Made by a program: the position numbers and the translations under genes. Below, piece after piece: positions 1 to 64,000 of a DNA stretch of 64,000 nucleotides. Under the pieces are notes generated by a model. The model saw nothing but the letters and a program-made list of their open reading frames with translations, made no database searches and had not been told where the DNA came from. Positions within the stretch are counted from its first letter, which is position 1. Every line of letters begins with the position of its first letter. The stretch is from an uncultured Candidatus Saccharibacteria bacterium. GTDB taxonomy: Bacteria > Patescibacteriota > Minisyncoccia > UBA6257 > UBA11618. The stretch covers positions 6,661 through 70,660 of the forward strand of contig CAYIII010000002.1 in NCBI GenBank assembly GCA_964363475.1. The letters run 5' to 3'.

Positions 1-677
1 AAAATTACCGGCATATTCTAATTTAAAAGTAATGCCTACCGGCTTGTGGAAACCATTTATTAATTCCTCACTTTGATTTTCCAGGTCGCTAACGCGCACA
101 TCCGCCCCCTCTTTAAATCCAAAAGTTATAATGCGCGCTCGGGTCTTCTCTTTCATTTCCATAACCGTTTCATCGTCAAAATTTAAAATTCCGAGTCCTA
201 TGGGAAGCAAGGCCTCAATAATTTTACTTTTTTCTTCAGCTACCGCGTCTGGATTAGGATAAAATTCAACATGAACCGGTATTTCGCCTACCGCGGTAAC
301 TATACTGATTTGCGGTTTGGCTATTTCCAGTAAATATCTTATGTCTCCCGGTTTGTCAGCGGCATATTCTAAAATTAAAATTTCCGGATATTGTTTTGAA
401 AAAATTAAATTAAAAACAGCATAGAAGATTACTTTGGGCCAAAAAAATATTCCTTTAATTTCCGTCCATGGTCCGAGAATAGTCAGCGGTACCCCCAATT
501 CATTGTTGAAATTTCCGCTGGCGGATCTGACCCTTCTCACATTTCTTAAAAGAGTATAAATCGCTTCTTTGGTGGAGGTTTTGCCGACACTGCCGGTAAT
601 AATAATTACTCCCGGCTGGTATTTTTTTATGGTAAATATCGCTAATTTTTTTAAGACCTTTTTAAGAGTTGAGATCA
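1..677 (-). CDS. murF: UDP-MurNAc-tripeptide--D-Ala-D-Ala ligase MurF, partial (C-terminus lies outside the window). N-terminal domain is truncated: only ~19 aa precede the P-loop.
   Basis: Reverse-strand translation from the ATG at 677 gives MISTLKKVLKKLAIFTIKKYQPGVIIITGSVGKTSTKEAIYTLL...NFNNELGVPLTIL. ITGSxGKTSTKE and NxNNExGVPLT are the MurF P-loop and adjacent motifs as I recall them from E. coli MurF. Sits at the end of the dcw cluster, overlapping the ftsI stop by 16 nt. Confidence 0.7.
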
Positions 678-2299
678 TCTGGGGGTATATTATAGTAGTT
701 TAGTATAAACTTCGCTAATTCGCGAAATGCGGGTACAACCGTTGCGCCCGCTAATGGCGCCCCAAGCGGTTTATCCAGTTTTATTAAAATAATAAATTTT
801 GAATCAAAAGCCGGGACAAAACCGATATAACTGTTAATCACATCCGTTGTGTAGCCGCCGTGTTTGAAGTCGGGAACTTGGGCCGTGCCCGTCTTGCCGG
901 CGACATTATATCCTGGTATTTGAGCCACCGTTGCTTTATTTACCGCCGATACCATCATTTTTGTCATTTCTTTGGCCGCGTCCGAAGATATAACCTGCCT
1001 GATTTCTTGGGGTTCTTGACTAGTAGTTATATAGGGCATCATCAATTTTCCCCCATTGGCTATGGCTGACACCGCGGCGATTAATTGCATTGGCGTTACC
1101 GATATGCCCTGGCCAAATGACGCGGCCGCAAAATCAATGCCGGCGTTTTTGGTTTTTATATTTTTTATATTGCCGCTGACTTCTCCCGGGAGTTCAATTT
1201 GAGTCAAATCGTTAAAACCAAACTTATCAAGATAATCATAAAATGCCTTGTGTCCTATCTGGCTTTCAACAAAAGCGCTGCCGGTGTTAATGGATTGTTC
1301 TATGACTTCGCTCATATTTATTTGACCATGGGCTTTTAAATCCCAATTTTTAATTTTCTTTCCGTCTGAAAAAGTTATCGCTCCGGAATCATAATATGTG
1401 GTTTTCGGAGTTATTTTTTTACTGTCTAATCCCGCGGACATAGTTATCACTTTAAATACGGAGCCGGGTTCATAAACGGACTGGACCGCCGGATTTATAA
1501 AAGTTGCGATGTCGTATGTTGAATAGTTATTTAAATCAAAGGTCGGATAATTGGCTAGAGCGATAATTTTTCCCGTTTGTGATTCCTGCGCTATGATGGT
1601 CCCGCCAACGGCGCTGTGTTTTTCTACTAATTCTTTTAGCTTGCTCTCAATTTCTATTTGGATATTGCGGTCTATTGTTAATACTATGTCATCGCCTCTA
1701 ATTGGTTTTGTGGCTTTTCCGTTTTCAATTATGCCGGGCTTGCCGCCTAATAAGTCGTTAAATCTTTTTTCTATTCCATATTGCCCGCTGGCCAAATTAC
1801 TTTGGTCGTTATAGCCCAAAAATCCCAACACTTGAGACGCAAGTTCTCCGAAAGGATAGTAGCGCCATTCTTGGTCGTCAATATAAATTCCTTTTATCGG
1901 GGACTCGTTAATTTTAGATATTTGTTCCGGACCGGCTTTTCTTAATAACGGCTCGTATAAATTATTTTGGGTTATTTTATTTCTTAATTGCTCTTGGTCA
2001 ATATTTAATATCGGACCTAAATTTTCTATTGTTTTGTCAACGTCCTCAATTTCTTTGGGGACCGCAAAAATAGTTTGGTGGGACTTGTTAATCACCGCGG
2101 GGATGCGATTATTATTTTTGTCAGAAAAATAAATAAGGCCTCGGTGCGGTTCCAAAAACCCTGAAAGGCGGTATTGCGACTGCGCTTTTTCGGAATAGTA
2201 TTGCCCATTCCGAATCTGTAAATTATAAATATTAAGAATTAAAAAAAAATAAGCGCTTAAAACGCTAGTTATTAGTATTGTAAAATGAAACCGATTCAT
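662..2299 (-). CDS. ftsI: Class B penicillin-binding protein / peptidoglycan transpeptidase (FtsI-like)
   Basis: 545 aa. N-terminal TM helix; SVFK (SxxK), an SxN-type motif and AGKTGTAQ (KTG) transpeptidase motifs. Position between ftsL-like gene and murF. Confidence 0.85.
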   Translation of the reverse strand: MNRFHFTILITSVLSAYFFLILNIYNLQIRNGQYYSEKAQSQYRLSGFLEPHRGLIYFSDKNNNRIPAVINKSHQTIFAVPKEIEDVDKTIENLGPILNIDQEQLRNKITQNNLYEPLLRKAGPEQISKINESPIKGIYIDDQEWRYYPFGELASQVLGFLGYNDQSNLASGQYGIEKRFNDLLGGKPGIIENGKATKPIRGDDIVLTIDRNIQIEIESKLKELVEKHSAVGGTIIAQESQTGKIIALANYPTFDLNNYSTYDIATFINPAVQSVYEPGSVFKVITMSAGLDSKKITPKTTYYDSGAITFSDGKKIKNWDLKAHGQINMSEVIEQSINTGSAFVESQIGHKAFYDYLDKFGFNDLTQIELPGEVSGNIKNIKTKNAGIDFAAASFGQGISVTPMQLIAAVSAIANGGKLMMPYITTSQEPQEIRQVISSDAAKEMTKMMVSAVNKATVAQIPGYNVAGKTGTAQVPDFKHGGYTTDVINSYIGFVPAFDSKFIILIKLDKPLGAPLAGATVVPAFRELAKFILNYYNIPPDDLNS

Positions 2300-2579
2300 T
2301 GATTTCTAAAAACTCCGGATTTTTTATTTTAATCATCCCCAGGTCTTTTGCCAACTCGCTTAAATTTTTTAGGTCTAAAATTTGATAAAGTTTGTTTTTA
2401 AGGTCGGCATCCGCCAATTTAAGGCCCTCCAGGTCTTTTGTCTGAATGGTTATAAGATGCTGCAAGTTCACTATTTTATTATAAACAAAGACATTGCTGA
2501 GGGTAAAAATTATCAGCGCGAAACCGGCGATTATAATCCATTTCCTTATTTTCTTATTTTTGTTTCTAGCGATTGTCAT
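2265..2579 (-). CDS. ftsL: FtsL-like cell-division protein (single TM + coiled coil)
   Basis: 104 aa with basic N-terminus, one TM helix (WIIIAGFALIIFTL) and a heptad-like C-terminal region. Syntenic slot between rsmH and ftsI. Confidence 0.5.
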   Translation of the reverse strand: MTIARNKNKKIRKWIIIAGFALIIFTLSNVFVYNKIVNLQHLITIQTKDLEGLKLADADLKNKLYQILDLKNLSELAKDLGMIKIKNPEFLEINESVSFYNTNN

Positions 2580-3456
2580 TGATTTTTACTCCTCTTAACT
2601 TTGCTGACCTCGCTCTCGGATTTAGTTGTATTTCCCCTAAAGACGGCGTTATCGGCTTTTTTGTTAATAATTCCGCATGGTTTTCTTTATGTAAATTTCT
2701 AAAATAATTTTTAACCAAACGGTCTTCCAGCGAGTGAAAGGATATAATCGCTATTCTGCCTCCGGTATTCATCACGTGTTTTAATTCCATTAAAATTTTC
2801 TCCAAATTTTCTAATTCTTTATTGGCGTAAATTCTCAAAGCCATGAAAGTTTTGGTGGCGGGGTGGATTCGCTGATGATGATAATAAGGCGGAGTGGCTT
2901 TAATAATTATTGAAACCAAATCCAGGGTGGTCTCTATCGGACGCTTTTTCAAGGCCTCTTTAATAGTCGCCGCGATTTTTCCGGCAAATCTTTCTTCCCC
3001 AAAGTCCCTAATCACTTTTTCCAGTTCTTTTACTCTTAATTCTTTGAGAATTGTTTTGACCGGTTTTTGCTCGTTGCTAAAAGTCATAAAGAGCGGCTCA
3101 TTTTTTTGGAAACTGAATCCCCTTCCGGAATTTTCCAATTCATCGGATGAAATTCCCAAATCAATCAACAGCCCGTCAGCTTTAGGAAAATTAATTTTTT
3201 TAGCGATGTGCGCTAGGTCCGCGAAATTTGCGTTGAGGCACTCAACGTGACTAAATTCTTTAGCGTATGATTTACATAAATTTATCGCTTCTAAGTTCCA
3301 GTCAATGGCTAGTAATTTCCCGTCCTTTCCGATTTTCTCCAATATTTTTTTTGAATGTCCTCCTCCGCCAAAAGTGCAATCAATAAAAGTTTCTCCCAAC
3401 TTCGGCTCTAAAAGGGCCATTGCTTCATTCAAAAGAACCGGCAGGTGGCTTGTCAT
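2566..3456 (-). CDS. rsmH: 16S rRNA (cytosine1402-N4)-methyltransferase RsmH (MraW)
   Basis: 296 aa; MTSHLPVLLNEAMALL...DCTFGGGGHS N-terminus is typical of RsmH. Lies directly downstream of mraZ. Confidence 0.9.
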   Translation of the reverse strand: MTSHLPVLLNEAMALLEPKLGETFIDCTFGGGGHSKKILEKIGKDGKLLAIDWNLEAINLCKSYAKEFSHVECLNANFADLAHIAKKINFPKADGLLIDLGISSDELENSGRGFSFQKNEPLFMTFSNEQKPVKTILKELRVKELEKVIRDFGEERFAGKIAATIKEALKKRPIETTLDLVSIIIKATPPYYHHQRIHPATKTFMALRIYANKELENLEKILMELKHVMNTGGRIAIISFHSLEDRLVKNYFRNLHKENHAELLTKKPITPSLGEIQLNPRARSAKLRGVKINDNR

Positions 3457-3457
3457 T

Positions 3458-3889
3458 TTATATTCCTAATTCGGACAATTTTTCCGCGATTTCGTCAGAA
3501 TTGGATTCGGTCTTAGATTTGTATTGTTGCCAAGCGTTTTCATCCCAAATTTCTATGCGGTTATAAACTCCAGCGACCACTGTTTGTTTTTTTAAGCCGG
3601 CATATTGCCTTAAATAATCGGGCAAGAGAATTCTTCCCTGATTATCTAATTCAACCTCCATCGCGCCCGCTAACATCAAACGAGCGAATGCCCGCGAGTT
3701 GGACTGCGCCAATGGCAGAGCCACTAATTTTTTTGCTAATTCTTGCCACTCGTTTTCCGTGAATATAAATAGACAGTGGTCTAATCCGCGGGTTACTATC
3801 GCGCCTTTGCCAATTTGCGAACGAAATTTGACCGGCACCGCCATTCTCCCCTTTTCATCTATATTGTGTTGATATTCTCCAATAAACAT
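3458..3889 (-). CDS. mraZ: Transcriptional regulator MraZ
   Basis: 143 aa, duplicated MraZ fold (MFIGEYQHNIDEKGRMAVP...); first gene of the dcw cluster. Confidence 0.9.
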   Translation of the reverse strand: MFIGEYQHNIDEKGRMAVPVKFRSQIGKGAIVTRGLDHCLFIFTENEWQELAKKLVALPLAQSNSRAFARLMLAGAMEVELDNQGRILLPDYLRQYAGLKKQTVVAGVYNRIEIWDENAWQQYKSKTESNSDEIAEKLSELGI

Positions 3890-3899
3890 AGGATTTTAC

Positions 3900-3955
3900 G
3901 AGTTATCCCCAGACCAACTAGTTTTCCCCATACTTTTCCACAATTCCCCACTAAC
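3900..3955 (-). promoter_or_regulatory. Putative MraZ operator: ~10-bp-phased direct repeats of TGGGGA (minus-strand reading) upstream of mraZ
   Basis: Plus strand carries TCCCCA-type repeats at 3906-3911, 3925-3930, 3945-3950 and a degenerate TTCCAC at 3936-3941, i.e. GTGGGGA/ATGGGGA/CTGGGGA on the mraZ strand. MraZ is known to bind TGGGN direct repeats in its own promoter. Confidence 0.35.
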
Positions 3956-4066
3956 CGCTACTTTTAATAATAAACTAGCCGCTTTGGTGGTCAATAGGAC
4001 GGTCTTGTGGATAACTCGAAAATTTGTTATTTTCTTGAAAGCTCACTACTTTGAAAGGGAGAATAT

Positions 4067-4399
4067 ATGGGAATGCAAAAAAGTAAAATTATTACACAGG
4101 GAATTAAATTGTCTATTAGCGATGGCGTCAAAGAAATAGCTCGAGCTAGAGTGTATTTCATATACAATGATCTTCATAGCAATCCTTACGCTTATATTGA
4201 AGATGTTTTTGTTGACCCTAATTATCGCAAAAGAGGCCTTGCCACTCAATTAGAGGATGAGATAGAAAAAGAAGCCCGGGCGAGAGGTTGCTATAAAATA
4301 ATCCAAACCAGCAGATTTGAGAACGAAAATGTTCATAGAATTTACGAGCGTTGTGGATTTACGCAGTGGGGATATGAATTCAGAAAGGATTTGATATAG
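4067..4399 (+). CDS. GNAT family N-acetyltransferase
   Basis: 110 aa; acetyl-CoA binding motif region YRKRGLATQL followed by a conserved C-terminal GF. Confidence 0.7.
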   Translation: MGMQKSKIITQGIKLSISDGVKEIARARVYFIYNDLHSNPYAYIEDVFVDPNYRKRGLATQLEDEIEKEARARGCYKIIQTSRFENENVHRIYERCGFTQWGYEFRKDLI

Positions 4400-4471
4400 T
4401 GCGCGCAGTTGGGATTGAACCAACGGCCCCTGCAATGTGAATGCAGTGCTCTGCCACTGAGCTATGCGCGC
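4400..4471 (-). tRNA. tRNA-Val (anticodon CAC)
   Basis: Minus-strand read GCGCGCATAGCTCAGTGGCAGAGCACTGCATTCACATTGCAGGGGCCGTTGGTTCAATCCCAACTGCGCGCA. 7-bp acceptor stem, D stem GCTC/GAGC, anticodon stem CTGCA/TGCAG with loop TTCACAT, T stem GTTGG/CCAAC, T loop TTCAATC. 72 nt; no CCA encoded. Confidence 0.85.
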
Positions 4472-4585
4472 TCTCCTACGCTTTGTGTTTCACAAAGCTT
4501 CGGAAGAGCAAGATTTCTTTGCACAAAGATACTTGCCCATCCGAAGCCCTATGAAATAGGGCGAAGGAGGGAGCTATGCGCGCTC

Positions 4586-4611
4586 TCCCGCTATAAGCGG
4601 GATTTTTTTAT
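4586..4611 (+). terminator. Hairpin plus T-run (intrinsic-terminator-like) at the end of a multi-hairpin region
   Basis: CTCCCGCTATAAGCGGG followed by ATTTTTTTATT. Confidence 0.4.
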
Positions 4612-4979
4612 TGTAATTCCACTGTGGCGCCGGCCGCTTCTAATTTTTTCTTTAATTCTTCCGCCTCTTCTTTCTTTAGTCCTTCTTTAACTACTTTCGG
4701 CGCTCCGTCAACGATGGTTTTAGATTCTTGCAGTCCAAGACCAGTAGCTTCTTTAACGGCTTTAATGACTTGTATTTTTTGCGTTCCGCTTTCCTTTAAT
4801 AAGACACTCCAGGCGGTTTTTTCTTCAGCTATCGCTTCACCGCTACCGGCTCCCCCGGCTACAGCTACCGGCACGGAAGCAGAGATGTTAAATTTCTCTT
4901 CCATAGCTTTTACCAATTCAGATAATTCTAAAGCGTTCATTTGTTCTATTTTAGACAATAAATCTTGAAATTTTTCCAT
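4608..4979 (-). CDS. rplL: 50S ribosomal protein L7/L12
   Basis: 123 aa; N-terminal dimerisation helix, Ala/Gly hinge ([11 protein letters not shown]), C-terminal domain with KVVKEGL...[20 protein letters not shown]. Confidence 0.9.
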
Positions 4980-4984
4980 ATTTT

Positions 4985-5500
4985 TTAATTTGATTTTTGC
5001 GTTTTTCCGACCTCATTTAACGCAATCATTATTTTTTTAACAGGCATGGTAAGCATAATCGCTATCTGCGTCAGCAATATTTCCCTGGGCGGTAATTTCG
5101 CTATTTTTACAAATTCTTCGGAAGTTATATTTTTATTTTCCGGAAGATTAAAGCCGCCTAATATTTTTAGGTCCTTTTTTGTTTTAGCCAGTTCTTTAAC
5201 GAATTTGTACAAATTACCGGCCGCAGAAAATATATCTTTAGATAACAAGATGGCGCCGACTTGGCTTTTAAATTGAGTCGGGTCGGAGTCCTTTTCTGAT
5301 TTTCGCAAGGCAATCTTCAGTAATCTTTTTTTAATCACCTTAAACTTCCCGCCAACTTCTTTCAGCATCAAGCGCAAATTTCTTAATTCGGAAGTTGAAA
5401 TGCCGGTAAAATCCGCAAATAAAATGGTCTTGCTATTTTTGATTTCAGCAACACCTTCCTCAACCTGTTTAATTTTCTGTTGTTTTGTAAGCATATTCAC
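4985..5500 (-). CDS. rplJ: 50S ribosomal protein L10
   Basis: 171 aa; immediately upstream of rplL; typical L10 length and composition. Confidence 0.85.
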
Positions 5501-5672
5501 TTATCGTAACCCCTTGACGCGACTCTGGGTTCTTTTTCTTTTGAAAAAGAAAAACGACCTTTCGGGCCGTAGACAAAAAAGCGTCCTCGGCGGGTTGCTT
5601 CGGTAAGCTCGGAGGAGCTTATCACCCGCTGTCTACGGAATAATGCCATTATAAAAAAATAAAGCTCAAATG
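5501..5672 (-). promoter_or_regulatory. Structured 5' leader of rplJ-rplL (candidate L10 autoregulatory leader)
   Basis: A 170-nt non-coding region directly upstream of rplJ with a perfect 9-bp long-range inverted repeat CCGTAGACA / TGTCTACGG (about 5566-5638) enclosing GC-rich sub-hairpins (GCGGGT...ACCCGC). L10 leaders are structured rRNA mimics in many bacteria. Confidence 0.3.
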
Positions 5673-6608
5673 TCAATCCTGCGCTTGTAGGATTTGTTTG
5701 AGCTTTAAGCAATTTTGTAATTTTCTTTTAGCTTTAAATTCTATTTGTCTAATCCTTTCTCTTGATAGTTCTAATACATCCCCGATGTCCCTTAAGGTGC
5801 AGATTCTATCTTTTGATTGAAGCTTTCCCCATTTCTTATAAAAATAATTTTCCTCCGAATTTGTTCCCGCTTTTTTATCCAGTTTTTTAAATATGGATTG
5901 GTGATAGTTAAGACCGAATCTGTTCAGAATAACAAAGGCCTCTCCGGGACTTAAATTGCCAATAATTACATCCACTACATTTTGAGTTGCAATCGTATTG
6001 CAATTTGCGTCCCCTTCGGTATCCCAATCACGGTCGTTCCAATATTCGTCTATTGAACAACAACTTTTAAACGTTAATTCTATATTTTCTACGGACTTTA
6101 CAGTTTCTCCCATTTCTTTTGCAATAGAAGCCGTATCCGGCTTAGATTGGTTTTTTGTTTCATGCTGAATCTTCCTCACGGCCGCCAAATATTTTATTTG
6201 TTTATTAATTGCGTTAAAGGGTATGCGAATAGTTCTCCCGTACTTTTTTATGTAGTCCAATATTTCTCTATAAATCCAATGTATGGCATAAGTAGAAAGT
6301 TTATTAGCCCCCTTGCCATATCTAAACCTGTCTATTCCTGTTATCAAACCAATGCTTCCTGCGCTAATTAAATCTTCAAGATGAAGAATTGGATTATAGG
6401 AATCGTAATATTTTTTTGCAATACTTATAACAAAAAAAAGATTGCGTTCTATTAATACGCGTCTGGCTTCCGCCGCTTCTCTTTGAACTATTTTTGATTG
6501 CGATTTGCGTCCCCTTTCCATTTTCATTAACAATTCCCTTTCTTCTTTCGGAGTTAATCTGTTTCCGCATTTTTTAATGTCTTCCAGATATTCTCCCAAG
6601 AGATTCAT
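5673..6608 (-). CDS. Sigma-70 family RNA polymerase sigma factor (RpoD-like, no region 1.1)
   Basis: 311 aa; region 2 (FVISIAKKY...STYAIHWIYREI) and region 4.2 HTH (TLRDIGDVLELSRERIRQIEFKAKRKL). Has a Cys-containing insert between regions 3 and 4. Confidence 0.8.
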   Translation of the reverse strand: MNLLGEYLEDIKKCGNRLTPKEERELLMKMERGRKSQSKIVQREAAEARRVLIERNLFFVISIAKKYYDSYNPILHLEDLISAGSIGLITGIDRFRYGKGANKLSTYAIHWIYREILDYIKKYGRTIRIPFNAINKQIKYLAAVRKIQHETKNQSKPDTASIAKEMGETVKSVENIELTFKSCCSIDEYWNDRDWDTEGDANCNTIATQNVVDVIIGNLSPGEAFVILNRFGLNYHQSIFKKLDKKAGTNSEENYFYKKWGKLQSKDRICTLRDIGDVLELSRERIRQIEFKAKRKLQNCLKLKQILQAQD

Positions 6609-6704
6609 TGAGCCTCCTTTCCGGCTAATAAGCAGTTGTCAAAAAACCATTAATATATAATCACATTAACCATTTTTTGTAAATACTAGTTTAACTTCCC
6701 CTAA

Positions 6705-7075
6705 TACAACAAAACGGGTCCTGACAGGAGCATTGTCTCGAAAACACGCTATCAAATTTCCCAGCGAGAAATTTGCGCTCGCTCTCGGCCTCGCTCGCCC
6801 AGCGCTATTTTAGACAAGTTAATTATAAAATAGCACTGGGCACCTGCCCGCTCGGCCTGCGAGACGGTTTTCTCAACAATGTTCCTGTCACCCGTTTGCC
6901 AATATTAAAGAAAGAACCCGTTCCGTGAGGCAATTGGCGGAGGCCGCGCCGGCAGGGTCTTTTTGTTACACTTATCTAAAAACAAAAAGCGGCGAGCCGA
7001 GCCGATAGGCGGTTCCGCCTCGCAGGGGCGGAAACCGCCGGTGCCTTTAGGAACGGGTTCTTTCTTGAGAAAACT
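6705..7075. ncRNA. Candidate structured RNA or palindromic element: GC-rich, nested inverted repeats in a 480-bp intergenic gap. Identity unknown.
   Basis: Imperfect IR arms 6712-6745 / 6867-6897 enclosing IR 6800-6840 (CAGCGCTATTTTA / TAAAATAGCACTG). Second IR 6907-6924 / 7049-7065 (AAAGAAAGAACCCGTTCC / GGAACGGGTTCTTTCTT) enclosing GGCGGTTCCGCC..GGCGGAAACCGCC. GC content is far above the flanking DNA. No RNase P, tmRNA or SRP consensus motifs were found by eye. Confidence 0.25.
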
Positions 7076-7092
7076 ATTTTTCTACAGCTTGT

Positions 7093-7716
7093 CTAAAATC
7101 TTTTCCTCCATTTATTAATCTTATCGTGATTACCGGAAAGCAGGATTTTCGGCGCTTTCCAATTATTAAATATTTCGGGCCTGGTATAAACGGGATATGA
7201 ACCTTTGACTGCTTCTAACGATTCTTTTTTGCCCAATACTTTTGGAATAAAACGAGATACCGCGTCAACAACTATCATTGCCGGTATTTCTCCCCCAAAC
7301 AAAACAAAATCACCTATGGATATTTCTTCATCGGCTATATATCTAGCAACTCTTTCATCAACCCCCTCATAGCGTCCGCAAATTAAAATTAACTGGTCGT
7401 ATTTTGACAATCCTTGAGCAGTTTTTTGATTAAATGTTTTTCCGCGAGTTGAAAACAAAATCACCCTGCTTTTATTCTTTTTATTTTTGTATTTTATATT
7501 TTGCACCGCCCTATAAACAGGAGCAACTTTCAGCACCATTCCCGGACCGCCTCCATAAGGAGAATCGTCAATTTTTTTATGCTTATCTTCGGCAAAGTCC
7601 CTTAAGTTGTGGATGTTAATTTTGATTAGTTTTTTTTCTTGGGCGCGTTTAAGAATGGACTCATTAAAATAGCTTGAAAATATTTCTGGGAAAATTGTGA
7701 TTATATTGAATTTCAT
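7093..7716 (-). CDS. trmD: tRNA (guanine37-N1)-methyltransferase TrmD
   Basis: 207 aa; MKFNIITIFPEIF... SPOUT fold; synteny rpsP-KH-trmD. Confidence 0.9.
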   Translation of the reverse strand: MKFNIITIFPEIFSSYFNESILKRAQEKKLIKINIHNLRDFAEDKHKKIDDSPYGGGPGMVLKVAPVYRAVQNIKYKNKKNKSRVILFSTRGKTFNQKTAQGLSKYDQLILICGRYEGVDERVARYIADEEISIGDFVLFGGEIPAMIVVDAVSRFIPKVLGKKESLEAVKGSYPVYTRPEIFNNWKAPKILLSGNHDKINKWRKRF

Positions 7717-7787
7717 AAATTAGGATTTATAAACAAAAACGCCGCAAAAAATCTTTGTGGCGTTTTTGTTTTATTTTTTATGTGCTA

Positions 7788-8081
7788 TTAGAAGCTTGAT
7801 TCTGGATTGCGCTCAGAACCGTGAGTAGAACCTTCCGGTTCGTTAATTTTTAGGTTAACGTGAGCATTATGCTTTATTCCAACAATTCTCAAAAGAGAAC
7901 GGATGGACCTTGCGGTAGAACCTTGTCGGCCAATTACTTGGCCCATATCCTTTGGGCTCACTGACAATGAAAGCAAAACTCCTCGCTCATCTATTGCTCT
8001 GTCCACTTTAACTTCTTCTGGATGGTCAACGATGGACTTAACCAAAAAATCTAAAAATTCTTTATCAGTATTTGTATTCAT
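7788..8081 (-). CDS. KH-domain RNA-binding protein (UPF0109/YlqC-like)
   Basis: 97 aa; GxxG KH motif (IGRQGSTARSIRSLL); located between rpsP and trmD as in many bacteria. Confidence 0.7.
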   Translation of the reverse strand: MNTNTDKEFLDFLVKSIVDHPEEVKVDRAIDERGVLLSLSVSPKDMGQVIGRQGSTARSIRSLLRIVGIKHNAHVNLKINEPEGSTHGSERNPESSF

Positions 8082-8170
8082 CGCGATAAAACAACTTTTT
8101 ACTTGCTAACGACCTTTTCCTGCTTCTATACTATTATATTAAAAATTTTAAAGAAGTCAATCCCATCGTC

Positions 8171-8455
8171 TTAACCTTTCTCAACTTTCTTCGGCTGTCC
8201 GTGTACCGGTCGTTTTTTGTCTTCTATAATACTTGCCGTAATAAGAAGATTATGGACGGTGTCTGTTTTTTGCGCTCCGTTTTTCAGCCAATATAAAACC
8301 CTTTCCCCTTTAAATTCCATTTTATCTGTTTTTGGATTATACCAGCCCAGGTATTCCAGTTGTTTGCCGTTTAATTTAGTGCGTTTTTCTCCAATCACCA
8401 AACGGAAGTGAGCTTGGTGTTTTTTGCCAATTCTTTGCAGTTTTAGAACTAACAT
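8171..8455 (-). CDS. rpsP: 30S ribosomal protein S16
   Basis: 94 aa; MLVLKLQRIGKKHQAHFRLVI... canonical S16 N-terminus. Confidence 0.9.
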   Translation of the reverse strand: MLVLKLQRIGKKHQAHFRLVIGEKRTKLNGKQLEYLGWYNPKTDKMEFKGERVLYWLKNGAQKTDTVHNLLITASIIEDKKRPVHGQPKKVEKG

Positions 8456-8478
8456 AATTTTAGATTATGGTAATCTAT

Positions 8479-8925
8479 TTATTCAAAAGTGTAAAGTCCC
8501 GGAGTGCAACCTGGCGGTGGCTTAGAAGAACAACTCTTAGATTTAGACGAAATTTGCATGTCTATAATCTCAAAGTTAGTCACTTGGCCACCATTACAAG
8601 TCATTCCTATGGTCAATGCTAAATCAGTGAAAGTGCTTGAGTTGTCCCTGCAAGAACACCTAACTCCCTCCCATATGCAAGCGGCTCCGGTTCCAGTTGG
8701 CCAACTTAACCGAGTGATGCCACCTAAAGAAATAGCATTAGCTATAAAATTATTCACCGCCAAATCTCCGCTTTTAACTTGATAACCCGGACCAACATTA
8801 ACTGGCGCCGGAACATTGCCATCTGGCGGAGGAAGCGTCGGTTGCTGAAAAACGGCAAGAGCCAAATAATTCATTGCAAAAATAGATACGACAGCGATAA
8901 GAACCACTAAAAGCATATTATTCAT
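8479..8925 (-). CDS. Hypothetical secreted or membrane-anchored Cys-rich protein
   Basis: 148 aa; N-terminal hydrophobic helix, then a Pro-rich stretch and 8 Cys (CIWEGVRCSC, CNGG, CSSKPPPGC). No recognisable family. Confidence 0.4.
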   Translation of the reverse strand: MNNMLLVVLIAVVSIFAMNYLALAVFQQPTLPPPDGNVPAPVNVGPGYQVKSGDLAVNNFIANAISLGGITRLSWPTGTGAACIWEGVRCSCRDNSSTFTDLALTIGMTCNGGQVTNFEIIDMQISSKSKSCSSKPPPGCTPGLYTFE

Positions 8926-8975
8926 AATTTAATTTAATTATACTGAAACATATTTAAATGTTCATGTGGATAACT

Positions 8976-9662
8976 TTAATAAGGATGTCTTCTTAGGGCT
9001 TTTTTTGCGGCTTCCACCTCCGCTTCCTGTTTGGAATAACCCTCTCCCGAAGCCAAAAATTCGTCCTCCGAATAAACTCCCACTTTAAATAATTTTTGAT
9101 GTTCCGGCCCGCTTTCTTCCAGGTTTTTATAAGTCGGCGTAATTTTTTTCTCGCTTTGCATTTTTTCTTGCAGTAAGCTTTTGGCGTCTTTATAAGAGCC
9201 GTTGCGCAAAACCTCTTCAACTTTGATTAGAATAAATTTATTAACAAAATTTTTAATTTGAGAATAATCCGAGTCCAAATAAATCGCGCCAATGAGCGCT
9301 TCCATCGCGTTGGCGATAATAACATCTCGGGCCTTTCCCGTGTCTTTTGCCTCGCCTTTTGACAGTAAAATTTCTTTGTCCAGTATTATCTCTTTTCCTA
9401 TTTGAGCAAGAATTTGATAATTAACCAGAGCCGCCCTCAAGGTGGTCAGCTTGCCCTCGTCGTCATTTGGGAAGCGGTTAAATAATTCTTCCGTAACGGC
9501 TAATTCCAAAACAGCATCCCCTAAAAATTCCAATCTCTCGTTATGAGGAAATTTCCAGTCAGTATTTTCATTTAAATAAGAGCGATGCGTCATCGCCTCC
9601 TTCAAAAAAGATTGGTCTTTAAAATTATATTCAATTGTTTTTTCTAAATTAGATATGGACAC
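8976..9662 (-). CDS. rnc: Ribonuclease III
   Basis: 228 aa; RNase III signature ERLEFLGDAVLELAV plus a C-terminal dsRBD. Confidence 0.9.
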   Translation of the reverse strand: MSISNLEKTIEYNFKDQSFLKEAMTHRSYLNENTDWKFPHNERLEFLGDAVLELAVTEELFNRFPNDDEGKLTTLRAALVNYQILAQIGKEIILDKEILLSKGEAKDTGKARDVIIANAMEALIGAIYLDSDYSQIKNFVNKFILIKVEEVLRNGSYKDAKSLLQEKMQSEKKITPTYKNLEESGPEHQKLFKVGVYSEDEFLASGEGYSKQEAEVEAAKKALRRHPY

Positions 9663-9663
9663 T

Positions 9664-10098
9664 TTAACTGGTTTTTTTGCTAGCTTCTATTTCTTTATAA
9701 ACAGTTCCCAATACTCCATTGATAAATTTTCCGGAATTAGGGCCGCCATAGTTTTTAGCGATTTCTATGGCCTCGTTAATGGCAACTTTTGGGGGCACTT
9801 CTTCGGGATTGGCATAAATTAATTCATAAAGCCCGATTCTTAACGCGTTTCTGTCAACTATTGCCACTCTTTCCAATGGCCAATCAGGAGCCGCCTTTCT
9901 AATAATATCGTCTAAGGTCTTCATATTTTCTACTATTCCATTAACTATTTTCCAAACAAAATCGGGCTCGTCTAATCCGGGAGCAAATTCATTAAGATTG
10001 CGCTCCACAGTTGATTTTAAATCAACTTTTTTGTCCCAAAAATCCCATTCATAAAGCGATTGAAGAACTATAGATCTTGCAAGGTGCCTTGTGGCCAT
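9664..10098 (-). CDS. nusB: Transcription antitermination factor NusB
   Basis: 144 aa; [20 protein letters not shown]... typical NusB. Confidence 0.85.
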
Positions 10099-10150
10099 GT
10101 TTTATAAATTTTCAATTATCAATTTTTAATTTTCAATTATTGATATGGTC

Positions 10151-10306
10151 TTACTTGTACTTTCCGCATTGTTTGCATGAACGATGTGGCAATACCGGTC
10201 CTCTGCAATTAGAACAGGCAAACAGGCCTATTTTTTTTAGAGCCAAGTGAGAGCGACGACGCCCCACTTTGCCCTTGCTATGATGTTTGACCGGTACTCC
10301 TCCCAT
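10151..10306 (-). CDS. rpmF: 50S ribosomal protein L32 (absent from the supplied ORF track because it is short)
   Basis: Minus-strand translation MGGVPVKHHSKGKVGRRRSHLALKKIGLFACSNCRGPVLPHRSCKQCGKYK (51 aa). Basic N-terminus and CxxC...CxxC zinc ribbon typical of L32. Confidence 0.7.
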   Translation of the reverse strand: MGGVPVKHHSKGKVGRRRSHLALKKIGLFACSNCRGPVLPHRSCKQCGKYK

Positions 10307-10408
10307 ATACTTTGTATTAAAACAATACTAACAATGATTGCTGAATTTGTCAAAATATGAGAGAAGTTTTTAATTAAATTTTTTTCTAGTTATACTTAAT
10401 TAAAAATA

Positions 10409-13400
10409 ATGTCTAAATTCGTCCATCTTCACACGCACAGCCACTATTCTTTGCTGGATGGTTTGGCGAAAATTCATGAGCTGGTTAATCGGGCCAAAGA
10501 ATTGGGTATGGATTCTTTAGCGTTAACTGACCACGGAAATCTTTACGGAGCCGTAGAATTTTATAAAGCCGCGAAAAGCGTCGGCATCAAACCCATCTTG
10601 GGAGTTGAGGCGTATTTGGCTCCGCGGTCTCGCACGGACAAAACACACGGCATAGATGATAAATACTTTCATTTAACGCTTCTTTGTAAAAATATTGACG
10701 GCTGGAAAAATTTAATTAAATTAATCACCAAAGCTAATTTAGAAGGATTTTATTATAAAGCCCGTGTTGATAAACAATTATTAAGACAATATCATGATGG
10801 GCTGATTGCCTTGTCCGGCTGTTTTTCCGGCGAATTGATTAAGAGTATTTTAGCCGGAAAAATAGAGCAGGCGGAAAAAATAGCGCTGGAGTATCAAGAT
10901 ATTTTTGGAGCGGGTAATTATTTTTTAGAAATAGGCCATCATCCCAATTGGTCTCCGCAAAATCATGAAAAAGCGCGCTCCGTTTTGATTTTATTAAGCA
11001 AAAAATTGAATATCCCGCTGGTTGCCACTCAAGACATCCATTATCTAAAGAAAGAAGACGCTCATTATCACGATATTTTAATGGCAATCGGCACTGGCAA
11101 TAAGATTGCCGACACTAACCGTCTGACGTTAAAAATGGACGATTTCTCTATGACTTCGCCCCAAGAAATGGCGGAAAGATTTAGCGATGTGCCGGAAGCG
11201 GTAGAAAATTCCGTCAAAATATCTGAACAATGCAATGTGGAATTTGTTTTAGGAAAGCCCATTCTCCCGTCTTTCCCTCTGCCGGAAGAAGAAACCCCGA
11301 ATTCTTTTTTAAGAAAAATAATAATGGAAAGATTGCCTCATCGCTACGAAAATATTACTCCGGAAATAAAAGAAAGAATTGAATACGAATTAACCGTTAT
11401 AGAAAAAACCGGCTATGCCGTTTATTTTCTTATCGTTCAGGATTTTATCAACTGGGCAAAAGAAAGAAAAATTATTGTAGGGCCAGGCCGCGGTTCGGCC
11501 GCCGGCAGTATAGTTTCTTATATCGCGGGCATAACCGATGTTGAGCCGTTAAAATTTAATTTGCTCTTTGAAAGATTTTTAAATCCCGACCGCATTCAAA
11601 TGCCTGACATTGACGTTGATTTGGCTGATTTGAGACGTAATGAAGTAATGGGATATTTAAATGAAAAATATGGCCGCGATAATGTCGCTCATATTATTAC
11701 TTTCGGCACTATGGCGGCGAGAGCCGCTATTCGCGATGTGGGGCGAGTGTTAGGCGTTCCTTATTCTCTTTGCGACAAAATTTCTAAAATGATTCCGTTT
11801 AATCAAGATTTGGACGATGCTTTAAGCAATGTTCCTGAATTGGCGGAAATGTATAAAAATGACCAATTGGTAAAAGAAGTTATTGACGGCGCCAAGCATT
11901 TGGAGGGCGTAGCTAGACACGCCTCCGTTCACGCCTGCGGCATTGTGCTTAGCAAGGAGTCCCTTACTGAATATTTGCCTTTGCAATATGCCCCGCAAGA
12001 CCCAAACACCATTATTACGCAATTTGAAATGCACGGCGTGGAGGATTTGGGATTATTAAAGATGGATATTTTAGGATTAAAAAACTTAACAATTTTAGAA
12101 AAAGTTACGCGTTTAATTAAAGAAAGCGGCAAGGGCGAAGTGGATGTTAATCATTTGCCAGTAAATGACAAAAAAACTTTTGAAATGCTGCGGGATGGAG
12201 ATACAACCGGAGTTTTTCAGTTTGAAAGCTCCGGCATGCGCCGTTATATGAAGGCCCTCAAACCAACGGAGCTGGAGGACTTAGTTGCGCTGGTTGCCGC
12301 TTATCGTCCCGGACCGATGGAACTTATCCCCTCTTTCATTAAAAGAAAACACGGTCAAGAAAAAATAACCTATCTGCATCCTAAATTAGAGCCGATTATG
12401 AAAAATACTTACGGCGTGGGCATTTATCAGGAACAAATGATGCAAATTGCCCGTGATTTAGCCGGCTTTACTTTGGCGGAGGCCGATACTTTGCGTAAAG
12501 CAATAGGCAAAAAAATTAAGGAATTATTGGATAAGCAAAAAGACAAGCTTGTAAACGGAATGATAAGCAATGGAATTGAACCGACAATTGCCAGAGCTAT
12601 TTGGGATATGTTTCCTCCGTTTGCCAAATACGGCTTCAATAAAAGTCACGCGGTTTGTTATGCCTACATTGGCTATCAAACTGCCTACCTGAAAGCGCAT
12701 TACCCCACTGAATTTATGACGGGACTTTTTAACGCGGATGCGGGCGATGTGGACAGAGCTACTTTTTTAGCCGGAGAATGCGCGAAAATGGAAATCAAAA
12801 TTTTGCCCCCCGATATAAATAAAAGCTGGTCTAATTTTACTCCCGGCGATAAATCAATCCAATTTGGTTTATTGGCTATTAAAAATGTCGGCCAAAATAT
12901 TGTTGAGGCCATTATCGCGGAAAGACAAAATGGCGGGCCATTTAAGGGACTGTCTGATTTTCTTTTTAGAATCCAACATAAAGACCTTAATAAAAAGTCG
13001 TTGGAAAGTTTGATTAAATGCGGCGCTTTAGATTTATTTGGCGCGGAAAGAGGCCTTTTATTGGCCAATCTGGAGGATTTATTAAAGTTTAACAATAATA
13101 TAAAAAAACAGCGCCTTAACAATCAGATAGGTTTATTTATTCATGATTTTTCTAATACCGTCCTAAAATTAAAACAGGCGTCAGAAATTCCCCTTATGGA
13201 AAAATTATCATGGGAAAAGGAATTATTGGGATTATATATTTCAGACCATCCTTTAAATTCTTATCGCCAGAAAATTAAAAATATGCAGGCCATGTCGTTA
13301 AAAGACGCGATGACGGTTAAATCAGAACTTCAGGATATTATCATTGTGGGACTGGTAACCAGAGCTCAAAAAATAATTACCAAAACCGGCAAGCCCATGC

Positions 13401-13573
13401 TTTTTGCTAAAGTGGAAGATTTTATGCACAACATGGAAGTGATAGTTTTTCCCGAGACATTTTTGAAAACAGCCAGCGTATGGAGAGAAAATGCCGTTGT
13501 GGGTATTTTAGGAAGAATGTCGTGGCGGGATGGAGAGCCAAAGCTGATTTGCAATAATGCCAAGGAGTTATAA
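10409..13573 (+). CDS. dnaE: DNA polymerase III alpha subunit (DnaE)
   Basis: 1054 aa; N-terminal PHP domain (LHTHSHYSLLDG), palm/fingers (GRGSAAGS), C-terminal OB fold. Confidence 0.9.
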   Translation: MSKFVHLHTHSHYSLLDGLAKIHELVNRAKELGMDSLALTDHGNLYGAVEFYKAAKSVGIKPILGVEAYLAPRSRTDKTHGIDDKYFHLTLLCKNIDGWKNLIKLITKANLEGFYYKARVDKQLLRQYHDGLIALSGCFSGELIKSILAGKIEQAEKIALEYQDIFGAGNYFLEIGHHPNWSPQNHEKARSVLILLSKKLNIPLVATQDIHYLKKEDAHYHDILMAIGTGNKIADTNRLTLKMDDFSMTSPQEMAERFSDVPEAVENSVKISEQCNVEFVLGKPILPSFPLPEEETPNSFLRKIIMERLPHRYENITPEIKERIEYELTVIEKTGYAVYFLIVQDFINWAKERKIIVGPGRGSAAGSIVSYIAGITDVEPLKFNLLFERFLNPDRIQMPDIDVDLADLRRNEVMGYLNEKYGRDNVAHIITFGTMAARAAIRDVGRVLGVPYSLCDKISKMIPFNQDLDDALSNVPELAEMYKNDQLVKEVIDGAKHLEGVARHASVHACGIVLSKESLTEYLPLQYAPQDPNTIITQFEMHGVEDLGLLKMDILGLKNLTILEKVTRLIKESGKGEVDVNHLPVNDKKTFEMLRDGDTTGVFQFESSGMRRYMKALKPTELEDLVALVAAYRPGPMELIPSFIKRKHGQEKITYLHPKLEPIMKNTYGVGIYQEQMMQIARDLAGFTLAEADTLRKAIGKKIKELLDKQKDKLVNGMISNGIEPTIARAIWDMFPPFAKYGFNKSHAVCYAYIGYQTAYLKAHYPTEFMTGLFNADAGDVDRATFLAGECAKMEIKILPPDINKSWSNFTPGDKSIQFGLLAIKNVGQNIVEAIIAERQNGGPFKGLSDFLFRIQHKDLNKKSLESLIKCGALDLFGAERGLLLANLEDLLKFNNNIKKQRLNNQIGLFIHDFSNTVLKLKQASEIPLMEKLSWEKELLGLYISDHPLNSYRQKIKNMQAMSLKDAMTVKSELQDIIIVGLVTRAQKIITKTGKPMLFAKVEDFMHNMEVIVFPETFLKTASVWRENAVVGILGRMSWRDGEPKLICNNAKEL

Positions 13574-13625
13574 TATATAAGCCAGTAGTGGTCTTTGAAA
13601 CTTTACATAAAGGAGTGATGTTGTT

Positions 13626-14591
13626 ATGAATAAGTCGTTACGGGAAACAGAAATAGAATTTTTGAGATATGAAGAAGATAAGATTAATCATAATGCCGAT
13701 TTATATAAAAGGTACGGCAAGCCAATTTTCTGGCGTTGGTTAATCAATATTTTAGCAGATTGGATTGTCGTTATTGGGGTTTATTGGCTTATGAGTTGGT
13801 CCAATAATAATGTTTCCTATTGGTTGTTGCCTGGTATTTATTTTATAGCTATTTTAGTTATTGGTAATCGCCAGCACGCTATTTCCGTAATGGGTCATGA
13901 AGGAACGCATCGTTTAGCTAGTCAAATTCGTTGGTTTAATGATTTTGTTACTGATTTTTTTTGTTGGTGGCCTTTAGGAACCGGCTTTAAAAGATTTCGT
14001 TTATTTCACATGGAGCATCATCGTTATTTGGGGACAGAGCTGGATCCAGAATATGGCAAGAAAGTTATTTCTGATCCAATTTTTGATATTCCCAAAACAA
14101 AAGGTCAAATTGTGAGGCGTTTCTTATTGGGATTGATAGGATTTCATGGCGGTTGGAAGGAATTATTTGCAGCTATCTGGGATTTTCGTCCGATAACTTT
14201 TTACGAAAATATTGGCCTTTGGCTTTGGCGAGGAGCAGTCTTTCTTATTTTGTGGCAATTACAAATCTGGTGGTGGGCTATTCCTTTATGGTTTATAGCT
14301 CAAGGCACTGCTTTTTGGTCTATGTTTCGTTTACGACTTTGGACAGAACATGTCGGTACTTCTGAGACACATCGTGTTTGGGTACCTTTATGGCAGAGAA
14401 TTTTATACTTACCTCATTATGTTTGGCTTCATTGGGAGCATCATCAATGGGATTTTATTCCTTTTTGGAATTTACCTAAAGTGCGTCTTTTGAATCAATC
14501 GGTGAAAATTATTCCTGTTGGCGAGGTACTTGATTCTTACGCTACAAGTCATTTTTATAAGACTGGGATTGTAAGGGAAACGTTGGTATAG
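13626..14591 (+). CDS. Membrane fatty-acid desaturase family protein (three-His-box di-iron enzyme)
   Basis: 321 aa, multiple TM helices; His boxes HEGTHR, HMEHHRY, HWEHHQW. Confidence 0.65.
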   Translation: MNKSLRETEIEFLRYEEDKINHNADLYKRYGKPIFWRWLINILADWIVVIGVYWLMSWSNNNVSYWLLPGIYFIAILVIGNRQHAISVMGHEGTHRLASQIRWFNDFVTDFFCWWPLGTGFKRFRLFHMEHHRYLGTELDPEYGKKVISDPIFDIPKTKGQIVRRFLLGLIGFHGGWKELFAAIWDFRPITFYENIGLWLWRGAVFLILWQLQIWWWAIPLWFIAQGTAFWSMFRLRLWTEHVGTSETHRVWVPLWQRILYLPHYVWLHWEHHQWDFIPFWNLPKVRLLNQSVKIIPVGEVLDSYATSHFYKTGIVRETLV

Positions 14592-14693
14592 ACAATTGCT
14601 CCGAAAGGGGCTTTTTTATTAAATGATCATCTAAATAGGATTATTAATTCCTAATTCTTGCTTCTTAATTTCTAATTCTTTATTCTTAAACTA

Positions 14694-15899
14694 ATGAAAC
14701 ATCGAGATCATCGTGAGTTAGGGCAGTTGATGGATTTATTTTCTTTTCACGACATTGCTCCCGGCGCGCCTTTTTGGCATCCCAAAGGAATGATTATTTT
14801 CCGCGAATTAGAAAAATTAGGGCGATATATCAATGATAAAAATGATTATCAGGAGATTTCCACTCCGATAATGGTGAAGGCGGAAGTTTTTAAAAAATCG
14901 GGGCATTGGGACCATTATCGTGATAATATGTTTTATTTTAGAAATCCCGTTGATGAAAAAGAAGAGTTAGTTATCAAACCCATGAATTGTCCCGAATCCA
15001 CTTATGTTTTTAATGCAAAAGTACGAAGTTATCGTGAGTTGCCGTTAAGATTGGCTGAAATTGGACGACTGCATCGCAATGAACTGTCTGGCACTTTAGG
15101 CGGCATGTTTCGCGTAAGGCAAATTACTATGGACGACGCGCATATTTATTGTCGTCCCGATCAAGTTGAGGATGAAGTAAAAAATATTATTGATATTTTT
15201 GAGAAGTTTTATTCTATTTTTGAAATGAAACCGCGCTATGTTTTGGCTACAAGGCCGGAAAAGTTTTTAGGCGATAAAGAAGATTGGAACAAGGCGGAAG
15301 AGTCCCTAATAAGCGCTCTAAAGAAAAGCGAAATTAAATATGAAATAAAACAAGGTGAAGGCGCTTTTTACGGACCAAAAATTGAAGTTCATTTAAAAGA
15401 TTCGCAAGAGCGCGATTGGCAAATGGGCACCGCTCAACTGGATTTAGTTATGTTGCCGAAACAATTTGACGTTCGTTATATAGACGAGAGTGGACAAAAG
15501 AAAATGCCGTGGGTAATACATCGCGCTATTTTCGGTTCTTTTGAGAGATTTATCGGCATGCTGTTAGAACATCTTGACGGCAGTTTGCCGATTTGGCTTT
15601 CGCCTGTTCAGGTCTCTGTGATTAATGTTGGAGAAAAACATTTAGAATATGCCCAAAAAATTAAAAAAGAGTTGGAAAAAATTGGCGTGAGAGTTAGTTT
15701 AGATGAACAAAATTTAACTGTCGGCAAAAAAATAAGAGAAACGGACACGCAAAAAATTCCTCTGGCCGTTGTCGTCGGGGATAAAGAGGTTAACGATAAC
15801 ATGGTCAGTTTAAGAGAACTGGGCGAAGATAAGGGCGTTTTTTCTTTAAAAGAATTTTCAGAGAATATTTTAAAAAAAGTAACCCCCCCGTCTTTTTAA
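14694..15899 (+). CDS. thrS: Threonyl-tRNA synthetase, catalytic + anticodon-binding domains only (N-terminal TGS and editing domains absent)
   Basis: 401 aa, begins MKHRDHRELGQLMDLF, corresponding to about residue 243 of E. coli ThrRS (RDHRKIGKQLDLY). Class II motifs (KPMNCPES, FRVRQITMDDAHIYC) and a C-terminal anticodon-binding domain. No upstream ORF could encode the missing N-terminus. Confidence 0.8.
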   Translation: MKHRDHRELGQLMDLFSFHDIAPGAPFWHPKGMIIFRELEKLGRYINDKNDYQEISTPIMVKAEVFKKSGHWDHYRDNMFYFRNPVDEKEELVIKPMNCPESTYVFNAKVRSYRELPLRLAEIGRLHRNELSGTLGGMFRVRQITMDDAHIYCRPDQVEDEVKNIIDIFEKFYSIFEMKPRYVLATRPEKFLGDKEDWNKAEESLISALKKSEIKYEIKQGEGAFYGPKIEVHLKDSQERDWQMGTAQLDLVMLPKQFDVRYIDESGQKKMPWVIHRAIFGSFERFIGMLLEHLDGSLPIWLSPVQVSVINVGEKHLEYAQKIKKELEKIGVRVSLDEQNLTVGKKIRETDTQKIPLAVVVGDKEVNDNMVSLRELGEDKGVFSLKEFSENILKKVTPPSF

Positions 15900-15908
15900 C
15901 GGAGGGTA

Positions 15909-16331
15909 TTATTTCATAATTTGTATTTCTTGAAGAATAATACGGGGATATTCTTCGTCAAACACGTGAATAACTATTCCAGCAATCTCTTTATTTCTTC
16001 TCATGAGTCTTACTATCCATTTTTCTCTTTTTTCCAGTTTATGCCATTGCCCGTCTATTTTTATGATGGTATTCATCTTTTTTTCATTATTATTTTCCCA
16101 CCACATTTGTATGCGCGACTCATTGTGGTCAAAAATACTTACAAGGCGCGCGCGAATTATCTCGTTATTAAAGTTATGACGGTAACTTCTTACAGTCAGA
16201 ATCGGACCCTTGCCCTTTTTCGCTTCTCTTTTCTTGCTTGTTACCCATTCTTTCTGAAAATAAAAATAAGTTGTCGTGTATAATTCCCAGCCAGTTACGT
16301 TTATTTCTTTAACCCCGTTTTTTGCTTTCAT
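15909..16331 (-). CDS. Hypothetical protein (downstream member of a paralogous pair)
   Basis: 140 aa, Trp/Lys-rich, no recognisable domain. Weak similarity to the upstream gene around an ESRI...NN segment. Confidence 0.4.
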   Translation of the reverse strand: MKAKNGVKEINVTGWELYTTTYFYFQKEWVTSKKREAKKGKGPILTVRSYRHNFNNEIIRARLVSIFDHNESRIQMWWENNNEKKMNTIIKIDGQWHKLEKREKWIVRLMRRNKEIAGIVIHVFDEEYPRIILQEIQIMK

Positions 16332-16333
16332 AA

Positions 16334-16828
16334 TTAAAACTCCTGTGATGACGATTGTCTGGTGGTCGTATGAACTTGTGTTGGTTTGCCGGTATGTTTA
16401 TTTATAATAACGAACTGAATTGCATAAACGCCTTTTTTATCTAAACTACTAACAAAGTTAGATTCGCTTATTGTTTCATTTTCATCTAATTGCCACCAAT
16501 TATTTTTGCCTTTTATTAAAATACGCGATTCTTTCAGGTCAATGTCATATAAAGTTTTTTCACGAATTACTATTGGCCCATGTTGGAACAGGCAAACAAC
16601 AGAAAGATCCACTTCTTTTACGGCTGTTCCATCTCCCTTAAATACACCGCTGAATTTATATGCCCATCCCAGTAAATCTTTTTTAGAAACCATAGAGGGT
16701 CTAACCTCTATGATGCTAATATGGCCGTCAGACGGATTGACTTGACACAAAACGGCATTTTTTATTCTTAATTGCCACGGCGGATATGGACGGGCAAAAT
16801 CTATGTTAATAGGCTGGACAATTTTCAT
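16334..16828 (-). CDS. Hypothetical protein (upstream member of a paralogous pair)
   Basis: 164 aa, no recognisable domain; 2-nt gap to the downstream gene, so a likely operon. Confidence 0.4.
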   Translation of the reverse strand: MKIVQPINIDFARPYPPWQLRIKNAVLCQVNPSDGHISIIEVRPSMVSKKDLLGWAYKFSGVFKGDGTAVKEVDLSVVCLFQHGPIVIREKTLYDIDLKESRILIKGKNNWWQLDENETISESNFVSSLDKKGVYAIQFVIINKHTGKPTQVHTTTRQSSSQEF

Positions 16829-16888
16829 TGTCTATCCCCTTTTCATTTTGACAAGGTTCTGTCTGATTTTAACGATACACGATTTGTT

Positions 16889-18316
16889 TTATTTTAAAAG
16901 GTCTTCAAATAATTCTTTTAGTATTTGCGGATTTGCCTTGCCTTTTAATTCTGACATTGCCTTGCCGATTAAAAACTGAAGCGAATTCTTTTTGCCGCTA
17001 CGGTAGTCCGACATCGCATTCGGATTTTCTTTAATAATTTTTTCCGCTAATTTTTTTAAATGTTCGGAATCCGAGACCTGTTGCCATTTTTTTTCTTTTA
17101 TAATTTCATGAGGGTCCAGCCCGGTTTTAAACATTTCCAATAATAAGTCCTTGGCAATGCGGCTGGAAATGTCCTTAGAAGCCAGTAAGCCAATCAAATG
17201 GGCTAAATTCACCGGAGGGATTTTTATATCGCCAATTAAGACCTCATTTTTCTTCATTAATCCCCACAAATCAGACGTCAGATAATTATAGAGCGACAGC
17301 AACTCATTTTTATTTTCCAGTTCAGAAACCGCTTCTTCAAAATAATTTGAAGAAAATCGGTCTTGTATCAAAACATCGGCTTGTTCGGCAGATAATTTAT
17401 ATTCTTCAATAAACCTATTTTTTTTAGGCAACGGCAATTCCGGTATCCCTAATTTTATTTGTTCTAAACTAAAAGCATCAGCCGTCAGAGGGGGCAGGTC
17501 TGGTTCGGAAAAATAGCGGTAATCGTGGGCCTCTTCCTTGCTTCGTTGCGATACCGTGGCTTGTTTACTTTCGTTCCACCCTCGGGTTTCTTGAGAAATT
17601 TTTTTATTTTTCGCCAATAAATCTTTTTGCCTTTTATATTCGTAATTAATAGCTCCCTCCAGCGATTTAAAAGAGTTAATATTTTTTACTTCCACTTTAA
17701 CGCCCATCGCGATAGAGATATTCGCTTCTAGTCGCATTTGCCCTTTTTCCATATCGGCGTCTGATACTTCCAGATATCGGAGAATGAGTTGCAGTTGTTT
17801 GGCAAATTCCACTGCTTGCGAGGCGCTGGTTATATCTGGCTCTGTGACCAACTCCATTAAAGGAACTCCGGAACGGTTATAATCAACCAAGCTAGCCCCC
17901 TTAATGTGAATGAGAGTGCCCGTGTCTTCTTCTAAATGTATTCTTCTTATGCGCGCGTTAAGCAACTCCCCCCCTTCCACTAACGGTTCATCATATTGTG
18001 AAATTTGATAACCTTTCGGCAGGTCCGGATAGAAATAATTCTTGCGGTCAAATTTTGTTTTGCCGTTTGGAATAATTTTTCCCCCCAAAGCCAAGCCAAC
18101 TTTCAACACGCTTTCTATGGCTTTTTTATTTAAGGTAGGCAGTGTTCCGGGATGACCGGCGCAAATGGGGCAGATATTAACATTAGGATGATGCTCGTCG
18201 GGGTCATTAAGGCAATCGCAAAACATTTTTGTTTTGGTCTTAAGTTCGGCGTGAACTTCTAAGCCAATGGTTAAGTCGTTCATATTATATATTTCAATTA
18301 TATTGAGCTTATCCAA
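16889..18316 (-). CDS. gatB: Asp-tRNA(Asn)/Glu-tRNA(Gln) amidotransferase subunit B
   Basis: 475 aa; MNDLTIGLEVHAELKTKTKMFCDC..CPICAGHPGTLP... canonical GatB. Confidence 0.9.
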   Translation of the reverse strand: MDKLNIIEIYNMNDLTIGLEVHAELKTKTKMFCDCLNDPDEHHPNVNICPICAGHPGTLPTLNKKAIESVLKVGLALGGKIIPNGKTKFDRKNYFYPDLPKGYQISQYDEPLVEGGELLNARIRRIHLEEDTGTLIHIKGASLVDYNRSGVPLMELVTEPDITSASQAVEFAKQLQLILRYLEVSDADMEKGQMRLEANISIAMGVKVEVKNINSFKSLEGAINYEYKRQKDLLAKNKKISQETRGWNESKQATVSQRSKEEAHDYRYFSEPDLPPLTADAFSLEQIKLGIPELPLPKKNRFIEEYKLSAEQADVLIQDRFSSNYFEEAVSELENKNELLSLYNYLTSDLWGLMKKNEVLIGDIKIPPVNLAHLIGLLASKDISSRIAKDLLLEMFKTGLDPHEIIKEKKWQQVSDSEHLKKLAEKIIKENPNAMSDYRSGKKNSLQFLIGKAMSELKGKANPQILKELFEDLLK

Positions 18317-18369
18317 ATATTACTATACTATTCTGAAAGCCGTAACTTTGACAAAAAGGAGCTTATTGT

Positions 18370-19518
18370 ATGAGCCGGCTTAAATATTTCTCACCCCACT
18401 ACAGGTCTTATTATCCCGGAACCAGATTGGAATGGGGCTGTGATTCTTTAGTCAGGGATACCCACGATAATACTTATATTGACGCCACGAGCGGATGGGG
18501 TGTTTTGGCCCTTGGGCACAATTTCCCGAAAATTCAAGAAGCGGCTACCGACCAAATAGAAAATTTAACCCATACTTGCGGTTGTAATTTTGACCATAGG
18601 CCACAAAATGTCTTGGCTAAAGAGATAATGAAAAAAATGCCGAAGGGGCATGATTGGGAATTATTTTTTACAAATAGCGGCGCTGAATCGGTTGAGGGAG
18701 CGATGAAATTAACCAGATATCATACAAAGAAATCATGTTTTATCGCATTTCAAGGCGGCTTTCATGGAAGAACTTTTGGCGCAATGAGTTTGGGCTCGGC
18801 ATTTCCCAGATTAAGAGAAGGATTTGAACCTATTTTGTTTGGAGTAGAAATACTGCCGTACAATAATCAAGATGAAATTTTAAAGAGATGGCCAAATATC
18901 GCGGCTGTTTTTGTGGAGCCGGTGCAGGGAGTCGGCGGTTGCAAGGTTGCGAGTAAAGAATTTATGAAGGCCATCAGAAATTTTTGCGACAGAAGCGGTG
19001 CCTTAATGGTTGTTGATGAGATTCAATGCGGGATTGGGCGCACGGGAAAGTTTTGGGCGTTTGAACATTCCGCGGTTGTTCCCGATATTGTTTGTTCGGC
19101 CAAAGCCCTTGGCGGCGGCTTTCCTCTGGGAGCCGTTATCGCAAAAAAAGAAATTATGACTTGGCCTCCGGGCTCTCATGGGAGTACTTTTGGCGGCCAT
19201 CCCGTGGCTTGCATGGCTGGCGTGGTTGTATTGAAAACAATTAACAAAATTTTTTTGGAAAAAGTTAAGGCAAAAAGCTGTCTTCTTAGGAAAGGATTAG
19301 AGAATATTCCCAACTGTAAAGTTAACGGTTTGGGTCTTATGTTGGCTGTTGATGTTTTTGATTCATCCAGAAGAGACGAAGTTATGAGAGAATGCGGGGA
19401 AAATGGTTTATTGGTTTTGCCGGCAGAGCCAAGCGCTATTAGATTGTTGCCACCGCTTAATTGTAAAAATAAAGTATTAAAAGAAATAATTAGTATTTTG
19501 AGAAGCGCTATTAATTAA
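18370..19518 (+). CDS. Class-III PLP-dependent aminotransferase (ArgD/GabT family)
   Basis: 382 aa; DEIQCGIGRTGKFWAFEH PLP-lysine region; GG..FHGRT motif. Confidence 0.8.
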   Translation: MSRLKYFSPHYRSYYPGTRLEWGCDSLVRDTHDNTYIDATSGWGVLALGHNFPKIQEAATDQIENLTHTCGCNFDHRPQNVLAKEIMKKMPKGHDWELFFTNSGAESVEGAMKLTRYHTKKSCFIAFQGGFHGRTFGAMSLGSAFPRLREGFEPILFGVEILPYNNQDEILKRWPNIAAVFVEPVQGVGGCKVASKEFMKAIRNFCDRSGALMVVDEIQCGIGRTGKFWAFEHSAVVPDIVCSAKALGGGFPLGAVIAKKEIMTWPPGSHGSTFGGHPVACMAGVVVLKTINKIFLEKVKAKSCLLRKGLENIPNCKVNGLGLMLAVDVFDSSRRDEVMRECGENGLLVLPAEPSAIRLLPPLNCKNKVLKEIISILRSAIN

Positions 19519-19541
19519 AACCCTAAATAAGGGTTTTTTAT
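19516..19541. terminator. Bidirectional intrinsic terminator
   Basis: AAAACCCTAAATAAGGGTTTTTTAT hairpin between convergent genes. Confidence 0.5.
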
Positions 19542-20002
19542 TACAAGAGGCGTCTAAATAAATCTTCGGGCGTTCCAACAACTTCATGAATTAATTTATG
19601 AGCGGACGGTTCTTCGTACAAATCATGAGGGTAATGTCCCATAAGAGTTCTGCCGTCCAAAGAATAACAAAGTTTTCCCGCCATGGCGGCGGCAAAAAGT
19701 TCTCCCGTGGTATTTACTCCCAAATATCCGTCTTTATTAAAGATAAAACAAACATCCGCCACTCGTACTTTGCGAAACAGGTGGTCATAAACTTTACCGG
19801 CAATTACCTCCCGATAATGAGAGTCCCGCAAACGATCTTTTTCGTGCGCGTGCTTATCAAATTTTTCTTCTATTTCGCTAAAATTTGGTTCTAAGATAAC
19901 CAAATGATGTCCCTCGTTATTAGATATTTTTTTTAAATCATCAATAAACTTTTTTAATTCCGGTCCGAATCTTTGGCTGGAACAAAAAACCACGCTCTTC
20001 AT
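19541..20002 (-). CDS. DNPH1/Rcl-like nucleoside 2-deoxyribosyltransferase-superfamily protein (putative 2'-deoxynucleoside 5'-phosphate N-hydrolase)
   Basis: 153 aa; N-terminal VVFCSSQRF (compare Rcl YFCGSIRGG as I recall it) and ADVCFIFNKDGYLGVNTTGELFAAAMAGK (D-x-GT-x-E motif of the NDT fold). Paralog of 20534..20959. Confidence 0.5.
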   Translation of the reverse strand: MKSVVFCSSQRFGPELKKFIDDLKKISNNEGHHLVILEPNFSEIEEKFDKHAHEKDRLRDSHYREVIAGKVYDHLFRKVRVADVCFIFNKDGYLGVNTTGELFAAAMAGKLCYSLDGRTLMGHYPHDLYEEPSAHKLIHEVVGTPEDLFRRLL

Positions 20003-20077
20003 TAAATTAAGAATATCTAATTTTTATTTTTACAGCAACTATTTAATAGAAAATATTTAGTTAATAAAAAACCCTCA

Positions 20078-20521
20078 CTATTTGAGAGTTATGTCTAGGG
20101 AAAGTTCTGGAATTATATAAGTAAACCAAGCTGGGTCAACCTCTCCCTTACTAATGTAGTAAGCTATTACTGACGCAGACAGAAATTCAACGAATCTATG
20201 TTTCGTAGGTTCCATTAATTTGGGCTTTCCTTCGTACTTGGAAACATTATAAACAAACCATTCATGGCCATCATATCCTGGCGGCCGCGCGCATGGGTTG
20301 GGAAAAACTTTGTTTAAAACTAGTTCGCACCTTACTACTTTTAGTCCAGATTCTTCCATAACTTCTCTTATCAATGCGTCTTTGGGGGTCTTATCCGTTG
20401 AATCAATGTGTCCAGCTATAAAAGCTAATCCTGTTGGGTGTTTAAGGCGATATAGGCAAAGATATTCGCTTTTTTCATTTTTAATAATCGCTCCCACGCT
20501 TTTTCCCGGGCAAAGGTTCAT
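20078..20521 (-). CDS. Nudix hydrolase
   Basis: 147 aa; Nudix box GHIDSTDKTPKDALIREVMEESGL. Confidence 0.75.
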   Translation of the reverse strand: MNLCPGKSVGAIIKNEKSEYLCLYRLKHPTGLAFIAGHIDSTDKTPKDALIREVMEESGLKVVRCELVLNKVFPNPCARPPGYDGHEWFVYNVSKYEGKPKLMEPTKHRFVEFLSASVIAYYISKGEVDPAWFTYIIPELSLDITLK

Positions 20522-20533
20522 ATATCTCCTTTC

Positions 20534-20959
20534 TTAGACCAGTCGTTTCACTAGTTCTTCGGGTGTGTCTAAAATTTCCGTGAAAAGAATATCACGGCAA
20601 ACTTCTCCCCCGCTCTCAATGGCTCTTTCCGGTTCCAACGCGTAAATAACCATGTTCTTGCCATGAGCAAAGCCAATCTCTAGGGTCGTATTAATGCCAA
20701 GATATCCGTTTTTATTAAAAATAAAACACACATCCGCTTTTCTTAATCTGTCAAAGTGCTCATGCACCAATCCGGGGATTCTGTCTCTATAGGACTTGGA
20801 CTTAAGCCGTTCCTTTTCCTTTTTATGAATCATTTTTTGGCGATGGCGCTGAAAGTTTGGCTCAAATACCACCGAAACCCCTAAGCCCTTTAATCTATTA
20901 GAAAAGGCCTTTATCTCATCTTTATATCGTTGAGAGCCACAGATACATACTGTTTTCAT
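20534..20959 (-). CDS. DNPH1/Rcl-like nucleoside 2-deoxyribosyltransferase-superfamily protein (paralog)
   Basis: 141 aa; TVCICGSQRY...ADVCFIFNKNGYLGINTTLEIGFAHGK, same motif set as 19541..20002. Confidence 0.5.
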   Translation of the reverse strand: MKTVCICGSQRYKDEIKAFSNRLKGLGVSVVFEPNFQRHRQKMIHKKEKERLKSKSYRDRIPGLVHEHFDRLRKADVCFIFNKNGYLGINTTLEIGFAHGKNMVIYALEPERAIESGGEVCRDILFTEILDTPEELVKRLV

Positions 20960-21021
20960 ATGTATACTTGAATCATATTACGGGGTTAGGAATGCGCAAG
21001 TATTGACAATTTATAGATAAT

Positions 21022-21840
21022 TTGTTACAATGTGGGGCAATGAATTCTGTCAAAAATGCCGTCATTTTAAGTATAATTTTGATAGTTTTAGCGTCGGCTT
21101 TTTATGCTGGCGAGGCGCGCGCCGAATATGCGGGTATTTGTAGCGGTGAAAAAATTATTGATTCTCAAAGCAATATAAAAATTCCTTTTGGGGCATCTGT
21201 GCATCGTAGGGTTATCAGAGGACGTGACATAACGGTTTTGTGTCCCCCTCGTATTTCCGCGATAAAAATAAATAATGCTCCGGTTTGGTTTCAATTGCCG
21301 ACGCAATCCGCTTTTGCCGGAGGCGGCCTTCAGTTCGTTGTTTCGGCTGCCGATATGGAGCATGATAATTTAACTTACAGAGCGTTGAATCTTCCTAACG
21401 GAGCATTGTTTGATGGGAGTTCAAGAACTTTTACATGGATTCCTACAAATGAACAATTCGGCGTTTATAAAATTATTTTTAGGGCATCAGATGGATTCAA
21501 TTTTTCCGATATGACTGTGGAGATAGATATTTATCCTTACGCCTTTTCTGTTTATCCGATTCCAACTAAATTAAATTTTTTTAATATTAATCCCCCGTTA
21601 ATGGTTAATGAGAAGGAATTGTATATAACCACTCTTCAGGTAAATGGCGGCAATAATTTGTACTACCGAATTATCAACGGCCCAAGGGGCCTAAAAATTG
21701 ATAATAATTTTGGCGTGGTTTATTGGGTTCCTGATATTAATCAGGGAAGACAAGAGCCCTATTTGGTTTCTATCGGGGTTACTAACGGAAAAATTGAAGT
21801 GTCAAAAAGTTTTTATATAACTGTTTATGAAAAAATATAA
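21022..21840 (+). CDS. Secreted protein with two He_PIG/cadherin-like Ig domains (true start probably the Met at 21040)
   Basis: Signal peptide AVILSIILIVLASAFYAGEARA; domain pattern LTYRALNLPNGALFDGSSRTFTWIPTNEQFGVYKIIFRASDG fits the putative-Ig (He_PIG) consensus; second copy YYRIINGPRGLKIDNNFGVVYWVP. Confidence 0.55.
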   Translation: MLQCGAMNSVKNAVILSIILIVLASAFYAGEARAEYAGICSGEKIIDSQSNIKIPFGASVHRRVIRGRDITVLCPPRISAIKINNAPVWFQLPTQSAFAGGGLQFVVSAADMEHDNLTYRALNLPNGALFDGSSRTFTWIPTNEQFGVYKIIFRASDGFNFSDMTVEIDIYPYAFSVYPIPTKLNFFNINPPLMVNEKELYITTLQVNGGNNLYYRIINGPRGLKIDNNFGVVYWVPDINQGRQEPYLVSIGVTNGKIEVSKSFYITVYEKI

Positions 21841-23530
21841 TATAAATTATTTAATTTTTGCGGCTGGATTATTGATGGCTTTTACGGCTCCTGCCGTTTA
21901 TGCCGCCCCTAACGACGTAACAAAAGTGACCACAGACCCCGCTACGAGCCATGTTGATGGCGGTGGCTCATTGATGCTGGATACTAAAACTGGCCTGCTT
22001 ACCGTTGGCAGACAAACCGACCGCAACGCTCCCAGCGTTGATATGCATTTTGTTATTACTTTAGAATCAGGACAAAATTTGCTTCACGTGGCGAATATGA
22101 AGGGAGCGGGAGCCAGTAATCAATTGCCCGGCGGTTGGGGTAATGTCCAAAGCGCTTCTTTTTCTCTCACAAGAGACGTGCCTCGTTATCCCACCAGTCA
22201 TTGCGGTTATAAAACTTCTCCCAGCAATAATTTATATTACAAAGAAGAGGGCTTGCAATACGGATTTCATTGGAGCGATGGTTCTAAAGACAGATGCGGA
22301 CCGATTAGAGTAATTAATGCGGTATGGTTTATAAGTAATGCATTACCAACACCTGCGCCTATACCAACACCTCCGCCAGCGCCTACTCCCCCACCTCCTT
22401 CTCCGATACCCACACCAGTAATTCCTCCACAAATTATTTACCAAGCACCTATTTATCAACCGCCAATTTATCAGCCACCGATTTATCAAACACCTATTTA
22501 TTATCAGTTGCCGGCGTTTTATTATTCGCAAATTTATAACCAGCCGCCTGTCTGGATTCCCGTCCCAAATCAAACAGTTAATGTGGGCAGAGTATTACAA
22601 TTTACAGTATTAGCCGTTGACCCTAATAATGACTATGTAAATTACAGAGTCGGCACTATGCCGGTTGGCGCCTCTTTTAATAGCGACACCAGAACATTTA
22701 TGTGGGTGCCGAGCAGTAATCAATCAGGAATTCATACCGTGATTTTTATTGCCTCTGACCCGTATAACAGCGTTGATATGAGCGTTTATATTCGCGTTGG
22801 CGAAGACGACGCTAAATTAGGATGTTTTGCTCCGTCATTCACTAACGATACTATTCCCGTATCTGCCAAAGAAGGCCAATTATATACCGCAACTATTTTA
22901 GCCAATGGCGGTGGCATCACTTATAAAATAATTAACGGTCCTCAAGGACTAACCATTAATCCTAACTTCGGAGTTATTGTTTGGGCGCCTAATTTTTCTC
23001 AAGGGAAATCAGAATCATATCCGGTGACCGTCAGCGCCGTTAATTGCCAGGGAGAAGTTACTAAAACATTCAATATTACCGTTCAAGATGTTAATGGTGT
23101 TTATACTCCCCCGGTCGTGTCCGCCTGTGCTGGCGAGAAATTATCAATTTATAATATTAAGGTTAGCAATTGGCAAAACAATGTCGCGATTTCTTGGAAC
23201 ACTAACAAACCGGCAACTTCTGGATTGATGTATGATACGGTCTCAAAAGCCGATTTAACCAAAGAATTTAATTATTCTAATTCTTCTCCAATTAACTACA
23301 ACTTGACTACTGACCATAAAATTATTTTGCCTTTATCACAAGCTAACGAGACCTATTATTTCAGAGTGTCTTCTAAAACTGATTGCGATGCGTTAGTTAT
23401 AAGCAGTGAAAGAATTTTTGCGCCTTTATATTATTATGGTTGGATAGGGTGGTGTTTAAGTGTATTATTGTTTTTGGCGTTATTAACGCTTATGACGATA
23501 ATAGTGGCGCTAATAATTAAAAAAAGATAA
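21827..23530 (+). CDS. Large cell-surface protein: signal peptide, Pro-rich linker with QxPIY tandem repeats, He_PIG-like Ig domains, C-terminal hydrophobic anchor ending in KKR
   Basis: 567 aa; PTPAPIPTPPPAPTPPPPSPIPTP then (QxPIY)x4; He_PIG-like VNYRVGTMPVGASFNSDTRTFMWVPSSNQSGIHTVIFIASD; C-terminus GWIGWCLSVLLFLALLTLMTIIVALIIKKR. Confidence 0.55.
   Translation: MKKYNINYLIFAAGLLMAFTAPAVYAAPNDVTKVTTDPATSHVDGGGSLMLDTKTGLLTVGRQTDRNAPSVDMHFVITLESGQNLLHVANMKGAGASNQLPGGWGNVQSASFSLTRDVPRYPTSHCGYKTSPSNNLYYKEEGLQYGFHWSDGSKDRCGPIRVINAVWFISNALPTPAPIPTPPPAPTPPPPSPIPTPVIPPQIIYQAPIYQPPIYQPPIYQTPIYYQLPAFYYSQIYNQPPVWIPVPNQTVNVGRVLQFTVLAVDPNNDYVNYRVGTMPVGASFNSDTRTFMWVPSSNQSGIHTVIFIASDPYNSVDMSVYIRVGEDDAKLGCFAPSFTNDTIPVSAKEGQLYTATILANGGGITYKIINGPQGLTINPNFGVIVWAPNFSQGKSESYPVTVSAVNCQGEVTKTFNITVQDVNGVYTPPVVSACAGEKLSIYNIKVSNWQNNVAISWNTNKPATSGLMYDTVSKADLTKEFNYSNSSPINYNLTTDHKIILPLSQANETYYFRVSSKTDCDALVISSERIFAPLYYYGWIGWCLSVLLFLALLTLMTIIVALIIKKR
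22437..22506 (+). repeat. In-frame 15-bp tandem repeat (about 4.5 copies) encoding QAPIY-QPPIY-QPPIY-QTPIY
   Basis: caagcacctatttat / caaccgccaatttat / cagccaccgatttat / caaacacctatttat. Confidence 0.6.
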
Positions 23531-23562
23531 AAAAACACCCGAACTTCAATTCGGGTGTTTTA
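23531..23562. terminator. Bidirectional intrinsic terminator between convergent surface-protein genes
   Basis: AAAAAACACCCGAACTTCAATTCGGGTGTTTTAG: a 10-bp stem flanked by an A-run and a T-run. Confidence 0.6.
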
Positions 23563-23568
23563 GAAATT

Positions 23569-24777
23569 CTACCTTTGTGGCTCTTGCGCTGCGGCTCTTG
23601 TTAATCGGCCCCATGCTCCGCAAGGCACATTATGCAATGCATCTCCTAAAGCTCCTGCGGCTGGTCCTTTGCCCTCCTTTCTTGAATCTTGGAATTCACA
23701 TACCGCTTTACTTGTTAAATTACCATAATATCCAGTTGCTCCCGTTTCAGCTAACAATCTAGCAATAGGACCAGTACCCCATTTAATTAATAGTTTTTGT
23801 AATTTTTTAACATCATTGCCTTTATCTCCCTTTGATAAGCCAGGCGGTGGTAAATCATCAGAAGACGCGGCGATATTACTTGATATTGATAAGCTGGCCA
23901 ATTGTTTTTGCGCTTCCGGAGAAATAGTTTTTCCGGATTTAACTGAATCTTGTAGTAACGCCAATACTTGAGCGATAAGTCCCGTTAATTGCTGTTTTAC
24001 AGATGCAATTAAAGCGATTCTATTTGAAGAGTCAGCGCCAACTGATGTAGTTGCTTGAGTAGGCGGGATTCCCTTTCCGGGTTTACCCAACACAGTAAAG
24101 TAACTGGTTTTACTGGTCGTAACATTTACTCTTACAACGCCATCTACTGACACCTTGGTTGGTAACGGTTCCCAATTACTATTTGCGCTATCCCAACGAT
24201 AACCTATTAACGAACTAACGTCCTTATTTTTTACTTGCTCTGAAGCATATTCAAATTTAATTTCAATTGTACCGGACAAAACCACGTTGTTTCCCGTAGA
24301 ATCTGATATTTTTACGCTTAATAAATTATCATTTACAGCAGATAAGTTAGATGGCAAGGACCCAACTAATCCATTAACCGATGAAGATCCGTGACTTACC
24401 GCGTTTAATTTAACAACCGCAGTACTAGGAACTCTTTCTGCTGGAACAGTGACGGCCATAACAGTGCCATCATTTGGTTTTACCCCTTCACTAAAACCCA
24501 ACGCTTTACTCACATTAAAAGAAACTTCGTTTTTTATTACTCCTGCATAAGTACCAGATACAGAAACACTGCCTCCGCCTCCACCGCCACCACCACCACC
24601 GCTCCCACCATGAGAAGAACCAAAAGCTACCCTATAAGAAAGAGGCACTCCTGAATTATTAAATAATACCGACGCGACTATAAAAATTACAAAAACAAAA
24701 ATACCAATCGCTGACTTTAAGGACTGGTTTCCCTTTTCGCTTTTTAATAAACTTAAAAAATCTTTGACCATATTCAT
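23569..24777 (-). CDS. Membrane-anchored surface protein with Gly-rich linker and C-terminal peptidoglycan-binding (PG_binding_1-like) domain
   Basis: 402 aa; N-terminal TM; GGSGGGGGGGGGGS; C-terminus DVKKLQKLLIKWG...GYYGNLTSKAVCEFQ matches the PG-binding domain pattern. Confidence 0.55.
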   Translation of the reverse strand: MNMVKDFLSLLKSEKGNQSLKSAIGIFVFVIFIVASVLFNNSGVPLSYRVAFGSSHGGSGGGGGGGGGGSVSVSGTYAGVIKNEVSFNVSKALGFSEGVKPNDGTVMAVTVPAERVPSTAVVKLNAVSHGSSSVNGLVGSLPSNLSAVNDNLLSVKISDSTGNNVVLSGTIEIKFEYASEQVKNKDVSSLIGYRWDSANSNWEPLPTKVSVDGVVRVNVTTSKTSYFTVLGKPGKGIPPTQATTSVGADSSNRIALIASVKQQLTGLIAQVLALLQDSVKSGKTISPEAQKQLASLSISSNIAASSDDLPPPGLSKGDKGNDVKKLQKLLIKWGTGPIARLLAETGATGYYGNLTSKAVCEFQDSRKEGKGPAAGALGDALHNVPCGAWGRLTRAAAQEPQR

Positions 24778-24797
24778 TAATTTTCTCCTTGTTTATT

Positions 24798-26198
24798 TTA
24801 GTTGTCAATATCATTATTGGGGATAACTTCTCCTCTCCAAAAATGTTCGCTAATTTTCTTAAAAAATCCTAGTTGTTTCAAGTCCAACTCCGGTCCTCTT
24901 CTTCCCATATAAATGTATACCTCTTTATTAGAAATTTCTTCTAAATTTACAATGGGATGACCTCCGTATCCCTTTAAAACATGAATATATCTTGTGTCAC
25001 TGCTTGCAACGGGAATACCATTCTCTGTTTTAGAGAATAATTTTATTTCTTCCAGCTCTTTATTATTGATTATTGGCTCCATAACCCAACTTTGATAAGC
25101 AATGTTACCTATTAAAACCACTAAAATAATTGTAAAAATTATCCTCATTAGCTTATTTGTCCAAAATATCTGCAGGAAATTAAGCAAAACTTCTCCGGCC
25201 AGAATAATAAATATGATGTCTAAAAGAATTATGAATCGGTTATGAAATATAAAATTAAGATATACAAAAGAAAAATTCACTAACGCGTAATAAAACAGAA
25301 AAGTAAATTTTTTATTGTAAACCAATCTTATAAATCCCAATATGGCGAATGGAAGATAAATCAGGGCTAAAAAGTTTTGATAAAAATCCAGTTGCACAAA
25401 ATTACCGGCTAATATTTCTGATATGCCTCTCGCGTAATCCCCTCTTAAATACTTTTCCGCGTAATAAACATAACCCCAAAATTTATCCCAGTTAATAAAA
25501 AATGATGATACTAAAACAGAAAAGAAACTAACTAACAAAAAAAATCTATTCTTTTCAAAAATAGAAAATAATAAAATTGTTAATAAAAACGGCAATAGCG
25601 TTAGCGGATGAAAGAATCCGATTAAGATTGCGATAGGAATTAATTGCCACGACTTTTTTTGTATTAAATTGGCGGCAAAAAGCGTAAGCGCTATCGCCGC
25701 CGTCATTTTTGCATAGAAAACCCAATAAACCAAGAATTGGGAAATTGATAGGGAAAAAATTAATAAACTGAAAAACGCCGCTTTCTCATTAAAATATTTT
25801 TTGGTGACTTCATAAATACCGAATCCCGCCAACAGATTAAGCAGAATATGTATTGTATAAATTACCGGTATTGAAACGTACGGTCTGAAATTTTCTATAT
25901 AGACACCGGCGTCGGCCGCCAGCGGAAATTCCCCCCAGCGAAAAAAAGGAATCAATCTTGATAACACTAATATTGAAAAAGGCAGCCAGAGCCAACTTTT
26001 ATTAATTTTTATTTCGCATTCTTTATAATTTAATCCCACCAGCCAATAGAGAAGCAGGGAAAATGTCCAAAAAATTAGTTTGGATGGCCAATTTAGAAGC
26101 GCAGGAGTTGAAAACCAGATGAGTAAAATATATCCTAAGAGAAAAATATGAGGAAAAAATTTTTGGTAACCGGAGGCGCTGGTTTCATTGGTTCTCAT
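24798..26198 (-). CDS. Polytopic membrane protein (about 12 TM; GT-C- or Wzy-like glycan-processing enzyme candidate)
   Basis: 466 aa, hydrophobic throughout, with a ~90-aa C-terminal soluble tail. No diagnostic motif recognised. The annotated start overlaps the divergent gene at 26148, so the true start is probably internal. Confidence 0.4.
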   Translation of the reverse strand: MRTNETSASGYQKFFPHIFLLGYILLIWFSTPALLNWPSKLIFWTFSLLLYWLVGLNYKECEIKINKSWLWLPFSILVLSRLIPFFRWGEFPLAADAGVYIENFRPYVSIPVIYTIHILLNLLAGFGIYEVTKKYFNEKAAFFSLLIFSLSISQFLVYWVFYAKMTAAIALTLFAANLIQKKSWQLIPIAILIGFFHPLTLLPFLLTILLFSIFEKNRFFLLVSFFSVLVSSFFINWDKFWGYVYYAEKYLRGDYARGISEILAGNFVQLDFYQNFLALIYLPFAILGFIRLVYNKKFTFLFYYALVNFSFVYLNFIFHNRFIILLDIIFIILAGEVLLNFLQIFWTNKLMRIIFTIILVVLIGNIAYQSWVMEPIINNKELEEIKLFSKTENGIPVASSDTRYIHVLKGYGGHPIVNLEEISNKEVYIYMGRRGPELDLKQLGFFKKISEHFWRGEVIPNNDIDN

Positions 26199-27086
26199 TT
26201 GTGTGAAAATTTATTGAATAAAGGCAACGAAGTTATTTGTTTTGATAATTTAAGCACAGGAAAACTAAAAAATATAGAGCATATAAAAAACAAAGTTATT
26301 TTTGTAAAAGGAGACGCCAACAGTTTTAATGATTTGGAAGTAATTTTCAAAGAAAATAAATTAAGCGGAGTTTTTCATCACGCGGCTATTGTGGGAGTTA
26401 AACGCACGATGGAGTCCCCCGTTGATGTTCTAAATGATATTGAGAGCGCGCGCAATATTTTAAATTTGGCCTTGAAATACGGCAAGCCCAAAATTATATT
26501 TGCTTCCAGTTCGGAAGTTTATGGTGAACCTGTGGAAATACCGGAATTGGAGAACGGCCACATTAACGCGCAAATACCTTATGCCGTAACGAAACTGTAT
26601 TGCGAAAAACTTATGTCGGCTTATTGGCAAAAATATAAACTTCCGACCTGTTCTTTAAGATTTTTTAATGTTTACGGCCCTCGCCAGGAGTCCAGCGATT
26701 ACGGTTTTGTTATCGGTATATTTATTAAGAGTGTCCTGCGGGGTATGTCGCCTGTAATATACGGAGACGGCACGCAAACGCGTGATTTTGTTTACATTGA
26801 CGATAATGTGGAGGCCTCCATTAAAGCGCTGGAATCGCGGACTAACGGAGAAGTAATAAATATTGGTACGGGAAGGCCGACTACAATTTTGGATTTAGCC
26901 GAAAAAATTATTGCTCTTTGCGGACTCAAGAAAAATTTAAAGCCAAAATTTATTAAACATAGGGATGATGTAAGGCATCGTTTTCCTGATATCGGTAAAA
27001 TGAAAAACTTATTAAATTTTACGTCCCGATATAATCTTAAAAGCGGTTTAGAAAAAACAATAAATTGGTATAAAAAAGAGATATGA
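26148..27086 (+). CDS. NAD-dependent nucleotide-sugar epimerase/dehydratase (UXS/GalE-like SDR)
   Basis: 312 aa; TGGAGFIGSHL Rossmann motif, YAVTK (YxxxK) catalytic motif. Confidence 0.8.
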   Translation: MRKKFLVTGGAGFIGSHLCENLLNKGNEVICFDNLSTGKLKNIEHIKNKVIFVKGDANSFNDLEVIFKENKLSGVFHHAAIVGVKRTMESPVDVLNDIESARNILNLALKYGKPKIIFASSSEVYGEPVEIPELENGHINAQIPYAVTKLYCEKLMSAYWQKYKLPTCSLRFFNVYGPRQESSDYGFVIGIFIKSVLRGMSPVIYGDGTQTRDFVYIDDNVEASIKALESRTNGEVINIGTGRPTTILDLAEKIIALCGLKKNLKPKFIKHRDDVRHRFPDIGKMKNLLNFTSRYNLKSGLEKTINWYKKEI

Positions 27087-27754
27087 AAGTTGCCTTGGTA
27101 ATTCCGGCTCATAACGAAGAAAAAAATATACAAAACGTAATTAAAAAATCAGCCAGTTACGTTGATTGGGTGATTATTGTTAATGATGGTTCAAGCGATG
27201 CCACTAAAAAGATATGCGAGGCAAATCGTTGCGATAAAAAAATAATATTGCTTAACCATAAAATTAATTTAGGCAAGGGCTCCGCTTTGAAGACGGGATG
27301 TGAGGCGGCCCGTAAATTAGGCAGTGATATTATTGTCACAATTGACGGCGACGGCCAACATTCCCCGGAGTATATTCCTAAAATTTTACAGTATATGGAG
27401 TCCAATAAATTGGATTTTATTTTTACCGTTCGTCAAGGTGGCGACAAGATGCCCTTGATTCGCTTTCTGGGCAATAGAACTTTAAATTTGACTGCCCAAT
27501 GTCTTTTTAATGTCAATTTAAAGGATATGTGGTGTGGTTTTAGAGCGTTTCGCGTCAGTTGCCTACCTAAAATCTCTTGGAGTAAAAGCGATTATTCCGG
27601 AGAAATCCAAATGGCGCTCAAAGTCGGGAAAAATAAAATTACTTACGGAGAATATGCCATTCCCACTATTTACAGCGACAATGTTAAGGGAGTTCATATT
27701 TTGCATGGGCTCAAGTTATTGTTGCAAATGATTGTGTGGCGTATAATGCTATAA
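27083..27754 (+). CDS. GT2 glycosyltransferase, polyprenol-phosphate sugar synthase-like (DPM1/ArnC/GtrB type)
   Basis: 223 aa; VIPAHNEEKNI...VNDGSSDAT...DGDGQH (DxD). Confidence 0.75.
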   Translation: MKVALVIPAHNEEKNIQNVIKKSASYVDWVIIVNDGSSDATKKICEANRCDKKIILLNHKINLGKGSALKTGCEAARKLGSDIIVTIDGDGQHSPEYIPKILQYMESNKLDFIFTVRQGGDKMPLIRFLGNRTLNLTAQCLFNVNLKDMWCGFRAFRVSCLPKISWSKSDYSGEIQMALKVGKNKITYGEYAIPTIYSDNVKGVHILHGLKLLLQMIVWRIML

Positions 27755-28098
27755 AAATGATTGGCATTCAACTTATAGGTGTTGTTGTCGGATTGGCGGC
27801 TATTCATCTTACTTATCTCTATTATAAAAGGTCTAATTTTACTAAAAAAGAATTGTTTTTTTGGGGATTTATTTGGCTAACCTTCGTTTTTGTTTCTGTT
27901 TTTCCCAGAAGCGTATCTCCTCTAGTCGGTTATTTGGGCTTGAGTAGGCCGATGGATTTAATAATGATTGTCGCTTTTGTTATTTTATTTATGCTTACCT
28001 TTCATAATTACATAGTCAATAGACAGCAAAAACAGAAATTAGAAAGATTAGTTAGAGAATTAGCGCTGAAGGATATAGATGGTAATGAGTTCCGTTAA
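27736..28098 (+). CDS. Small integral membrane protein associated with the GT2 gene (DUF2304/GtrA-like candidate)
   Basis: 120 aa, 3-4 TM helices, basic C-terminal tail; 4-nt-scale overlaps with its neighbours. Confidence 0.4.
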   Translation: MAYNAIKMIGIQLIGVVVGLAAIHLTYLYYKRSNFTKKELFFWGFIWLTFVFVSVFPRSVSPLVGYLGLSRPMDLIMIVAFVILFMLTFHNYIVNRQQKQKLERLVRELALKDIDGNEFR

Positions 28099-29227
28099 AA
28101 GTATTTTGATTTTTGCCGCTTTTTACCATCCCTATAAAGGCGGTTATGTTGAAAGCATTCATGGATTATCTGTCGGGCTTCTGCAAAGAGGATATGAAAT
28201 CACCATCGTTGCTTGTGGTGAGCAGGGTCGAACCACTTGTGGTGAGATAGATGGGATTAAATTGTATAATTTGTCTTGCTGGAATCCGGATTGGTTAAAT
28301 AATAGTTTTCCTATTCCTCACCCATACAGCGTTTATAAGGTATTAAAAATTCTATATAAAAAAAATTTTGATTATATTTTAACCAATACCCGTTTTTTTA
28401 TTTCAACATGGCTCGGCTTTATTTTTGGCAAATCGCTTGGATTGCCGGTGATTCACATAGAAAGAGGCGGCCAACATTCTTCAACCGGAAATTTGTTTAT
28501 TAATTTTGTGGCTAAAATAGTAGACCACACTATCGGTTTCATTATTGTCCGTTTTTCTAATGTTGTTGTCGGCGTGTCAGAAGCCACCTGTTCTTTTTTA
28601 TTGCATCTTGGGGCTGTTAAACCTGTCAAAATTTATAATGGAATTAGCGTGGCGCCTGAAAAAAATGTAATTTATAAAAATAATTTGCCGTATAAAATTA
28701 CTTTTGTTGGCCGCTTAATTTATGCGAAAGGACTAACTGAATTGGTTCAGGCAACTGCATCTCTTTCGGATAATATAATTGTGCAAATAATTGGAGGCGG
28801 CCCATATAAAAAAGATTTGGAGAAAATAATTAATGAACTAAAGCTCAATAAAAAAATTATTTTTTTAGGGGAATTGAATCACCAAGAAATAATAAATATT
28901 CTTTTAGAATCAACTATTTTTATTAATCCTTCATATTCAGAGGGCCTACCTCGCTGTGTATTAGAGGCTGGTTCTGTTGGGCTTCCCGTTATTGCCACTG
29001 ATGTGGGCGGCACCAAAGAAATAATTTGCAATGAAGAACACGGCATTTTAATAATTCCAAAAAATATTGAAGCGATTATCGTAAGTATTAATAAATTAAT
29101 CAATGATATTGACTTAAGAGAGAGATTGGGAAGAAATTTAAAAAATCGCGTCAAGTTAGTTTTTAACTGGGATGAAATTGTCTCAAGATATGAAAAAGAA
29201 TGTTTTAATACTCACAACATTTTATAA
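28079..29227 (+). CDS. GT4 (GT-B fold) glycosyltransferase
   Basis: 382 aa; EGLPRCVLEAGSVGLPVIATDVGG (the E-x7-E motif region). Confidence 0.8.
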   Translation: MVMSSVKSILIFAAFYHPYKGGYVESIHGLSVGLLQRGYEITIVACGEQGRTTCGEIDGIKLYNLSCWNPDWLNNSFPIPHPYSVYKVLKILYKKNFDYILTNTRFFISTWLGFIFGKSLGLPVIHIERGGQHSSTGNLFINFVAKIVDHTIGFIIVRFSNVVVGVSEATCSFLLHLGAVKPVKIYNGISVAPEKNVIYKNNLPYKITFVGRLIYAKGLTELVQATASLSDNIIVQIIGGGPYKKDLEKIINELKLNKKIIFLGELNHQEIINILLESTIFINPSYSEGLPRCVLEAGSVGLPVIATDVGGTKEIICNEEHGILIIPKNIEAIIVSINKLINDIDLRERLGRNLKNRVKLVFNWDEIVSRYEKECFNTHNIL

Positions 29228-30293
29228 GCCGTTTATTGGCGGGGCTGAAGTTTTTGTAGAAGAGATTACTAAAAGACTAAATAAAGATTTTAATTTTTTT
29301 ATTTTCACCACAAAAAACTTAAAGAATCTTCCCAGAAAAGAAATTATTGATAACACAGTGATTTATCGTCTGGGTTTTGGTTCTAAATACGATAAGTTTT
29401 TTTTTCCTTTTTTAGCGTTGATAAAAAGTTATTCCGTTAATTTTGATTTCTCATACGCTATTATGGCAAGTTACGCCGGCGCGGCGGCTCTCTTAATTAA
29501 ATTTTTTAGAAGAAAAGAATACATATTAAATATGCAAAGCGGAACTTTAGATACTAAAAATTATTTAAAAATATTAAAACTTTTTTGGTTTTTTTACAAA
29601 AAAATACACACCGAAGCATTATTTATTCATGTTATAAGCAATGCTCTTAAAGAAAGGGCCATAAAATTTGGCGTACCAATAAATAAAATATTTCTTATTC
29701 CTAACGGAATAGATTTGAGTAATTTCAAAGTATTGAGTTTGAATAGAAATTATTGGCAAATGATTTCGGTAGCCAATTTAAAAAAAGTAAAAGGACTGGA
29801 ATATCTTTTGCGTGCCATGCCAATAATAACGACCAAATTTCCTCAAGTAAAACTTTTATTAGTTGGTGATGGAGAGGAAAGAATTTTTTTGGAGAATTTA
29901 GTTAATGATTTAAAGATAGAAAATCATGTCCAATTTTTAGGTACGATTTGTCGCGATAAAATACCTGATATTTTGAATCATTCTAATATCTTTATCGGGC
30001 CTTCTTTAGCAGAGGGCCTGGGAATCGCTTTTTTGGAAGCCATGGCCTGCGGGGCTATTGTTATTGGCACAAAAGTTGGAGGGATTTGTGATATTATCAA
30101 AAATCATTATAATGGTCTATTAATAGAGCCCGCCAATTATATGGAGATTGCAAATAGCGTTTTATATCTATTAGAAAATAAAACCGTGTTGGAATCTTTA
30201 AGAAGCAATGCTTTAAAATTTGTTAAGGAATATGATTGGAATATTATTTCTTTTTCCATAAAATCATTGCTGGAAAAATATGAAAAAAGTTAG
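29172..30293 (+). CDS. GT4 glycosyltransferase
   Basis: 373 aa; EGLGIAFLEAMACGAIVIGTKVGG. Confidence 0.8.
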   Translation: MKLSQDMKKNVLILTTFYKPFIGGAEVFVEEITKRLNKDFNFFIFTTKNLKNLPRKEIIDNTVIYRLGFGSKYDKFFFPFLALIKSYSVNFDFSYAIMASYAGAAALLIKFFRRKEYILNMQSGTLDTKNYLKILKLFWFFYKKIHTEALFIHVISNALKERAIKFGVPINKIFLIPNGIDLSNFKVLSLNRNYWQMISVANLKKVKGLEYLLRAMPIITTKFPQVKLLLVGDGEERIFLENLVNDLKIENHVQFLGTICRDKIPDILNHSNIFIGPSLAEGLGIAFLEAMACGAIVIGTKVGGICDIIKNHYNGLLIEPANYMEIANSVLYLLENKTVLESLRSNALKFVKEYDWNIISFSIKSLLEKYEKS

Positions 30294-30894
30294 AAAAATA
30301 AAATCTTTAATTTTTTATACGGTTTCATTTTTAATGATAATTTTAATCTCTATATTTTTTTCGTCTTTAGTTACTTTAAATGTCATTTATTCTTGCTCTA
30401 ATCAAATAAGAAACGGTTATTTATCGGAATTTTTATGTGGTGATGTTGGGAAGACAGTAGAGGAAATTAAAGAAGATGAGTTTGTTTGGATAAAGCCAGA
30501 AGATATTTTACGAGCGTATTCTAATGATATTTTAGAGATAAATGAAAAAAGCAAAGCCGACAAATTAATTGATGGAGACATTAACACCGGCGCTTATCCC
30601 GGAAACAAGCAATTTGATTACATAGTTGAATTCATAGACGAGTACGAAATAAGTAGAATAGAGCTTATTTGGGGCGGCAGTGGAACGAGCAGACAACATA
30701 TCCAAGAATGGTCTTTAGAGTCCAAGTCCGGTTTATTGGGAGAATGGCAAGTTGTGGCTGGCGAGAAAGAATCTCTGGGCACGGAAAAAACGGTTTTAGA
30801 TATAAATATAAAAGCGGACTCTATAAAAATTCGTGCGAGTTCTCAAGATAATTGGATTGGAATTTTAGAGGTAAAAATCTTAAGAAAATCTTAG
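30280..30894 (+). CDS. Membrane-anchored protein with discoidin (F5/8 type C) carbohydrate-binding-like domain
   Basis: 204 aa; N-terminal TM; LIDGDINTGAYPGNKQFDYIVEFIDEYEISRIELIWGG...WQVVAG resembles the discoidin-domain consensus (xIDGdxxTxW...vDLg...i.xv.l.W). Confidence 0.45.
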   Translation: MKKVRKIKSLIFYTVSFLMIILISIFFSSLVTLNVIYSCSNQIRNGYLSEFLCGDVGKTVEEIKEDEFVWIKPEDILRAYSNDILEINEKSKADKLIDGDINTGAYPGNKQFDYIVEFIDEYEISRIELIWGGSGTSRQHIQEWSLESKSGLLGEWQVVAGEKESLGTEKTVLDINIKADSIKIRASSQDNWIGILEVKILRKS

Positions 30895-32968
30895 ATAAGG
30901 GAATAATCAGTAGGCAAGAAAAAAACAATAAAAATGGCATTAACGGCACGGAATGTCTTCGTTGGTCGACGGCAAAAAGGATAATAGTTGCGAGATGAGT
31001 CCATATAAATCCTCCGGTAATTAAATAATCCTTTCTTTTAGCCATTTTGGAAAATAAACTAGGTTTTAAAATAAATAAAATAGAGCAGACAAGGAATAGG
31101 ACAAACGGAATGGAGAGCCAAAGAGTTGCCTCGCTGGCACTAAAACCCAAAAAATAAAATAATCTTTGCGTTATTAATCTTAAATAGTCCAACGGCTGTT
31201 CTAATATCCACTGGATTGACGGAAAAGCTCTTGAGTCAAAAAAAATATTAGCAAAATTCATTACTGTATCGTAGTTTTTTTCTAAAGGCACATAATTATT
31301 AGGCACATGATTGGCTTGAACAAAATTAATTGTAACCGCTGGTTCTGATATTAAAATAAATTTACCGGTTAATAACCAATTTCTAGCCAAAAATGGTATT
31401 AATGGCAATATTATTCCTGTTACAAAAATAACAAACGGGACTAAAAAATATTTTTTAAAACTAAATATGAACCATAAAAATATAACCAGCATCATCGCCG
31501 CCATATTATTTCTCATTAGAATGCTTAATCCTAAAAATATTCCGGCCGTAAAAAAGTAAATCAAAGCCCCCCACTTTTTATTTTTATTGTCGCTAATTTT
31601 TCTTTCTGCTAGAAAAAGAAACAATATCACTAATGCTATTAGCAGTGTGCCAACAGGAAACATCTGAAACGCTTGTTTAAGCGTAATTGGATTGAGGGCA
31701 ATTAATACTAAAAGGGGTAAAAATATCAAAGAATCTTTTTTTATAAATAATTTACAAATCCAAACGACTATCAATGCTGCCAAAAGAACTGAAATTAATT
31801 GGAAAAATATTATAGGGAATAATGGCTCTCCCATTAGATAATGAGCAATAACTAGGGCGTGATAATATAAAATTTGATAATAATAACCGTAACCTGTTTC
31901 TAGGGCGCTCATACTCCAATTACCTGTTAATTGAACGTGTCTTGCAAATGTCTCATAAGTTAAAGGATCATTGCCGGTAATTAAAACATTAAAATATTCC
32001 GAATTTATTTGACCAAGTAATTTTTTTATCAATAAACCGAAACTCAATAAAAAAGACATAAAAATATAAAAACGCAAAGATAAGAACCATCCCTTCCAAT
32101 TTTCTTTATAAATAAGCAGGGTTAGAATTATTAAAATAAGTAAAAATATTATAATTTTTATAAAATTATCAATAAAATTTACGACATTATCACTATATAT
32201 TTGAAAATTTGAGTATTTTTGAGGGAAAAGACGGGTATTTAAAATATCAAGTTTTAAAAATTGCGTTGTTCCCTGTCCCCTGTGATAAATTAATTCTATC
32301 GGAACTAATTTATCAGTCGCATTTAATTCAATATGCTTATTATTTTTTTGAATGCTTAATTGGTCACTTCCTTGAACATCTAAAATTTTATCTTTATTTA
32401 TATATAATTCCGCCCTATTATCGGTAGATAAATCAATTTTTAAGGCACTTAAACCTGGATTATAAATATAACCTTTCCAGACAACGCTAATAGGAATAGT
32501 ATGGCTTCTTATATTGGGGTCATTAAATTTTGTATTATTATTTAAAAACCAAAACTGAAATGGTTTTTTATGGAAAGAATATCCAATACTTTCAAAATTA
32601 ATTTCCTCATCAATTCTTGTGCCGTCTATTTTGGGATTTATGAATTCGGTGGATTTCTGCAAAACCCCGTTTTCAATTGACGGTTGATAGTAATAACCCA
32701 TTAATCCTTCCGGTAAAGAAATAATTCCGAGCAATATTTTTATTATTATAATCAGCAGTATTATATAACTTGCTGGTCGCAATATTAAAACGTGTTTTTT
32801 TTGAAAATTTTTAAACTGAGGCAAGAAAAAAATAAAAAAAGCAGCTAATAAAACTAAAAAAAACAATTCATGAAATTGGCTTAATGGAATTCCGTCAAAC
32901 CAGCCATTTCTGCCAGAGATAATAAAGAATAAAACACATAAAAGAAAAATCAGCACATTGATAGTCAA
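30821..32968 (-). CDS. Large polytopic membrane protein with PA14-like extracytoplasmic insert (GT-C superfamily, GT39/GT83-like candidate)
   Basis: 715 aa; 2 TM, then a ~180-aa soluble insert (IDGTRIDEEINFESIGYSF...VVWKGYIYNPGLSALKIDLSTDNRAELYINKDKIL, PA14-like), then more than 10 TM helices. Confidence 0.45.
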   Translation of the reverse strand: MTINVLIFLLCVLFFIISGRNGWFDGIPLSQFHELFFLVLLAAFFIFFLPQFKNFQKKHVLILRPASYIILLIIIIKILLGIISLPEGLMGYYYQPSIENGVLQKSTEFINPKIDGTRIDEEINFESIGYSFHKKPFQFWFLNNNTKFNDPNIRSHTIPISVVWKGYIYNPGLSALKIDLSTDNRAELYINKDKILDVQGSDQLSIQKNNKHIELNATDKLVPIELIYHRGQGTTQFLKLDILNTRLFPQKYSNFQIYSDNVVNFIDNFIKIIIFLLILIILTLLIYKENWKGWFLSLRFYIFMSFLLSFGLLIKKLLGQINSEYFNVLITGNDPLTYETFARHVQLTGNWSMSALETGYGYYYQILYYHALVIAHYLMGEPLFPIIFFQLISVLLAALIVVWICKLFIKKDSLIFLPLLVLIALNPITLKQAFQMFPVGTLLIALVILFLFLAERKISDNKNKKWGALIYFFTAGIFLGLSILMRNNMAAMMLVIFLWFIFSFKKYFLVPFVIFVTGIILPLIPFLARNWLLTGKFILISEPAVTINFVQANHVPNNYVPLEKNYDTVMNFANIFFDSRAFPSIQWILEQPLDYLRLITQRLFYFLGFSASEATLWLSIPFVLFLVCSILFILKPSLFSKMAKRKDYLITGGFIWTHLATIILFAVDQRRHSVPLMPFLLFFSCLLIIPLSKIFLRFLPLKFQSNYLENSHEFL

Positions 32969-33013
32969 TCTCGCATAGTTTGATATTCAAAACAAGTACT
33001 ATAGAATGAGGAA

Positions 33014-33712
33014 ATGAATAATAAGCTATCTCGAGTTTCTTTCTTTTGCCCGGCTTATTTTGAAGAAAAAAACTTGCCGATTCTTATTCCCAAAGCTATT
33101 TCTTTATTATCAAAAATTGCCGATCAATTTGAAATTATCATCGTTGAAGATGGCAGTCCCGATAAAACTGGGGAAGTGGCTGATAATTTATCAAGTAAAT
33201 ATCCTTGCGTCAGAGTTATACATCATCATCATAATCTTGGTTATGGCGCGTCTTTAAGAGACGGATTTTGTAATGCTAAGTATGAATATATAATGTATAC
33301 TGACGGAGATAATCAATATGATATTGATGAATTTATACCTTATATGCACTTGCTGTCTGACGCAGACATTATTAGTGGATATGCTACCAAAAAAGCTTTA
33401 ACGCCTTTAAGAAAAACTCAATCAGCCATATTTAATTTATTGGTCAAAATTTTATTTTTTGTAAATATTAAAGATATTAATTGCTCAATGAAGATTTATA
33501 AGAGGAAAGTTTTGGATTTAGTGTCCATAAAAAGCACTAGCGCATTTATTGATGCCGAAATGCTTATTAAGGCCAGTAGATTAGGTTTTACGATTGCGCA
33601 ATTTCCCGTTACTCATTATCCGAGAAATAGCGGTGTGGCTAGCGGCTCTAATCCCGGCGTTATTGTTTCTACAATAAAAGATATGTTTAAGTTTAGGTTT
33701 GGATTGCTCTGA
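33014..33712 (+). CDS. GT2 glycosyltransferase, polyprenol-phosphate sugar synthase-like
   Basis: 232 aa; CPAYFEEKNL...IIVEDGSPDKTGEVA...YTDGDNQYD. Confidence 0.75.
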   Translation: MNNKLSRVSFFCPAYFEEKNLPILIPKAISLLSKIADQFEIIIVEDGSPDKTGEVADNLSSKYPCVRVIHHHHNLGYGASLRDGFCNAKYEYIMYTDGDNQYDIDEFIPYMHLLSDADIISGYATKKALTPLRKTQSAIFNLLVKILFFVNIKDINCSMKIYKRKVLDLVSIKSTSAFIDAEMLIKASRLGFTIAQFPVTHYPRNSGVASGSNPGVIVSTIKDMFKFRFGLL

Positions 33713-34625
33713 TCAGATTATGACAAAAAATAATGTAATGTTAGTAACTGGTTGTGGTGGAATGTTAGGGGAAGCCGTCTATAATTTTTTTAAAGATAAG
33801 TGTAAGGTTTTTGCTACCGATATTGATATTAATGAAAAGTGGCTGTCCTATTTAGATGTTAATTCCGTGTCATCTTTAAAGAAAACCTGCGATAAAATAA
33901 AACCAAATTTTATAATTCATTTAGTCGCCTTAACTGATTTGGAATATTGTGAATCTAATCCGGAAAAGGCCTATCAAATAAATACTTGGGGTGTTTATAA
34001 TGTTGTTGCGGAAGCTCATAAGAGAAAAATTCCTCTTGTTTGCATGTCTACTGCCGGCGTTTTTGACGGATTAAAAGGAAAATATAAAGAAGACGACCTG
34101 CCCAATCCAATTAGCATTTATGGCAAATCTAAATATTTAAGTGAATTAATTGCCTGTTCTTATGAAAAAGCCATTGTTATAAGAGCCGGATGGATGATAG
34201 GCGGCGGTCCTAAGAAAGACAAAAAATTTGTCAATAAAATTATACAAAAAATAAATGCGGGGAATGAAGAAATAGCCGTGGTTAATGATAAATTTGGCAG
34301 TCCTTCTTATACATATGATTTGGTTAAAGTTATGTATTTTTTATTAAAGAATAAAAAATACGGTCTTTTTCATGGTTGTTGCGGTGGAAGTTGTAATAGA
34401 CTAGACATTGCCAATCAGATTATTTCTTTAATGGGCATGAGTGATAAGATAAAAATTAAAATTGTGGATTCCAAATATTTTAATAAAGATTATTTTGCTC
34501 CTCGACCAGTTTCAGAAAATTTGATTAACTCAAAATTAAATCTAATAGGCGTCAATCTAACCAGAGATTGGCGAGATGCTTTAAAAGATTATTTAGGTAG
34601 GTTTGATTGGTTATCACACAAATGA
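33699..34625 (+). CDS. SDR-family nucleotide-sugar reductase (RmlD/dTDP-4-dehydrorhamnose-reductase-like)
   Basis: 308 aa; VTGCGGMLG Rossmann, YGKSK (YxxxK). Confidence 0.6.
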   Translation: MDCSDQIMTKNNVMLVTGCGGMLGEAVYNFFKDKCKVFATDIDINEKWLSYLDVNSVSSLKKTCDKIKPNFIIHLVALTDLEYCESNPEKAYQINTWGVYNVVAEAHKRKIPLVCMSTAGVFDGLKGKYKEDDLPNPISIYGKSKYLSELIACSYEKAIVIRAGWMIGGGPKKDKKFVNKIIQKINAGNEEIAVVNDKFGSPSYTYDLVKVMYFLLKNKKYGLFHGCCGGSCNRLDIANQIISLMGMSDKIKIKIVDSKYFNKDYFAPRPVSENLINSKLNLIGVNLTRDWRDALKDYLGRFDWLSHK

Positions 34626-35296
34626 AAATTTGTTTGTCATTTCACACCGAACGATTGCATGATGATAAAACTTGGAGCCAAATTAAATGGCTTGTTGAAT
34701 TATTAAATAAATTTAATATCCGAGCCGTGTGGTTTTCTGTTAACCCAACCTTTTTCCTTTATAAGGAAATGGGGTTTGATGAAAAAAAATGGATTGAAAG
34801 GCTTAAGTATTTGTCTAGTCATAACCAAAAAATAGAACAACACACAACTTTTTATTTTAAAAATAAACAAGAATGTAATTTAGAACCAAATTATATCAGA
34901 AAGAGATTATTAGAAGATAAAAAATGGCTTGAAAATCATGGACATTGCATCTCTGGTTTTGTGAGCGGGACTTGGATAATTAATAATGACGTAATTAATG
35001 CTTTGAATGAATTAAATTATAAATATGATTGCACGGCTCGGATGTTTAACTTGAATTATCTTAAAAATAATCCTAATCAGATGATTATTAATAATCCTAT
35101 AAAAATTGGTAATATTTGGGAAATTCCCACAACAGCTCCCGTCAAATATATTTTTTTAAAATCTAAAGGCAATTATAAAATGGTTTATCTTCATGATTAT
35201 GATTTAAATAATTTTATAATTAGAAATTTATTAAAAGCATTCATTATATTAAACAGTAAAAAACAATTTGTAACTCCTTTGGAACTTAATATATGA
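34607..35296 (+). CDS. Hypothetical protein (possibly polysaccharide-deacetylase-like)
   Basis: 229 aa; no confident motif. Confidence 0.3.
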   Translation: MVITQMKICLSFHTERLHDDKTWSQIKWLVELLNKFNIRAVWFSVNPTFFLYKEMGFDEKKWIERLKYLSSHNQKIEQHTTFYFKNKQECNLEPNYIRKRLLEDKKWLENHGHCISGFVSGTWIINNDVINALNELNYKYDCTARMFNLNYLKNNPNQMIINNPIKIGNIWEIPTTAPVKYIFLKSKGNYKMVYLHDYDLNNFIIRNLLKAFIILNSKKQFVTPLELNI

Positions 35297-35991
35297 CATC
35301 CTTAAATATAAGAGAATTGATTTCCAAAAGAGGTTGTTTTGATAAAAAAGAAAATCTTCGTATTTATGATAAATTTTTTAAAAAAACTCCTAGAACCTTT
35401 CGAATGCCACTGCAAAAATACCAATTATACGAAAAGAAAGTTTTAGATATCGGCTGTAGTTATGGTCAGTATTTGATTCGTTTCGGTCCTGAATCTGTTG
35501 GTATTGACATTCAAGAGAAAATGATTAATTTTGGTAGGGGTTTGGGATTGCAAATAATAAAATCAGATGTTGATAAGGACATAGCTGTATCAAACAACTC
35601 TTTCGATGCTATTTGGTGTTCTAATCTATTAGAACATGTAATTTCTCCACATAAATTTTTAAAGATTTGTCACGATAAGTTAAATTCTCAAGGACTGCTT
35701 TTTATAAAAGTTCCGTTAATCCCCTCTCTTTTTGTAGATTTTATTTATAGTAAAATTTTTGGTGATGTTGGTTACAGGCAAAGCGAGCATATTTATGCTT
35801 ATACCAAAAAATCCATTGAGTTTATCGTTAATAGGGCTGGTTTTAGGGTAATCGAAGGAAATATTTTTTTGTTTTCCAATAAGTTACTAGATAGATTATT
35901 AAATCCCCCACTATCCCGTTTAAATCTTACTATAACAATAGTGGCAAAAAAGATTGACAACTTTTCTTTATCAGAAAAACGACCCGTATGA
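35293..35991 (+). CDS. Class I SAM-dependent methyltransferase
   Basis: 232 aa; motif I VLDIGCSYGQY. Confidence 0.75.
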   Translation: MTSLNIRELISKRGCFDKKENLRIYDKFFKKTPRTFRMPLQKYQLYEKKVLDIGCSYGQYLIRFGPESVGIDIQEKMINFGRGLGLQIIKSDVDKDIAVSNNSFDAIWCSNLLEHVISPHKFLKICHDKLNSQGLLFIKVPLIPSLFVDFIYSKIFGDVGYRQSEHIYAYTKKSIEFIVNRAGFRVIEGNIFLFSNKLLDRLLNPPLSRLNLTITIVAKKIDNFSLSEKRPV

Positions 35992-36590
35992 AATATAAAA
36001 TCGTCACTCATCCTCATGACCACAAGAAAGAAAAGGACTGGGTAATTATTTTAGATTTTATTAATAAAAATATAAAAAGTTATAATTTAAAAAAGACCTT
36101 AGAATTGGGTGCTGGCATGGGTAATATTTCTTCTTATTTCGCCTCTCAAGGTGTTATCGCTTTTGCTGAAGATACTAATTTAGAATATTTAAATATCATT
36201 CAGAATAGAAACTCGTTAATATCAGTTTTACAGCACGATATTAATAATCCTCTCCCATTTTCTGATAATAGTTTTGATTTAGTTTCTTGTATTGGTACTT
36301 TACATTACGGATATATTAAAAACTTGCCGTTAATTTGGAACGAAATGATTCGTGTATCTAATAGATATATATTAGTGGATTTTTTTTCTAAATATTCTAT
36401 TTATCGGTTTTTAGAAAGAATTTATAATCCCCTATATAATCCTAGAACCTATTCTAAAAAAGAAGCGTTTAATTTAATAAAAAAATTTAATTTAGATGTT
36501 GTTTCTAAAACAAGCACAAAGTCATTATCAATTATTCGGCAAACCTTTCCGTTTGCTGGCAAGGCCGCTTATTTTCTTCTAGAAAAATAA
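35988..36590 (+). CDS. Class I SAM-dependent methyltransferase
   Basis: 200 aa; motif I TLELGAGMGNIS. Confidence 0.7.
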   Translation: MKYKIVTHPHDHKKEKDWVIILDFINKNIKSYNLKKTLELGAGMGNISSYFASQGVIAFAEDTNLEYLNIIQNRNSLISVLQHDINNPLPFSDNSFDLVSCIGTLHYGYIKNLPLIWNEMIRVSNRYILVDFFSKYSIYRFLERIYNPLYNPRTYSKKEAFNLIKKFNLDVVSKTSTKSLSIIRQTFPFAGKAAYFLLEK

Positions 36591-36595
36591 AGTTT

Positions 36596-37681
36596 ATGAA
36601 AATATTATTGATTACCAGTATTTTTCCTCCCGACATCGGAGGTCCGGCCGGTTATGTCTTTAATTTATTTAATGGATTGCGTCAGCTGAATCACGATGTA
36701 GATGTTATTGCTTACGGGAAAGACATATCTAAAAAATATCCTCTGCCTCTAAGAATGTTATTTTTTCTATTCTTAATTTTACAAAAAGGGAGAAAATATA
36801 ATTTATTTTATGCTCATGGAGGGTTATCGTCCACATTGCCGGCATTATTGGCGTGCAGATTATTAGGAAAAAAAATTGGAGTTAAGGTTACCGGTGACTA
36901 TGCATGGGAACAATCCACTAATTTAGGATTGGTTACGGATGACATAGATATTTTTCAGACAAAAAAATACGGTTTTTTTATTAAGATATTAAAATTATCG
37001 CAAAATTTTGTAGTCAAAAATTCTGATTTTATTGTTGCGCCAAGTCAATATTTAAAAAAAATGGTTGGCGAATGGGGAGTAAAGGAAGAAAAAATTTATA
37101 TTATATATAATTCGGTAATAATAAATTATTTACCGAGTATCCCCAAAGACGAATTCCAATATATATTATCCGTCGGTCGTTTAGTTTCTTGGAAAGGATT
37201 TGACGCGCTAATTGAGGCCTTTTCCGAAATTCGCGGTGATTTTACTAATTTAAAGTTAGTTATAGTTGGCGATGGGCCGCTCTTGTTTCGTCTCAAGGAA
37301 TTAGCAAAAAAAACTTCCTGCTCCGATAGTATTTTATTTACCGGAGCATTAAATAAAGAAGATGTTTTTCAATGGTATGCCAGAGCCAGTTGTTTTGTTT
37401 TATTTTCGGGATATGAGGGCTTGTCTCATGTTCTTTTGGAGGCGTTATCTTTTAAATTGCCGGTTATTGCAAGTGACAAAGGAGGCAATAAGGAACTTAT
37501 ACAAAATGGAATTAACGGCTTCTTAGTTCCTTGGAAGAATAAAGAATTATTAAAAAAATCTTTATATGATGTTTGCAATAACAAGAATTGTGTTATCAGG
37601 CCCGGATTGTTAAATAATCAGATTTTTTCTTGGCAATTTATGTTAAATTCCACGGTTAATCTTTTACAAAAATTTTCATGA
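36596..37681 (+). CDS. GT4 glycosyltransferase
   Basis: 361 aa; YEGLSHVLLEALSFKLPVIASDKGG. Confidence 0.8.
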   Translation: MKILLITSIFPPDIGGPAGYVFNLFNGLRQLNHDVDVIAYGKDISKKYPLPLRMLFFLFLILQKGRKYNLFYAHGGLSSTLPALLACRLLGKKIGVKVTGDYAWEQSTNLGLVTDDIDIFQTKKYGFFIKILKLSQNFVVKNSDFIVAPSQYLKKMVGEWGVKEEKIYIIYNSVIINYLPSIPKDEFQYILSVGRLVSWKGFDALIEAFSEIRGDFTNLKLVIVGDGPLLFRLKELAKKTSCSDSILFTGALNKEDVFQWYARASCFVLFSGYEGLSHVLLEALSFKLPVIASDKGGNKELIQNGINGFLVPWKNKELLKKSLYDVCNNKNCVIRPGLLNNQIFSWQFMLNSTVNLLQKFS

Positions 37682-38754
37682 ATGTTTTAGCTATTGTGCA
37701 AAGAATGGACCATAACGATCCTTTTGGAGGTTTTATTTTTGACTGGATGATTGCTTTATCAAAAAAAGTAGATAGATTAGTGATACTAACATTAAAGAAA
37801 AATATAAAACTTCACGATGTGCCGAATAATGTCAGTATTTATTCTTTAGGTAAGGAAAAATATACCGGTTTTGGTTGTTGGCTTTTTTATCTTTATAACT
37901 GGCATCAGAATATTAAACAAATATTAAAAAAAGAAAAAATAGATATTGTATTTACTCATATGACGCCGACTTATTCGGTTTTAGCTTATCCGTATTTTTT
38001 TAGAAAAAAAATACCCATTGTAACTTGGTTTCTTCATCCTAAATTATCAGTAGTTCTTAAATTAGCTCATTATTGTTCGGCTAAAATTGTTTCGGCAATG
38101 CCGGCTTCTTATCCTTATAAAAAAGATAAGTTGATAGCAATAGGCCACGGTGTTAATACGGAAATTTTTAATTATGGAGAAGCTAATGATGATAAAAAGA
38201 TTATTTTAAGCGTCGGCAGATTGTCCCCTATCAAGGATTACGTTACTTTATTAAAAGCCGTTGCGTTGGGAGGCAAGCAATTCAAATTATTTATCATAGG
38301 AAGCTCGACTGATAGTAAAGACAGAAAATATGAAAAAGAGCTTTTAGATATTATTCGTATTTTAAATTTAGAAGAAAAAGTAAAGATTTTACCGGCGATG
38401 GCTATGAATGATTTATCTTATTGGTATAAACAATGTTTTGTTTTGGTTAATGCAACCCCGAATGGTTCTTTTGATAAAGTAGCGTTGGAGGCAATGGCTT
38501 GTAAAAAATTAATTTTAGTTGCAAGTAATAATTTTCAAGAAATTCTTGGTCCTTACCGTGATGAGCTTCTTTTTAAATTTGGAGATCATAATGATTTACA
38601 TAATAAATTAATTTCTATTTTCAATCTGCCTTCAAGCAAAAGAGATCAAATTACGCTATATCTTCAACGAAAAATAATCGAAGAATATAGTTTAGATAGC
38701 TTAATGGAAAGATTGGTTAAGGTTTTTGAATCAGTTAATGCTGAAAATATATGA
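37678..38754 (+). CDS. GT4-like (GT-B) glycosyltransferase
   Basis: 358 aa; FDKVALEAMACKKLILVASNN. Confidence 0.65.
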   Translation: MNVLAIVQRMDHNDPFGGFIFDWMIALSKKVDRLVILTLKKNIKLHDVPNNVSIYSLGKEKYTGFGCWLFYLYNWHQNIKQILKKEKIDIVFTHMTPTYSVLAYPYFFRKKIPIVTWFLHPKLSVVLKLAHYCSAKIVSAMPASYPYKKDKLIAIGHGVNTEIFNYGEANDDKKIILSVGRLSPIKDYVTLLKAVALGGKQFKLFIIGSSTDSKDRKYEKELLDIIRILNLEEKVKILPAMAMNDLSYWYKQCFVLVNATPNGSFDKVALEAMACKKLILVASNNFQEILGPYRDELLFKFGDHNDLHNKLISIFNLPSSKRDQITLYLQRKIIEEYSLDSLMERLVKVFESVNAENI

Positions 38755-40940
38755 AGGTCTTAATGATTTCTATTGATAAAAAAATAGCTCAAACAAACTC
38801 AAAGAGCCAAAAAAGGATGGAGGATTACGGCAGTATAGTTGATGAATTGCATATCGTAGTTTTAACCCCCTTTGTTTTGGGAGGTTCAAATACTATAAAA
38901 ATTGGCAATGTTTTTATCTATCCGACAAATAACAGATTCAAAATTTTTTACTTTTTAAAAGCTCTTTTAATAGGCAGAAATATTATAAAAAAGTTTAAAT
39001 TTTCCAATAATTCCGATTTAATTACCACTCAAGATTCATTTCCAACCGGTATAGTTGGTTATTGTTTAAAAATAATTTATGGATTGCCCCTGCAAATTCA
39101 GGTTCATATTAATTTTTTTAATCCATTCTTCTTAAGAGAATCTATTTTGAATAAAATTTATTTTTTATGCGCCGGATTTTTATTGCCCAGAGTCAATAAT
39201 ATAAGAGTTGTTTCCTGTGAGATAAGGGATTATTTAATTGAAAAATTAAAAATAAATTCCGATAAAATATCGGTCTTACCGGTTTTCGCCAATTTTAACT
39301 TTATTAACCAGTATTCGGCAAAAATTAATTTGCACGATAAATATCCGCAGTTCAATTTCATTATCTTAATGCCTACTAGATTGGTGAGGCAAAAAAATAT
39401 AAAAATGGCGATGTGCGCAATGCATAAATTGGTAAAAAAATATCCTCAAATAGGTCTTGTTATGCCGAGTACGGGACCAGAAGAAAAAAATCTTAAAGAA
39501 TTAAGTCGGGCGCTGAAATTAGAAAATAACATAATTTTTGAATCATGGGATTGCGACTTATTTTCTTACTATAAAACTGCCGATTTGTTCTTATTAACAT
39601 CTAATTATGAAGGTTGGGCTTTAACTGTTACCGAAGCAATGGCCTCTTCACTCCCTGTGATAAGCACCAAGGTTGGGTGTGCTAACGAAATAATTAAGGA
39701 TGGTCATAATGGATTACTGGTCTCTTTAAACGATAGCGAAGAATTATATAAGGCCATTGAAAAATTATACTTAAATTTAGATCTTTGCAAAAATATAGCC
39801 AAGAATGGTTATGAATCCATAAAAAATTTACATCCGGTCACCAAAGAGGAATATTTAAACAAATATTTAGATGGATTTAAAAAAACTCTTTATGTTAAAC
39901 CGCTTTGGAAAACAATGCCATTAGCAATTAAAAAGTTTAACTTATCTTATAGTTTGCCAAATAATTTATTGCCTGCCTTACCTATTATGGCTGGATTTAG
40001 AAAAAATAAAGATAATGGCAAGCCCACCGTTTTAATATGTTCTATATCAGAGGATTACGTAAAATTATGGTTATATTTTGCCAGTAAATTTCTTAATAAT
40101 AAAGATTGGAATTTTTTAGTGGTTGACGGCGCGGGAGATATTGATTCAAAAATATTAAACAACGATTTAAGCGTTAAGGTAATAAAGTTTTTAAATATTT
40201 ATCATGGGCAAAAAGTAGATATAGTTTTGAGAAAAATTATTAATTCCAATTTAGTTTTTCTTTGCGATGATGATAAATATATTATTTCTGACATTAATCC
40301 GGCGTTAAATTTATTATCTGACGATAAGATTAAGGCCGTATCTTTATGCCATCGTACCTGGTATAAAAATTTAATAAATAATAGGGAGTATTGGCCAATG
40401 GGCTCTTACGCGCTACTTTTTAATAGAAAATTTTTTATAGAAAATCAGATTAAAATTAAATCTCGTCGTCATTTAAAAACAAAAAATAGAATTTTTTTAA
40501 ATAACGCGAAGTCCAATTTCGGATATGATACATCTGATTATGCCAATGAACAAATATTATCAATGGGTTACAATATCCCAACTTATCCGGAAGGAAAATA
40601 TGTGTTGGGATTTAATAATATGAGCGGATGCAGAATTTTACTGATGTATTATGGAGTAAATTACATCAAACAAGTTTTATTGCAGGCAAAACATTTTGAA
40701 GGCATTAACGGGTCAATTATTAATTCGCTGTATTGTCGCAGTCATTTTGAGAAATTATTTTATGATGCGTTTAATAAAACGCCAAAACTTGTATCCGGCT
40801 TCAATATGGGGGACTTAATTGATATAGTTAATAATAATCGTAATATTACCCAAGAACAAAAGGAGAAAATATTATTTTGCTTTCAAAGTATTGACTCAAC
40901 ATATAAAAAATTGAATCAATTAATAAAAACAGGCGCTTAA
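38751..40940 (+). CDS. Two-domain protein: N-terminal GT4 glycosyltransferase plus ~350-aa C-terminal domain of unknown function (nucleotide-diphospho-sugar-transferase-like?)
   Basis: 729 aa; YEGWALTVTEAMASSLPVISTKVGC in the N-terminal half; C-terminal half has FLVVDGAGD and FLCDDDKY acidic motifs. Confidence 0.65.
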   Translation: MKVLMISIDKKIAQTNSKSQKRMEDYGSIVDELHIVVLTPFVLGGSNTIKIGNVFIYPTNNRFKIFYFLKALLIGRNIIKKFKFSNNSDLITTQDSFPTGIVGYCLKIIYGLPLQIQVHINFFNPFFLRESILNKIYFLCAGFLLPRVNNIRVVSCEIRDYLIEKLKINSDKISVLPVFANFNFINQYSAKINLHDKYPQFNFIILMPTRLVRQKNIKMAMCAMHKLVKKYPQIGLVMPSTGPEEKNLKELSRALKLENNIIFESWDCDLFSYYKTADLFLLTSNYEGWALTVTEAMASSLPVISTKVGCANEIIKDGHNGLLVSLNDSEELYKAIEKLYLNLDLCKNIAKNGYESIKNLHPVTKEEYLNKYLDGFKKTLYVKPLWKTMPLAIKKFNLSYSLPNNLLPALPIMAGFRKNKDNGKPTVLICSISEDYVKLWLYFASKFLNNKDWNFLVVDGAGDIDSKILNNDLSVKVIKFLNIYHGQKVDIVLRKIINSNLVFLCDDDKYIISDINPALNLLSDDKIKAVSLCHRTWYKNLINNREYWPMGSYALLFNRKFFIENQIKIKSRRHLKTKNRIFLNNAKSNFGYDTSDYANEQILSMGYNIPTYPEGKYVLGFNNMSGCRILLMYYGVNYIKQVLLQAKHFEGINGSIINSLYCRSHFEKLFYDAFNKTPKLVSGFNMGDLIDIVNNNRNITQEQKEKILFCFQSIDSTYKKLNQLIKTGA

Positions 40941-40955
40941 ATCGCCTGTTACAAC
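40925..40955. terminator. Hairpin at the convergent gene junction (terminator for the minus-strand gene)
   Basis: AACAGGCG-cttaaat-CGCCTGTT; a T-run follows on the minus strand. Confidence 0.4.
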
Positions 40956-41194
40956 TTATCTGGACACTCCACCTTATCCGGACATTTTGTTCCGGAAAGC
41001 CATTGAACTTTCTTATCTAACAGTTCTTTACATTTCTCCAAAAAAATAATTGCTTCTTCTTCTGACATCTTGATTCTTTCCAAATGTTTCAAGCAGGCAT
41101 CTCTGTTGTAATTCAAAATATACATTAATGTATTTTCTCCTGAATAAGTTACTTTACCGCCAATAATCAAATCCCTAAAGTCGGCTTGATTCAT
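40949..41194 (-). CDS. Hypothetical small protein
   Basis: 81 aa, no motif. Confidence 0.3.
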   Translation of the reverse strand: MNQADFRDLIIGGKVTYSGENTLMYILNYNRDACLKHLERIKMSEEEAIIFLEKCKELLDKKVQWLSGTKCPDKVECPDKL

Positions 41195-41237
41195 CGTTCC
41201 CCCTCCTTAGATTTTCAAGAAACAAACCTGACGCATT

Positions 41238-41771
41238 TTACAAGATATTCAATATTTTATCAACAACCTGCTCTTCAGACAAATTGCCGGTAGTTATTCT
41301 TTTTTCAGAATATTTTTTATATAGAGGTAATCTGTAATTATAAACCTTTCTCAATCCCCCTTTTTCTTTGAGGCCGATTACAGCCCCGCGAGTTTTGCCA
41401 TGCGTTGTTCTATCTTCAATAAGAGAAAATGGCGTGTCTATAAAAATAATTAACGCGTTCTTTCTTAATTCTTCCATAGCTTTTTTAGATAAAATAATAC
41501 TCCCTCCCGGGGAGATTACGGTATTTCGAGGTTTATTTTTAAGCAAATTAATCAAGTATTTTTCTTCCAGCTCTATGAATTTTTTCTCCCCGACATCTTT
41601 TATGATTTGGTCAAGATTTTTTTTGCACTTTATTTCCAGCAAATCGTCTATGTCCAGAAATATGAATTTAAGCTTGAAGGCCAGTTTTTTGCCAACCATG
41701 CTCTTTCCCGCTCCAGCCATACCTATTAGGGCGATATTTTGTTTGCTTATAGTATTTTTTTTTATTAGCAT
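41238..41771 (-). CDS. P-loop kinase of the shikimate-kinase/gluconokinase fold (start taken at the internal Met to avoid overlap)
   Basis: Walker A IALIGMAGAGKSMVGKKLA followed by FIFLDIDDLLE, as in AroK-type kinases. Confidence 0.5.
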   Translation of the reverse strand: MLIKKNTISKQNIALIGMAGAGKSMVGKKLAFKLKFIFLDIDDLLEIKCKKNLDQIIKDVGEKKFIELEEKYLINLLKNKPRNTVISPGGSIILSKKAMEELRKNALIIFIDTPFSLIEDRTTHGKTRGAVIGLKEKGGLRKVYNYRLPLYKKYSEKRITTGNLSEEQVVDKILNIL

Positions 41772-41789
41772 TGGTGTTATTAAATAATA

Positions 41790-43028
41790 ATGAATACCAG
41801 CCATTATATAGCATCCTGCAGAATTTGCCAAAACAAAACACTTGTCCCTTTTTTTGACCTTGGCCACCATCCCTTAGCTAATTCTCTTATTAAAAATTTA
41901 GATAAAAAAGAATTTTTTTTTCCTTTATGTTTATGTTGGTGCAATGCTTGTAAGGTTGTTCAATTAAATTATACAGTTGACCCTAAAATTCTTTTTTCAA
42001 ATTATTTTTGGGTTACCGGCACCTCTCAAACGGCTAAAGATTTTTCTTTTAAGTTTTATCAAAAACTAATCAAGCGTTCTGTTAATTCTTCCAAAAATTT
42101 TGTTTTAGAAATAGCGAGCAATGACGGCACTTTTTTAAGGCCTTTCATTAAAAATGGCTATAAGGTTATGGGAGTTGATCCCGCTAAAAATGTTGTGGAG
42201 ATAGCTCAAAAAAACAATATACCCACTATTTGCGGATTTTGGAATAAAAGTTTCGCAATTAAATTTAAAAAGAAATACGGACTAGCACAAATAATCTTTG
42301 CTAGAAATGTTTTGCCTCATGTTAACGATATTCATGGTTTTATAGATGGGGCGGTATATTGTTTAAGCGACGATGGAATATTGGCTATTGAGGCGCATTA
42401 TGCCGGTAATATTTTAGACGGTTTGCATTACGATTCAATTTATCATGAGCATTTATTTTACTTTACTTTAAAATCACTGGAAGGATTATTTAATAAATTT
42501 AATTTATTTATTTTTGACATTGAACCAAGTCCTATTAGTGGAGGAGCCATTATTGTTTATGCTAAAAAGAAAAAAGTAGCGGAAAATAATAATCTTAAAA
42601 AATATAGAAATTATGAATTAAAAAATAAGATTAATAGTTTTTTGAGTTGGAAAAAATTTGCTAATAACGCTTTCAGACATAAAAAAGAATTAATCAATTT
42701 AATGAAAAATATACCTAATAAAGAAAATAATCTAATTGGATGGGGAGCATCTGCCAGAAGCTCCACTCTATTGAATTTTTGTAAAATTGATTCTAAAATA
42801 ATACCTGTTATTGCCGACCAAAATTTTTTAAAGCATAAACATTTTACTGCCGGCTCCCATATTTTGATTGATTCTCCGGATTCAGTTATGAAAAGAAAGC
42901 CGAAATTTGTAATAATTTTAGCGTGGAATTTTACTAAAGAAATAATCGGCATATTAAAAAATAAATATAAATATTCCGGTAAATATATAATTCCATTGCC
43001 GAATAAACCCAAAATTCAATTAAAATAA
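41790..43028 (+). CDS. Nucleotide-sugar C-methyltransferase family protein (Zn-ribbon + class I MTase + C-methyltransferase C-terminal domain; TylCIII/EvaC-like)
   Basis: 412 aa; N-terminus CRICQNKTLVPFFDLGHHPLANS is the hallmark Zn-binding motif of the sugar 3-C-methyltransferase family; central SAM-binding domain. Confidence 0.7.
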   Translation: MNTSHYIASCRICQNKTLVPFFDLGHHPLANSLIKNLDKKEFFFPLCLCWCNACKVVQLNYTVDPKILFSNYFWVTGTSQTAKDFSFKFYQKLIKRSVNSSKNFVLEIASNDGTFLRPFIKNGYKVMGVDPAKNVVEIAQKNNIPTICGFWNKSFAIKFKKKYGLAQIIFARNVLPHVNDIHGFIDGAVYCLSDDGILAIEAHYAGNILDGLHYDSIYHEHLFYFTLKSLEGLFNKFNLFIFDIEPSPISGGAIIVYAKKKKVAENNNLKKYRNYELKNKINSFLSWKKFANNAFRHKKELINLMKNIPNKENNLIGWGASARSSTLLNFCKIDSKIIPVIADQNFLKHKHFTAGSHILIDSPDSVMKRKPKFVIILAWNFTKEIIGILKNKYKYSGKYIIPLPNKPKIQLK

Positions 43029-43029
43029 A

Positions 43030-43557
43030 ATGATTTTTACAAAAACATCAATTAACGGTTTATATGTTATTGAATTAGAACCTAAAATGGATGAACGAGG
43101 TTATTTTTTAAGAGTTTTTTGCCAGGACGAATTCAAAAATGCCGGTCTTAATTATAATATAATAAACACAAATCGTTCTTTCAGCAGATATAAGGGCACT
43201 GTAAGAGGCCTTCATTTTCAAAAAGAGCCAATGGCCGAAGTAAAAATTGTTCAATGTTTAAGGGGTAGGATATTTGATGTGGTTGTTGATTTAAGAACAG
43301 AGTCATCAACCTATAAGCAGTGGTTTGGAATAGAATTAACTGAAAATAATAATAAAATGCTTTATGTGCCCAAGGGATTTGCTCATGGCATACAAACTTT
43401 ATCGGATAATTGTATTTTAGAATATTTTATAAATCAGTTCTATTCTCCACAACATGAAGGTGGATTTCTTTGGAATGACCCGGCTTTTAAAATTATTTGG
43501 CCATTGCCAGTTTCTGTAATGTCAGAAAGAGATAAAAAATGGCGTTTATTTAATTAA
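43030..43557 (+). CDS. NDP-4-keto-6-deoxy-sugar 3,5-epimerase (RmlC/DmhB-like cupin)
   Basis: 175 aa; LYVIELEPKMDERGYFLRVF...VRGLHFQ...FAHGIQTL...YSPQHEGGF. Confidence 0.8.
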   Translation: MIFTKTSINGLYVIELEPKMDERGYFLRVFCQDEFKNAGLNYNIINTNRSFSRYKGTVRGLHFQKEPMAEVKIVQCLRGRIFDVVVDLRTESSTYKQWFGIELTENNNKMLYVPKGFAHGIQTLSDNCILEYFINQFYSPQHEGGFLWNDPAFKIIWPLPVSVMSERDKKWRLFN

Positions 43558-43560
43558 TTT

Positions 43561-44541
43561 ATGATAATATCCAGAACGCCATTGCGTATAAGTTTTGCCG
43601 GCGGTGGTTCTGATTTTAAGTTATTTTATAAAAATGGCTATGGTTCAGTAGTAAGCGCCACTATTAATAAATATGTTTATGTGATTGTAAATAAAAGAAT
43701 TGATAATTTAATTCGTGTTGGTTATTCAAAAACAGAATTTATCAGCGATGTTAATGAGATAGAGCATGATATTATACGGGAGTCATTAAAATTTTTAAAA
43801 ATAGATAAAGCATTAGACATTACCTATATTGGCGATATCTCAATTGGTAATATGGGTACCGGATTGGGGTCCTCCAGCGCTCTTGCCGTTGGCGTTTTAA
43901 ATGCCTTATATGCCTATAAAAACCAAACAGTTTCTCCAGAAAAATTGGCTCAAGACGCTTGTAAGATAGAAATAGATATTCTCAAGAGACCCATTGGCAA
44001 ACAAGACCAATACGCCTCCGCGTATGGCGGATTAAATTTTATAAAATTTAATCCCGATGAAAGCGTAAGCGTAAAATCGCTAAAAATTAAAAAAGAGATC
44101 AGAGAAAAACTTAATAGTAATTTGCTAATGTTTAATACTGGCCTCAATGTCCAATCAAGCGTTGTTTTAAATGAACAAAAAAATAGAATTAAGAATAACT
44201 ACGAACTCTTATCGGGAGTTGTTAAACTATCCCAAGTATTAGAAAAAAATTTAAACAAACAAAATATAAATGATTTTGGACAAATATTACATCGAAATTG
44301 GCTTTTAAAAAAACAATTTGCTGCTAAAGTCAGTAATAGTATCATTGATAGTTATTATAATTTAGCATTGGAAGCAGGCGCTTCCGGCGGTAAAATTTTA
44401 GGTTCGGGGGGCGGTGGTTATTTACTTTTTCATTGCAATTCAGAAAAATCCAAAAAACAAGTAAAGCGGGCGCTTGCTGGTTTGGAGGAATTAAATTTTA
44501 AATTTGCCCCTGTGGGCAGTGAAATAGTTTATTCTGACTAA
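43561..44541 (+). CDS. GHMP-family sugar kinase (HddA/fucokinase-like anomeric kinase)
   Basis: 326 aa; PLRISFAGGGSD (motif I), GTGLGSSSALAV (motif II), GSGGGGY (motif III). Confidence 0.8.
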   Translation: MIISRTPLRISFAGGGSDFKLFYKNGYGSVVSATINKYVYVIVNKRIDNLIRVGYSKTEFISDVNEIEHDIIRESLKFLKIDKALDITYIGDISIGNMGTGLGSSSALAVGVLNALYAYKNQTVSPEKLAQDACKIEIDILKRPIGKQDQYASAYGGLNFIKFNPDESVSVKSLKIKKEIREKLNSNLLMFNTGLNVQSSVVLNEQKNRIKNNYELLSGVVKLSQVLEKNLNKQNINDFGQILHRNWLLKKQFAAKVSNSIIDSYYNLALEAGASGGKILGSGGGGYLLFHCNSEKSKKQVKRALAGLEELNFKFAPVGSEIVYSD

Positions 44542-44545
44542 TAAA

Positions 44546-45538
44546 ATGAAAAAGGAAAAAATTCTTATAACGGGCATAACCGGATTTGTGGGTTCACATA
44601 TGGCGGATTATTTATTGGCAAGGGGCAATGTTGATGTCTATGGGTTAAAAAGATGGAATTTATCACGAATGAGAAATATTCATCACATTCTTGATAAAAT
44701 AAATTTGTTAGATTGCGATATTACCGACCCAATTAGCGCTCGCAGAATAATTAAAGAAATAAAGCCGGACAAAGTTTTTCATTTTGCGGCTGAAAGTTTT
44801 GTAAGTCCATCATGGCATCATCCCAATCATTATATGGATGTTAATTATAAAGGCACGGTTAATTTATTAGATGCTATTTTAGAAACCGGCATTAATCCTA
44901 GATTTCATATTGCCAGTTCTTGTGAAGAATATGGGGAGATAAATAAAAACGAATTACCTATTACAGAAAATACGGTTCTGAGACCAGTTAATCCATATGC
45001 CGTAAGTAAAGTTGCGCAAAATTTTATAGGTTATGTTTATTTTAAGTCCTATGGTTTAAATATTATTAGGACTAGAGCATTTAATCATGAAGGTCCTCGT
45101 AGAGATTATGTTTTTGGAATACCGTGGTATGCCTATCAAATCGCCCTTATAGAGCATGGAAAACAAAAACCAATGGTGCGTGTCGGTTACATTAAGGATA
45201 AAAGAAATTTTACCCACATTAGCGATATCGTAAAGGCGTATTGGTTAGCCATGGAAAAATGTAATTCGGGAGAATTATATTTAATTGGTTCTGACGAAAG
45301 CGCTCATATCCATACTTTTAAAGAAGCTCTCGAAGCACTTATTAAAATGTCATCAGTAAAAAAAATAGAATTTGAACAAGACCCCAAATTTGTAAGGCCT
45401 AGCTCTGTTCCTAATTTAATTGGCAATACTAGCAAGTTTAGAAAACTTACTGGCTGGAAGCCAAAAATAGGATTTAAACAGATTCTTGAAGATACCCTTA
45501 ATTATTGGAGAAGATTCGTAAAAAATGACGCCTATTAA
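44546..45538 (+). CDS. NDP-sugar 4,6-dehydratase (GMD/DmhA-like SDR)
   Basis: 330 aa; ITGITGFVGSHMADYLL...YGLKRWNLSRMRNIHHI...DCDITD follows the GDP-mannose-4,6-dehydratase pattern. Confidence 0.65.
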   Translation: MKKEKILITGITGFVGSHMADYLLARGNVDVYGLKRWNLSRMRNIHHILDKINLLDCDITDPISARRIIKEIKPDKVFHFAAESFVSPSWHHPNHYMDVNYKGTVNLLDAILETGINPRFHIASSCEEYGEINKNELPITENTVLRPVNPYAVSKVAQNFIGYVYFKSYGLNIIRTRAFNHEGPRRDYVFGIPWYAYQIALIEHGKQKPMVRVGYIKDKRNFTHISDIVKAYWLAMEKCNSGELYLIGSDESAHIHTFKEALEALIKMSSVKKIEFEQDPKFVRPSSVPNLIGNTSKFRKLTGWKPKIGFKQILEDTLNYWRRFVKNDAY

Positions 45539-46271
45539 ATTAAAACAAGCGGTAATATTAGCCGGTGGTCTGGGAGTTCGTTTGCGTCCCCTGACAAATA
45601 ATGTTCCAAAGCCGATGGTGAAAGTGAATGAAAGGCCGTTTTTGGAACATCTTTTTGAACTGCTCAAATCAAATGGAATCAGTGAAGTAGTTTTGCTTTT
45701 GGGATATCTGCCAGAAAAATTTATAAATTATTTTGGCGATGGTTCCGGTTTCGGCTTAAAAATAAAATATTCTATTGGGGATGTTGATTGGGAAAGCGGA
45801 ACAAGAATAAAAAAAGCCAGGCATTTATTTGATGACCAATTTCTTTTAATGTATGGCGATATTTATTGGCCGCTTAATCTGAAAAGGATAATGGATTCTT
45901 ATAATAAGATGGGATTGCCGGCTATGATGACTGTTTATAATAATTACAAGAAGGATGGTGAATATAAAATAAATAATGTTGATATTAATGAAAATAGTAT
46001 CATCACTTATTATGGAAATTGTATGGATAAGATTGGGTTTAGCGGTTTAGATATAGGATTTTTTATTTTAAAAAAAGATGTTTTAAAAAGAATGCCAAAT
46101 GATAATTTTAATTTTCAGAATGGTTATTTGCCCAAATTAATTTCTAAAAGACAATTAGCCGCCTATATAACTAATGAACAGTATTGCACCATCACGAACA
46201 TAGATTTTTTTAAAAAAGCCGAGGTTTTTTTAAAGAAAATTAATAAAAAACTGCCCAAAAAGGACAGTTAA
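45525..46271 (+). CDS. Sugar-1-phosphate nucleotidyltransferase (RfbF/HddC-like)
   Basis: 248 aa; AVILAGGLGVRLRPLTNNVPKPMV. Confidence 0.8.
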   Translation: MTPIKLKQAVILAGGLGVRLRPLTNNVPKPMVKVNERPFLEHLFELLKSNGISEVVLLLGYLPEKFINYFGDGSGFGLKIKYSIGDVDWESGTRIKKARHLFDDQFLLMYGDIYWPLNLKRIMDSYNKMGLPAMMTVYNNYKKDGEYKINNVDINENSIITYYGNCMDKIGFSGLDIGFFILKKDVLKRMPNDNFNFQNGYLPKLISKRQLAAYITNEQYCTITNIDFFKKAEVFLKKINKKLPKKDS

Positions 46272-46996
46272 ACTTCTTCATGCTGATGAACAAAATTTGG
46301 CGAATAAAGCAAGGGAATAGATTCCTGCTTTTTGTCATGTCCAAGCAGGCCGGCTAATTTTGTTTCTATTGGAATTACAATAGAATCATAAACTTCTCTA
46401 TGAGTTTTCCCGTGTTTTTCGGCAAAAACTTTTCCCAAATGAAAATATCTTCCCCCTTCCTCAAAATGCGGCTTGAGGTCATCAAACCGTCTTTTATAAG
46501 TAGTAACTTGATAGTTTGAAGTACAACAATCGGCATAGAATACTATCATTGCATCAAGATCGGCATCGCCACTTAGCATCCTTTCGATGCCAATATCGCC
46601 AGTAGTGCTTGCAAGCGAAACAACGTGTTCCGGTATCCCCATTTTTAGCAATAACTCAAAACCCTCTTTATCCGTTTTCCCCCCTTCTTGCTCTTGTCGT
46701 TTAAACCAATCATGCAACAACAATGCTCGAACAACTGAATTTAGTGAAACGCCATGTCTTTTGGTATTTAAAGCCAAATTGTAACCCAATGTGGCAGAAA
46801 CAGCCATATGGGCCACAACATTAAGCCAAGATCGTTTTAAACGATAATTATCATCCCATTGCGGATGCAAAAGACCGCCAACCTCCCAAATACGCAATAT
46901 AAGATCGTCAAAACAATGATCTGGAAAATACTCCATGCATCTTGATATAACAGCGTTTATTTCACAATTTTGAGCGAAATAATCGCATGCGTTCAT
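46268..46996 (-). CDS. HD-domain phosphohydrolase-like protein (only opposite-strand gene inside the sugar-nucleotide module)
   Basis: 242 aa; H...HD...D arrangement (VAHMAV ... LLLHDWFK ... D). Locally higher GC than its neighbours. Confidence 0.5.
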   Translation of the reverse strand: MNACDYFAQNCEINAVISRCMEYFPDHCFDDLILRIWEVGGLLHPQWDDNYRLKRSWLNVVAHMAVSATLGYNLALNTKRHGVSLNSVVRALLLHDWFKRQEQEGGKTDKEGFELLLKMGIPEHVVSLASTTGDIGIERMLSGDADLDAMIVFYADCCTSNYQVTTYKRRFDDLKPHFEEGGRYFHLGKVFAEKHGKTHREVYDSIVIPIETKLAGLLGHDKKQESIPLLYSPNFVHQHEEV

Positions 46997-47065
46997 TTGC
47001 GCGCCACTCCTTTCAAGGAACTTCTTGCTAGGAGCACTGTAAGGTATTACAATCTACTGGTCAAT

Positions 47066-47941
47066 ATGAGAATTTTTGTTACAGGCGGTACTGGTTTTAT
47101 TGGTAGCCATGTAATTGATTTATTGAAAAAGGAAAAGCAGGAACTATTGTTATTGTCTAGAAAAAATAATAAAAGACCCTTTATTAAAGGCAATCTCAAT
47201 TCTATTCAAAAATGGAAAGATAAGTTGATTGAGTTTAGACCTGAAGCGACTATACATTTAGCTTGGGAAAATACTCCTCATGGTAGCGCTTCCAAACATA
47301 GCTCTTTGGACAGCGCTGGTAACTTAACTTATGGACTTAATTTAATTAAAGCCCTTACTGAAACTGGTTGTAAAAAAATTTTAGCAACAGGAAGCTGTTG
47401 GGAATATGGCAGGTCTTTTGGAAAATTAGAAGAAATCAGTTCGGTAGATTATTCTAATTCCTTTGTTATTGCCAAAAATTGCTTACATTTTTTGGGTAGA
47501 AAGATAGCTGAAGAAAATAATATGCAGTTTATTTGGACAAGACTTTTTTTTGTTTATGGTCCGGGACAAAGACGTCAATCTATAATTCCTTATCTTTTTG
47601 ATTGTTATAATAGAAATTTAAAGCCGGATATTAAAAATCCATTTAATAAAAATGACTTTGTTTATGTAGAAGATGTAGTAGAGGCAATCTGGGAAATATT
47701 AAGAAATAATAATTCAAGCTCCATTTATAACATTGGCACAGGACATTCGGTGTCAATTGAAAAAATTGCCAATATTATCTATGGTACTAGCAAGAAAGAA
47801 TTATTAAATAAAGGTTCCCAAAATAAACCTACTTGTGATTTTTATGCAAACATTGCCAAAATTAAAAAAGATATCGGATGGTACCCCAAAATTAGCATTG
47901 AAGCAGGAATTAAAGAGCTCAAAGAAATTAACGGTATCTGA
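47066..47941 (+). CDS. SDR-family NAD(P)-dependent nucleotide-sugar reductase/epimerase
   Basis: Start taken at MRIFVTGGTGFIGSHV. The longer ORF beginning at 46970 overlaps the HD gene on the opposite strand. Confidence 0.65.
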   Translation: MRIFVTGGTGFIGSHVIDLLKKEKQELLLLSRKNNKRPFIKGNLNSIQKWKDKLIEFRPEATIHLAWENTPHGSASKHSSLDSAGNLTYGLNLIKALTETGCKKILATGSCWEYGRSFGKLEEISSVDYSNSFVIAKNCLHFLGRKIAEENNMQFIWTRLFFVYGPGQRRQSIIPYLFDCYNRNLKPDIKNPFNKNDFVYVEDVVEAIWEILRNNNSSSIYNIGTGHSVSIEKIANIIYGTSKKELLNKGSQNKPTCDFYANIAKIKKDIGWYPKISIEAGIKELKEINGI

Positions 47942-49631
47942 ATATATAATTTCTCTTATAGAAAAAACGAGTGTTGATTTAGTGCCTGTTATTACTGGTG
48001 GGGCTATTATGAAATTAGTAGATGATATTGGGCGGAATTCTAAATTAAAATATTTATGTCCAAATCATGAACAAGCTTTGGCTATGATTGTTGATGCTTA
48101 CGCTAGGATTAAAGGATTTGGAGTGGGATTGGTGACTAGCGGACCCGGTGGCACTAATTTAATAACCGGCATTTGCTGTTCTTATTATGATTCTATTCCT
48201 TGTCTTTTTATTTCAGGACAAGTAGGCATGTTTCATATGAAAGGCAAACGAGTTATCCGCCAACGCGGCTTTCAAGAAACTGATATTATAAGCGTTGTTA
48301 AATCAATTACTAAACACGCCGTCTTATTAGATAATCCGGAAAAGACACGCTATGAGTTTGAAAAAGCTGTTTACATGGCTAAATCAGGAAGACCTGGGCC
48401 AGTTTTAATTGACCTTCCCTACAACATTCAACGGGCACTTATTGACCCTGATAAACTTATCGGCTTTATTCCAGAAAAGTGGTTCGACCACGCTCACCAC
48501 AAGAAGAAAAATGATTCCGAAAAGCAATTAGAAAAAGCAAGTAGGGTAATTATAAAAGAATTAAAAAATGCTAAAAAACCCCTTATTTTAGTTGGTGGTG
48601 GCGTTCGTTTGGCAAATCAAGTAGAAACTATTAATAAGGTAGTTAGCTATCTTCAAATCCCAGTTGTTACCACTTGGGGAGCTTTGGATAATTTTGACTG
48701 GAATCATAAATTATATGGAGGTAATATCGGCAGATTAGGGAATCCGTCGGCTTTAAAAATGATTGATGAATGCGATTTACTGTTGGCTTTAGGCACAAGA
48801 TTTACCACTAAAGCTATTATTAATGAAAAAGAATTTTCTAAACAAGCAAAAATTATTTCCGTTGATGTAGATAATGGAGAGCTAAACGAAGGATTGATTT
48901 CTCCCCAAATTAAAATTCAGGCAGAATTACAAGATTTTTTGCCTAACTTTCTAAATTTAGTAAAAAAACAAAAAATTACTTTAAATATTAATGAATGGAG
49001 AAAAAGGGTTAATGAGTTAAAGATTAATTTTTTTCATATTAAATCACCGTCCGCTGATGATAAGAATTATGTTAATCCGTATTATTTTATGGAAATTTTA
49101 TCAGAATTATTACAGCATGATGATATAATTGTCGCCGATTGCGGCACAAATCTTACTTGGGCGGTTCAAGGATATAAACCTAAAAAGGGGCAAAGATTTA
49201 TATCTGCTTGGGGTAATTCGCCAATGGGTTATGCTTTGCCCGCGGCTATTGGCGCTTATTATGCGAATAAAAATGTTAATGTTGTTGTCACTACGGGAGA
49301 CGGCGGTTTTCAAATGAATATTCAGGAATTACAAACAATAGCCGTTAATAAAATACCGGTTAAGGTTTTTATACTTAATAATCAGTGTTACGCGAATATT
49401 AAATTTCCTGCTCGAGAACAATTTAATGGAAGGACTTTTGCCACCGAATCAAGTAACGGATATGAAGCGCCCGATTTTGTTAAAATTGCCACAGCTTATG
49501 GTTTAAAATCTTTAAGAATAAAATTTAATAAAAACTTAAAAGAGAAAATAAAAAGTATATTATCAAAAAAAGAACCGATAATTATTGATGTTATGTGCGA
49601 TCCAGAACTTTATGTTTTTGATAATGTATGA
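47844..49631 (+). CDS. Thiamine-diphosphate-dependent enzyme of the acetolactate-synthase large-subunit family (YerE-like candidate)
   Basis: About 595 aa; three-domain ALS-like layout; ThDP motif TTGDGGFQMNIQELQ...VFILNNQCY (GDG...NN). Start is uncertain (GTG at 47835 or ATG at 47844), with about 100 nt overlap with the preceding gene. Confidence 0.75.
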   Translation: MQTLPKLKKISDGTPKLALKQELKSSKKLTVSEYIISLIEKTSVDLVPVITGGAIMKLVDDIGRNSKLKYLCPNHEQALAMIVDAYARIKGFGVGLVTSGPGGTNLITGICCSYYDSIPCLFISGQVGMFHMKGKRVIRQRGFQETDIISVVKSITKHAVLLDNPEKTRYEFEKAVYMAKSGRPGPVLIDLPYNIQRALIDPDKLIGFIPEKWFDHAHHKKKNDSEKQLEKASRVIIKELKNAKKPLILVGGGVRLANQVETINKVVSYLQIPVVTTWGALDNFDWNHKLYGGNIGRLGNPSALKMIDECDLLLALGTRFTTKAIINEKEFSKQAKIISVDVDNGELNEGLISPQIKIQAELQDFLPNFLNLVKKQKITLNINEWRKRVNELKINFFHIKSPSADDKNYVNPYYFMEILSELLQHDDIIVADCGTNLTWAVQGYKPKKGQRFISAWGNSPMGYALPAAIGAYYANKNVNVVVTTGDGGFQMNIQELQTIAVNKIPVKVFILNNQCYANIKFPAREQFNGRTFATESSNGYEAPDFVKIATAYGLKSLRIKFNKNLKEKIKSILSKKEPIIIDVMCDPELYVFDNV

Positions 49632-50479
49632 AAGTCATTATTACCGGTTCAGAAGGTTTTATTGGTAAGGAGCTTTCAAAACAATGCCGTAAACTCGGTC
49701 ATAAAGTTGTTGGTATAGATTTAATAAATGGTTTAGATATAAGATCTGCTGATATAGCAGACCACTTGCCTATTAACTCGGACGTACTAATTCATCTCGC
49801 CGCTCTTGCTCAACCCAAACAGTGTTTGAATAATGCGAAAAGTTGTTTTGATAATAACATTTTAGGAACAGTTAATATTTTTGAGGCCGCTATGATAAAA
49901 AAAGTAAAACATTTTATTTTTGCTTCCAGTGAATGGATTTATGGAGATTTTAATTCTAATAAGGAACTTTTAGAAGATTCTTTTATTGATTTAAAATCTA
50001 TTAATAGCGAATACGCCCTATCTAAACTTGTCTCCGAATGTTATCTAAAACAGTATTATCTTAAATATTTAATACCGACTACTATTTTACGCTTTAGTAT
50101 AGTTTATGGACCAGACAATAAACACCAAACCGCAGTTGAATCTTTATTTAATTCTATTAAAATAGGTAATAAAGTTAGCGTTGGTTCTCTAAAAACAGCT
50201 AGAAGATTTATCCACGTGGAAGATGTTGCTTCGGGGATTATTACCAGTTTTTCAAAAAAAAGGTTGGGATTTGAAATTTATAATTTATCATATAATAAAT
50301 TAATTGCTTTAAAAGAAATTATAGAAACTAGCGCCAAGCTTTTAAGAGTTAAACCTACGATAATAGAATTAGACCCAAACAACTTTATTATTAGAAATCC
50401 ATCTAATAATAAATTTAAGAAAATATTTAAATGGAAACCAAAAATTGATTTAAAAACAGGATTAAAAACTTTAAATTAA
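49628..50479 (+). CDS. SDR-family NAD-dependent epimerase/reductase
   Basis: 283 aa; ITGSEGFIGKEL, YALSK (YxxxK). Confidence 0.7.
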   Translation: MKVIITGSEGFIGKELSKQCRKLGHKVVGIDLINGLDIRSADIADHLPINSDVLIHLAALAQPKQCLNNAKSCFDNNILGTVNIFEAAMIKKVKHFIFASSEWIYGDFNSNKELLEDSFIDLKSINSEYALSKLVSECYLKQYYLKYLIPTTILRFSIVYGPDNKHQTAVESLFNSIKIGNKVSVGSLKTARRFIHVEDVASGIITSFSKKRLGFEIYNLSYNKLIALKEIIETSAKLLRVKPTIIELDPNNFIIRNPSNNKFKKIFKWKPKIDLKTGLKTLN

Positions 50480-50487
50480 CATTTAAA

Positions 50488-51636
50488 ATGAAATATAAAT
50501 TTAGTAAAAGATTGTGTGCTTTATGCGGATCCAATAGAAAATTTAAAAATCTATTTACGCAAAGATCCGAACGCCTAAAAGTTAATTATGTTGTTTCGGA
50601 ATGTTTATCTTGCGGATTTATTCATCAAAATCCCGCATGGGAACAGAAATTTTATAATGATCTTTATGCGGATCTTATTTATGACCCTACCAATCATAAA
50701 TTTTATCCGGCTCAAGTTAAAAGATATAAGGGGGTGGCAGATATTATTGCCACGCTTTTCCCTTCTAATAAGATAGAAAGATTGTTAGATTTTGGTTGTT
50801 ATGACGGTTCTTTTATTGAGTGGCTAAAAAAATTTACCAATTGGGGAAAGCGTATTCAATTAGTCGGTTATGACATTCACTTAAAAAATATAGCGAATAA
50901 AAGTGGTTTTTATAATTCTTTAGATTTTTTAACAAAAAAAGAGGGTGGGTTTGATGTTGTGGTTTTAAATCATGTTTTAGAGCATATATATAATCCATTA
51001 GAAACTTTAAAGTTTATTAAAAATAATTTATTGAGAAACAATGGATTTATAATTATAGAGGTTCCCGATGTTTCTTTTTTAAGGGAAGATGATGTTGTCC
51101 CTGCTTATATCCAGCATATTAATTATTTTACTCCGCATACCATAACTAGATTGAGCAACAAGGCCAATTTATCAACGCAATATTTAAAAACTTTTAAAAA
51201 CTTTGATGTAAATCGAGAACCCTACTCCCCCACTTTGTTAGTTGTTTTTCAAAATGATTTAAATTATTTAGCCGATGGACAATCGCTTAAATCAGCTTTT
51301 AAATTAAATGAAAGCAAATTAAAAGGAAAACTCTCTAAAATTAAAAAAAATACCTCTTTGGGCGTAATTGGCTGTGGAGATGCATTGTTTACTGTTTTTA
51401 ATTTTATAAAAAAAGAATTTAAAAATATAACTGTAAATTCTTTATTTGATAATAATAAAAATATTTGGAATCAAAAAATGTTCGGAATGCTCGTTCAGCC
51501 GGTAGAAAAAATAAAGGAAGGAAAATGCGATTTATTTCTAATATGCACCCTAAACAAACACAATGCTGAGCAAATTTTGTCTCAAATATCCGAATATACT
51601 TCTCCCAATAAAATTATTACGGTCTTAAATATTTGA
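50488..51636 (+). CDS. Zn-ribbon-containing SAM-dependent methyltransferase with extra C-terminal Rossmann-like domain
   Basis: 382 aa; CALCGS...CLSCGF (2x CxxC); LLDFGCYDGSF motif I; VVVLNHVLEHI. Confidence 0.55.
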   Translation: MKYKFSKRLCALCGSNRKFKNLFTQRSERLKVNYVVSECLSCGFIHQNPAWEQKFYNDLYADLIYDPTNHKFYPAQVKRYKGVADIIATLFPSNKIERLLDFGCYDGSFIEWLKKFTNWGKRIQLVGYDIHLKNIANKSGFYNSLDFLTKKEGGFDVVVLNHVLEHIYNPLETLKFIKNNLLRNNGFIIIEVPDVSFLREDDVVPAYIQHINYFTPHTITRLSNKANLSTQYLKTFKNFDVNREPYSPTLLVVFQNDLNYLADGQSLKSAFKLNESKLKGKLSKIKKNTSLGVIGCGDALFTVFNFIKKEFKNITVNSLFDNNKNIWNQKMFGMLVQPVEKIKEGKCDLFLICTLNKHNAEQILSQISEYTSPNKIITVLNI

Positions 51637-52379
51637 TTATAAATATGGACCCAATTAAAGCGTTTCAATTAGAAAGAGAAGGTAACATAAAAAAATTAGG
51701 AAAAAATAAGGAGCTTAAAAAAATAGCCGAAAATTTTATTATAAAATCCAGCAAGATTAAATATGTTTATAATTTCAATTGGCTAGGCAGGCCGATTATC
51801 CAGTTTCCACAGGAGATAGTCGCTATACAAGAAATTATTTGGTCCGTAAAGCCAGATTTAATTATTGAAACAGGTATTGCGCATGGCGGGTCAATTATTC
51901 TATCAGCATCCATATTAGAATTAATTGGCAAAAACGGACTTGTGGTAGGAATTGACATTGATATTAGAAAACATAATAAGAAACTAATTAAAGCGCACTT
52001 TTTGTTTAAAAGGATTCGGATGTTAGAGGGCTCATCTATTGATATGGACATATATAATCAAGCAAAAAAAATTACTCAAGACAAAAAGAAGGTTATGGTT
52101 TTTTTAGATTCCAATCATACTTATAATCATGTTTGGCAAGAATTGTGTTTATATTCTAAATTAGTAAGTAAAAATAGTTATATTGTAGTTTTTGATACTG
52201 TTACCGAAATAATACCAAAAGAAATTTCTAAAAATAGACCTTGGGGGAAAGGTAATAATCCAAAAACAGCTGTTGATAGGTTTTTAAGAGAGAATAAAAA
52301 TTTTGTAGTAGACAAAAATATTAATAATAAATTATTGATTACTACCAATCCCGGCGGATATTTAAAAAAAATAAGCTAA
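51633..52379 (+). CDS. CmcI/'cephalosporin hydroxylase'-family SAM methyltransferase (sugar O-methyltransferase type)
   Basis: 248 aa; PDLIIETGIAHGGSIILSA...VVGIDIDIRKHN. Confidence 0.65.
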   Translation: MIINMDPIKAFQLEREGNIKKLGKNKELKKIAENFIIKSSKIKYVYNFNWLGRPIIQFPQEIVAIQEIIWSVKPDLIIETGIAHGGSIILSASILELIGKNGLVVGIDIDIRKHNKKLIKAHFLFKRIRMLEGSSIDMDIYNQAKKITQDKKKVMVFLDSNHTYNHVWQELCLYSKLVSKNSYIVVFDTVTEIIPKEISKNRPWGKGNNPKTAVDRFLRENKNFVVDKNINNKLLITTNPGGYLKKIS

Positions 52380-52380
52380 A

Positions 52381-53238
52381 ATGAACCGACCATTAGTTAG
52401 TATAGGAATGGCAATATATAACGAAGAAAGATTTCTTTCTCAAACTCTGGACTCATTATTAGCTCAAGATTATTCTAATCTGGAAGTTATTATCTGTGAT
52501 AATGTTTCTACTGATAAAACTGGAGGAATAGCTCAAGAATACTCTAAAAAAGATAATCGTATTAAATATTATCTTAACGAAAGCAATGTCGGCGGAACAA
52601 GAAACTATAACAAAGTATTTTTTCTATCTTCCGGAGAATATTTTATGTGGGTTGGCGGACATGATTTGTATGATAAAAGTTTTATTTCCTCTTGCGTAGA
52701 AATTTTAGAAAAAGATAAAAATGTGGTTCTGGTGTATTCTTTAACAAATATTATTGATGATTTAAATAATAAAACTGGGTCACTGTCTCATCATATAGAT
52801 ACTCGTTCTCTAAATCCTTTATTGAGATTTCATTTATTTTTTTATTATTTAACGAAGGTTCACCCCACCCATGGCCTAATAAGATACGATTCAATAAAAA
52901 GAACCGGTCTCTATAAAAAAGTATTAAATCCAGACAATATGCTTTTTAGTCAATTAGCCTTAATGGGAGAATTTGCTCATATACCCAAATTTTTATTTTA
53001 TTTTCGTACAATTAGGCCCAAAGAAACCGGTTGGGAAACTACCCTGAGACACATAAAAGACATATATAGTCCAAGGCATCAAAATTATCCTTATATTTTT
53101 TATACATTACATCAGTTTTATTATCATGTTCTCTCTATTTATGAAGCTCCTGTAAGTTGGTACTATAAGCCAATTCTTGTTTTTATACTTATTTTCGAAG
53201 GTCTTCTATTACGCATAAGAATAGCTATGAAAATTTAA
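52381..53238 (+). CDS. GT2 glycosyltransferase, tandem paralog 1 of 4
   Basis: 285 aa; SIGMAIYNEERFLSQTLDSLLAQDYSNLEVIICDNVSTDKTG. Confidence 0.75.
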   Translation: MNRPLVSIGMAIYNEERFLSQTLDSLLAQDYSNLEVIICDNVSTDKTGGIAQEYSKKDNRIKYYLNESNVGGTRNYNKVFFLSSGEYFMWVGGHDLYDKSFISSCVEILEKDKNVVLVYSLTNIIDDLNNKTGSLSHHIDTRSLNPLLRFHLFFYYLTKVHPTHGLIRYDSIKRTGLYKKVLNPDNMLFSQLALMGEFAHIPKFLFYFRTIRPKETGWETTLRHIKDIYSPRHQNYPYIFYTLHQFYYHVLSIYEAPVSWYYKPILVFILIFEGLLLRIRIAMKI

Positions 53239-53241
53239 AAG

Positions 53242-54129
53242 ATGAATAATAAACCATTGGTTAGCATAGGAATGCCTGTTTTCAACGAAGAAAGATTTCT
53301 TTCTCAAACATTAGATTCATTATTGGCTCAAGATTATTCTAATCTGGAAATTATTATTTGTGATAATATTTCTACTGATAAAACTGGGGAAATAGTTCAG
53401 GAATATGAAAAAAAAGATAACCGTATTAAATATTATCTTAATAAGAATAACATTGGCTTATTAAGAAATTCTAATAAAGTATTCACTTTGTCTTCCGGAA
53501 AGTATTTTATGTTAGTTGGTGGACACGATTTGTATGATAAAAGCTTTATTTCCTCTTGCGTAGAAATTTTAGAAAAAGATAGAAATGTAGTTTTGGTGTA
53601 TGCATTAACATATTTCATTGATGATTTAAATAATAAGATTGGGGCTTGGTCTAATCGCCTAGATACCCGTTCTTTAAATCCTTTATTAAGATATCATTTA
53701 TTCTTTTATTATTTATTGAGGATTCATTATATTCATGGATTGATGAGACGCGATTTAATAAAAAAGACTGATTTTTTCAAAAATACGGTAAATGCTGATT
53801 GTATGCTCATAAGCCGCTTGTCTTTAATAGGCGAATTTACTTATATACCAAAATTTTTATTTTATTATCGCATGGTTAGACCAAAAGAAACTGGTTCGGA
53901 AAATATTCAGAAACAAATAAGAGATATATATAGTAAAAAACACCAAAATCACTTCTACATCTTTTATCTTCTGCACCAATTTTATTATCATATTCTTCTT
54001 ATTTATAAAGCTCCTGTAGCTTGGTATTATAAGCCAATTATTATTTTTATACTTATTTTTGCGTTTTTTTCATTACGTATAAGGTTGATTATCAAAAATT
54101 TAAAACATGAACAATCGCTCATTGGTTAG
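53242..54129 (+). CDS. GT2 glycosyltransferase, tandem paralog 2 of 4
   Basis: 295 aa; SIGMPVFNEERFLSQTLDSLLAQDYSNLEIIICDNISTDKTG. Confidence 0.75.
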   Translation: MNNKPLVSIGMPVFNEERFLSQTLDSLLAQDYSNLEIIICDNISTDKTGEIVQEYEKKDNRIKYYLNKNNIGLLRNSNKVFTLSSGKYFMLVGGHDLYDKSFISSCVEILEKDRNVVLVYALTYFIDDLNNKIGAWSNRLDTRSLNPLLRYHLFFYYLLRIHYIHGLMRRDLIKKTDFFKNTVNADCMLISRLSLIGEFTYIPKFLFYYRMVRPKETGSENIQKQIRDIYSKKHQNHFYIFYLLHQFYYHILLIYKAPVAWYYKPIIIFILIFAFFSLRIRLIIKNLKHEQSLIG

Positions 54130-54991
54130 TATAGGACTTCCCGTTTTCAACGAAGAAAGATTTCTTTCTCAGACACTGGACTCATTATTGGCTCAAGATT
54201 ATTCTAATCTGGAAATTATTATTTGTGATAACGCTTCTACTGATAAGACCGGGGAAATAGCCCAAGAATATGCTAGAAAAGATAGCCGTATTAAATATCA
54301 TCTTAATGAAAGTAATATTGGCGGAACAAGAAATTTTAATAAAGTATTTCTCTTGTCTTCCGGAGAATATTTTATGTGGGCAGGCGGACATGATTTGTAT
54401 GATAAAAGTTTTGTTTGTAAGTGTTTAAATATGTTTAAGGTAGAAAATAAAGTGGTATTAGTATATCCGATAACATCGTCAATAGATTGCGAAAATAATA
54501 ATTTAGGAACAATGCCAGGAAGATTGGATACGAGGGATTTGGGCATATCTCGTAAATTACACTGTATCCTTTGGGGAATACCCAACGGCAACCCCGTGTA
54601 TGGATTAATTAAAAGAAGCGCTATGGAGAAAACATTGTTATTCCAAAATATTTTAGGAATGGACTTAGTGTTTCTTTTCGAACTGTCTTTAGTTGGTGAT
54701 TTTGCTCATATTTCGGAAAAACTTTTTTACAGAAGAGAGGTTCATCCTGAAGAAAAAAACGGGGGCGCTAAACAGAGGCGCTTAAATGATACATATTTAA
54801 AAAAAATAAACGGCGCTAGTTTATTGCCTTATTGGTACTTAGTTTATAAAAAGTTAATAGTAATCAAAAAAGTTAATTTAAATAAATTAAAAAAAATAGG
54901 TCTTTTTGTATCCATTCTATTTAATTTAATTATTATATATGGATTAGCAATGTTGAGGGACTTAAAAAGAATATGGAAAAAAATAATCTAA
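54107..54991 (+). CDS. GT2 glycosyltransferase, tandem paralog 3 of 4
   Basis: 294 aa; SIGLPVFNEERFLSQTLDSLLAQDYSNLEIIICDNASTDKTG; overlaps paralog 2 by 23 nt. Confidence 0.75.
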   Translation: MNNRSLVSIGLPVFNEERFLSQTLDSLLAQDYSNLEIIICDNASTDKTGEIAQEYARKDSRIKYHLNESNIGGTRNFNKVFLLSSGEYFMWAGGHDLYDKSFVCKCLNMFKVENKVVLVYPITSSIDCENNNLGTMPGRLDTRDLGISRKLHCILWGIPNGNPVYGLIKRSAMEKTLLFQNILGMDLVFLFELSLVGDFAHISEKLFYRREVHPEEKNGGAKQRRLNDTYLKKINGASLLPYWYLVYKKLIVIKKVNLNKLKKIGLFVSILFNLIIIYGLAMLRDLKRIWKKII

Positions 54992-56268
54992 CCAAAAGTA
55001 ACATAGAATCAATTAATAGTTTAGGGCAATTTTATCATGGTCACTGGGATTTTAATGGGGGCTCTATTAACCACGAAGAAGGTATGAGGGGCAGGGCTGA
55101 TTTTCTTTTAAGAAAAGTACAAGAAATAATAAAAAATAATTTCAGTAATAATGAGATTAAAAAAGCGTCTATTATTGACATTGGATGTTATGACGGCTGG
55201 ATTACTCATCAATTAAGTCACTTACCCTTTAAGGAAATAATTGGTATTGAGCCAAGAATAAATAATATTACAAAGGGTAAAATGATAAGAAAAATTTTAA
55301 ACATTAAGACACGCGTAAAATTTAAACAAGATTCTTTAGAATCATTAGCAAAACATAAAAAACAATTTGATATAGTTCTTTGTCTTGGGGTACTACATCA
55401 TTGTGAGTCCATTTTTTTAGCGTTGAAACAATTAGATAAAATATCAAAAAAAATACTTGTAATTAGCACGATTTGTTTGCCGTCAAAATTCATTACAGAA
55501 AATATTAAAAATTATATTGAATTAAAGGATGTCGTTTATTTTAATCAAAAAAAAATATATGGTTTAACAGGGCAAAAATATGAGTCCGCATATTCTGATG
55601 GGTCAACATTTAATAATACAGTAGTTAGCATCCCCTCTCTTGAATCCTTAATTATGTACCTTAATGTTCTTGATTATGATTATAAAATCATTGCAAATCA
55701 CGATGACTTTAGTAAGTCCATTCCTAAGGACCCCAGAATCTCTCAAGAAATATTAATTTGTGCTGTAAAAAGAGAAGAAAATAAAAAATTAAATTATATG
55801 AATAACCCCATAAAAGATTATGAACAGGGCTTAATAGAGACCAATATTCAGTCCAATTATATATTACCAATATTTGATTATATTTGTTTAAAAAAAAGAG
55901 ATGTCAAAATGAATTTGATGGTAAAAAAAATAATTGCGTATATTGATTTTCCGGATGATAAAAAATTAAAAAATATATTTAATTTCTTTAAAAATATTTA
56001 TCAACAAGAAATTATTAAGAATTTGAAGTATAATCCTGCTGATAAAATTGGTCTTGAATGGGGAAAAATACTATACTCGCAAAAAAAATATAACGAGGCC
56101 ATTCAAGTTTTACAAAGCATAACTCAAAGATTAAATACTGATTGGCGATGTGTTTACCGTTCTTTTTATTTACTAAAAATAATATATGAGAAAATCGGAG
56201 ATAATAAAAAGGCAGAATATTATCACAGATTATGTAAAAATTGTAATCCCAATTTCCCTCTTTTATGA
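54973..56268 (+). CDS. Class I SAM-dependent methyltransferase with helical C-terminal extension
   Basis: 431 aa; IIDIGCYDGWITHQL motif I. Confidence 0.6.
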   Translation: MEKNNLTKSNIESINSLGQFYHGHWDFNGGSINHEEGMRGRADFLLRKVQEIIKNNFSNNEIKKASIIDIGCYDGWITHQLSHLPFKEIIGIEPRINNITKGKMIRKILNIKTRVKFKQDSLESLAKHKKQFDIVLCLGVLHHCESIFLALKQLDKISKKILVISTICLPSKFITENIKNYIELKDVVYFNQKKIYGLTGQKYESAYSDGSTFNNTVVSIPSLESLIMYLNVLDYDYKIIANHDDFSKSIPKDPRISQEILICAVKREENKKLNYMNNPIKDYEQGLIETNIQSNYILPIFDYICLKKRDVKMNLMVKKIIAYIDFPDDKKLKNIFNFFKNIYQQEIIKNLKYNPADKIGLEWGKILYSQKKYNEAIQVLQSITQRLNTDWRCVYRSFYLLKIIYEKIGDNKKAEYYHRLCKNCNPNFPLL

Positions 56269-57125
56269 AATTAGTTAATATAGGGGTTCCCGCTTTGAAT
56301 GAAGAAAGATTTCTTTCTCAGACACTGGACTCATTATTGGCTCAAGATTATTCCAATCTGGAAATTATTATTTGTGATAACGCTTCTACTGATAAGACCG
56401 AAGAAATATCTTGTAAATATGCGGGAAAAGATAGTCGCATTAAATATTTTAAAAATAAAGAACGATTATCTGGGCCAGAAAATTGGAATAGAGCCTTTCA
56501 ATTATCATCAAGTAAATATTTCATGTGGGCTAGTGGGCATGATTTATATGATAAAAGTTTTGTTTCTTCTTGTATGGAAATTTTAGAGAAGGAAGAAAAT
56601 GTGACTCTGGCTTATTCTTTAACTTATTCAATAGATGAATATAACAATAAATTACAAATTATACCGCAATACCTTGACACTAGAACATTAAATTTAATAT
56701 CAAGATTTAATAAGTTTATATTGGCTTCCAATAATTCTAGTTGTATACTTACTGGTTTAATAAGGTCAGAATCAATTAGAAAAACTCATTTAATGCAAAA
56801 TACATTGGCGGCAGACACGCTTTTTTTAAGTGAATTATCTTTATTGAGCTATTTTGCTCAAACACAAAAACCATTATATTATCGTCGAGAAATAAGACCA
56901 CATGAAACTCCCATTATGACTTCAAAAAGAAGAATTAAGGATATTTTTAGAAATAAAAAAAAATATCCAGCAATATTTTATTTATTTCATTTAATATATA
57001 AATATCTTATAACGATATGGCGATCTTCAATAAATTTCGGCTATAAAATAATTCTTTCTTTTTTTATTTTTTTTGATTTAGGAATTTTATATTTTAAAAC
57101 AATACTAAAATATGTGAAAAAATGA
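56265..57125 (+). CDS. GT2 glycosyltransferase, tandem paralog 4 of 4
   Basis: 286 aa; NIGVPALNEERFLSQTLDSLLAQDYSNLEIIICDNASTDKTE. Confidence 0.75.
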   Translation: MKLVNIGVPALNEERFLSQTLDSLLAQDYSNLEIIICDNASTDKTEEISCKYAGKDSRIKYFKNKERLSGPENWNRAFQLSSSKYFMWASGHDLYDKSFVSSCMEILEKEENVTLAYSLTYSIDEYNNKLQIIPQYLDTRTLNLISRFNKFILASNNSSCILTGLIRSESIRKTHLMQNTLAADTLFLSELSLLSYFAQTQKPLYYRREIRPHETPIMTSKRRIKDIFRNKKKYPAIFYLFHLIYKYLITIWRSSINFGYKIILSFFIFFDLGILYFKTILKYVKK

Positions 57126-58282
57126 AGATTGCTTATATAATTAACGCCAGATTACCAACGGAAAAAGCGCATGGTTACCAAATTGTAAAAATGTGCGAAG
57201 CCTTCGCTATTCAAGGCGCTGATGTTTTATTGTGCCATCCGTTTCGCTTTCAAAATAAAGATTTACAAAATATGAATGTATTTGATTTTTACAAAGTTAA
57301 AAAAAACTTTAAAGTTATAACCACAGCGAATCTAGATTTGCTTCCGTTATCAGATAATAAAATATTATTTATTTTACAAACATTGCTTTGGGGAGCTTTT
57401 GCTGTATTTAAATTAAGAAAAGAAGAAATTGATATTTACTATACAAGAGACGCTTTAACAGTGTTTTGGATGTCAATTTTTGGTTTCCCGATTGTTTACG
57501 AAGAACATGTAATTCATAGTGGAGCAGGACAATTTTTATTAAGAATGGTTTCTCAAAAATCTTCCCTTAAATTAGTTGTAGTTTTAACAAATTTTATAAA
57601 AGATAATTTTATTAAGCTTGGATTTTCTCCAAATAAAGTAATTGTTGCCTCTGATGGTGTAGATTTGGCAATGTTTAAAAATTTGCCAGATAAAATTAAT
57701 TGCAGAAAGAAATTAGAATTGCCGGAATTTGTATTTATAGTGGGATATGTGGGCAGATTTAAGGTTTTTGGCAATCAAGAAAAAGGAATTCCCCAGCTAA
57801 TAGAAGCGATATCTATATTAAAAAATAAAAATATTTTATTACTATTGGTTGGCGGGCCACAAAACGCCGTAAATGATTATCTAAATTTAGCCAAAAAATT
57901 AAATGTCCGAAATATAAAAATTGTTAATCAAGTTCCGGTGTCAGAAGTCCCCTACTGGATGAGAGCTTGTGATGCGGTCACTATTCCGTGGACATGGACT
58001 AAATTTTCTGCTTATTACACTTCTCCGCTTAAGCTTTTTGAATACATGGCATCTAAAACGCCGATCATTGCCAGTAATTTACCATCATTAAGAGAAATTC
58101 TTAATGAGAAAAATTCAATTTTGGTTAAGCCGGGAGATTCTATGGATTTAGCCGATGGAATTGAAAAAGTTTTAAACAATAAAAATTTAGCCAATCAAAT
58201 ATCAGAACAAGCTTATAGGGATGTGCAAAATTACACTTGGGAAAACAGAGCTAGGAAGATATTATCATTTTTATGCATATAG
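57122..58282 (+). CDS. GT4-like (GT-B) glycosyltransferase
   Basis: 386 aa; C-terminal domain LKLFEYMASKTPIIASNLPS. Confidence 0.65.
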   Translation: MKIAYIINARLPTEKAHGYQIVKMCEAFAIQGADVLLCHPFRFQNKDLQNMNVFDFYKVKKNFKVITTANLDLLPLSDNKILFILQTLLWGAFAVFKLRKEEIDIYYTRDALTVFWMSIFGFPIVYEEHVIHSGAGQFLLRMVSQKSSLKLVVVLTNFIKDNFIKLGFSPNKVIVASDGVDLAMFKNLPDKINCRKKLELPEFVFIVGYVGRFKVFGNQEKGIPQLIEAISILKNKNILLLLVGGPQNAVNDYLNLAKKLNVRNIKIVNQVPVSEVPYWMRACDAVTIPWTWTKFSAYYTSPLKLFEYMASKTPIIASNLPSLREILNEKNSILVKPGDSMDLADGIEKVLNNKNLANQISEQAYRDVQNYTWENRARKILSFLCI

Positions 58283-59400
58283 TGCTTATTAGCAGTACTA
58301 ATGAAAATAATTCCGGCTGGGGCACAATAACACACAACCATTGTCTTGCGCTGTTAAGTAAAAAACAGTCTTTTATATTGCTCCTTCCTAAAAAGGCCAA
58401 AAGAATAGTTACCGCATATTCAAATAATATAGAATATATTTTACCTAACCTGCCTCTTAGTTTTAATTCTATTAAAGGAATTTTACAATTACCTCTTTTA
58501 TATAAAAAAATAAAAATTAATTATCAAAAACCCGCTGTTATCCATTCATTATTAGACTTCCCGTATGCCTTGCTTGGATGGCATATGGCTCGTAGAAATA
58601 AATTACCATTTATTTTTACTGCTCACGGAACATATTCTGTAAAACCTTTTTTTAATTTATTAGACAAAATTTTATTTACACCAGCATATAAAAATGCTAA
58701 TTCAATAATTGCAGTAAGCCAATTTACATCTAAAAATATAACGAAAGTTTCTGCTTATGAGAGGAAAATTAATATTATTAATAATCCCATTGCTTATACA
58801 AAAACAAAGATTCATCAAAATTATAATTTTTTAGGTTTTGCGCCTCCTAACTTTAAAATTATTTTAAGCGTTGGCCCTTTAAAGCCAAGAAAGGGTCACG
58901 AAATATTAATAAAAGCTTTTAACGAAGTTAATAGAATCATCGCTGATTCATGTTTAATTATTATAGGATCTGGTGATAATAATTTTTATAAAAATTTGAT
59001 TGATAATGATAAAAAACATTTAGTTTTTTTTATTCCTCAAGCTTCTTCTGAAGAATTGGCGTTTTGTTTTCAGCATTGCAGTGTTTTTGCAATGCTGCCA
59101 AAATACATTGACCATGAATTTGAGGGTTATGGATTGGTCTACTTAGAAGCCGGTTTATACAAGAAACCGGTTGTCGGCACTTTTTCAGGAGGAGTACCGG
59201 AAGCTGTAATTAATGGAAAAACTGGCATTTTGGTGTCAGAAAATGACGAAAAATCAACAGCGACGGCAATTATCAAAATATTACAAAATAAATATCTGGC
59301 AGAAAGCTTGGGTAATAATGGTTATAAATTGGCCAGGCAAAGAAATTGGGATGATTATATAAATAAAATTATAAAAATTTATGAATCTGTTTGTAGCTAG
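58273..59400 (+). CDS. GT4 glycosyltransferase
   Basis: 375 aa; GYGLVYLEAGLYKKPVVGTFSGGVPE. Confidence 0.75.
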   Translation: MHIVLISSTNENNSGWGTITHNHCLALLSKKQSFILLLPKKAKRIVTAYSNNIEYILPNLPLSFNSIKGILQLPLLYKKIKINYQKPAVIHSLLDFPYALLGWHMARRNKLPFIFTAHGTYSVKPFFNLLDKILFTPAYKNANSIIAVSQFTSKNITKVSAYERKINIINNPIAYTKTKIHQNYNFLGFAPPNFKIILSVGPLKPRKGHEILIKAFNEVNRIIADSCLIIIGSGDNNFYKNLIDNDKKHLVFFIPQASSEELAFCFQHCSVFAMLPKYIDHEFEGYGLVYLEAGLYKKPVVGTFSGGVPEAVINGKTGILVSENDEKSTATAIIKILQNKYLAESLGNNGYKLARQRNWDDYINKIIKIYESVCS

Positions 59401-60760
59401 CTTTCACTTTCTATCTTCAAGGAACTTTTTTACCACTGATGTGTTTAGCGCGCTAAAACAAAATAAAAAAATTAACCTAATAGTATTTGTTCCTAAAAGT
59501 AAATTAGATCTTTTACGAAATAATTATGAACATGAAAATGTCAAATTAGTTGGCATAGACGAACAACTTATTTTAGGCAGAAACTTTTCTAAATTTAAAT
59601 GGTTGAATTTTTTTTTAATCCCGACGCGCGCAGTAAGATTTAGAGCTCAGGAAAAATGGAATAGAGAAAGAACTTTTACGGGTCTTATAGAATTAGGGTT
59701 ATCTTATTTTTTGTCATTATTTTTATCAAAATTTAAGTTTGCAAGAAATATAGTAAGATATTTAGATAAAAAATTTGATAGATCGCCAATGTTGTTAGAA
59801 TATTTTAACAAATATAGACCAGAATATATTCTAGTAACTGACGTTTTTAATAATGCAGACATCTGTTTTCTAAAAGAAGCAGAGGTCAATAATGTGTTTT
59901 CTATGGGATTAGTTCGTTCTTGGGACAACACCACTACAAAGGGATTAATGAGGATAATTACTAATAAATTAATCGTTAACAATGAAATCATAAAAAATGA
60001 GGCCGTAAAATTTCATGATGTAAATCCTAGAGATATTTTTATTAGTGGAATTCCTCAATTTGATATATATTTTCGCAACGCATATAACACGCGTGAAGAG
60101 TTTTTTAAAGAAATTGGAGCCGATATTAATAAAAGATTAATATTATTTGCGCCCGCCGGATCTATTTTGTCAGATACAGATTGGCAGTTATGCCAAATAT
60201 TAAAAGATGGCTTGCGTAAAAAAATATTACCGAGCAACATTCAATTCTTAATTAGAAAACATCCTTTAGGGCATCCAGGGTTTTTAGAAAAATTTATAAC
60301 TGATAAAAATTTTTTAATAGAATGGCCCGGCACAAAACCCGAAAATAGCGACCATCCTAAAATAACAGAATTAATTAATAAGGACCAGAAACATTTAGTT
60401 AATTCTTTACACTATTCTGAAATGATAATTTATGTTAATTCTACGATTGGCATTGACTCTCTACCTTTTAATAAGCCACAGATAATGATTGAGTTTGATG
60501 GATGGGAAAAGAAACGTTATATTGAAAGCGTTAAACATTATCACGACGAGGAGCATATGCAGAAATATTTGCAAACAGGAGCAGTAAAAATAGCGAAAAC
60601 ACCAGAAGAGTTATTGCTTCTAATTAATATTTTCCTTAATAATCCCAAAATAGATGAAGAAAAAAGAAAGACGGCTATTAAAGAACAATTATATTATTCT
60701 GATGACCAATGTGGCAAAAGAGTTGCGAATTTCGTTTTAAAACAAATCAATAATTTATGA
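59381..60760 (+). CDS. GT-B-like transferase, possibly a TagB/TagF-type glycosyl/glycerophosphotransferase
   Basis: 459 aa; C-terminal MIIYVNSTIGIDSLPFNKPQIMIEFD resembles the LITDYSS...kP motif of CDP-glycerol glycerophosphotransferases; assignment is weak. Confidence 0.35.
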   Translation: MNLFVASFHFLSSRNFFTTDVFSALKQNKKINLIVFVPKSKLDLLRNNYEHENVKLVGIDEQLILGRNFSKFKWLNFFLIPTRAVRFRAQEKWNRERTFTGLIELGLSYFLSLFLSKFKFARNIVRYLDKKFDRSPMLLEYFNKYRPEYILVTDVFNNADICFLKEAEVNNVFSMGLVRSWDNTTTKGLMRIITNKLIVNNEIIKNEAVKFHDVNPRDIFISGIPQFDIYFRNAYNTREEFFKEIGADINKRLILFAPAGSILSDTDWQLCQILKDGLRKKILPSNIQFLIRKHPLGHPGFLEKFITDKNFLIEWPGTKPENSDHPKITELINKDQKHLVNSLHYSEMIIYVNSTIGIDSLPFNKPQIMIEFDGWEKKRYIESVKHYHDEEHMQKYLQTGAVKIAKTPEELLLLINIFLNNPKIDEEKRKTAIKEQLYYSDDQCGKRVANFVLKQINNL

Positions 60761-61749
60761 AAAAAAATAAAGTAGCTTTAATAACGGGAATTAATGGACA
60801 AGACGGTTCTTATTTAGCGGAATTATTATTATTAAAGAATTATGAAGTGCACGGCATTATTCGCAGGTCTTCAGTAATAAATACCGGACTCATAAAACAT
60901 ATAATGCCAAAATTATTTTTGCATTACGGCGACTTAATAGACGCCAATACAATAAGAAAATTAGTTTATAAAATCAAACCGAATGAAATCTACAATTTAG
61001 CGGCGCAATCACAAGTAAGAGTAAGTTTTGATATTCCCGAATATACCCTCAACGTTACTGGTTTGGGGCCGACAAGAATATTGGAAGCTATTAAGGATTT
61101 TGAGGACGGTGGCAACGAGAAAATAAAATTTTACCAAGCCAGTTCCAGCGAGATGTTTGGCAATACTTCGCCTCCGCAAAATGAAAAATCTTTATTTTTC
61201 CCGAGAAGCCCGTACGGATGCGCAAAACTCTTGGGTTATCATTCAACTTGTAATTATAGAGACGGATTTAATATTTTTGCGGTAAATGGGATTCTTTTTA
61301 ATCATGAATCCCCTCGTCGCGGCGAAGAATTCGTTACCAGAAAAATAACTTCCGGCGTAGCCAAAATTAAGGCCGGTCTAATGAAAAAAATTTCTTTGGG
61401 TAATTTAAGCGCCAAACGCGACTGGGGTTACGCTCCTGAATATATGGAGGCCGTTTGGTTGATGATGCAACAAGATAAGCCGGATGATTATGTTATTGGT
61501 ACTGGAGAAAGCCACTCAATTGAAGAATTTCTAGATGAATCATTTAAGGCGGTTGGCATTGATAAGTGGAAAAAATATGTTGAAATTAATTCGTCTTATT
61601 TCAGACCGACGGATGTTCATAATTTAGTTGCTGATTATAGTAAAGCCCAAAAAAAACTTGGCTGGTGTCCCAAAGTTAAATTTCATGATTTAGTAAAAAT
61701 TATGGTGGAAGCTGATTTAAAACATATAAAAAATGATAAAACTGGTTAA
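60757..61749 (+). CDS. gmd: GDP-mannose 4,6-dehydratase
   Basis: 330 aa; ALITGINGQDGSYLAELLLLKNYEVHGIIRRSS...LHYGDLID...NLAAQSQV...FNHESPRRG: canonical Gmd motifs. Confidence 0.9.
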   Translation: MKKNKVALITGINGQDGSYLAELLLLKNYEVHGIIRRSSVINTGLIKHIMPKLFLHYGDLIDANTIRKLVYKIKPNEIYNLAAQSQVRVSFDIPEYTLNVTGLGPTRILEAIKDFEDGGNEKIKFYQASSSEMFGNTSPPQNEKSLFFPRSPYGCAKLLGYHSTCNYRDGFNIFAVNGILFNHESPRRGEEFVTRKITSGVAKIKAGLMKKISLGNLSAKRDWGYAPEYMEAVWLMMQQDKPDDYVIGTGESHSIEEFLDESFKAVGIDKWKKYVEINSSYFRPTDVHNLVADYSKAQKKLGWCPKVKFHDLVKIMVEADLKHIKNDKTG

Positions 61750-62899
61750 ATCTACATTTTATAAAGAAAAAGAAACTAAAAAAAAGCTAATTAATTTTAT
61801 CAAGAAATCCGCCATTCTTAGCATGAATAGCGAGTGCCGCAAATTTGAAGATGCATTTGCTGAAAAGCAAGGCAGAAGACATGCGGTTTTTGTTAGTAGT
61901 GGCAGTAGCGCTAATTTAGTTTTAATACAATCACTCCTTAATTTAAATTGGCTTAGAAAGAATTATGTTATTGGCGTATCAGCACTAACCTGGCCAACAA
62001 ATATAATGCCACTTATTCAATTGGGGTTAAAAGTCCTATTCTTAGATTGCGAAATGAAAACTATTAATGTTTCACCGGATATATTTAAAAGAAAAATTAA
62101 AAATTTAGACGGCCTTTTTTTAACTAATGTTTTGGGATTTAGCGATCATATAGAAACAATAGCTAGTTTGTGTAAAAAAAATGATATTATTTTTTTGGAA
62201 GATAATTGTGAATCTTTGGGTTCTAAAGTTAACGGTAAGTTATTAGGTAATTTTGGATTGGCTGCCACCTTTTCTTTCTTTGTCGGTCATCATCTGTCTA
62301 CCATTGAAGGCGGTATGATTGTTACAGATAATTCAGAATTATATCATATGCTTTTAAAGGTTCGGGCGCATGGCTGGGACAGAGATTTGCCAAAAGAAGA
62401 AATGTATAATATCAGATTAGTTCATAATATTAATAATTTTTTTTCTCGTTATACTTTTTATGATTTGGCTTATAATGCTAGACCGACAGAAATAAGCGGT
62501 TTTTTGGGCAATAATCAACTGCGCTACTGGGACGAAATAGTTAATAAACGCTTTAATAATTTCAAAAAGTTTCATGACGCGCAAAGAAAAAATGATGATT
62601 TTATTTTATTAGATATGAATCATATGGATTTGGTATCCAATTTCGCAATGCCAGTTATTTGTAAAAATAAGGATTGTTTTGAGAAATATCAAAAGAGATT
62701 TGAAAAAAATAATGTAGAAATTAGACCTATTATAGCTGGTAATATTATGGAACAACCGTTTTATTTAAAATATAAAGATAAAAATGGCATTAATTGTAAA
62801 AATACCCGACTTATTCATGAAAACGGATTTTACTTTGGCAATAATCCGGAATTAACAACAAAAGAAATTAAATTTTTATGCAATTTGCTCAAAAAATGA
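61733..62899 (+). CDS. DegT/DnrJ/EryC1-family PMP-dependent NDP-4-keto-6-deoxy-sugar 3-dehydratase (ColD/E1-like; His replaces the Schiff-base Lys)
   Basis: 388 aa; at the position of the conserved SF..K....GEGG lysine the sequence reads FSFFVGHHLSTIEGG, as I recall it for the ColD/DdhC dehydratases; adjacent to gmd. Confidence 0.65.
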   Translation: MIKLVKSTFYKEKETKKKLINFIKKSAILSMNSECRKFEDAFAEKQGRRHAVFVSSGSSANLVLIQSLLNLNWLRKNYVIGVSALTWPTNIMPLIQLGLKVLFLDCEMKTINVSPDIFKRKIKNLDGLFLTNVLGFSDHIETIASLCKKNDIIFLEDNCESLGSKVNGKLLGNFGLAATFSFFVGHHLSTIEGGMIVTDNSELYHMLLKVRAHGWDRDLPKEEMYNIRLVHNINNFFSRYTFYDLAYNARPTEISGFLGNNQLRYWDEIVNKRFNNFKKFHDAQRKNDDFILLDMNHMDLVSNFAMPVICKNKDCFEKYQKRFEKNNVEIRPIIAGNIMEQPFYLKYKDKNGINCKNTRLIHENGFYFGNNPELTTKEIKFLCNLLKK

Positions 62900-63840
62900 T
62901 TAATTTGAAAAATAAAAAAATTTTATTGACAGGCGGAGGTGGATTTTTGGGAAATTATGTGTTTGAAGCATTAATAAAGAGGAGGGTCAAGAAAGAAAAT
63001 ATATTTATCCCCCGCTCACAGGAATATGATCTAAGAAAGAGAAGTGTATGTAATCAGGTGGTGCGTAATAAAGATATTATTATACATCTAGCCGCCCTTG
63101 TTGGAGGCATAGGTTTCAACCAAAAAAATCCCGCATCAGTTTTTTATGATAATGCTTCAATGGCGCTTAATTTAATTGATGCCGCTTATAAATCTGGTAT
63201 TGAAAAGTTTGTTGGTATTGGAAGCGTGTGTTCTTATCCTAAATTTTCAAAAATACCATTTGTGGAAACAGACTTGTGGCTTGGTTATCCGGAAGAAACG
63301 AATGCTCCCTATGGTTTAGCTAAAAAAATGATGCTGGTTCAATCACAGGCCTATCATAAGCAGTATGGATTTAATGCTATTCATTTATTAATGATTAATT
63401 TATATGGACCTGGAGATAATTTTGACCCGCAGAGTTCTCATGTTGTGCCAGCTTTAATTAAAAAAATAGTTAATGCTAAAAAAAATAAGTTGCCATTTAT
63501 AGAAATATGGGGAAGCGGTAAAGCTACTAGAGAGTTTTTGTATGTTGAAGATGCGGCGAAGGGAATTATATTGGCCACAGAAAAATATGATAAATCAGAT
63601 CCGGTTAATATTGGATGCAACGCAGAAACTTCTATAAAAGATTTAGTTGGTTTAATTTGTAAAATAATTAAATATAAAGGCGAAGTTCGTTGGGATAAAA
63701 CTAAACCCGACGGACAACCAAGAAGGATGTTAAATGCTGACTTAGCGAAAAAAGAATTCGGGTTTATCAGCAAAACTCAATTAAATAAAGGTTTAAAGAA
63801 AACAATTAATTGGTATATAAAATCTAAATCTCTTGTCTAA
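62878..63840 (+). CDS. GDP-L-fucose synthase / GDP-L-colitose synthase-like (Fcl/ColC family SDR)
   Basis: 320 aa; ILLTGGGGFLG Rossmann, YGLAK (YxxxK); follows gmd and the 3-dehydratase. Confidence 0.7.
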   Translation: MQFAQKMINLKNKKILLTGGGGFLGNYVFEALIKRRVKKENIFIPRSQEYDLRKRSVCNQVVRNKDIIIHLAALVGGIGFNQKNPASVFYDNASMALNLIDAAYKSGIEKFVGIGSVCSYPKFSKIPFVETDLWLGYPEETNAPYGLAKKMMLVQSQAYHKQYGFNAIHLLMINLYGPGDNFDPQSSHVVPALIKKIVNAKKNKLPFIEIWGSGKATREFLYVEDAAKGIILATEKYDKSDPVNIGCNAETSIKDLVGLICKIIKYKGEVRWDKTKPDGQPRRMLNADLAKKEFGFISKTQLNKGLKKTINWYIKSKSLV

Positions 63841-64000
63841 ATATTTTATTTTCTTTTAATAACATTTGTTCCGAACGTAATAATGGAAGAGAGTGATAAT
63901 CATTATTGCCTAAATAGGCTGCCCACCAAGAAAAGGTGGATCCGCCACCTATTATCGATTGAGCATTTTTAAGCATCCAAAAATCAAAAATATAATCTGG
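63823..64000 (-). CDS. Partial CDS (C-terminal fragment): GT11 alpha-1,2-fucosyltransferase-like glycosyltransferase
   Basis: Minus-strand translation ...PDYIFDFWMLKNAQSIIGGGSTFSWWAAYLGNNDYHSL...; (S)TFSWWAAYL is, as I recall it, the C-terminal signature of family GT11 fucosyltransferases. Stop overlaps the end of the Fcl-like gene by about 17 nt. Confidence 0.4.

Follow-up and report, generated by a model that had tools for sequence, protein, structure and literature searches.

Between trmD and a gene for a sigma-70-family factor, a Patescibacteria/CPR genome from Hainich groundwater carries a GC-rich element (6705-7075) built of nested inverted repeats, and this locus raises the question of whether the element is a structured RNA, a MITE-like palindromic insertion or an elaborate terminator or attenuator. 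The DNA analyzed (hereafter the window) is 64,000 nt long, with a GC content of 0.34 and a coding density of ~92%; the locus is also present on the ENA contig Hain_H51_01um_R3_1487. A similarity search with TrmD returned many close relatives, which were named as Patescibacteria or Ca. Harrisonbacteria. The genes surrounding the element are all located on the minus strand, and the features of the locus are as follows.

8976-9662: rnc, encoding RNase III, 2 kb upstream of the element
8171-8455, minus strand: rpsP
7788-8081, minus strand: khpA, encoding a KhpA-type KH protein
7093-7716, minus strand: trmD (PF01746, E 2.4e-51), the gene upstream of the element on the transcribed strand
6609-7092: non-coding gap of 484 nt between trmD and the sigma gene
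6609-6704, minus strand: AT-rich spacer from the D2 domain of the element (see below) to the start codon of the sigma gene, with the U-rich tract UUUUGUUGUAUU first and the Shine-Dalgarno sequence GGAAAGGAGG last
5673-6608, minus strand: fast-evolving sigma-70-family gene (regions 2 and 4), downstream of the element
4985-5500, minus strand: rplJ
4608-4979, minus strand: rplL

In the gene order, rplL is followed by a tRNA-Val gene, which was detected with Rfam. The first-pass annotation of this DNA had described the gap as non-coding, which was borne out; no homologue was found for any reading frame within 6609-7092. It had also held that genes elsewhere in the first 20 kb are only a few nucleotides apart. 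This was too strong, given that gaps of 172-310 nt occur at 2300-2565, 3890-4066, 5501-5672 and 10099-10408, but among the gaps of these 20 kb, 6609-7092 alone combines length with GC richness. The reported jump in GC content was likewise seen: the value for 6705-7075 is 0.52, and the richest 300 nt of the entire 64 kb lie at 6761-7060.

An independent 19-kb assembly (ENA contig, L002) was 100% identical to the window over the whole element. Moreover, both edges of the element, joined to trmD and to the sigma gene, respectively, were present in the Logan contigs L003 and L131. These contigs end inside the element, at 6974 and 6770, and the stretch 6771-6973 is covered by the two larger assemblies only. 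Because the element is identical in a second assembly and both of its edges are found in Logan contigs, an assembly artefact is unlikely, and the element is very probably real DNA.

The folding of the element was analyzed over 403 nt (6690-7092) on both strands. The predicted energy was -180.4 kcal/mol on the minus strand (z -8.0 against dinucleotide shuffles) and -174.2 kcal/mol on the plus strand (z -8.6), and no dinucleotide shuffle matched the native folding energy. The fold strength of the element is far beyond chance. The plus-strand fold predicted for the whole element has 127 pairs, of which 123 are Watson-Crick and 4 are G.U; of the 132 pairs predicted for the minus strand, 121 are Watson-Crick and 11 are G.U. 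Two domains, D2 and D1, make up the element. Each is predicted to fold into a three-way junction, in which a long helix closes the domain and two hairpins branch off inside it: the long hairpin A, AT-rich at its tip and with a loop of 13 nt, and the shorter hairpin B.

6905-7075, plus strand: domain D1, with the closing helix 6908-6932/7042-7066, the tip of hairpin A at 6959-6989 and hairpin B at 7009-7040
6936-7006, plus strand: D1 core, homologous to the D2 core on the opposite strand
6708-6902, minus strand: domain D2, with the closing helix 6712-6745/6867-6900, the tip of hairpin A' at 6797-6841 and hairpin B' at ~6742-6784
6784-6863, minus strand: D2 core, which matches the D1 core in inverted orientation (inverted repeats I4, I6 and I10)

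The two long-range stems and the nested sub-hairpins that the first-pass annotation had listed were all found. The closing stem of D1 (6908-6932/7042-7066) is 25 nt long and 88% complementary, with 17 bp perfect, and that of D2 (6722-6745/6867-6890) is 24 nt long and 83% complementary, extended by the 7-bp stem AAACGGG/CCCGTTT at 6712-6718/6892-6898; AACGGGT/ACCCGTT underlies both closing helices. A sub-hairpin of 16 nt (94%) is located at 6797-6812/6826-6841, and the A' tip as a whole (6797-6841) is predicted to pair over 17 bp on the minus strand, one of them G.U, around a 13-nt loop. The sub-hairpin at 6959-6967/6981-6989 has 9 perfect base pairs and also a 13-nt loop. The others are GGCGGTTCCGCC/GGCGGAAACCGCC at 7009-7040 and AGCGAG/CTCGCT at 6763-6783.

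The two levels of symmetry described at first therefore stand, but a third, outer level had been missed, in that each domain is an inverted copy of the other. D1 folds slightly better on the plus strand (-90.7 vs -81.4 kcal/mol on the minus strand), and D2 folds better on the minus strand (-90.6 vs -79.5 kcal/mol on the plus strand), the one that also carries the flanking genes. In the predicted folds, D2 contains 9 G.U pairs on the minus strand but 1 on the plus strand; for D1, the counts are 3 (plus) and 1 (minus). Each unit thus appears to favour its own 'sense' strand slightly, in numbers that are small and dependent on the fold. D1 on the plus strand and D2 on the minus strand share the order of their parts, as inverted, diverged copies of a unit of ~170-190 nt. 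Three collinear blocks are shared between them (D1/D2: CGGAGGCCGCGCCGGCAGG/CGCAGGCCGAGCGGGCAGG, ACTTATCTAAA/ACTTGTCTAAA and GGCGAGCCGAGCCGA/GGCGAGCGAGGCCGA). The shared core can also be written as the blocks AGGCCGNGCNGGCAGG ... ACTTRTCTAAA ... GGCGAGC. Global alignment gave a z of 3.7 for D1(+) with D2(-) vs -0.8 for D1(+) with D2(+), and the two domains were each other's best non-self nhmmer match in the window (E ~0.15 in a search space of 128 kb). RNAalifold of D1(+) and D2(-) returned only a weak consensus, owing to stems of unequal length, and is given no weight here.

As read from its sequence, the whole element is an imperfect palindrome centred near 6903, with arms that are themselves palindromes, and this arrangement explains the inverted repeats that run across the domains (I3, I4, I6, I9-I11 and I17). 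GC-rich mini-palindromes recur within it (GGCGG-N3-CCGCC, GCGAG/CTCGC and GGCCGAG/CTCGGCC), and the arms of the hairpins are often self-complementary, e.g., GGCGG-UUU-CCGCC. The inverted duplication of a hairpin unit, the mini-palindromes and the similar folding of the two strands point to a palindrome at the DNA level more than to an evolved RNA.

The tips of the inner hairpins carry an AT-rich motif, TTTTAGAYAAG, which has three exact matches in the 64 kb. All three are located at the element or the trmD stop codon, within 300 bp, two of them direct and one inverted. When one mismatch was allowed, 11 occurrences were observed in the window vs 8.2 expected, which is no higher than chance. The three exact copies are as follows.

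7070-7100, minus strand: copy a, an AT-rich segment of ~27 nt (ATTTTAGACAAGCTGTAGAAAAATAG), the 11-mer of which (7088-7098) overlaps the trmD stop codon (7093-7095)
6971-6981, minus strand: copy b (TTTTAGATAAG), in the 13-nt loop of the D1 inner hairpin
6808-6818, plus strand: copy c, at the tip of the D2 inner hairpin, with 5 nt in the stem and 6 nt in the loop

The similarity between the copies reaches ~27 nt (ATTTTAGAYAAG..TGTA..AAAAATAG), and a T-run/A-run hairpin with a 13-nt loop is possible at all three. TTTTAG(AC) and TAGACAA were found just 3' of trmD in the relatives L084, L088, L089 and L140; copy a is probably native, since TAGACAA follows trmD in these relatives. Either the hairpin tips may have been copied from the local sequence, by growth of the palindrome in place, or the element may have recombined in via microhomology at the motif. 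On the minus strand, the D2 loop is predicted to pair with the D1 loop over 7 bp, including one G.U pair, at -6.7 kcal/mol, a value equalled by 25 of 2000 shuffles; the same pairing on the plus strand is weaker (-2.9 kcal/mol). The D2 loop would also be able to pair with the trmD stop region in a minus-strand RNA. These predicted loop-loop and loop-stop pairings are a lead, not evidence of function.

To place the element among related genomes, the locus was compared with those of ten distinct relatives, the TrmD proteins of which are 73-88% identical to that of the window, and with 80 more distant loci from metagenomes. The cluster rpsP-khpA-trmD is common to the ten relatives, and the element was present at the syntenic site in none of them. 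In the closest relative (L084, TrmD 88% identical), trmD leads straight to the rplJ promoter, so that 57 nt stand against 1410 nt in the window (7092-5683, the element plus the sigma gene). The order trmD directly followed by rplJ was found in four relatives (L084, L089, L135 and L138), and L086 has two unrelated genes in this place. A sigma-like gene follows trmD in L088, L090, L139 and L140, after spacers of 55, 45, 62 and 42 nt, respectively. Over the alignable part, these sigma-like proteins are only 28-33% identical to that of the window, and the sigma gene is therefore evolving fast. A search for the sigma factor in genome contigs gave a single match (31% identical). A phage origin of the sigma gene was considered and set aside, as the search for viral relatives found none.

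From this comparison, the sigma gene appears to recur at the trmD/rplJ junction without being a fixed part of it, and the junction itself appears to be a hotspot for the gain and loss of accessory genes, the fast-evolving sigma gene included. The GC-rich element of ~430 nt appears to be confined to the species of the window, among the relatives examined. Conservation in related genomes had been named at first as the mark of a structured RNA gene, and by that measure the absence of the element from all ten relatives that share the cluster counts against such a gene.

Known RNA families were searched for with covariance models. At the gathering thresholds, Rfam cmscan of the whole window reported only the tRNA-Val. 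At E<=10, the region 6550-7150 (601 nt) gave five chance-level matches (E 0.46-9.5), to plant-virus pseudoknots, a lncRNA, a miRNA and an sRNA, and at this cutoff RNase P, tmRNA, SRP, 6S, riboswitch, intron and large ornate RNA were all absent from it. ARAGORN found no tRNA or tmRNA at the element. The earlier judgement that the element is not RNase P, tmRNA, SRP or 6S RNA was thus upheld. Several individual candidates were tried and rejected. For RNase P, ACCCGUU/AACGGGU is superficially P4-like (CR-I/CR-V), but it closes a domain of 120 nt and not the whole RNA. Some tRNA group I introns of Patescibacteria are missed by the model RF00028 (PMC13011429). A tRNA with a divergent group I intron was rejected because the tRNA halves are lacking and the fold consists of two palindromic domains, with no group I core; neither RF00028 nor a tRNA was matched at E<=10 in 6550-7150, and no T-arm-like GTTCRA motif was found at either end of the element. 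Many more distant relatives carry the 16S rRNA immediately after trmD, and a leader or processing stem left over from an rRNA operon was therefore considered. It was dismissed, given that the nearer relatives have the order trmD-(sigma)-rplJ and nhmmer detected no similarity to such leaders. Nor is the element a duplicate of the L10 leader: the genuine leader is located at 5540-5656, and its likeness to D1 is at chance level (E = 10).

The signals expected of an independent transcript were examined in the gap. A scan of 6609-7092 on both strands called no consensus sigma-70-type promoter. The same scan recovered a perfect (12/12) TTGACA-17-TATAAT promoter for rplJ at 5676-5648, and canonical promoters are therefore detectable in this organism. 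The scan for intrinsic terminators (a compact GC-rich hairpin with a loop of 3-8 nt, followed by a U-tract) found none in 6609-7092. The U-rich tract UUUUGUUGUAUU abuts the closing helix of D2; together they are unlike a compact terminator, since the helix closes a branched interior of 120 nt. The Shine-Dalgarno sequence and start codon of the sigma gene are located ~95 nt past the last helix and are unsequestered in the predicted fold.

Multiple copies had been put forward at first as the sign of a MITE, and none were found in the sequences searched. No second copy was detected in the 64-kb window (blastn and nhmmer), in 138 related and viral loci (~770 kb; blastn/nhmmer, partly with --max) or in the phage and plasmid collections (blastn). 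Three pattern scans of viral contigs also revealed no copy; in one of them, the 39 matches were single 15-mers, which chance alone would produce. To catch spurious ORF calls on homologues, a concatenated six-frame translation was searched against 5.8 billion proteins and gave one match with E = 0.064, which is not meaningful. No target-site duplication (TA or other) was visible at the borders of D1 or D2: D1 is flanked by ATATTA on one side and GAGAAA on the other, and the flanks of D2 just continue the palindrome. Among the 64 ORFs of the window, there was no transposase, integrase/recombinase, RAYT (Y1) or reverse transcriptase. Of the three possibilities raised at the outset, what survives, in broad terms, is a lineage-specific palindromic element in a spacer that is presumably transcribed.

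The best explanation, to which a probability of roughly 0.45 is assigned, is that the element arose as a recent palindromic insertion, non-coding and specific to this species, with passive effects in cis, and is not a conserved RNA gene. The insertion site would be the spacer between trmD and the sigma gene, which is 42-62 nt long in related genomes, and the insertion would consist of two diverged hairpin units of ~170-190 nt placed head to head, D2 (6708-6902) and D1 (6905-7075). Since no promoter is predicted in the gap and the sigma gene of relatives comes right after trmD, the element is probably co-transcribed on the minus strand within the rpsP-khpA-trmD-sigma message. In that message, the closing helices (25 and ~31 paired positions) would be candidate substrates of RNase III, the gene for which lies 2 kb upstream, and D2 with UUUUGUUGUAUU may act as a barrier or a partial terminator. 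REP/BIME and Correia elements separate the downstream cistron by cleavage or partial termination and cap the 3' end of the upstream mRNA. By analogy with them, the combined effect would be to uncouple the expression of the sigma gene from the upstream operon and to protect the 3' end of trmD. The element may have originated by transposition, or by growth of a palindrome in situ from a native hairpin at the trmD stop codon.

The restriction to one species, the inverted duplication, the mini-palindromes, the near-pure Watson-Crick pairing, the equal folding of the two strands and the lack of a promoter or terminator of its own all count for an insertion. On the other side, 430 nt without any use should be lost from so streamlined a genome (92% coding), and the high GC content and the G.U excess of D2 (9 vs 1), which are the expected product of selection on an RNA fold, count against it. 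Mobility, in particular, is counted against by the lack of a second copy in the searched sequence, of a target duplication and of a mobility enzyme among the 64 ORFs. An RNA under selection is favoured by the GC richness of the element, by its persistence in a streamlined genome, by the bias of D2 towards G.U pairs on the transcribed strand and by the complementary loops.

Such an RNA might be a dedicated cis-regulatory leader of the sigma mRNA. The minus-strand fold would then sense a signal, be it temperature, a ligand, a protein or a small RNA, and so set the level of read-through or translation of the alternative sigma factor, much like the long structured leaders of rpoS and rpoH. The element is positioned directly upstream of the sigma gene on the transcribed strand. 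D2 favours that strand in both energy and G.U pairs and has the U-rich tract next to it, alternative pairings between the D1 and D2 cores exist (I4, I6 and I11), and the loop-loop pairing is the stronger on this strand (-6.7 kcal/mol, 25 of 2000 shuffles, vs -2.9 kcal/mol). However, four relatives carry an orthologous sigma gene behind a spacer of 42-62 nt without any such leader, Rfam returned no riboswitch or leader family, and D1 lies in the antisense orientation of the unit. The free Shine-Dalgarno sequence and start codon argue against a classical translational switch. A sigma leader is accordingly regarded as unlikely.

A new class of stand-alone structured non-coding RNA, in the size range of RNase P or the large 'ornate' RNAs and composed of two three-way-junction modules in kissing-loop contact, is still less likely. 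At ~370 nt, the element is the most GC-rich island of an AT-rich window and has an extremely stable fold; its architecture is branched and is not that of a single hairpin, and its two 13-nt loops are complementary. Patescibacteria RNAs too divergent for standard models are known, for example group I introns (PMC13011429). Against this, no homologue was found in the ten syntenic relatives, the ~770 kb of loci, the phages, plasmids and viral contigs or the search of 5.8 billion proteins, and no promoter or compact terminator was called. The equal folding of both strands, the almost purely Watson-Crick helices and the repeated mini-palindromes are also unfavourable, and with the modules inverted each transcript would contain only one 'sense' module.

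A role of the element as DNA, be it a cruciform-prone site or a set of sites for a TTTTAGAYAAG-binding protein (a recombination/attachment site or an operator), is considered improbable. The three exact copies of the motif within 300 bp, the sole ones in 64 kb, would suit such a site, as would the related TAGACAA conserved just after trmD in several relatives, the equal symmetry on both strands and the location at a junction that is a hotspot for the gain and loss of accessory genes. The motif is, however, short and AT-rich, with a one-mismatch count at chance (11 vs 8.2), nothing links it to a known binding protein, and the window contains no recombinase or integrase.

An equally improbable model is that the minus-strand transcript of 6705-7075 is a new, lineage-confined RNA, the modules of which would dock via their 13-nt loops, with one loop also pairing with the trmD stop region, and which would gate a fast-evolving alternative sigma factor. 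Compatible with this model are the surplus of G.U pairs that D2 shows on the transcribed strand and the loop complementarity, which is better there; against it, no homologue is available for covariation. Finally, an assembly artefact, that is, a chimeric or fold-back join at the inverted repeats, is very improbable: the coverage is low (~5x according to the ENA contig name) and the Logan contigs break within the element at 6974 and 6770, but the window of at least 64 kb and the separate 19-kb ENA contig agree at 100% over it, its GC-rich edges are joined to trmD and the sigma gene in the Logan contigs, and the inverted copies are diverged and not perfect, unlike those of fold-back chimeras.

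If the palindromic insertion is the true explanation, the element is one more lineage-specific case, notable for its occurrence in an ultra-small, streamlined CPR genome and within a conserved cluster of ribosomal and tRNA-modification genes. Repeats and junk DNA are rare in streamlined CPR genomes. As a single copy without relatives, the element cannot support a general claim at present, and its function cannot be generalized. If copies were found elsewhere in the genome or the community, the element would represent a MITE-like family, the first to be described in this group, and a discrete RNA in transcript data, if seen, would raise its importance.

The element can be compared with four kinds of known systems. 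Like the long structured 5' leaders of rpoS and rpoH, it is located directly upstream of a sigma gene and allows alternative pairings. It differs from them in that the ribosome-binding site is outside the fold and the orthologous sigma genes of relatives have no leader. With the large RNAs of Rfam (RNase P, tmRNA, SRP, 6S, OLE, GOLLD, ROOL, raiA, HEARO and group I introns), it shares a length of ~370 nt, GC enrichment, a multi-branched fold and a possible loop-loop contact. In contrast to these RNAs, it matches no covariance model above chance and is not conserved in relatives. A conserved structured RNA is recognized by a structure that is present and covarying in relatives, and the element was absent from the syntenic site in all ten.

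REP/BIME elements and REPINs of Proteobacteria are likewise extragenic, GC-rich relative to their surroundings and arranged as inverted pairs of imperfect palindromes between co-transcribed genes. In such positions, REP-type elements attenuate read-through or stabilise the mRNA upstream of them. With a length of 20-40 nt, REP units occur in tens to hundreds of copies and have a cognate RAYT transposase. The element differs in its branched units of ~170-190 nt, its one known locus and the lack of a RAYT gene among the 64 ORFs of the window.

Correia elements of Neisseria, ERIC/IRU, the Rickettsia palindromic elements and the pneumococcal RUP/BOX elements share with it units of 100-200 bp and long terminal inverted repeats, which in D1 include 17 perfect base pairs. 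These MITE-like repeats are also located next to or between genes and are co-transcribed, as is presumed for the element. Long hairpins of Correia elements are cleaved by RNase III. The element differs from these repeats in its three-way junctions and in that no target-site duplication, further copies or similarity to phages or plasmids were found. Of the hallmarks of a MITE, a target-site duplication is lacking, with no direct repeat at the borders, but terminal inverted repeats around a small non-coding body are present (17 bp perfect in the 25-nt arm of D1, and 24-nt arms plus 7 bp in D2). Fitting no named family, the element is closest in kind to the bacterial extragenic palindromic and MITE-like elements.

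The junction between trmD (the tRNA methyltransferase gene) and rplJ was analyzed by comparing window positions 5673-7092 with the trmD loci of nine relatives (L084, L086, L088, L089, L090, L135, L138, L139 and L140). In four of these relatives (L084, L089, L135 and L138), the junction was without any gene. A sigma-70-like gene occupied it in the window and in four others (L088, L090, L139 and L140), and a Band_7 gene pair was found there in the remaining one (L086). The sigma-70-like genes were very fast-evolving, with 28-33% identity to that of the window, where the TrmD proteins were 76-78% identical. By these comparisons, the trmD/rplJ junction is a hotspot at which this Patescibacteria clade has gained and lost genes.

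No homologue of the 311-aa sigma protein of the window (5673-6608) was found at more than 35% identity among 5.8 billion proteins. The query itself was not returned by the homology search because, in the 90%-identity protein collection, it was grouped under an unrelated 57-aa representative (P0243), which is a database quirk and not biology. The features identified around the junction, together with two other long gaps in the window, were as follows.

5540-5656, minus strand: ribosomal protein L10 leader upstream of rplJ
5676-5648, minus strand: perfect promoter, TTGACA-17-TATAAT, ahead of the L10 leader
6808-6818, plus strand: exact TTTTAGAYAAG
6971-6981, minus strand: exact TTTTAGAYAAG
7088-7098, minus strand: exact TTTTAGAYAAG
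8479-8925, minus strand: gene for a 148-aa protein, between rnc and rpsP
30294-30820: gap of 527 nt, free of ORFs of at least 70 aa
46997-47834: gap of 838 nt, likewise free of such ORFs

The L10 leader scored 39.3 bits (E 2.6e-05), just below the Rfam gathering score of 44, and was therefore missed by the default Rfam scan. The -35 hexamer of its promoter overlapped the stop codon of the sigma gene, and the leader/promoter region showed 79% identity with L084, the closest relative. No exact TTTTAGAYAAG other than these three was present in the 64 kb. Each marked a copy of an AT-rich hairpin segment (∼27 nt), and one of the copies overlapped the trmD stop codon; a related sequence, TAGACAA, was found again right after trmD in relatives.

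The 148-aa protein had no Pfam match. An equally long gene was called at the matching position in L084, and a 155-aa gene in L086, so that this protein may be a clade-specific member of an otherwise housekeeping cluster. The two long gaps were AT-rich (GC 0.32-0.33), gave no Rfam match at gathering thresholds, and may contain short genes. Separately, ∼35 glycosyltransferases, sugar epimerases/dehydratases and methyltransferases were observed at 26148-63840 (plus strand), nearly 38 kb almost entirely on one strand; this region is a cell-surface polysaccharide cluster, very large for such a genome type.

Among more distant Patescibacteria, with TrmD identities of 50-70%, many had the 16S rRNA gene after trmD in the same orientation, beginning 300-700 nt downstream, as seen in the trmD loci L005, L014, L016, L021, L023, L025, L031, L039, L040, L047, L048, L050 and L072. 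The 16S match of L023 was in two pieces, at 4560-5478 and at 6232-6669; this split points to a large insertion or an intron.

Follow-up and report, generated by a model that had tools for sequence, protein, structure and literature searches.

A predicted 53.2-kb surface-glycan biosynthesis island, with a Wzx-family flippase, in an uncultured member of the Patescibacteria

Extent and layout of the gene block

The window (the whole 64,000-nt stretch of DNA analysed) comes from an uncultured groundwater bacterium with a small genome, a member of the Patescibacteria (CPR) whose nearest named genome is a Candidatus Saccharibacteria MAG. Segment 24,798-64,000 of the window holds 39 contiguous genes at a coding density of 98%. 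As the original prediction had it, most of them (35 of 39) lie on the plus strand; window coordinates below refer to that strand unless marked (−). The 39 ORFs, which span 24,798 to 63,840, were all scanned, with searches of Pfam, NCBIfam and the PDB, and the glycosyltransferase and methyltransferase calls hold: the ~7 GT4, 6 GT2 and 5-6 SAM methyltransferase genes expected are seven, six and six. The remaining genes include seven SDR nucleotide-sugar enzymes, RmlC, a GHMP kinase, a nucleotidyltransferase, a ThDP enzyme, a ColD-like DegT-family enzyme, a TagF-like protein, Gmd and two polytopic membrane proteins. ATGA-type 4-nt overlaps, described earlier as a general feature of the block, do occur but had been overstated, being found at 10 of 31 same-strand junctions (nine ATGA, one TTGA); overlaps of any kind, with longest-ORF calls, occur at 24 of the 31.

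The island had been given as 38 kb (24,798-64,000), but the window edge cuts it. Overlapping contigs from the same population, on which extension genes are placed in composite (window-equivalent) coordinates, carry it on to ~78.0 kb, directly followed by rplK-nusG-secE-gyrB; the whole island is 53.2 kb, and the window portion is its first three quarters. GC content is 0.316 in the island vs 0.391 in the flanks, a difference of 7.5 points. Contig L001 differs from the window by one mismatch in 11,123 nt, and L008 and L009 supply the right end up to gyrB. Contiguity is supported by independent assemblies from three replicate samples, with separate contigs bridging every part; the GT4 gene at 37678..38754, for example, is present on five independent contigs. 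Several assemblies break within the island. In all, the island encodes ~16 cytoplasmic glycosyltransferases (GT4, GT2 and GT11), at least eight methyltransferases, one Wzx/MOP-family flippase, two short GT2s that resemble polyprenyl-P-sugar synthases (one has a DUF2304 partner), and three polytopic proteins. As a surface-glycan locus it is rather ordinary in kind; the sugar chain that it would build is elaborate.

Cytoplasmic transferases and nucleotide-sugar pathways

The GT4 genes (Glycos_transf_1) lie at 28079..29227 (1.7e-40), 29172..30293 (3.7e-42), 36596..37681 (7.8e-39), 37678..38754 (6.7e-21), 38751..40940 (7.6e-35), 57122..58282 (5.7e-25) and 58273..59400 (1.9e-30); in the protein from 38751..40940, the match covers residues 203-355 of an N-terminal half that is fused to a C-terminal half of ~350 residues with no significant Pfam match. 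Four GT2 genes are found at 52381..53238 (1.7e-29), 53242..54129 (9.3e-30), 54107..54991 (1.3e-28) and 56265..57125 (3e-25), and the two short ones are described below. A TagB/TagF-like protein of the CDP-glycerol glycerophosphotransferase family is encoded at 59381..60760 (Glyphos_transf 4.1e-9, 36 bits vs a cut-off of 22). Less informative are a weakly DUF2334-like protein (34607..35296; 3.4e-5, below cut-off), a P-loop kinase of the shikimate kinase family, encoded against the main direction (41238..41870, −; SKI 1.3e-32, all NCBIfam matches below cut-off; called as 177 residues in L019) and a 242-residue soluble protein (46268..46996, −) with no Pfam or NCBIfam match of note.

Only RmlC and Gmd pass NCBIfam equivalog cut-offs, and most sugar-pathway assignments fall below them. 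The SDR at 26148..27086 is an NDP-sugar epimerase/dehydratase (Epimerase 8e-61; GalE and RmlB the best NCBIfam models, both below cut-off). One sugar branch is of the RmlC/RmlD 6-deoxyhexose type, with a C-methyltransferase: it comprises RmlC, the dTDP-4-dehydrorhamnose 3,5-epimerase (43030..43557; Pfam 1.2e-62; TIGR01221 179.8 bits, passing its threshold of 155.75), an RmlD-like 4-ketoreductase (33699..34625; RmlD_sub_bind 8e-55; TIGR01214 187 bits vs 224) and a methyltransferase of the NDP-hexose C-methyltransferase type (41790..43028; Methyltransf_14 1e-36, Methyltransf_13 Zn-binding domain 2.8e-18). Another branch joins an HddA-like GHMP sugar kinase (43561..44541; GHMP_kinases_N/C; HddA 156 bits, below cut-off) and an HddC-like sugar-1-phosphate nucleotidyltransferase (45525..46271; NTP_transferase 3.9e-15; HddC 105 bits, below cut-off) with a 4,6-dehydratase-like SDR (44546..45538; GDP_Man_Dehyd 4e-79; Gmd 164 and RmlB 145 bits, neither reaching its cut-off). 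An SDR epimerase/reductase (46970..47941; Epimerase 3.9e-37) precedes a ThDP-dependent carboligase of the acetolactate-synthase family (47835..49631; TPP_enzyme N/M/C; TIGR00118 400 bits vs 538), which is a candidate YerE-like enzyme for an acyl-branched sugar; an SDR reductase follows it with an ATGA overlap (49628..50479; Epimerase 4.3e-36), the same order as in YerE/YerF. Gmd, the GDP-mannose 4,6-dehydratase (60757..61749; Pfam 5.5e-124; TIGR01472 457.5 bits, above 415), heads a putative 3,6-dideoxyhexose trio with a ColD-like GDP-4-keto-6-deoxymannose 3-dehydratase (61733..62899; DegT 2.8e-54) and an Fcl/ColC-like GDP-sugar epimerase-reductase (62878..63840; Epimerase 1.2e-50; GDP-L-fucose synthase 271 bits vs 500). 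The best PDB matches of the ColD-like protein are to ColD itself (2gms/3gr9, E 7e-64, vs 5e-35 for E1 dehydrase), and the alignment places an "HH" of this protein opposite the one in ColD. The Zn-finger C-methyltransferase, the ThDP-SDR pair and this trio support the branched, C-methylated and dideoxy sugars that the original prediction had read from the locus, along with heavily methylated ones. The other methyltransferases are at 35293..35991 (Methyltransf_23 1.5e-18), 35988..36590 (Methyltransf_11 6.7e-10), 50488..51636 (Methyltransf_23 3.8e-22), 51633..52379 (CmcI/rhamnosyl O-methyltransferase family; RMNT_CmcI 2.2e-82; rhamnosyl O-methyltransferase 79 bits, below cut-off) and 54973..56268 (Methyltransf_31 1.3e-10).

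The trio adjoins a gene of the GT11 fucosyl-/colitosyl-transferase family, whose 3' end is at the window edge (63824..64000, −; PF01531, L001 10947-11783). Beyond it, the extension carries a GT2 (64647-65423, −), a PseF-like gene (65420-66139, −) that forms a further sugar branch with a NeuB-like gene (68941-69915), a B12/radical-SAM enzyme (66195-67946, −), an adh_short protein (68008-68859), a methyltransferase (69958-70896) and three ORFs of 364, 295 and 72 residues with marginal Pfam matches only (Methyltransf_24 below cut-off, PhyH at threshold).

Membrane proteins and the flippase

The protein from 24798..26039 (−; 413 residues from the GTG at 26039, the longest ORF reaching 26198) is proven to have a true GT-C fold, as the original prediction of GT-C-like polytopic proteins implied. 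The second polytopic protein (30821..32968, −; 715 residues, ~17 hydrophobic segments) has a PA14-like loop domain at about residues 145-248 (PA14 E 0.08) and a core that is probably GT-C-like: PMT_2 (E 1e-3) and the NCBIfam model for the putative glycosyltransferase LA_3751/LA_3752 (E 1.2e-7) match the same region, residues 368-536. Its PDB profile matches are to PA14 domains only, it has just six homolog clusters, and its AF2 model is poor. The third, a 604-residue GT-C-like protein in the extension (75570-77384, −), aligns with the 413-residue family at an hhalign probability of 91.8% (E 7.5e-7). The three comprise one proven GT-C fold, one probable relative of it and one weakly GT-C-like protein. 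Two of them have a single-pass protein with a discoidin domain as partner: the 715-residue protein is paired with an F5/8 type C protein (30280..30894; F5_F8_type_C 1.7e-7, 1 TM), a pairing kept in L015 and L017, and the 604-residue protein with the right-end paralog of that protein (77390-78001, −; 32% identity, E 5e-28).

The polyprenol-P-sugar-synthase-like GT2s also foreseen are present, with PpgS, AglJ and ArnC as the best NCBIfam models, all under curated cut-offs. One is PpgS/GacI/AglJ-like (27083..27754; Pfam GT2 2.5e-26; PpgS 93 bits vs 370) and is followed by a GacJ/Rv3632-like DUF2304 protein, its putative activating partner (27736..28098; 5e-23, 3 TM); the other resembles ArnC and Dol-P-hexose synthases (33014..33712; GT2 6e-23; ArnC 61 bits, below cut-off).

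The central claim of the original prediction was that the island has no canonical export or initiation genes. Among window ORFs of at least 100 residues there is indeed no match to ABC_tran, Bac_transf, Glycos_transf_4, Polysacc_synt or Wzy_C, but a search of the flank beyond 64 kb found a Wzx/MOP flippase gene ~9.1 kb past the window edge and inside the same low-GC island (73062-74330, −; PF01943, Polysacc_synt, E 2.7e-18, 66.8 bits vs 28.2), so the claim about export holds for the window and fails for the island; this is a finding of the kind that the original prediction had itself named as refuting. A 99%-identical protein is named "oligosaccharide flippase family protein" by NCBI; specific NCBIfam flippase models give only 17-30 bits. 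The gene overlaps its neighbour, which encodes a TM-anchored methyltransferase (74302-75573, −), and shares a minus-strand block with the 604-residue protein. Across the entire 53-kb island, the searches detected neither a PGT (PF02397 or PF00953) nor any Wzy, Wzz/PCP, LCP ligase, WaaL or ABC transporter.

Proposed pathway, alternatives and known systems

We consider it probable, judging from gene content, that segment 24,798-64,000 makes up the first three quarters of a low-GC, chromosomally inherited island for surface-glycan biosynthesis that works as follows. On the cytoplasmic side of the membrane, a long, heavily methylated oligosaccharide would be assembled with polyprenyl (pyro)phosphate as its carrier, and the Wzx homolog would then flip it; outside the membrane, GT-C enzymes would decorate or transfer it, using polyprenyl-P-monosaccharide donors from the GacI/GacJ-like pair. 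The pathway is drawn without its first and last steps because no corresponding genes were detected in the 53 kb; the initiating phosphoglycosyltransferase and the finishing ligase or polymerase would be encoded elsewhere in the genome or be among the unassigned island proteins. A missing PGT is not unusual, since E. coli O-antigen clusters depend on wecA of the ECA cluster.

Under the scheme first put forward for this locus, the Wzx homolog would be a polyprenyl-P-monosaccharide flippase of the GacK/CflA/AglR type serving the three GT-C enzymes, with no canonical exporter of the main oligosaccharide in the island; the product would be made mostly on the outer side of the membrane, with lipid-linked monosaccharides as building blocks, or else its exporter would be encoded elsewhere. 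All four GacI/J/K/L-type parts (short GT2, DUF2304, Wzx-family and GT-C proteins) are present, and the shared block with a GT-C-like gene would also fit a GacK-type role; Wzx-family proteins can be proposed as such flippases by analogy with GacK, and because no Wzy, Wzz, LCP or PGT gene is detectable in the complete island, lipid-linked monosaccharides plus GT-C enzymes are a viable scheme for part of the pathway. As an account of the whole it seems unlikely, however: the sixteen soluble enzymes of families GT4, GT2 and GT11 point to a long oligosaccharide made in the cytoplasm. Its export requires a flippase or an ABC exporter, and the 53 kb offer no candidate for this other than the Wzx homolog. 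PF01943 members most commonly flip polyprenyl-PP-oligosaccharides, and the role of GacK is itself only proposed.

It is quite improbable that the 413-residue protein is instead a compact STT3/AglB-like oligosaccharyltransferase in a general protein-glycosylation system and, jointly with this, that an S-layer protein, pilins or neighbouring He_PIG/PG-binding proteins are its targets. En bloc transfer after flipping would explain the missing Wzy, Wzz and LCP, Wzx without Wzy being the pattern of such systems; the family profile matches the AglB N-terminus (E 6e-4), and surface-protein genes (He_PIG/PG-binding) adjoin the island. But sequence inspection finds neither a WWDYG motif (at best a family consensus "PWLxGY") nor a large periplasmic domain. 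PMT_2 (ArnT/PMT type) is matched by 22 of 70 family members and an STT3 model by none of them, and GT-C folds resemble each other too closely for an acceptor to be read from rank order alone.

Comparison with the sister lineage L015 shows that the left boundary and left 13 kb are kept at ~81% nucleotide identity, the same as in housekeeping genes (80%), indicating that the left part is inherited and not a recent insertion. A recently acquired, strain-variable cassette ("flexible genomic island") would explain the low GC, the altered gene order in L015 (the block at 34.6-37.6 kb relocated, the GT2 and RmlD segment not found at that site) and the assembly breaks, but it is very doubtful given that identity, the lack of any integrase, transposase or flanking tRNA, the right-part synteny kept in relatives with only 57% Wzx identity and the low GC usual in surface-glycan loci. 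Similar islands occur in the more distant relatives L006 and L017.

The short GT2 gene at 27083 adjoins a DUF2304 gene as in the characterised GacI/GacJ and PpgS/Rv3632 pairs, GacJ being a DUF2304 member that stimulates GacI; GacK, a Wzx-family protein, is the proposed flippase of polyprenyl-P-monosaccharides. Each part of the GacI/J/K/L system has a counterpart in the island, known here from its gene.

Extent, gene content and inheritance of the island

The GC content of the window is 0.38-0.41 until ~24 kb and 0.28-0.36 from there through to the window end, and the stretch between 24,798 and 63,840 consists of 39 back-to-back ORFs, 35 of them on the plus strand, at a coding density of 98%. 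A Pfam scan applied to each of these ORFs yielded seven GT4 and six GT2 glycosyltransferases, six SAM methyltransferases (among them one of the Zn-finger NDP-hexose C-methyltransferase type and one of the CmcI/rhamnosyl-O-methyltransferase type) and seven SDR epimerases/dehydratases/reductases. RmlC, a GHMP kinase, a nucleotidyltransferase, a three-domain ThDP enzyme and a DegT-family enzyme were found as well, and the list is completed by a TagF-like protein, a DUF2304 protein, a weak DUF2334 match, a single-pass F5/8-type-C (F5/8C, discoidin-domain) protein, a shikimate-kinase-family kinase, one soluble protein without assignment, and two polytopic membrane proteins for which no significant Pfam match was obtained. 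The glycosyltransferase, methyltransferase and SDR counts of the original prediction are essentially exact by this measure; the ATGA-type overlaps that it described are also present but are not the rule it took them for, as "most" overstates 4-nt overlaps at 10 of 31 same-strand junctions (with overlap of any kind at 24 of 31).

Two genes within this block deserve separate mention. The shikimate-kinase-family P-loop kinase (window 41238-41870, minus strand; Pfam SKI, 1.3e-32) lies antisense in the middle of the island, next to its sole sizeable intergenic gap (297 nt, in which an 81-aa ORF is called in other assemblies) and near the start of one public contig; its substrate could be a sugar or a polyol. 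The 729-aa GT4 protein (window 38751-40940, plus strand) has a C-terminal part of ~350 aa without a family match, in which 'DGAGD' and 'CDDD' motifs suggest a second, possibly GT-A-like, catalytic domain.

The window ends inside the island. Using an exact-sequence search with the last complete window gene, we retrieved a 36.9-kb ENA contig from a Hainich groundwater sample (well H51, 0.1-µm fraction) that differs from the window by a single mismatch in 11,123 nt, and a second contig was chained on through the flippase protein cluster, giving a composite of 80,969 nt that keeps the window coordinates. In the composite, the island is 53.2 kb long and holds 53 genes, with a GC content of 0.316 as against 0.391 in the flanks; past 78.0 kb, GC is back at 0.39-0.42, and rplK, nusG, secE and gyrB are found. 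Beyond 64,000, the composite encodes a GT11, a GT2, a PseF-like cytidylyltransferase, a B12-type radical-SAM enzyme, an adh_short protein, a NeuB-like synthase, a methyltransferase and three ORFs with marginal Pfam matches only, and, on the minus strand, a Wzx/MOP flippase (73,062-74,330), a membrane-anchored methyltransferase (74,302-75,573), a 604-aa polytopic protein with ~15 TM segments (75,570-77,384) and a second single-pass F5/8C protein. The membrane-anchored methyltransferase carries a 4-TM N-terminal anchor, and its gene overlaps both the Wzx gene and that of the 604-aa protein; in a relative with a flippase of 57% identity, it is reduced to its 148-aa TM part (contig L006, 4366-4812).

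A phage or mobile-element origin can be dismissed, since DnaE, GatB, an aminoacyl-tRNA synthetase, a PBP and ribosomal proteins are encoded on the same contigs; no integrase was found on the island contigs. Chimerism or misassembly is likewise rejected, because all junctions are bridged by independent contigs: independent assemblies from three replicate samples span both boundaries of the island and its middle.

The left 24 kb are bacterial housekeeping sequence (an FtsI-type PBP, MraW, MraZ, rplJ, rplL, a sigma-70 factor, TrmD, RNase III, NusB, DnaE, a class II aminoacyl-tRNA synthetase and GatB). rplJ and rplL lie at window 4608-5500 (minus strand), and secE-nusG-rplK at composite 78,007-79,3xx (minus strand), to the right of the island. 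A secE-nusG-rplKAJL cluster, which is usually contiguous, is in this way split by ~72 kb that include the entire island, and no rplA was seen in the window. Directly to the left of the island (window 21022-24777) are genes for two He_PIG/Big_9 Ig-like surface proteins and for a TM-anchored PG_binding_1-domain protein that also has a Gly run and a Ser/Thr-rich stretch. The sister lineage L015 has them at the same position, and they may serve as glycan acceptors or envelope anchors.

The sole match among GTDB representatives is a 5.7-kb contig from an uncultured Candidatus Saccharibacteria bacterium, at 88% amino-acid identity. L015 has the island's left flank and left part at ~81% nucleotide identity, equal to that of its housekeeping genes, with one block relocated relative to the window and the GT2-RmlD segment missing from that site. 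The relatives with 57% flippase identity keep the order DegT-SDR-GT11-GT2-CMP transferase-rSAM-SDR-NeuB-MT-x-x-Wzx-…-604 aa, and a still more distant MAG (L017) has a comparable island around a homolog of the 715-aa polytopic protein (window 30821..32968, minus strand). The parity with housekeeping genes in L015, together with the kept gene order, indicates that the island is inherited and slowly rearranging within the lineage and is not a fresh insertion.

Predicted nucleotide sugars and lipid-linked donors

Among the sugar-pathway genes, only RmlC and Gmd pass their NCBIfam equivalog cut-offs, and all pathway assignments are predictions; as such, they lend support to the 'branched, dideoxy, methylated' sugars originally proposed. 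The gene after gmd is much closer to ColD structures (E 7e-64) than to other DegT enzymes (5e-35) in the PDB, and its 'HH' aligns with the 'HH' of ColD, a PMP-dependent 3-dehydratase in which His takes the place of the PLP lysine. It is followed by an Fcl/ColC-like gene (271 bits, cut-off 500), and a GT11 gene lies in convergent orientation to the trio. The best reading is that the trio would make a GDP-colitose-type 3,6-dideoxyhexose; because the Fcl-like protein falls below its cut-off, GDP-fucose or another 6-deoxy or 3,6-dideoxy sugar is a possible alternative product. The closest known counterpart is how E. coli O55 makes GDP-L-colitose, with Gmd, ColD and ColC and a GT11 colitosyltransferase; the island, by comparison, has no ManB or ManC.

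The ThDP enzyme, of the acetolactate-synthase family, is encoded among NDP-sugar genes, and its gene is overlapped by that of an NAD(P)-dependent SDR. The pair is predicted to mirror YerE/YerF, which form an acyl-branched sugar (yersiniose A), a likeness that lies in family membership and in the order ThDP enzyme then SDR. RmlC is accompanied by an RmlD-like protein (187 bits, cut-off 224) and by dehydratase-like SDRs below cut-off, and no clear RmlA of the dTDP-L-rhamnose pathway was found in the island; the C-methyltransferase, RmlC and the RmlD-like protein together suggest a C-methyl 6-deoxyhexose. The GHMP kinase, the nucleotidyltransferase and a dehydratase-like SDR are closest to HddA and HddC. 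In L017 (16813-19049), a GHMP kinase gene is followed by one for a nucleotidyltransferase fused to a HAD phosphatase, an arrangement that fits a heptose-type HddA/GmhB/HddC module and hints at the role of window genes 43561-46271. Finally, the NeuB-like (243 bits, cut-off 400) and PseF-like (163 bits, cut-off 206) proteins suggest a nonulosonic-type acid; none of the upstream PseB/C/H/G or LegB/C/H/G enzymes was identified in the island.

Two short GT2 proteins belong to the polyprenyl-P-sugar synthase class without reaching equivalog level: that at 27083 matches PpgS best (93 bits, cut-off 370), and that at 33014 matches ArnC best (61 bits, cut-off 529). The gene of the former is overlapped by the DUF2304 gene (PF10066, E 5e-23, 81.8 bits against a cut-off of 25.5).

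The flippase and the GT-C-type membrane proteins

The original prediction held that the island has no canonical export gene. This is true of the 64-kb window, in which no ORF matches an ABC ATPase, PGT, Wzx or Wzy model, but it fails for the island: just beyond the window, where the prediction itself had placed its refutation, lies a Wzx homolog (PF01943, E 2.7e-18, 66.8 bits against a cut-off of 28.2; also PF13440, 8.8e-15). A 99% identical copy of this flippase carries the NCBI source name 'Patescibacteria group bacterium'. The seeming exceptionality of a flippase-less island is therefore an artefact of the window boundary. The other elements of the prediction have fared better: polyprenyl-P-sugar synthases are indicated by the synthase-like GT2s, GT-C enzymes by the structural model described below, and exotic sugars by the predicted pathways described above.

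No Wzm/Wzt (ABC_tran or ABC2_membrane) match was obtained in the window or the extension, nor was an initiating PGT (WbaP, PF02397; WecA, PF00953) found across the window and the 17-kb extension; a PGT outside its cluster is common (e.g., wecA in E. coli). The scanned ORFs contain no PF02706 match for a Wzz/PCP chain-length regulator, and no WaaL or LCP genes were detected in the island. For Wzy (PF04932, PF14897), there are zero Pfam matches over the island ORFs, although divergent Wzy proteins can evade HMMs, and the sole sub-threshold EpsG match (E 0.005) is to a protein that models as a GT-C fold. Nothing recognizable in the island encodes initiation on the one hand or final attachment or polymerization on the other.

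At the left end of the island, a 466-aa ORF is 413 aa long in public gene calls (24798..26039, minus strand), a start that leaves a 108-nt divergent intergenic region. The 413-aa protein has homologs in 225 clusters; among 70 aligned family members, 22 match PMT_2 and 10 match EpsG, and the family profile touches the AglB N-terminus (E 6e-4). Its AF2 model is excellent (pLDDT 94.7, pTM 0.92) and has the GT-C fold; the protein is a GT-C enzyme and not Wzy or WaaL. The 604-aa protein is related to this family in profile-profile comparison (probability 91.8%, E 7.5e-7). The 715-aa family is tiny: 5.8 billion proteins yielded 6 clusters. One external loop of the member found here carries a PA14-like domain. 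By hhalign, the 715-aa family shows no significant relation to the GT-C family (probability 1.8%), and the GT-C assignment of the 715-aa protein therefore rests on two independent sub-threshold HMM matches over residues 368-536 (PMT_2, E 1e-3; the LA_3751/LA_3752 putative glycosyltransferase family, E 1.2e-7); the AF2 model, built from 6 homologs, is unusable (pLDDT 42). When used singly as PDB queries, the sequences of the three polytopic proteins gave no match.

A single-pass discoidin-domain protein is encoded beside the 715-aa gene and another beside the 604-aa gene, and the two are paralogs (E 5e-28). The pairing of an F5/8C protein with a large polytopic GT-C-like protein is seen at window 30280-32968, at composite 75,570-78,001, in L015 (1-2550) and in L017 (10001-12666). 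In a replicate assembly (L011, 3339-5706), gene calling gives 626 aa for the 715-aa protein and 186 aa for its F5/8C partner despite DNA that is 99.9% identical to window 30280-32968, a sign of probable microdiversity in the two genes through small indels or frameshifts. Lectin-type modules beside or inside GT-C enzymes would suggest that the acceptors are glycans.

Assembly model and comparison with known systems

Taken together, the island belongs to the Wzx-containing surface-glycan clusters and has a GacIJKL-like decoration module; cluster and module are both of known kinds. Its ~16 soluble glycosyltransferases and single flippase are most economically explained by a three-step model: a long methylated oligosaccharide would be assembled in the cytoplasm on a polyprenyl carrier, Wzx would flip it, and GT-C enzymes fed by polyprenyl-P-sugars would decorate or transfer it outside the cytoplasm. 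Given the absence of Wzy, Wzz and LCP, the product may be a single long unit, may be transferred en bloc in an OST-like manner, or may be handled by divergent enzymes that escape detection. A more far-reaching reading, which we consider improbable, is that CPR/Patescibacteria have a Wzx-dependent, Wzy-less glycosylation in which a compact ~413-aa STT3/AglB-like GT-C protein acts as oligosaccharyltransferase or ligase, alongside lineage-restricted GT-C-like proteins, each with a lectin module that is built in as a PA14 domain or supplied by a single-pass discoidin-domain protein. If true, this would be an undescribed architecture for complex glycans on the surface of episymbiotic CPR bacteria; an incomplete literature search found no paper describing glycan islands or Wzx genes in CPR, Saccharibacteria or Patescibacteria.

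What is unusual in this known-kind cluster is its size, the three GT-C-type proteins in one locus, the rare PA14-bearing family with its discoidin partners, and the missing Wzy, Wzz, LCP and PGT genes. CPR surface chemistry is very poorly known, and the surface is where these bacteria meet hosts and phages. CPR genomes are typically near 1 Mb; were the present genome of that size, the 53-kb island would be ~5% of it, a heavy investment in exotic, heavily methylated glycan(s) with branched, dideoxy and nonulosonic-type sugars. The GacI/GacJ-like pair, the well-modeled mini GT-C protein, and the PA14-bearing membrane protein with its discoidin partner are concrete candidates for experiments.

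STT3, PglB and AglB are the best structural matches of the 413-aa GT-C fold. Like them, the 413-aa family has a conserved acidic residue in the first external loop (D43, near-invariant in the 70-sequence alignment), and the C-terminal domain (~90 aa in the AF2 model) resembles the globular domain of AglB-S2. Unlike them, the protein is about half as long, matches no STT3 sequence model, has sequence relatives that match PMT_2 and EpsG instead, and contains no WWD (the family consensus being 'PWLxGY'); lacking both WWDYG and a large external domain, it cannot be classed with the STT3-family OSTs.

The side-chain system of the group A carbohydrate of Streptococcus pyogenes has GacI, which synthesizes GlcNAc-P-undecaprenol and is stimulated by the DUF2304 protein GacJ; the Wzx-family protein GacK is the proposed flippase of the lipid-linked sugar, and the GT-C protein GacL moves the sugar onto the polymer; PpgS of the homologous M. 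tuberculosis system PpgS/Rv3632/Rv3779 is likewise stimulated by Rv3632. All four component types are present in the island: a short, polyprenyl-P-sugar-synthase-like GT2 gene directly followed by a 3-TM DUF2304 gene, and a Wzx-family protein and a GT-C-fold transferase within the locus. The island differs in that the parts are spread over 50 kb, in having two synthase-like GT2s and three GT-C-like proteins, and in the absence of an ABC exporter for a backbone.

Compared with Wzx-dependent O-antigen, capsule and cell-wall heteropolysaccharide clusters, the island is unusually large (53 genes, ~16 glycosyltransferases, three GT-C-type proteins), has no detected Wzy, Wzz/PCP, WaaL or LCP, and resides in a CPR bacterium. 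It shares with these clusters the combination of nucleotide-sugar genes, many GT2 and GT4 glycosyltransferases and a PF01943 flippase, as well as a GC content below that of the genome, tight operons and, presumably, an initiating transferase encoded elsewhere.

Follow-up and report, generated by a model that had tools for sequence, protein, structure and literature searches.

The window analyzed here, a stretch of 64,000 nucleotides, contains two tightly packed operons on the same strand, which are separated by one minus-strand gene (Table 1). The genes are spaced by -44 to +24 nt inside each operon, so this arrangement is not due to chance. In Pfam, NCBIfam, and PDB sequence searches, all the open reading frames of a first-pass annotation were recovered where it had placed them, with the domains it had assigned. 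The nearest named relatives of the host DnaE (62-64% identity) all belong to Patescibacteria/Parcubacteria and, judged by this protein, the host, a tiny groundwater bacterium, is a member of Patescibacteria. For comparison, we used a close clade of five long contexts with ThDP homologues of 53-58% identity (L004, L005, L089, L090, and L091) together with further related loci.

Table 1. Features of the locus, with positions counted from the first nucleotide of the window.
Position	Strand	Feature	Domains and remarks
41238-41771	-	SKI-family (shikimate-kinase-family) P-loop kinase	PF01202 (1.3e-32); divergently transcribed
41790-46271	+	Operon 1	C-methyltransferase, RmlC-type epimerase, HddA-like kinase, GMD-family putative dehydratase, HddC-like nucleotidyltransferase
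41790-43028	+	Sugar C-methyltransferase, TylC3/TcaB9 type	Zn-ribbon, SAM domain, C-terminal domain
43030-43557	+	RmlC-type 3,5- (or 3- or 5-) epimerase of 4-keto sugar nucleotides	PF00908, TIGR01221
43582-44541	+	HddA-like GHMP kinase (D-glycero-D-manno-heptose 7-phosphate 1-kinase family)	PF00288, PF08544
44546-45538	+	GMD-family SDR, proposed GDP-heptose (or GDP-hexose) 4,6-dehydratase	PF16363 (4e-79)
45525-46271	+	HddC-like sugar-1-phosphate nucleotidyltransferase, probably guanylyl-	PF00483
46268-46996	-	Divergent HD-superfamily protein, rare family	Weakly supported
47066 onward	+	Operon 2	SDR without catalytic tyrosine, ThDP enzyme, second SDR, then methyltransferases and glycosyltransferases
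47066-47941	+	SDR1, extended SDR without catalytic tyrosine ([F/L]xxxK)	PF01370 (3.9e-37)
47898-49631	+	YerE-like ThDP-dependent carboligase	Three domains: PF02776, PF00205, PF02775
49628-50479	+	SDR2, extended SDR, Ser/Tyr/Lys intact	PF01370 (4e-36)
50488-51636	+	Methyltransferase	Zn-ribbon, class I MT domain, C-terminal domain; PF13489 (3.8e-22)
51645-52379	+	CmcI/rhamnosyl O-methyltransferase-like enzyme	PF04989 (2.2e-82)
60757-63840		Colitose-type trio	GMD (60757), ColD/RfbH-like (61733), GDP-fucose-synthase-like (62878)

The C-methyltransferase that opens operon 1 matches PF08421 (2.8e-18), PF13489 (9e-15), and PF08484 (1e-36), and the CxxC...CxCxxC and IYHEHLFYF motifs are visible in its sequence. 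Its best PDB matches, TylC3 (4rv9, 3.8e-59) and TcaB9, are both full length. The PF08484 match shows that the C-terminal domain is present, which upholds the first-pass likeness to TylCIII/EvaC. Orthologues with 49-54% identity occur in L005 and L007. The RmlC-type protein (PF00908, 1.2e-62) passes the TIGR01221 cut-off with a score of 179.8 against 155.75 and has orthologues of 50-53% identity in L005, L089, and L091. The GMD-family SDR matches the reductase RMD (2pk3, 1.6e-65) and the Campylobacter jejuni GDP-heptose 4,6-dehydratase (7us5, 5e-55). It shares S-x-E, YxxxK, and NHEGPRR with GMD and 7us5, whereas RMD has NHIGPGQ instead, and we propose that it is a GDP-heptose or GDP-hexose 4,6-dehydratase. 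That its closest solved relative is a reductase counts against this assignment, and it may instead be an RMD/DmhB-type 4-reductase. Its gene overlaps the nucleotidyltransferase gene by 14 nt, and an orthologue with 69% identity lies upstream of a nucleotidyltransferase-GmhB fusion in L007; of the five close contexts, four lack the orthologue.

The kinase and nucleotidyltransferase of operon 1 were confirmed as an HddA/HddC-like pair. The best NCBIfam model for the kinase is HddA (156 bits, far under the cut-off of 600), and its best solved relatives in the PDB search are heptose kinases (3k85, WcbL 4usk, and also 4n3o); orthologues of 37-40% identity are found in all five close contexts. The nucleotidyltransferase scores best with the HddC model (104.9 bits, under the cut-off of 300), and its top PDB match is Yersinia pseudotuberculosis HddC (5xhw). 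Its orthologues (40-49% identity) in L005, L007, L089, and L090 carry a fused GmhB-like HAD phosphatase, unlike the protein in the window. The pair had been read as salvage-type anomeric activation, but the HddA route is de novo. HddA phosphorylates heptose 7-phosphate, and therefore the route also requires GmhA and GmhB. Neither was found in the 64-kb window or the next 10 kb (about 74 kb scanned), so the heptose precursor route is locally incomplete. Three of the five close contexts (L005, L089, and L090) have GmhA-like SIS genes as well as GmhB-like HAD fusions, which points to a GDP-heptose scaffold.

YerE is a ThDP/flavin carboligase and YerF is a reductase. By profile scores and phylogeny, the ThDP enzyme of operon 2 belongs to the YerE-like clade and is not an acetolactate synthase, in agreement with the resemblance to YerE noted previously. 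Its top NCBIfam matches are acetohydroxyacid synthase (AHAS) models, yet it falls under every AHAS cut-off (TIGR00118, 399.5 against 538), and it is 29% identical to Escherichia coli IlvI. In a ranking with the close-clade profile, the two solved YerE-like structures, JanthE (8rph; PMC12188165) and 5ahk, scored 472 and 447 bits, above AHAS at 410 bits or less. None of the genome matches to the enzyme at 286 bits or more has ilvH, ilvC, or ilvD neighbors, whereas nearly all of those at 283 bits or less do (nine exceptions). In a neighbor-joining tree of 97 sequences, with 44 genes with ilv neighbors on the AHAS side, the YerE-like and AHAS groups were split in 100/100 bootstraps, and the enzyme grouped with JanthE and PpYerE. 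No ilvH/N/M, ilvC, ilvD, or ilvE gene lies within the window. We propose that the enzyme adds an acyl branch, probably acetyl from pyruvate, to a 4-keto sugar nucleotide. YerE-like enzymes are widespread, with more than 200 predicted according to a review (PMC12247030), and the earlier remark that branched-chain sugars are rare was overstated.

The ThDP gene overlaps both flanking SDR genes. In SDR1, the tyrosine column is F or L in all five aligned sequences, and the best PDB match is TunA (3vps) at only 73 bits. SDR1 orthologues (36-43% identity) occur in L004, L005, L089, and L091; in L004 and L091 the orthologue immediately precedes the ThDP gene. The SDR2 gene overlaps the ThDP gene by 4 nt and is described as translationally coupled; its orthologues (43-46% identity) are in L004, L005, L090, and L091, and also in L007. 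By analogy with the logic of YerE followed by a reductase (PMC9306805), SDR2 is proposed to be a YerF-type reductase of the branch carbonyl. Further downstream, the methyltransferase at 50488 is a distant relative of the sugar C-methyltransferase layout: it aligns weakly but collinearly with the C-methyltransferases of L090 (E 2e-5, 20% over 300 aa) and of the window (E 2e-4). The enzyme at 51645 likely performs a sugar O-methylation step, and its orthologues (41-45% identity) adjoin the module in L007 and L090. In the colitose-type trio, the first protein passes the GMD equivalog cut-off (457 against 415), the second matches RfbH/E1 best (192 bits), and the third matches GDP-fucose synthase best. 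The trio could provide a 4-keto-3,6-dideoxy acceptor, the type of substrate known for YerE.

Two minus-strand genes had also been counted in the sugar toolkit. The P-loop kinase is shikimate-kinase-like and under the cut-off for all NCBIfam equivalogs; no homologue was found in L004-L007 or L089-L091, and the P-loop protein in L089 is unrelated to it, so this gene does not belong to the conserved set. For the other, annotated as an HD phosphohydrolase, the window protein has no Pfam match, and two of four homologues match PF01966 only at E 0.0037. Its AF2 model (pLDDT 85) has HD hydrolases such as YpgQ as the best Foldseek matches (E 0.04, prob 0.99, TM 0.34-0.43), and the H...HD...D residues (H63, H95-D96, and D156) are invariant among four aligned homologues. 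The family is rare (a search of 1.84 billion representatives gave 232 clusters at E<=1e-3), and its association with the gene set is inconsistent: it occurs in three sugar clusters, including those of L005 and L007, and in one context without sugar genes (L008), beside a PP2C-like gene. The proposed toolkit for a tailored, activated deoxy sugar keeps its core (the HddA/HddC-like pair, the full C-methyltransferase, and the YerE-like enzyme), loses the salvage route, the P-loop kinase, and the claim of rarity, and retains the HD-like protein only as a possible participant.

The gene set is conserved as a module. The GHMP kinase and nucleotidyltransferase are present in all five close contexts, and SDR1 and SDR2 orthologues in four each. 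The RmlC-type protein and the C-methyltransferase were each called in four of five; the L004 contig ends at the kinase. Across about 140 loci of the wider YerE-like family (28-46% identity), these partner genes are lacking. In L007, the module is otherwise orthologous (dehydratase 69%, C-methyltransferase 54%, HddC 44%, SDR2 43%, and HD-like protein 41% identity), but an E1-type ThDP alpha/beta pair substitutes for the YerE-like gene.

Our best explanation, to which we give a probability of roughly 0.55 as a whole, is that the locus forms the sugar-nucleotide section of a Patescibacteria gene cluster for surface glycans, 38 kb or more in length, and that its products would be one or two deoxy sugars with carbon branches, linked to a nucleotide (probably GDP) and most likely derived from heptose. 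The branching most likely consists of a methyl group, probably together with a two-carbon unit, on a sugar for surface glycans. The domain and family identities, operon packing, ThDP placement, and gene-set conservation are observed; we infer all substrates, the product structure, the order of steps, the regiochemistry, and whether the two branches share one sugar. The HddA-like kinase would phosphorylate D-glycero-D-manno-heptose 7-phosphate at C1, a GmhB-type phosphatase, which the scanned region does not encode, would remove the 7-phosphate, and the HddC-like transferase would yield GDP-heptose. The SDR at 44546 may then form a 6-deoxy-4-keto intermediate. Its 4-keto group would permit SAM-dependent C-methylation at the adjacent carbon (C3 by analogy with TylC3/TcaB9), epimerization by the RmlC-like enzyme, and attack at C4 by the acyl anion equivalent that the YerE-like enzyme carries on ThDP. 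Because no aldolase genes are nearby, pyruvate is the probable acyl donor, and the product would be a 4-C-acetyl tertiary alcohol. SDR2 may reduce the branch carbonyl, as proposed for YerF, the downstream methyltransferases may O-methylate the sugar, and the subsequent glycosyltransferases may install it.

A possible but less probable reading is that the operons, which are split by a minus-strand gene, make two separate products: a C-methyl 6-deoxy sugar (virenose/evalose type) from operon 1 and a yersiniose-like 4-C-branched sugar from operon 2. The SDR at 44546, whose best score is with RMD, would then be a dehydratase or an RMD/DmhB-type 4-reductase, and the acceptor for operon 2 either the same 4-keto intermediate or a GDP-4-keto-3,6-dideoxy sugar from the GMD and ColD/RfbH-like pair (60757-62899), for which the scores of the trio speak. 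In L005 and L007, the C-methyltransferase adjoins a true GMD and a GDP-fucose-synthase-like gene, much as in the GDP route to virenose proposed for Coxiella burnetii (PMC3539893), an arrangement compatible with both a GDP-6-deoxyhexose (virenose-type) route and the heptose route. The characterized YerE-type acceptors are all 3,6-dideoxy-4-keto sugars (PMC9306805). However, the C-methyltransferase, RmlC-type, kinase, and transferase genes co-occur with the ThDP and SDR genes in the complete close contexts, which suggests one pathway. The close contexts also have no close ColD/RfbH-like orthologue (best matches 26-30% identical), and one 4-keto intermediate can chemically serve both branchings in sequence.

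It is unlikely that the kinase and transferase salvage a hexose such as mannose, supplying GDP-mannose to both 4,6-dehydratases with no heptose involved. The scanned reading frames of the cluster and its extension gave no GmhA, GmhB, ManB, or further nucleotidyltransferase, the true GMD at 60757 needs GDP-mannose, and the unfused HddC-like protein scores 100 bits with the mannose-1-phosphate guanylyltransferase model against 105 with HddC. Against this, the kinase has heptose kinases as its best matches throughout, among solved structures and profiles alike, with galactokinase and fucokinase much weaker, the orthologous pairs in L005, L089, and L090 accompany GmhA-like and GmhB-like genes, and gmhA/gmhB may reside elsewhere in the genome. 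It is highly improbable that the ThDP protein serves the biosynthesis of branched-chain amino acids as an acetolactate synthase large subunit and lies in a glycan cluster by chance: it has the fold and domain order of IlvB/IlvG/IlvI and may have kept their FAD-binding middle domain (PF00205), but the sub-cut-off scores, the lack of a regulatory subunit or ilv context, the separate clade, and the overlap with two SDR genes inside a sugar operon effectively refute this reading.

The enzyme types are known, and their combination has not been described before. Like the GDP-6-deoxy-heptose systems (GmhA/HddA/GmhB/HddC and DmhA/DmhB of Y. pseudotuberculosis; the dehydratase, epimerases, and reductases of the C. 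jejuni capsule), the window has HddA- and HddC-like proteins, a GMD-family SDR like 7us5, and an RmlC-type cupin epimerase, but it lacks GmhA/GmhB locally and its matches are far under the equivalog cut-offs. Those pathways finish with simple reduction and include neither C-methylation nor ThDP branching. Among C-3 methylation systems (TylC3, TcaB9, and the virenose proposal), the window enzyme is a full three-domain, full-length match and, as in the C. burnetii proposal, its gene is beside those of a 4,6-dehydratase and an epimerase (PMC3539893). Characterized C-3 methyltransferases come from antibiotic producers and have dTDP-2,6-dideoxy or amino sugars as substrates, whereas here the carrier is likely GDP, the scaffold probably heptose, the setting a surface-glycan cluster of Patescibacteria, and the regiochemistry assigned by analogy. 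The E1-type two-component enzymes AviB1/AviB2 and Pau11/Pau12 install C-4 acetyl branches, the step proposed here, in actinomycete antibiotic clusters (PMC4753412); L007 has such a pair at the YerE-like position, and the window uses the single-chain YerE type. The same kind of single-chain, AHAS-like three-domain enzyme lies in the polysaccharide cluster for yersiniose A (YerE and YerF of Y. pseudotuberculosis; relatives ErwE/ErwF, MMAR_2332, PpYerE, and JanthE), and the window likewise has an NAD(P)-type reductase gene directly next to it (PMC9306805). The window enzyme is only about 30-35% identical to characterized members; it falls in a subclade of its own (43-58% identity). Whereas yersiniose A has CDP-3,6-dideoxyhexose (ddh/asc) neighbors, the window has GDP-heptose-type activation genes and adds two conserved SDRs, one without the tyrosine, and a C-methyltransferase to the set.

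The ThDP enzyme of operon 2 has the three-domain layout of acetolactate synthases (AHAS), with N, middle, and C domains (PF02776, PF00205, and PF02775). The catalytic Glu lies in an HEQ motif, and GDGGFQMN occupies the place of the GDG...NN ThDP motif; the alignment of the clade shows no variation at E58 or at G467-D468-G469. The score with the AHAS model TIGR00118 was 399.5 (cut-off 538.35), and the protein stayed below all AHAS equivalog cut-offs. Its homologs number in the thousands, and a separate set at 43–58% identity reached 500–730 bits, well beyond the scores of the window protein against AHAS. Few members of this set carry names, and these belong to Giovannoni-, Yanofsky-, and Doudnabacteria. 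When a profile of the clade was compared with solved structures, 8rph scored highest (472 bits), followed by 5ahk, which we take to be PpYerE (447 bits), and both ranked above every AHAS (at most 410 bits). The 8rph structure is that of JanthE, a YerE-like enzyme (PMC12188165), and a structure of PpYerE exists (PMC12247030).

We scanned genome contigs with the ThDP clade alignment, using patterns common to AHAS, solely for telling sugar-context from ilv-context enzymes. The scan gave at least 80 loci from species-representative genomes, none listed above 42% identity. Among the matches listed, no locus scoring at least 286 bits to the window protein had ilv neighbors; at 283 bits or below, nearly all adjoined ilvH, ilvC, or ilvD, with nine exceptions. 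A neighbor-joining tree of 97 sequences joined the window enzyme and its close relatives with JanthE, PpYerE, and almost every non-ilv locus in one clade (100/100 bootstraps), and the 44 ilv-context enzymes fell outside it. Two loci without a detected ilv neighbor grouped with AHAS. The window itself holds no IlvH, IlvM, IlvC, IlvD, or IlvE homolog. The first-pass annotation had likened the enzyme to YerE, and its grouping with JanthE and PpYerE, together with the missing ilv context, bears this out. A biosynthetic AHAS is rejected on the sub-cut-off TIGR00118 score, the profile ranking, the tree, and the absence of ilv genes from the window. The gene lies in a sugar-nucleotide/polysaccharide cluster with a reductase-type SDR gene following it, and its relatives on five contigs have comparable surroundings. 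We propose that the enzyme is a putative carboligase with a 4-keto sugar nucleotide as acceptor, and its middle domain may bind FAD.

All ORFs that the first-pass annotation had named are present with the domains it gave them, of which the HD domain is weakly supported. The coordinates are gene calls of identical public contigs, which come from the 0.1 µm fraction of groundwater at Hainich well H51, and intergenic distances within either operon are −44 to +24 nt.

Genes of the two operons and their immediate neighbors (positions in the window)
Feature	Unit	Position	Strand
SKI-family kinase		41238-41771	-
C-methyltransferase	Operon 1	41790-43028	+
RmlC-like	Operon 1	43030-43557	+
GHMP kinase	Operon 1	43582-44541	+
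GMD-family SDR	Operon 1	44546-45538	+
Nucleotidyltransferase	Operon 1	45525-46271	+
242-aa (HD-like) protein		46268-46996	-
SDR1	Operon 2	47066-47941	+
ThDP enzyme	Operon 2	47898-49631	+
SDR2	Operon 2	49628-50479	+
Methyltransferase	Operon 2	50488-51636	+
CmcI-like methyltransferase (three GT2 genes follow it)	Operon 2	51645-52379	+

The parent contig has a length of 71.6 kb. Its DnaE has its nearest named relatives at 62–64% identity, all of them Patescibacteria/Parcubacteria, with Harrisonbacteria and Liptonbacteria among them. Housekeeping genes, for example those for DnaE, GatB, a PBP, a sigma factor, and a class II aminoacyl-tRNA synthetase, occupy the left part of the window. The G+C content goes from 0.37–0.41 in this part (1-24000) to 0.28–0.34 in the glycan cluster (26000-64000). 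This single long cluster runs from about 26148 to the window end, and at least 38 kb of contig serves glycan synthesis in a small-genome bacterium. The cluster encodes some twelve or more glycosyltransferases along with several methyltransferases, and past the window end it goes on with GT11, GT2, CMP-sugar synthetase-like, radical SAM, and NeuB genes. Two ORFs inside or beside the cluster, 30821-32968(-) (715 aa) and 24798-26198(-) (466 aa), have no Pfam match at E<=0.001. In L214, the contig that continues past the window end, positions 14664-20140 (7 kb beyond the end) encode a CMP-sugar synthetase-like protein (PF02348), a 583-aa radical SAM protein, an adh_short SDR, NeuB, and a methyltransferase, which suggests a nonulosonic acid pathway.

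We inspected the surroundings of the ThDP homologs at 53–58% identity on five long contigs (L004, L005, L089, L090, and L091). A GHMP kinase (37–40% to that of the window) and an HddC-like transferase (37–49%) occur on all five. Orthologs of SDR1 (36–43%) and of SDR2 (43–46%) are each found on four, and one or both directly flank the ThDP gene in most. An RmlC-like gene was called on four of the five, as was a C-methyltransferase with three Pfam domains; L004 ends at the kinase. A metagenome scan for the clade motif RQxGFQExD(8)TK found the broad YerE-like family, with just two short close-clade contigs among the matches listed. Across the genome and metagenome scans, the wider YerE-like family (at least about 140 loci, 28–46% identity) lacks these partner genes, so heptose-type activation is tied specifically to the close ThDP subclade. 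In a Myxococcaceae MAG (L012:10001-20419), a more distant YerE-like gene (38%) has within 10 kb a C-methyltransferase (33%), an RmlC-like gene (45%), and a nucleotidyltransferase (29%), so that the pairing of ThDP branching with C-methylation is not confined to Patescibacteria.

A sixth locus, L007, to which the 242-aa HD-like protein led, carries an orthologous module with the GMD-family dehydratase (69%), the C-methyltransferase (54%), a transferase-GmhB fusion (44%), and SDR2 (43%). At the place of the YerE-like gene, L007:5624-7485 encodes an E1-type ThDP pair, an alpha subunit (PF00676) with a putative beta subunit (weak PF02780). C-methyltransferase genes occur twice in tandem at this locus, which has two RmlC-like genes as well. 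E1-type pairs such as AviB1/B2 and Pau11/12 are the other known installers of a C-4 acetyl branch (PMC4753412). We take the exchange of the YerE-like gene for such a pair in L007 to support a branching function independently.

The top PDB matches of the GHMP kinase are heptose kinases (3k85 at 1e-39, WcbL 4usk/4usm, and 4n3o). HddA is its best NCBIfam model, yet the score of 156.3 is far short of the equivalog threshold of 600. The nucleotidyltransferase matches the HddC structure 5xhw best (5e-23); among NCBIfam models HddC comes first at 104.9 (cut-off 300), nearly level with a ManC-type model at 100.3. Its orthologs are fused to GmhB-like HAD domains in L005, L089, and L090, as in L007. These domains best match heptose 1,7-bisphosphate phosphatases (GmhB), with NF006506 at 133–160 bits (cut-off 178) in L005, L089, and L007. 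The clusters of L005, L089, and L090 also hold an SIS protein with GmhA as its best match. Against a heptose route stand the kinase and transferase scores far below curated cut-offs and the absence of GmhA and GmhB from the window and the 10 kb past its end.

The product of a 4,6-dehydratase is an NDP-6-deoxy-4-keto sugar. Its 4-keto group acidifies C3 and C5, allowing SAM-dependent C-methylation (TylC3, TcaB9) and RmlC-type epimerization. In the YerE reaction, the keto carbon is the electrophile for a ThDP-bound acyl anion equivalent, and a reductase then turns the acetyl branch into 1-hydroxyethyl (PMC9306805). In the route that we propose here, the HddA-like kinase, a non-local GmhB, and the HddC-like transferase would make GDP-heptose, from which the GMD-family SDR would form a 4-keto intermediate. 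The C-methyltransferase, the RmlC-like protein, and the YerE-like enzyme would then act on this intermediate. SDR2, as a proposed YerF-type enzyme, would reduce the branch; the two downstream methyltransferases would decorate the sugar and the GT2 genes would transfer it. No aldolase genes like erwI/erwJ were found near the module, and pyruvate (a C2 branch) is therefore the default donor. We infer every substrate, the step order, and the regiochemistry of this route.

The boldest reading is that Patescibacteria and some other uncultivated bacteria with this module make a previously undescribed GDP-borne, surface-displayed 6-deoxyheptose that is branched twice, by a C-methyl group and by a 4-C-(1-hydroxyethyl) or related acyl group, using a distinct YerE-like subclade with a new tyrosine-less SDR as obligatory partner. 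We give this reading a probability of roughly 0.3. The product could be a single doubly branched heptose or two branched sugars made separately, because the GMD-family SDR is ambiguous, the C-methyltransferase has a hexose context, and an alternative acceptor may exist.

The two-sugar possibility gains from the genes at the window end. Positions 60757-63840 hold three mutually overlapping genes for a true GMD (TIGR01472 457, cut-off 415), an RfbH/ColD-like PLP enzyme (192 bits), and a GDP-fucose-synthase-like SDR (271 bits). Immediately beyond the window, where the region continues in L214:13068-13904, lies a gene of the GT11 fucosyltransferase family. The trio looks like a colitose-type 3,6-dideoxyhexose route. 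The 4-keto-3,6-dideoxy intermediate of such a route resembles the known YerE acceptor and is a possible alternative acceptor for the ThDP enzyme.

The C-methyltransferase has Zn-binding (PF08421, 2.8e-18), SAM (PF13489, 9e-15), and C-terminal (PF08484, 1e-36) domains and aligns over its full length with TylC3 (4rv9, 3.8e-59) and TcaB9 (3ndi). The expected TylC3 type with a C-terminal C-methyltransferase domain is confirmed by the PF08484 match. We infer only its methylation site (C3 or C5) and nucleotide carrier. In L005 and L007, the gene adjoins a true GMD and a GDP-fucose-synthase-like gene, a context similar to the proposed GDP route to virenose (PMC3539893), and the enzyme may thus belong to a hexose route. 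The methyltransferase that follows SDR2 has a CxxC...CxxC N-terminus, a class I methyltransferase domain, and a C-terminal domain. Its match to sugar C-methyltransferases is collinear but weak (E 2e-5 to L090:4769-6076), with IQH in place of HEH, and by its sequence it may be another sugar C- or O-methyltransferase, of a divergent type.

The ambiguity of the GMD-family SDR lies in its best solved match, the reductase RMD 2pk3 (225 bits), which ranks before the C. jejuni GDP-heptose 4,6-dehydratase 7us5 (190 bits). By this top score, the protein may be a DmhB-type reductase. Its GMD score (TIGR01472 163.7) did not pass the cut-off of 415. The motifs ASSCEEYG (S-x-E), PYAVSK (YxxxK), and FNHEGPRRD line up with those of GMD and 7us5; RMD differs at the last of them (NHIGPGQ), and a dehydratase is therefore favored. 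An ortholog is found solely in L007; the other contexts carry a different 345-aa SDR at the equivalent place. The RmlC-like protein, of cupin fold, passed TIGR01221 (179.8, cut-off 155.75).

In SDR1 and its orthologs (L004:9128-9985, L005:5284-6135(-), L089:7479-8366, and L091:9195-10052), F or L replaces the catalytic Tyr, giving [F/L]xxxK rather than YxxxK. All five sequences keep the Gly-rich NAD motif, Ser110, Glu113, and Lys137. For both SDR1 and SDR2, the top matches to solved structures reach only 73–82 bits and are uninformative for assignment; the best for SDR1 is the 5,6-dehydratase TunA at 73 bits. SDR1 may have a non-canonical activity.

The HD-like family is rare (232 clusters at E<=1e-3 among 1.84 billion representatives). 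The predicted model has a pLDDT of 85, and the H...HD...D residues are invariant. The protein has no Pfam match, two of four homologs match at E 0.0037, and its top Foldseek matches are HD hydrolases, which are weak (E 0.04, TM 0.34–0.43). Its genes occur in three sugar clusters and also in L008, a contig without sugar genes. In L007:8963-10813 and L008:8929-10741, which are unrelated contigs, the gene forms a divergent pair with one for a PP2C/SpoIIE-like phosphatase, a hint that the two make up a unit of their own. A role as GmhB substitute is unsupported, as the HD-like gene accompanies the HAD fusion in L005 and L007. The SKI-family kinase is below every NCBIfam equivalog cut-off; its best model is a 'homoserine kinase' exception model (129.9, cut-off 197), ahead of shikimate kinase models (at most 92). 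It had been counted in the sugar toolkit as a P-loop kinase, and we reject it as a pathway member because related modules have no homolog and the P-loop protein of L089 is unrelated.

Carbon-branched sugars are chemically unusual, few enzyme types make them, and their tertiary alcohols give them value in biocatalysis. Patescibacteria depend on host-cell contact, and the proposed route, if true, would yield a concrete, testable prediction on their surface chemistry. Both the tyrosine-less SDR1 and the rare HD-like protein could represent new enzyme activities. The rarity first ascribed to branched-chain sugars was overstated, since YerE-like enzymes are predicted in more than 200 clusters according to a review (PMC12247030) that cites an in silico survey. 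In the accessible literature, we found no description of the gene combination or of Patescibacteria heptose glycans, and heptose-linked cases could be listed in that survey. Each enzyme type of the module is already known. The combination of the YerE-like subclade, heptose-type activation, a TylC3-type C-methyltransferase, and two conserved SDRs, of which one lacks the catalytic Tyr, appears new, and it recurs in Patescibacteria-type contigs. If the prediction is true, the acceptor range of YerE-like enzymes would widen from CDP-3,6-dideoxyhexoses to GDP-heptoses.
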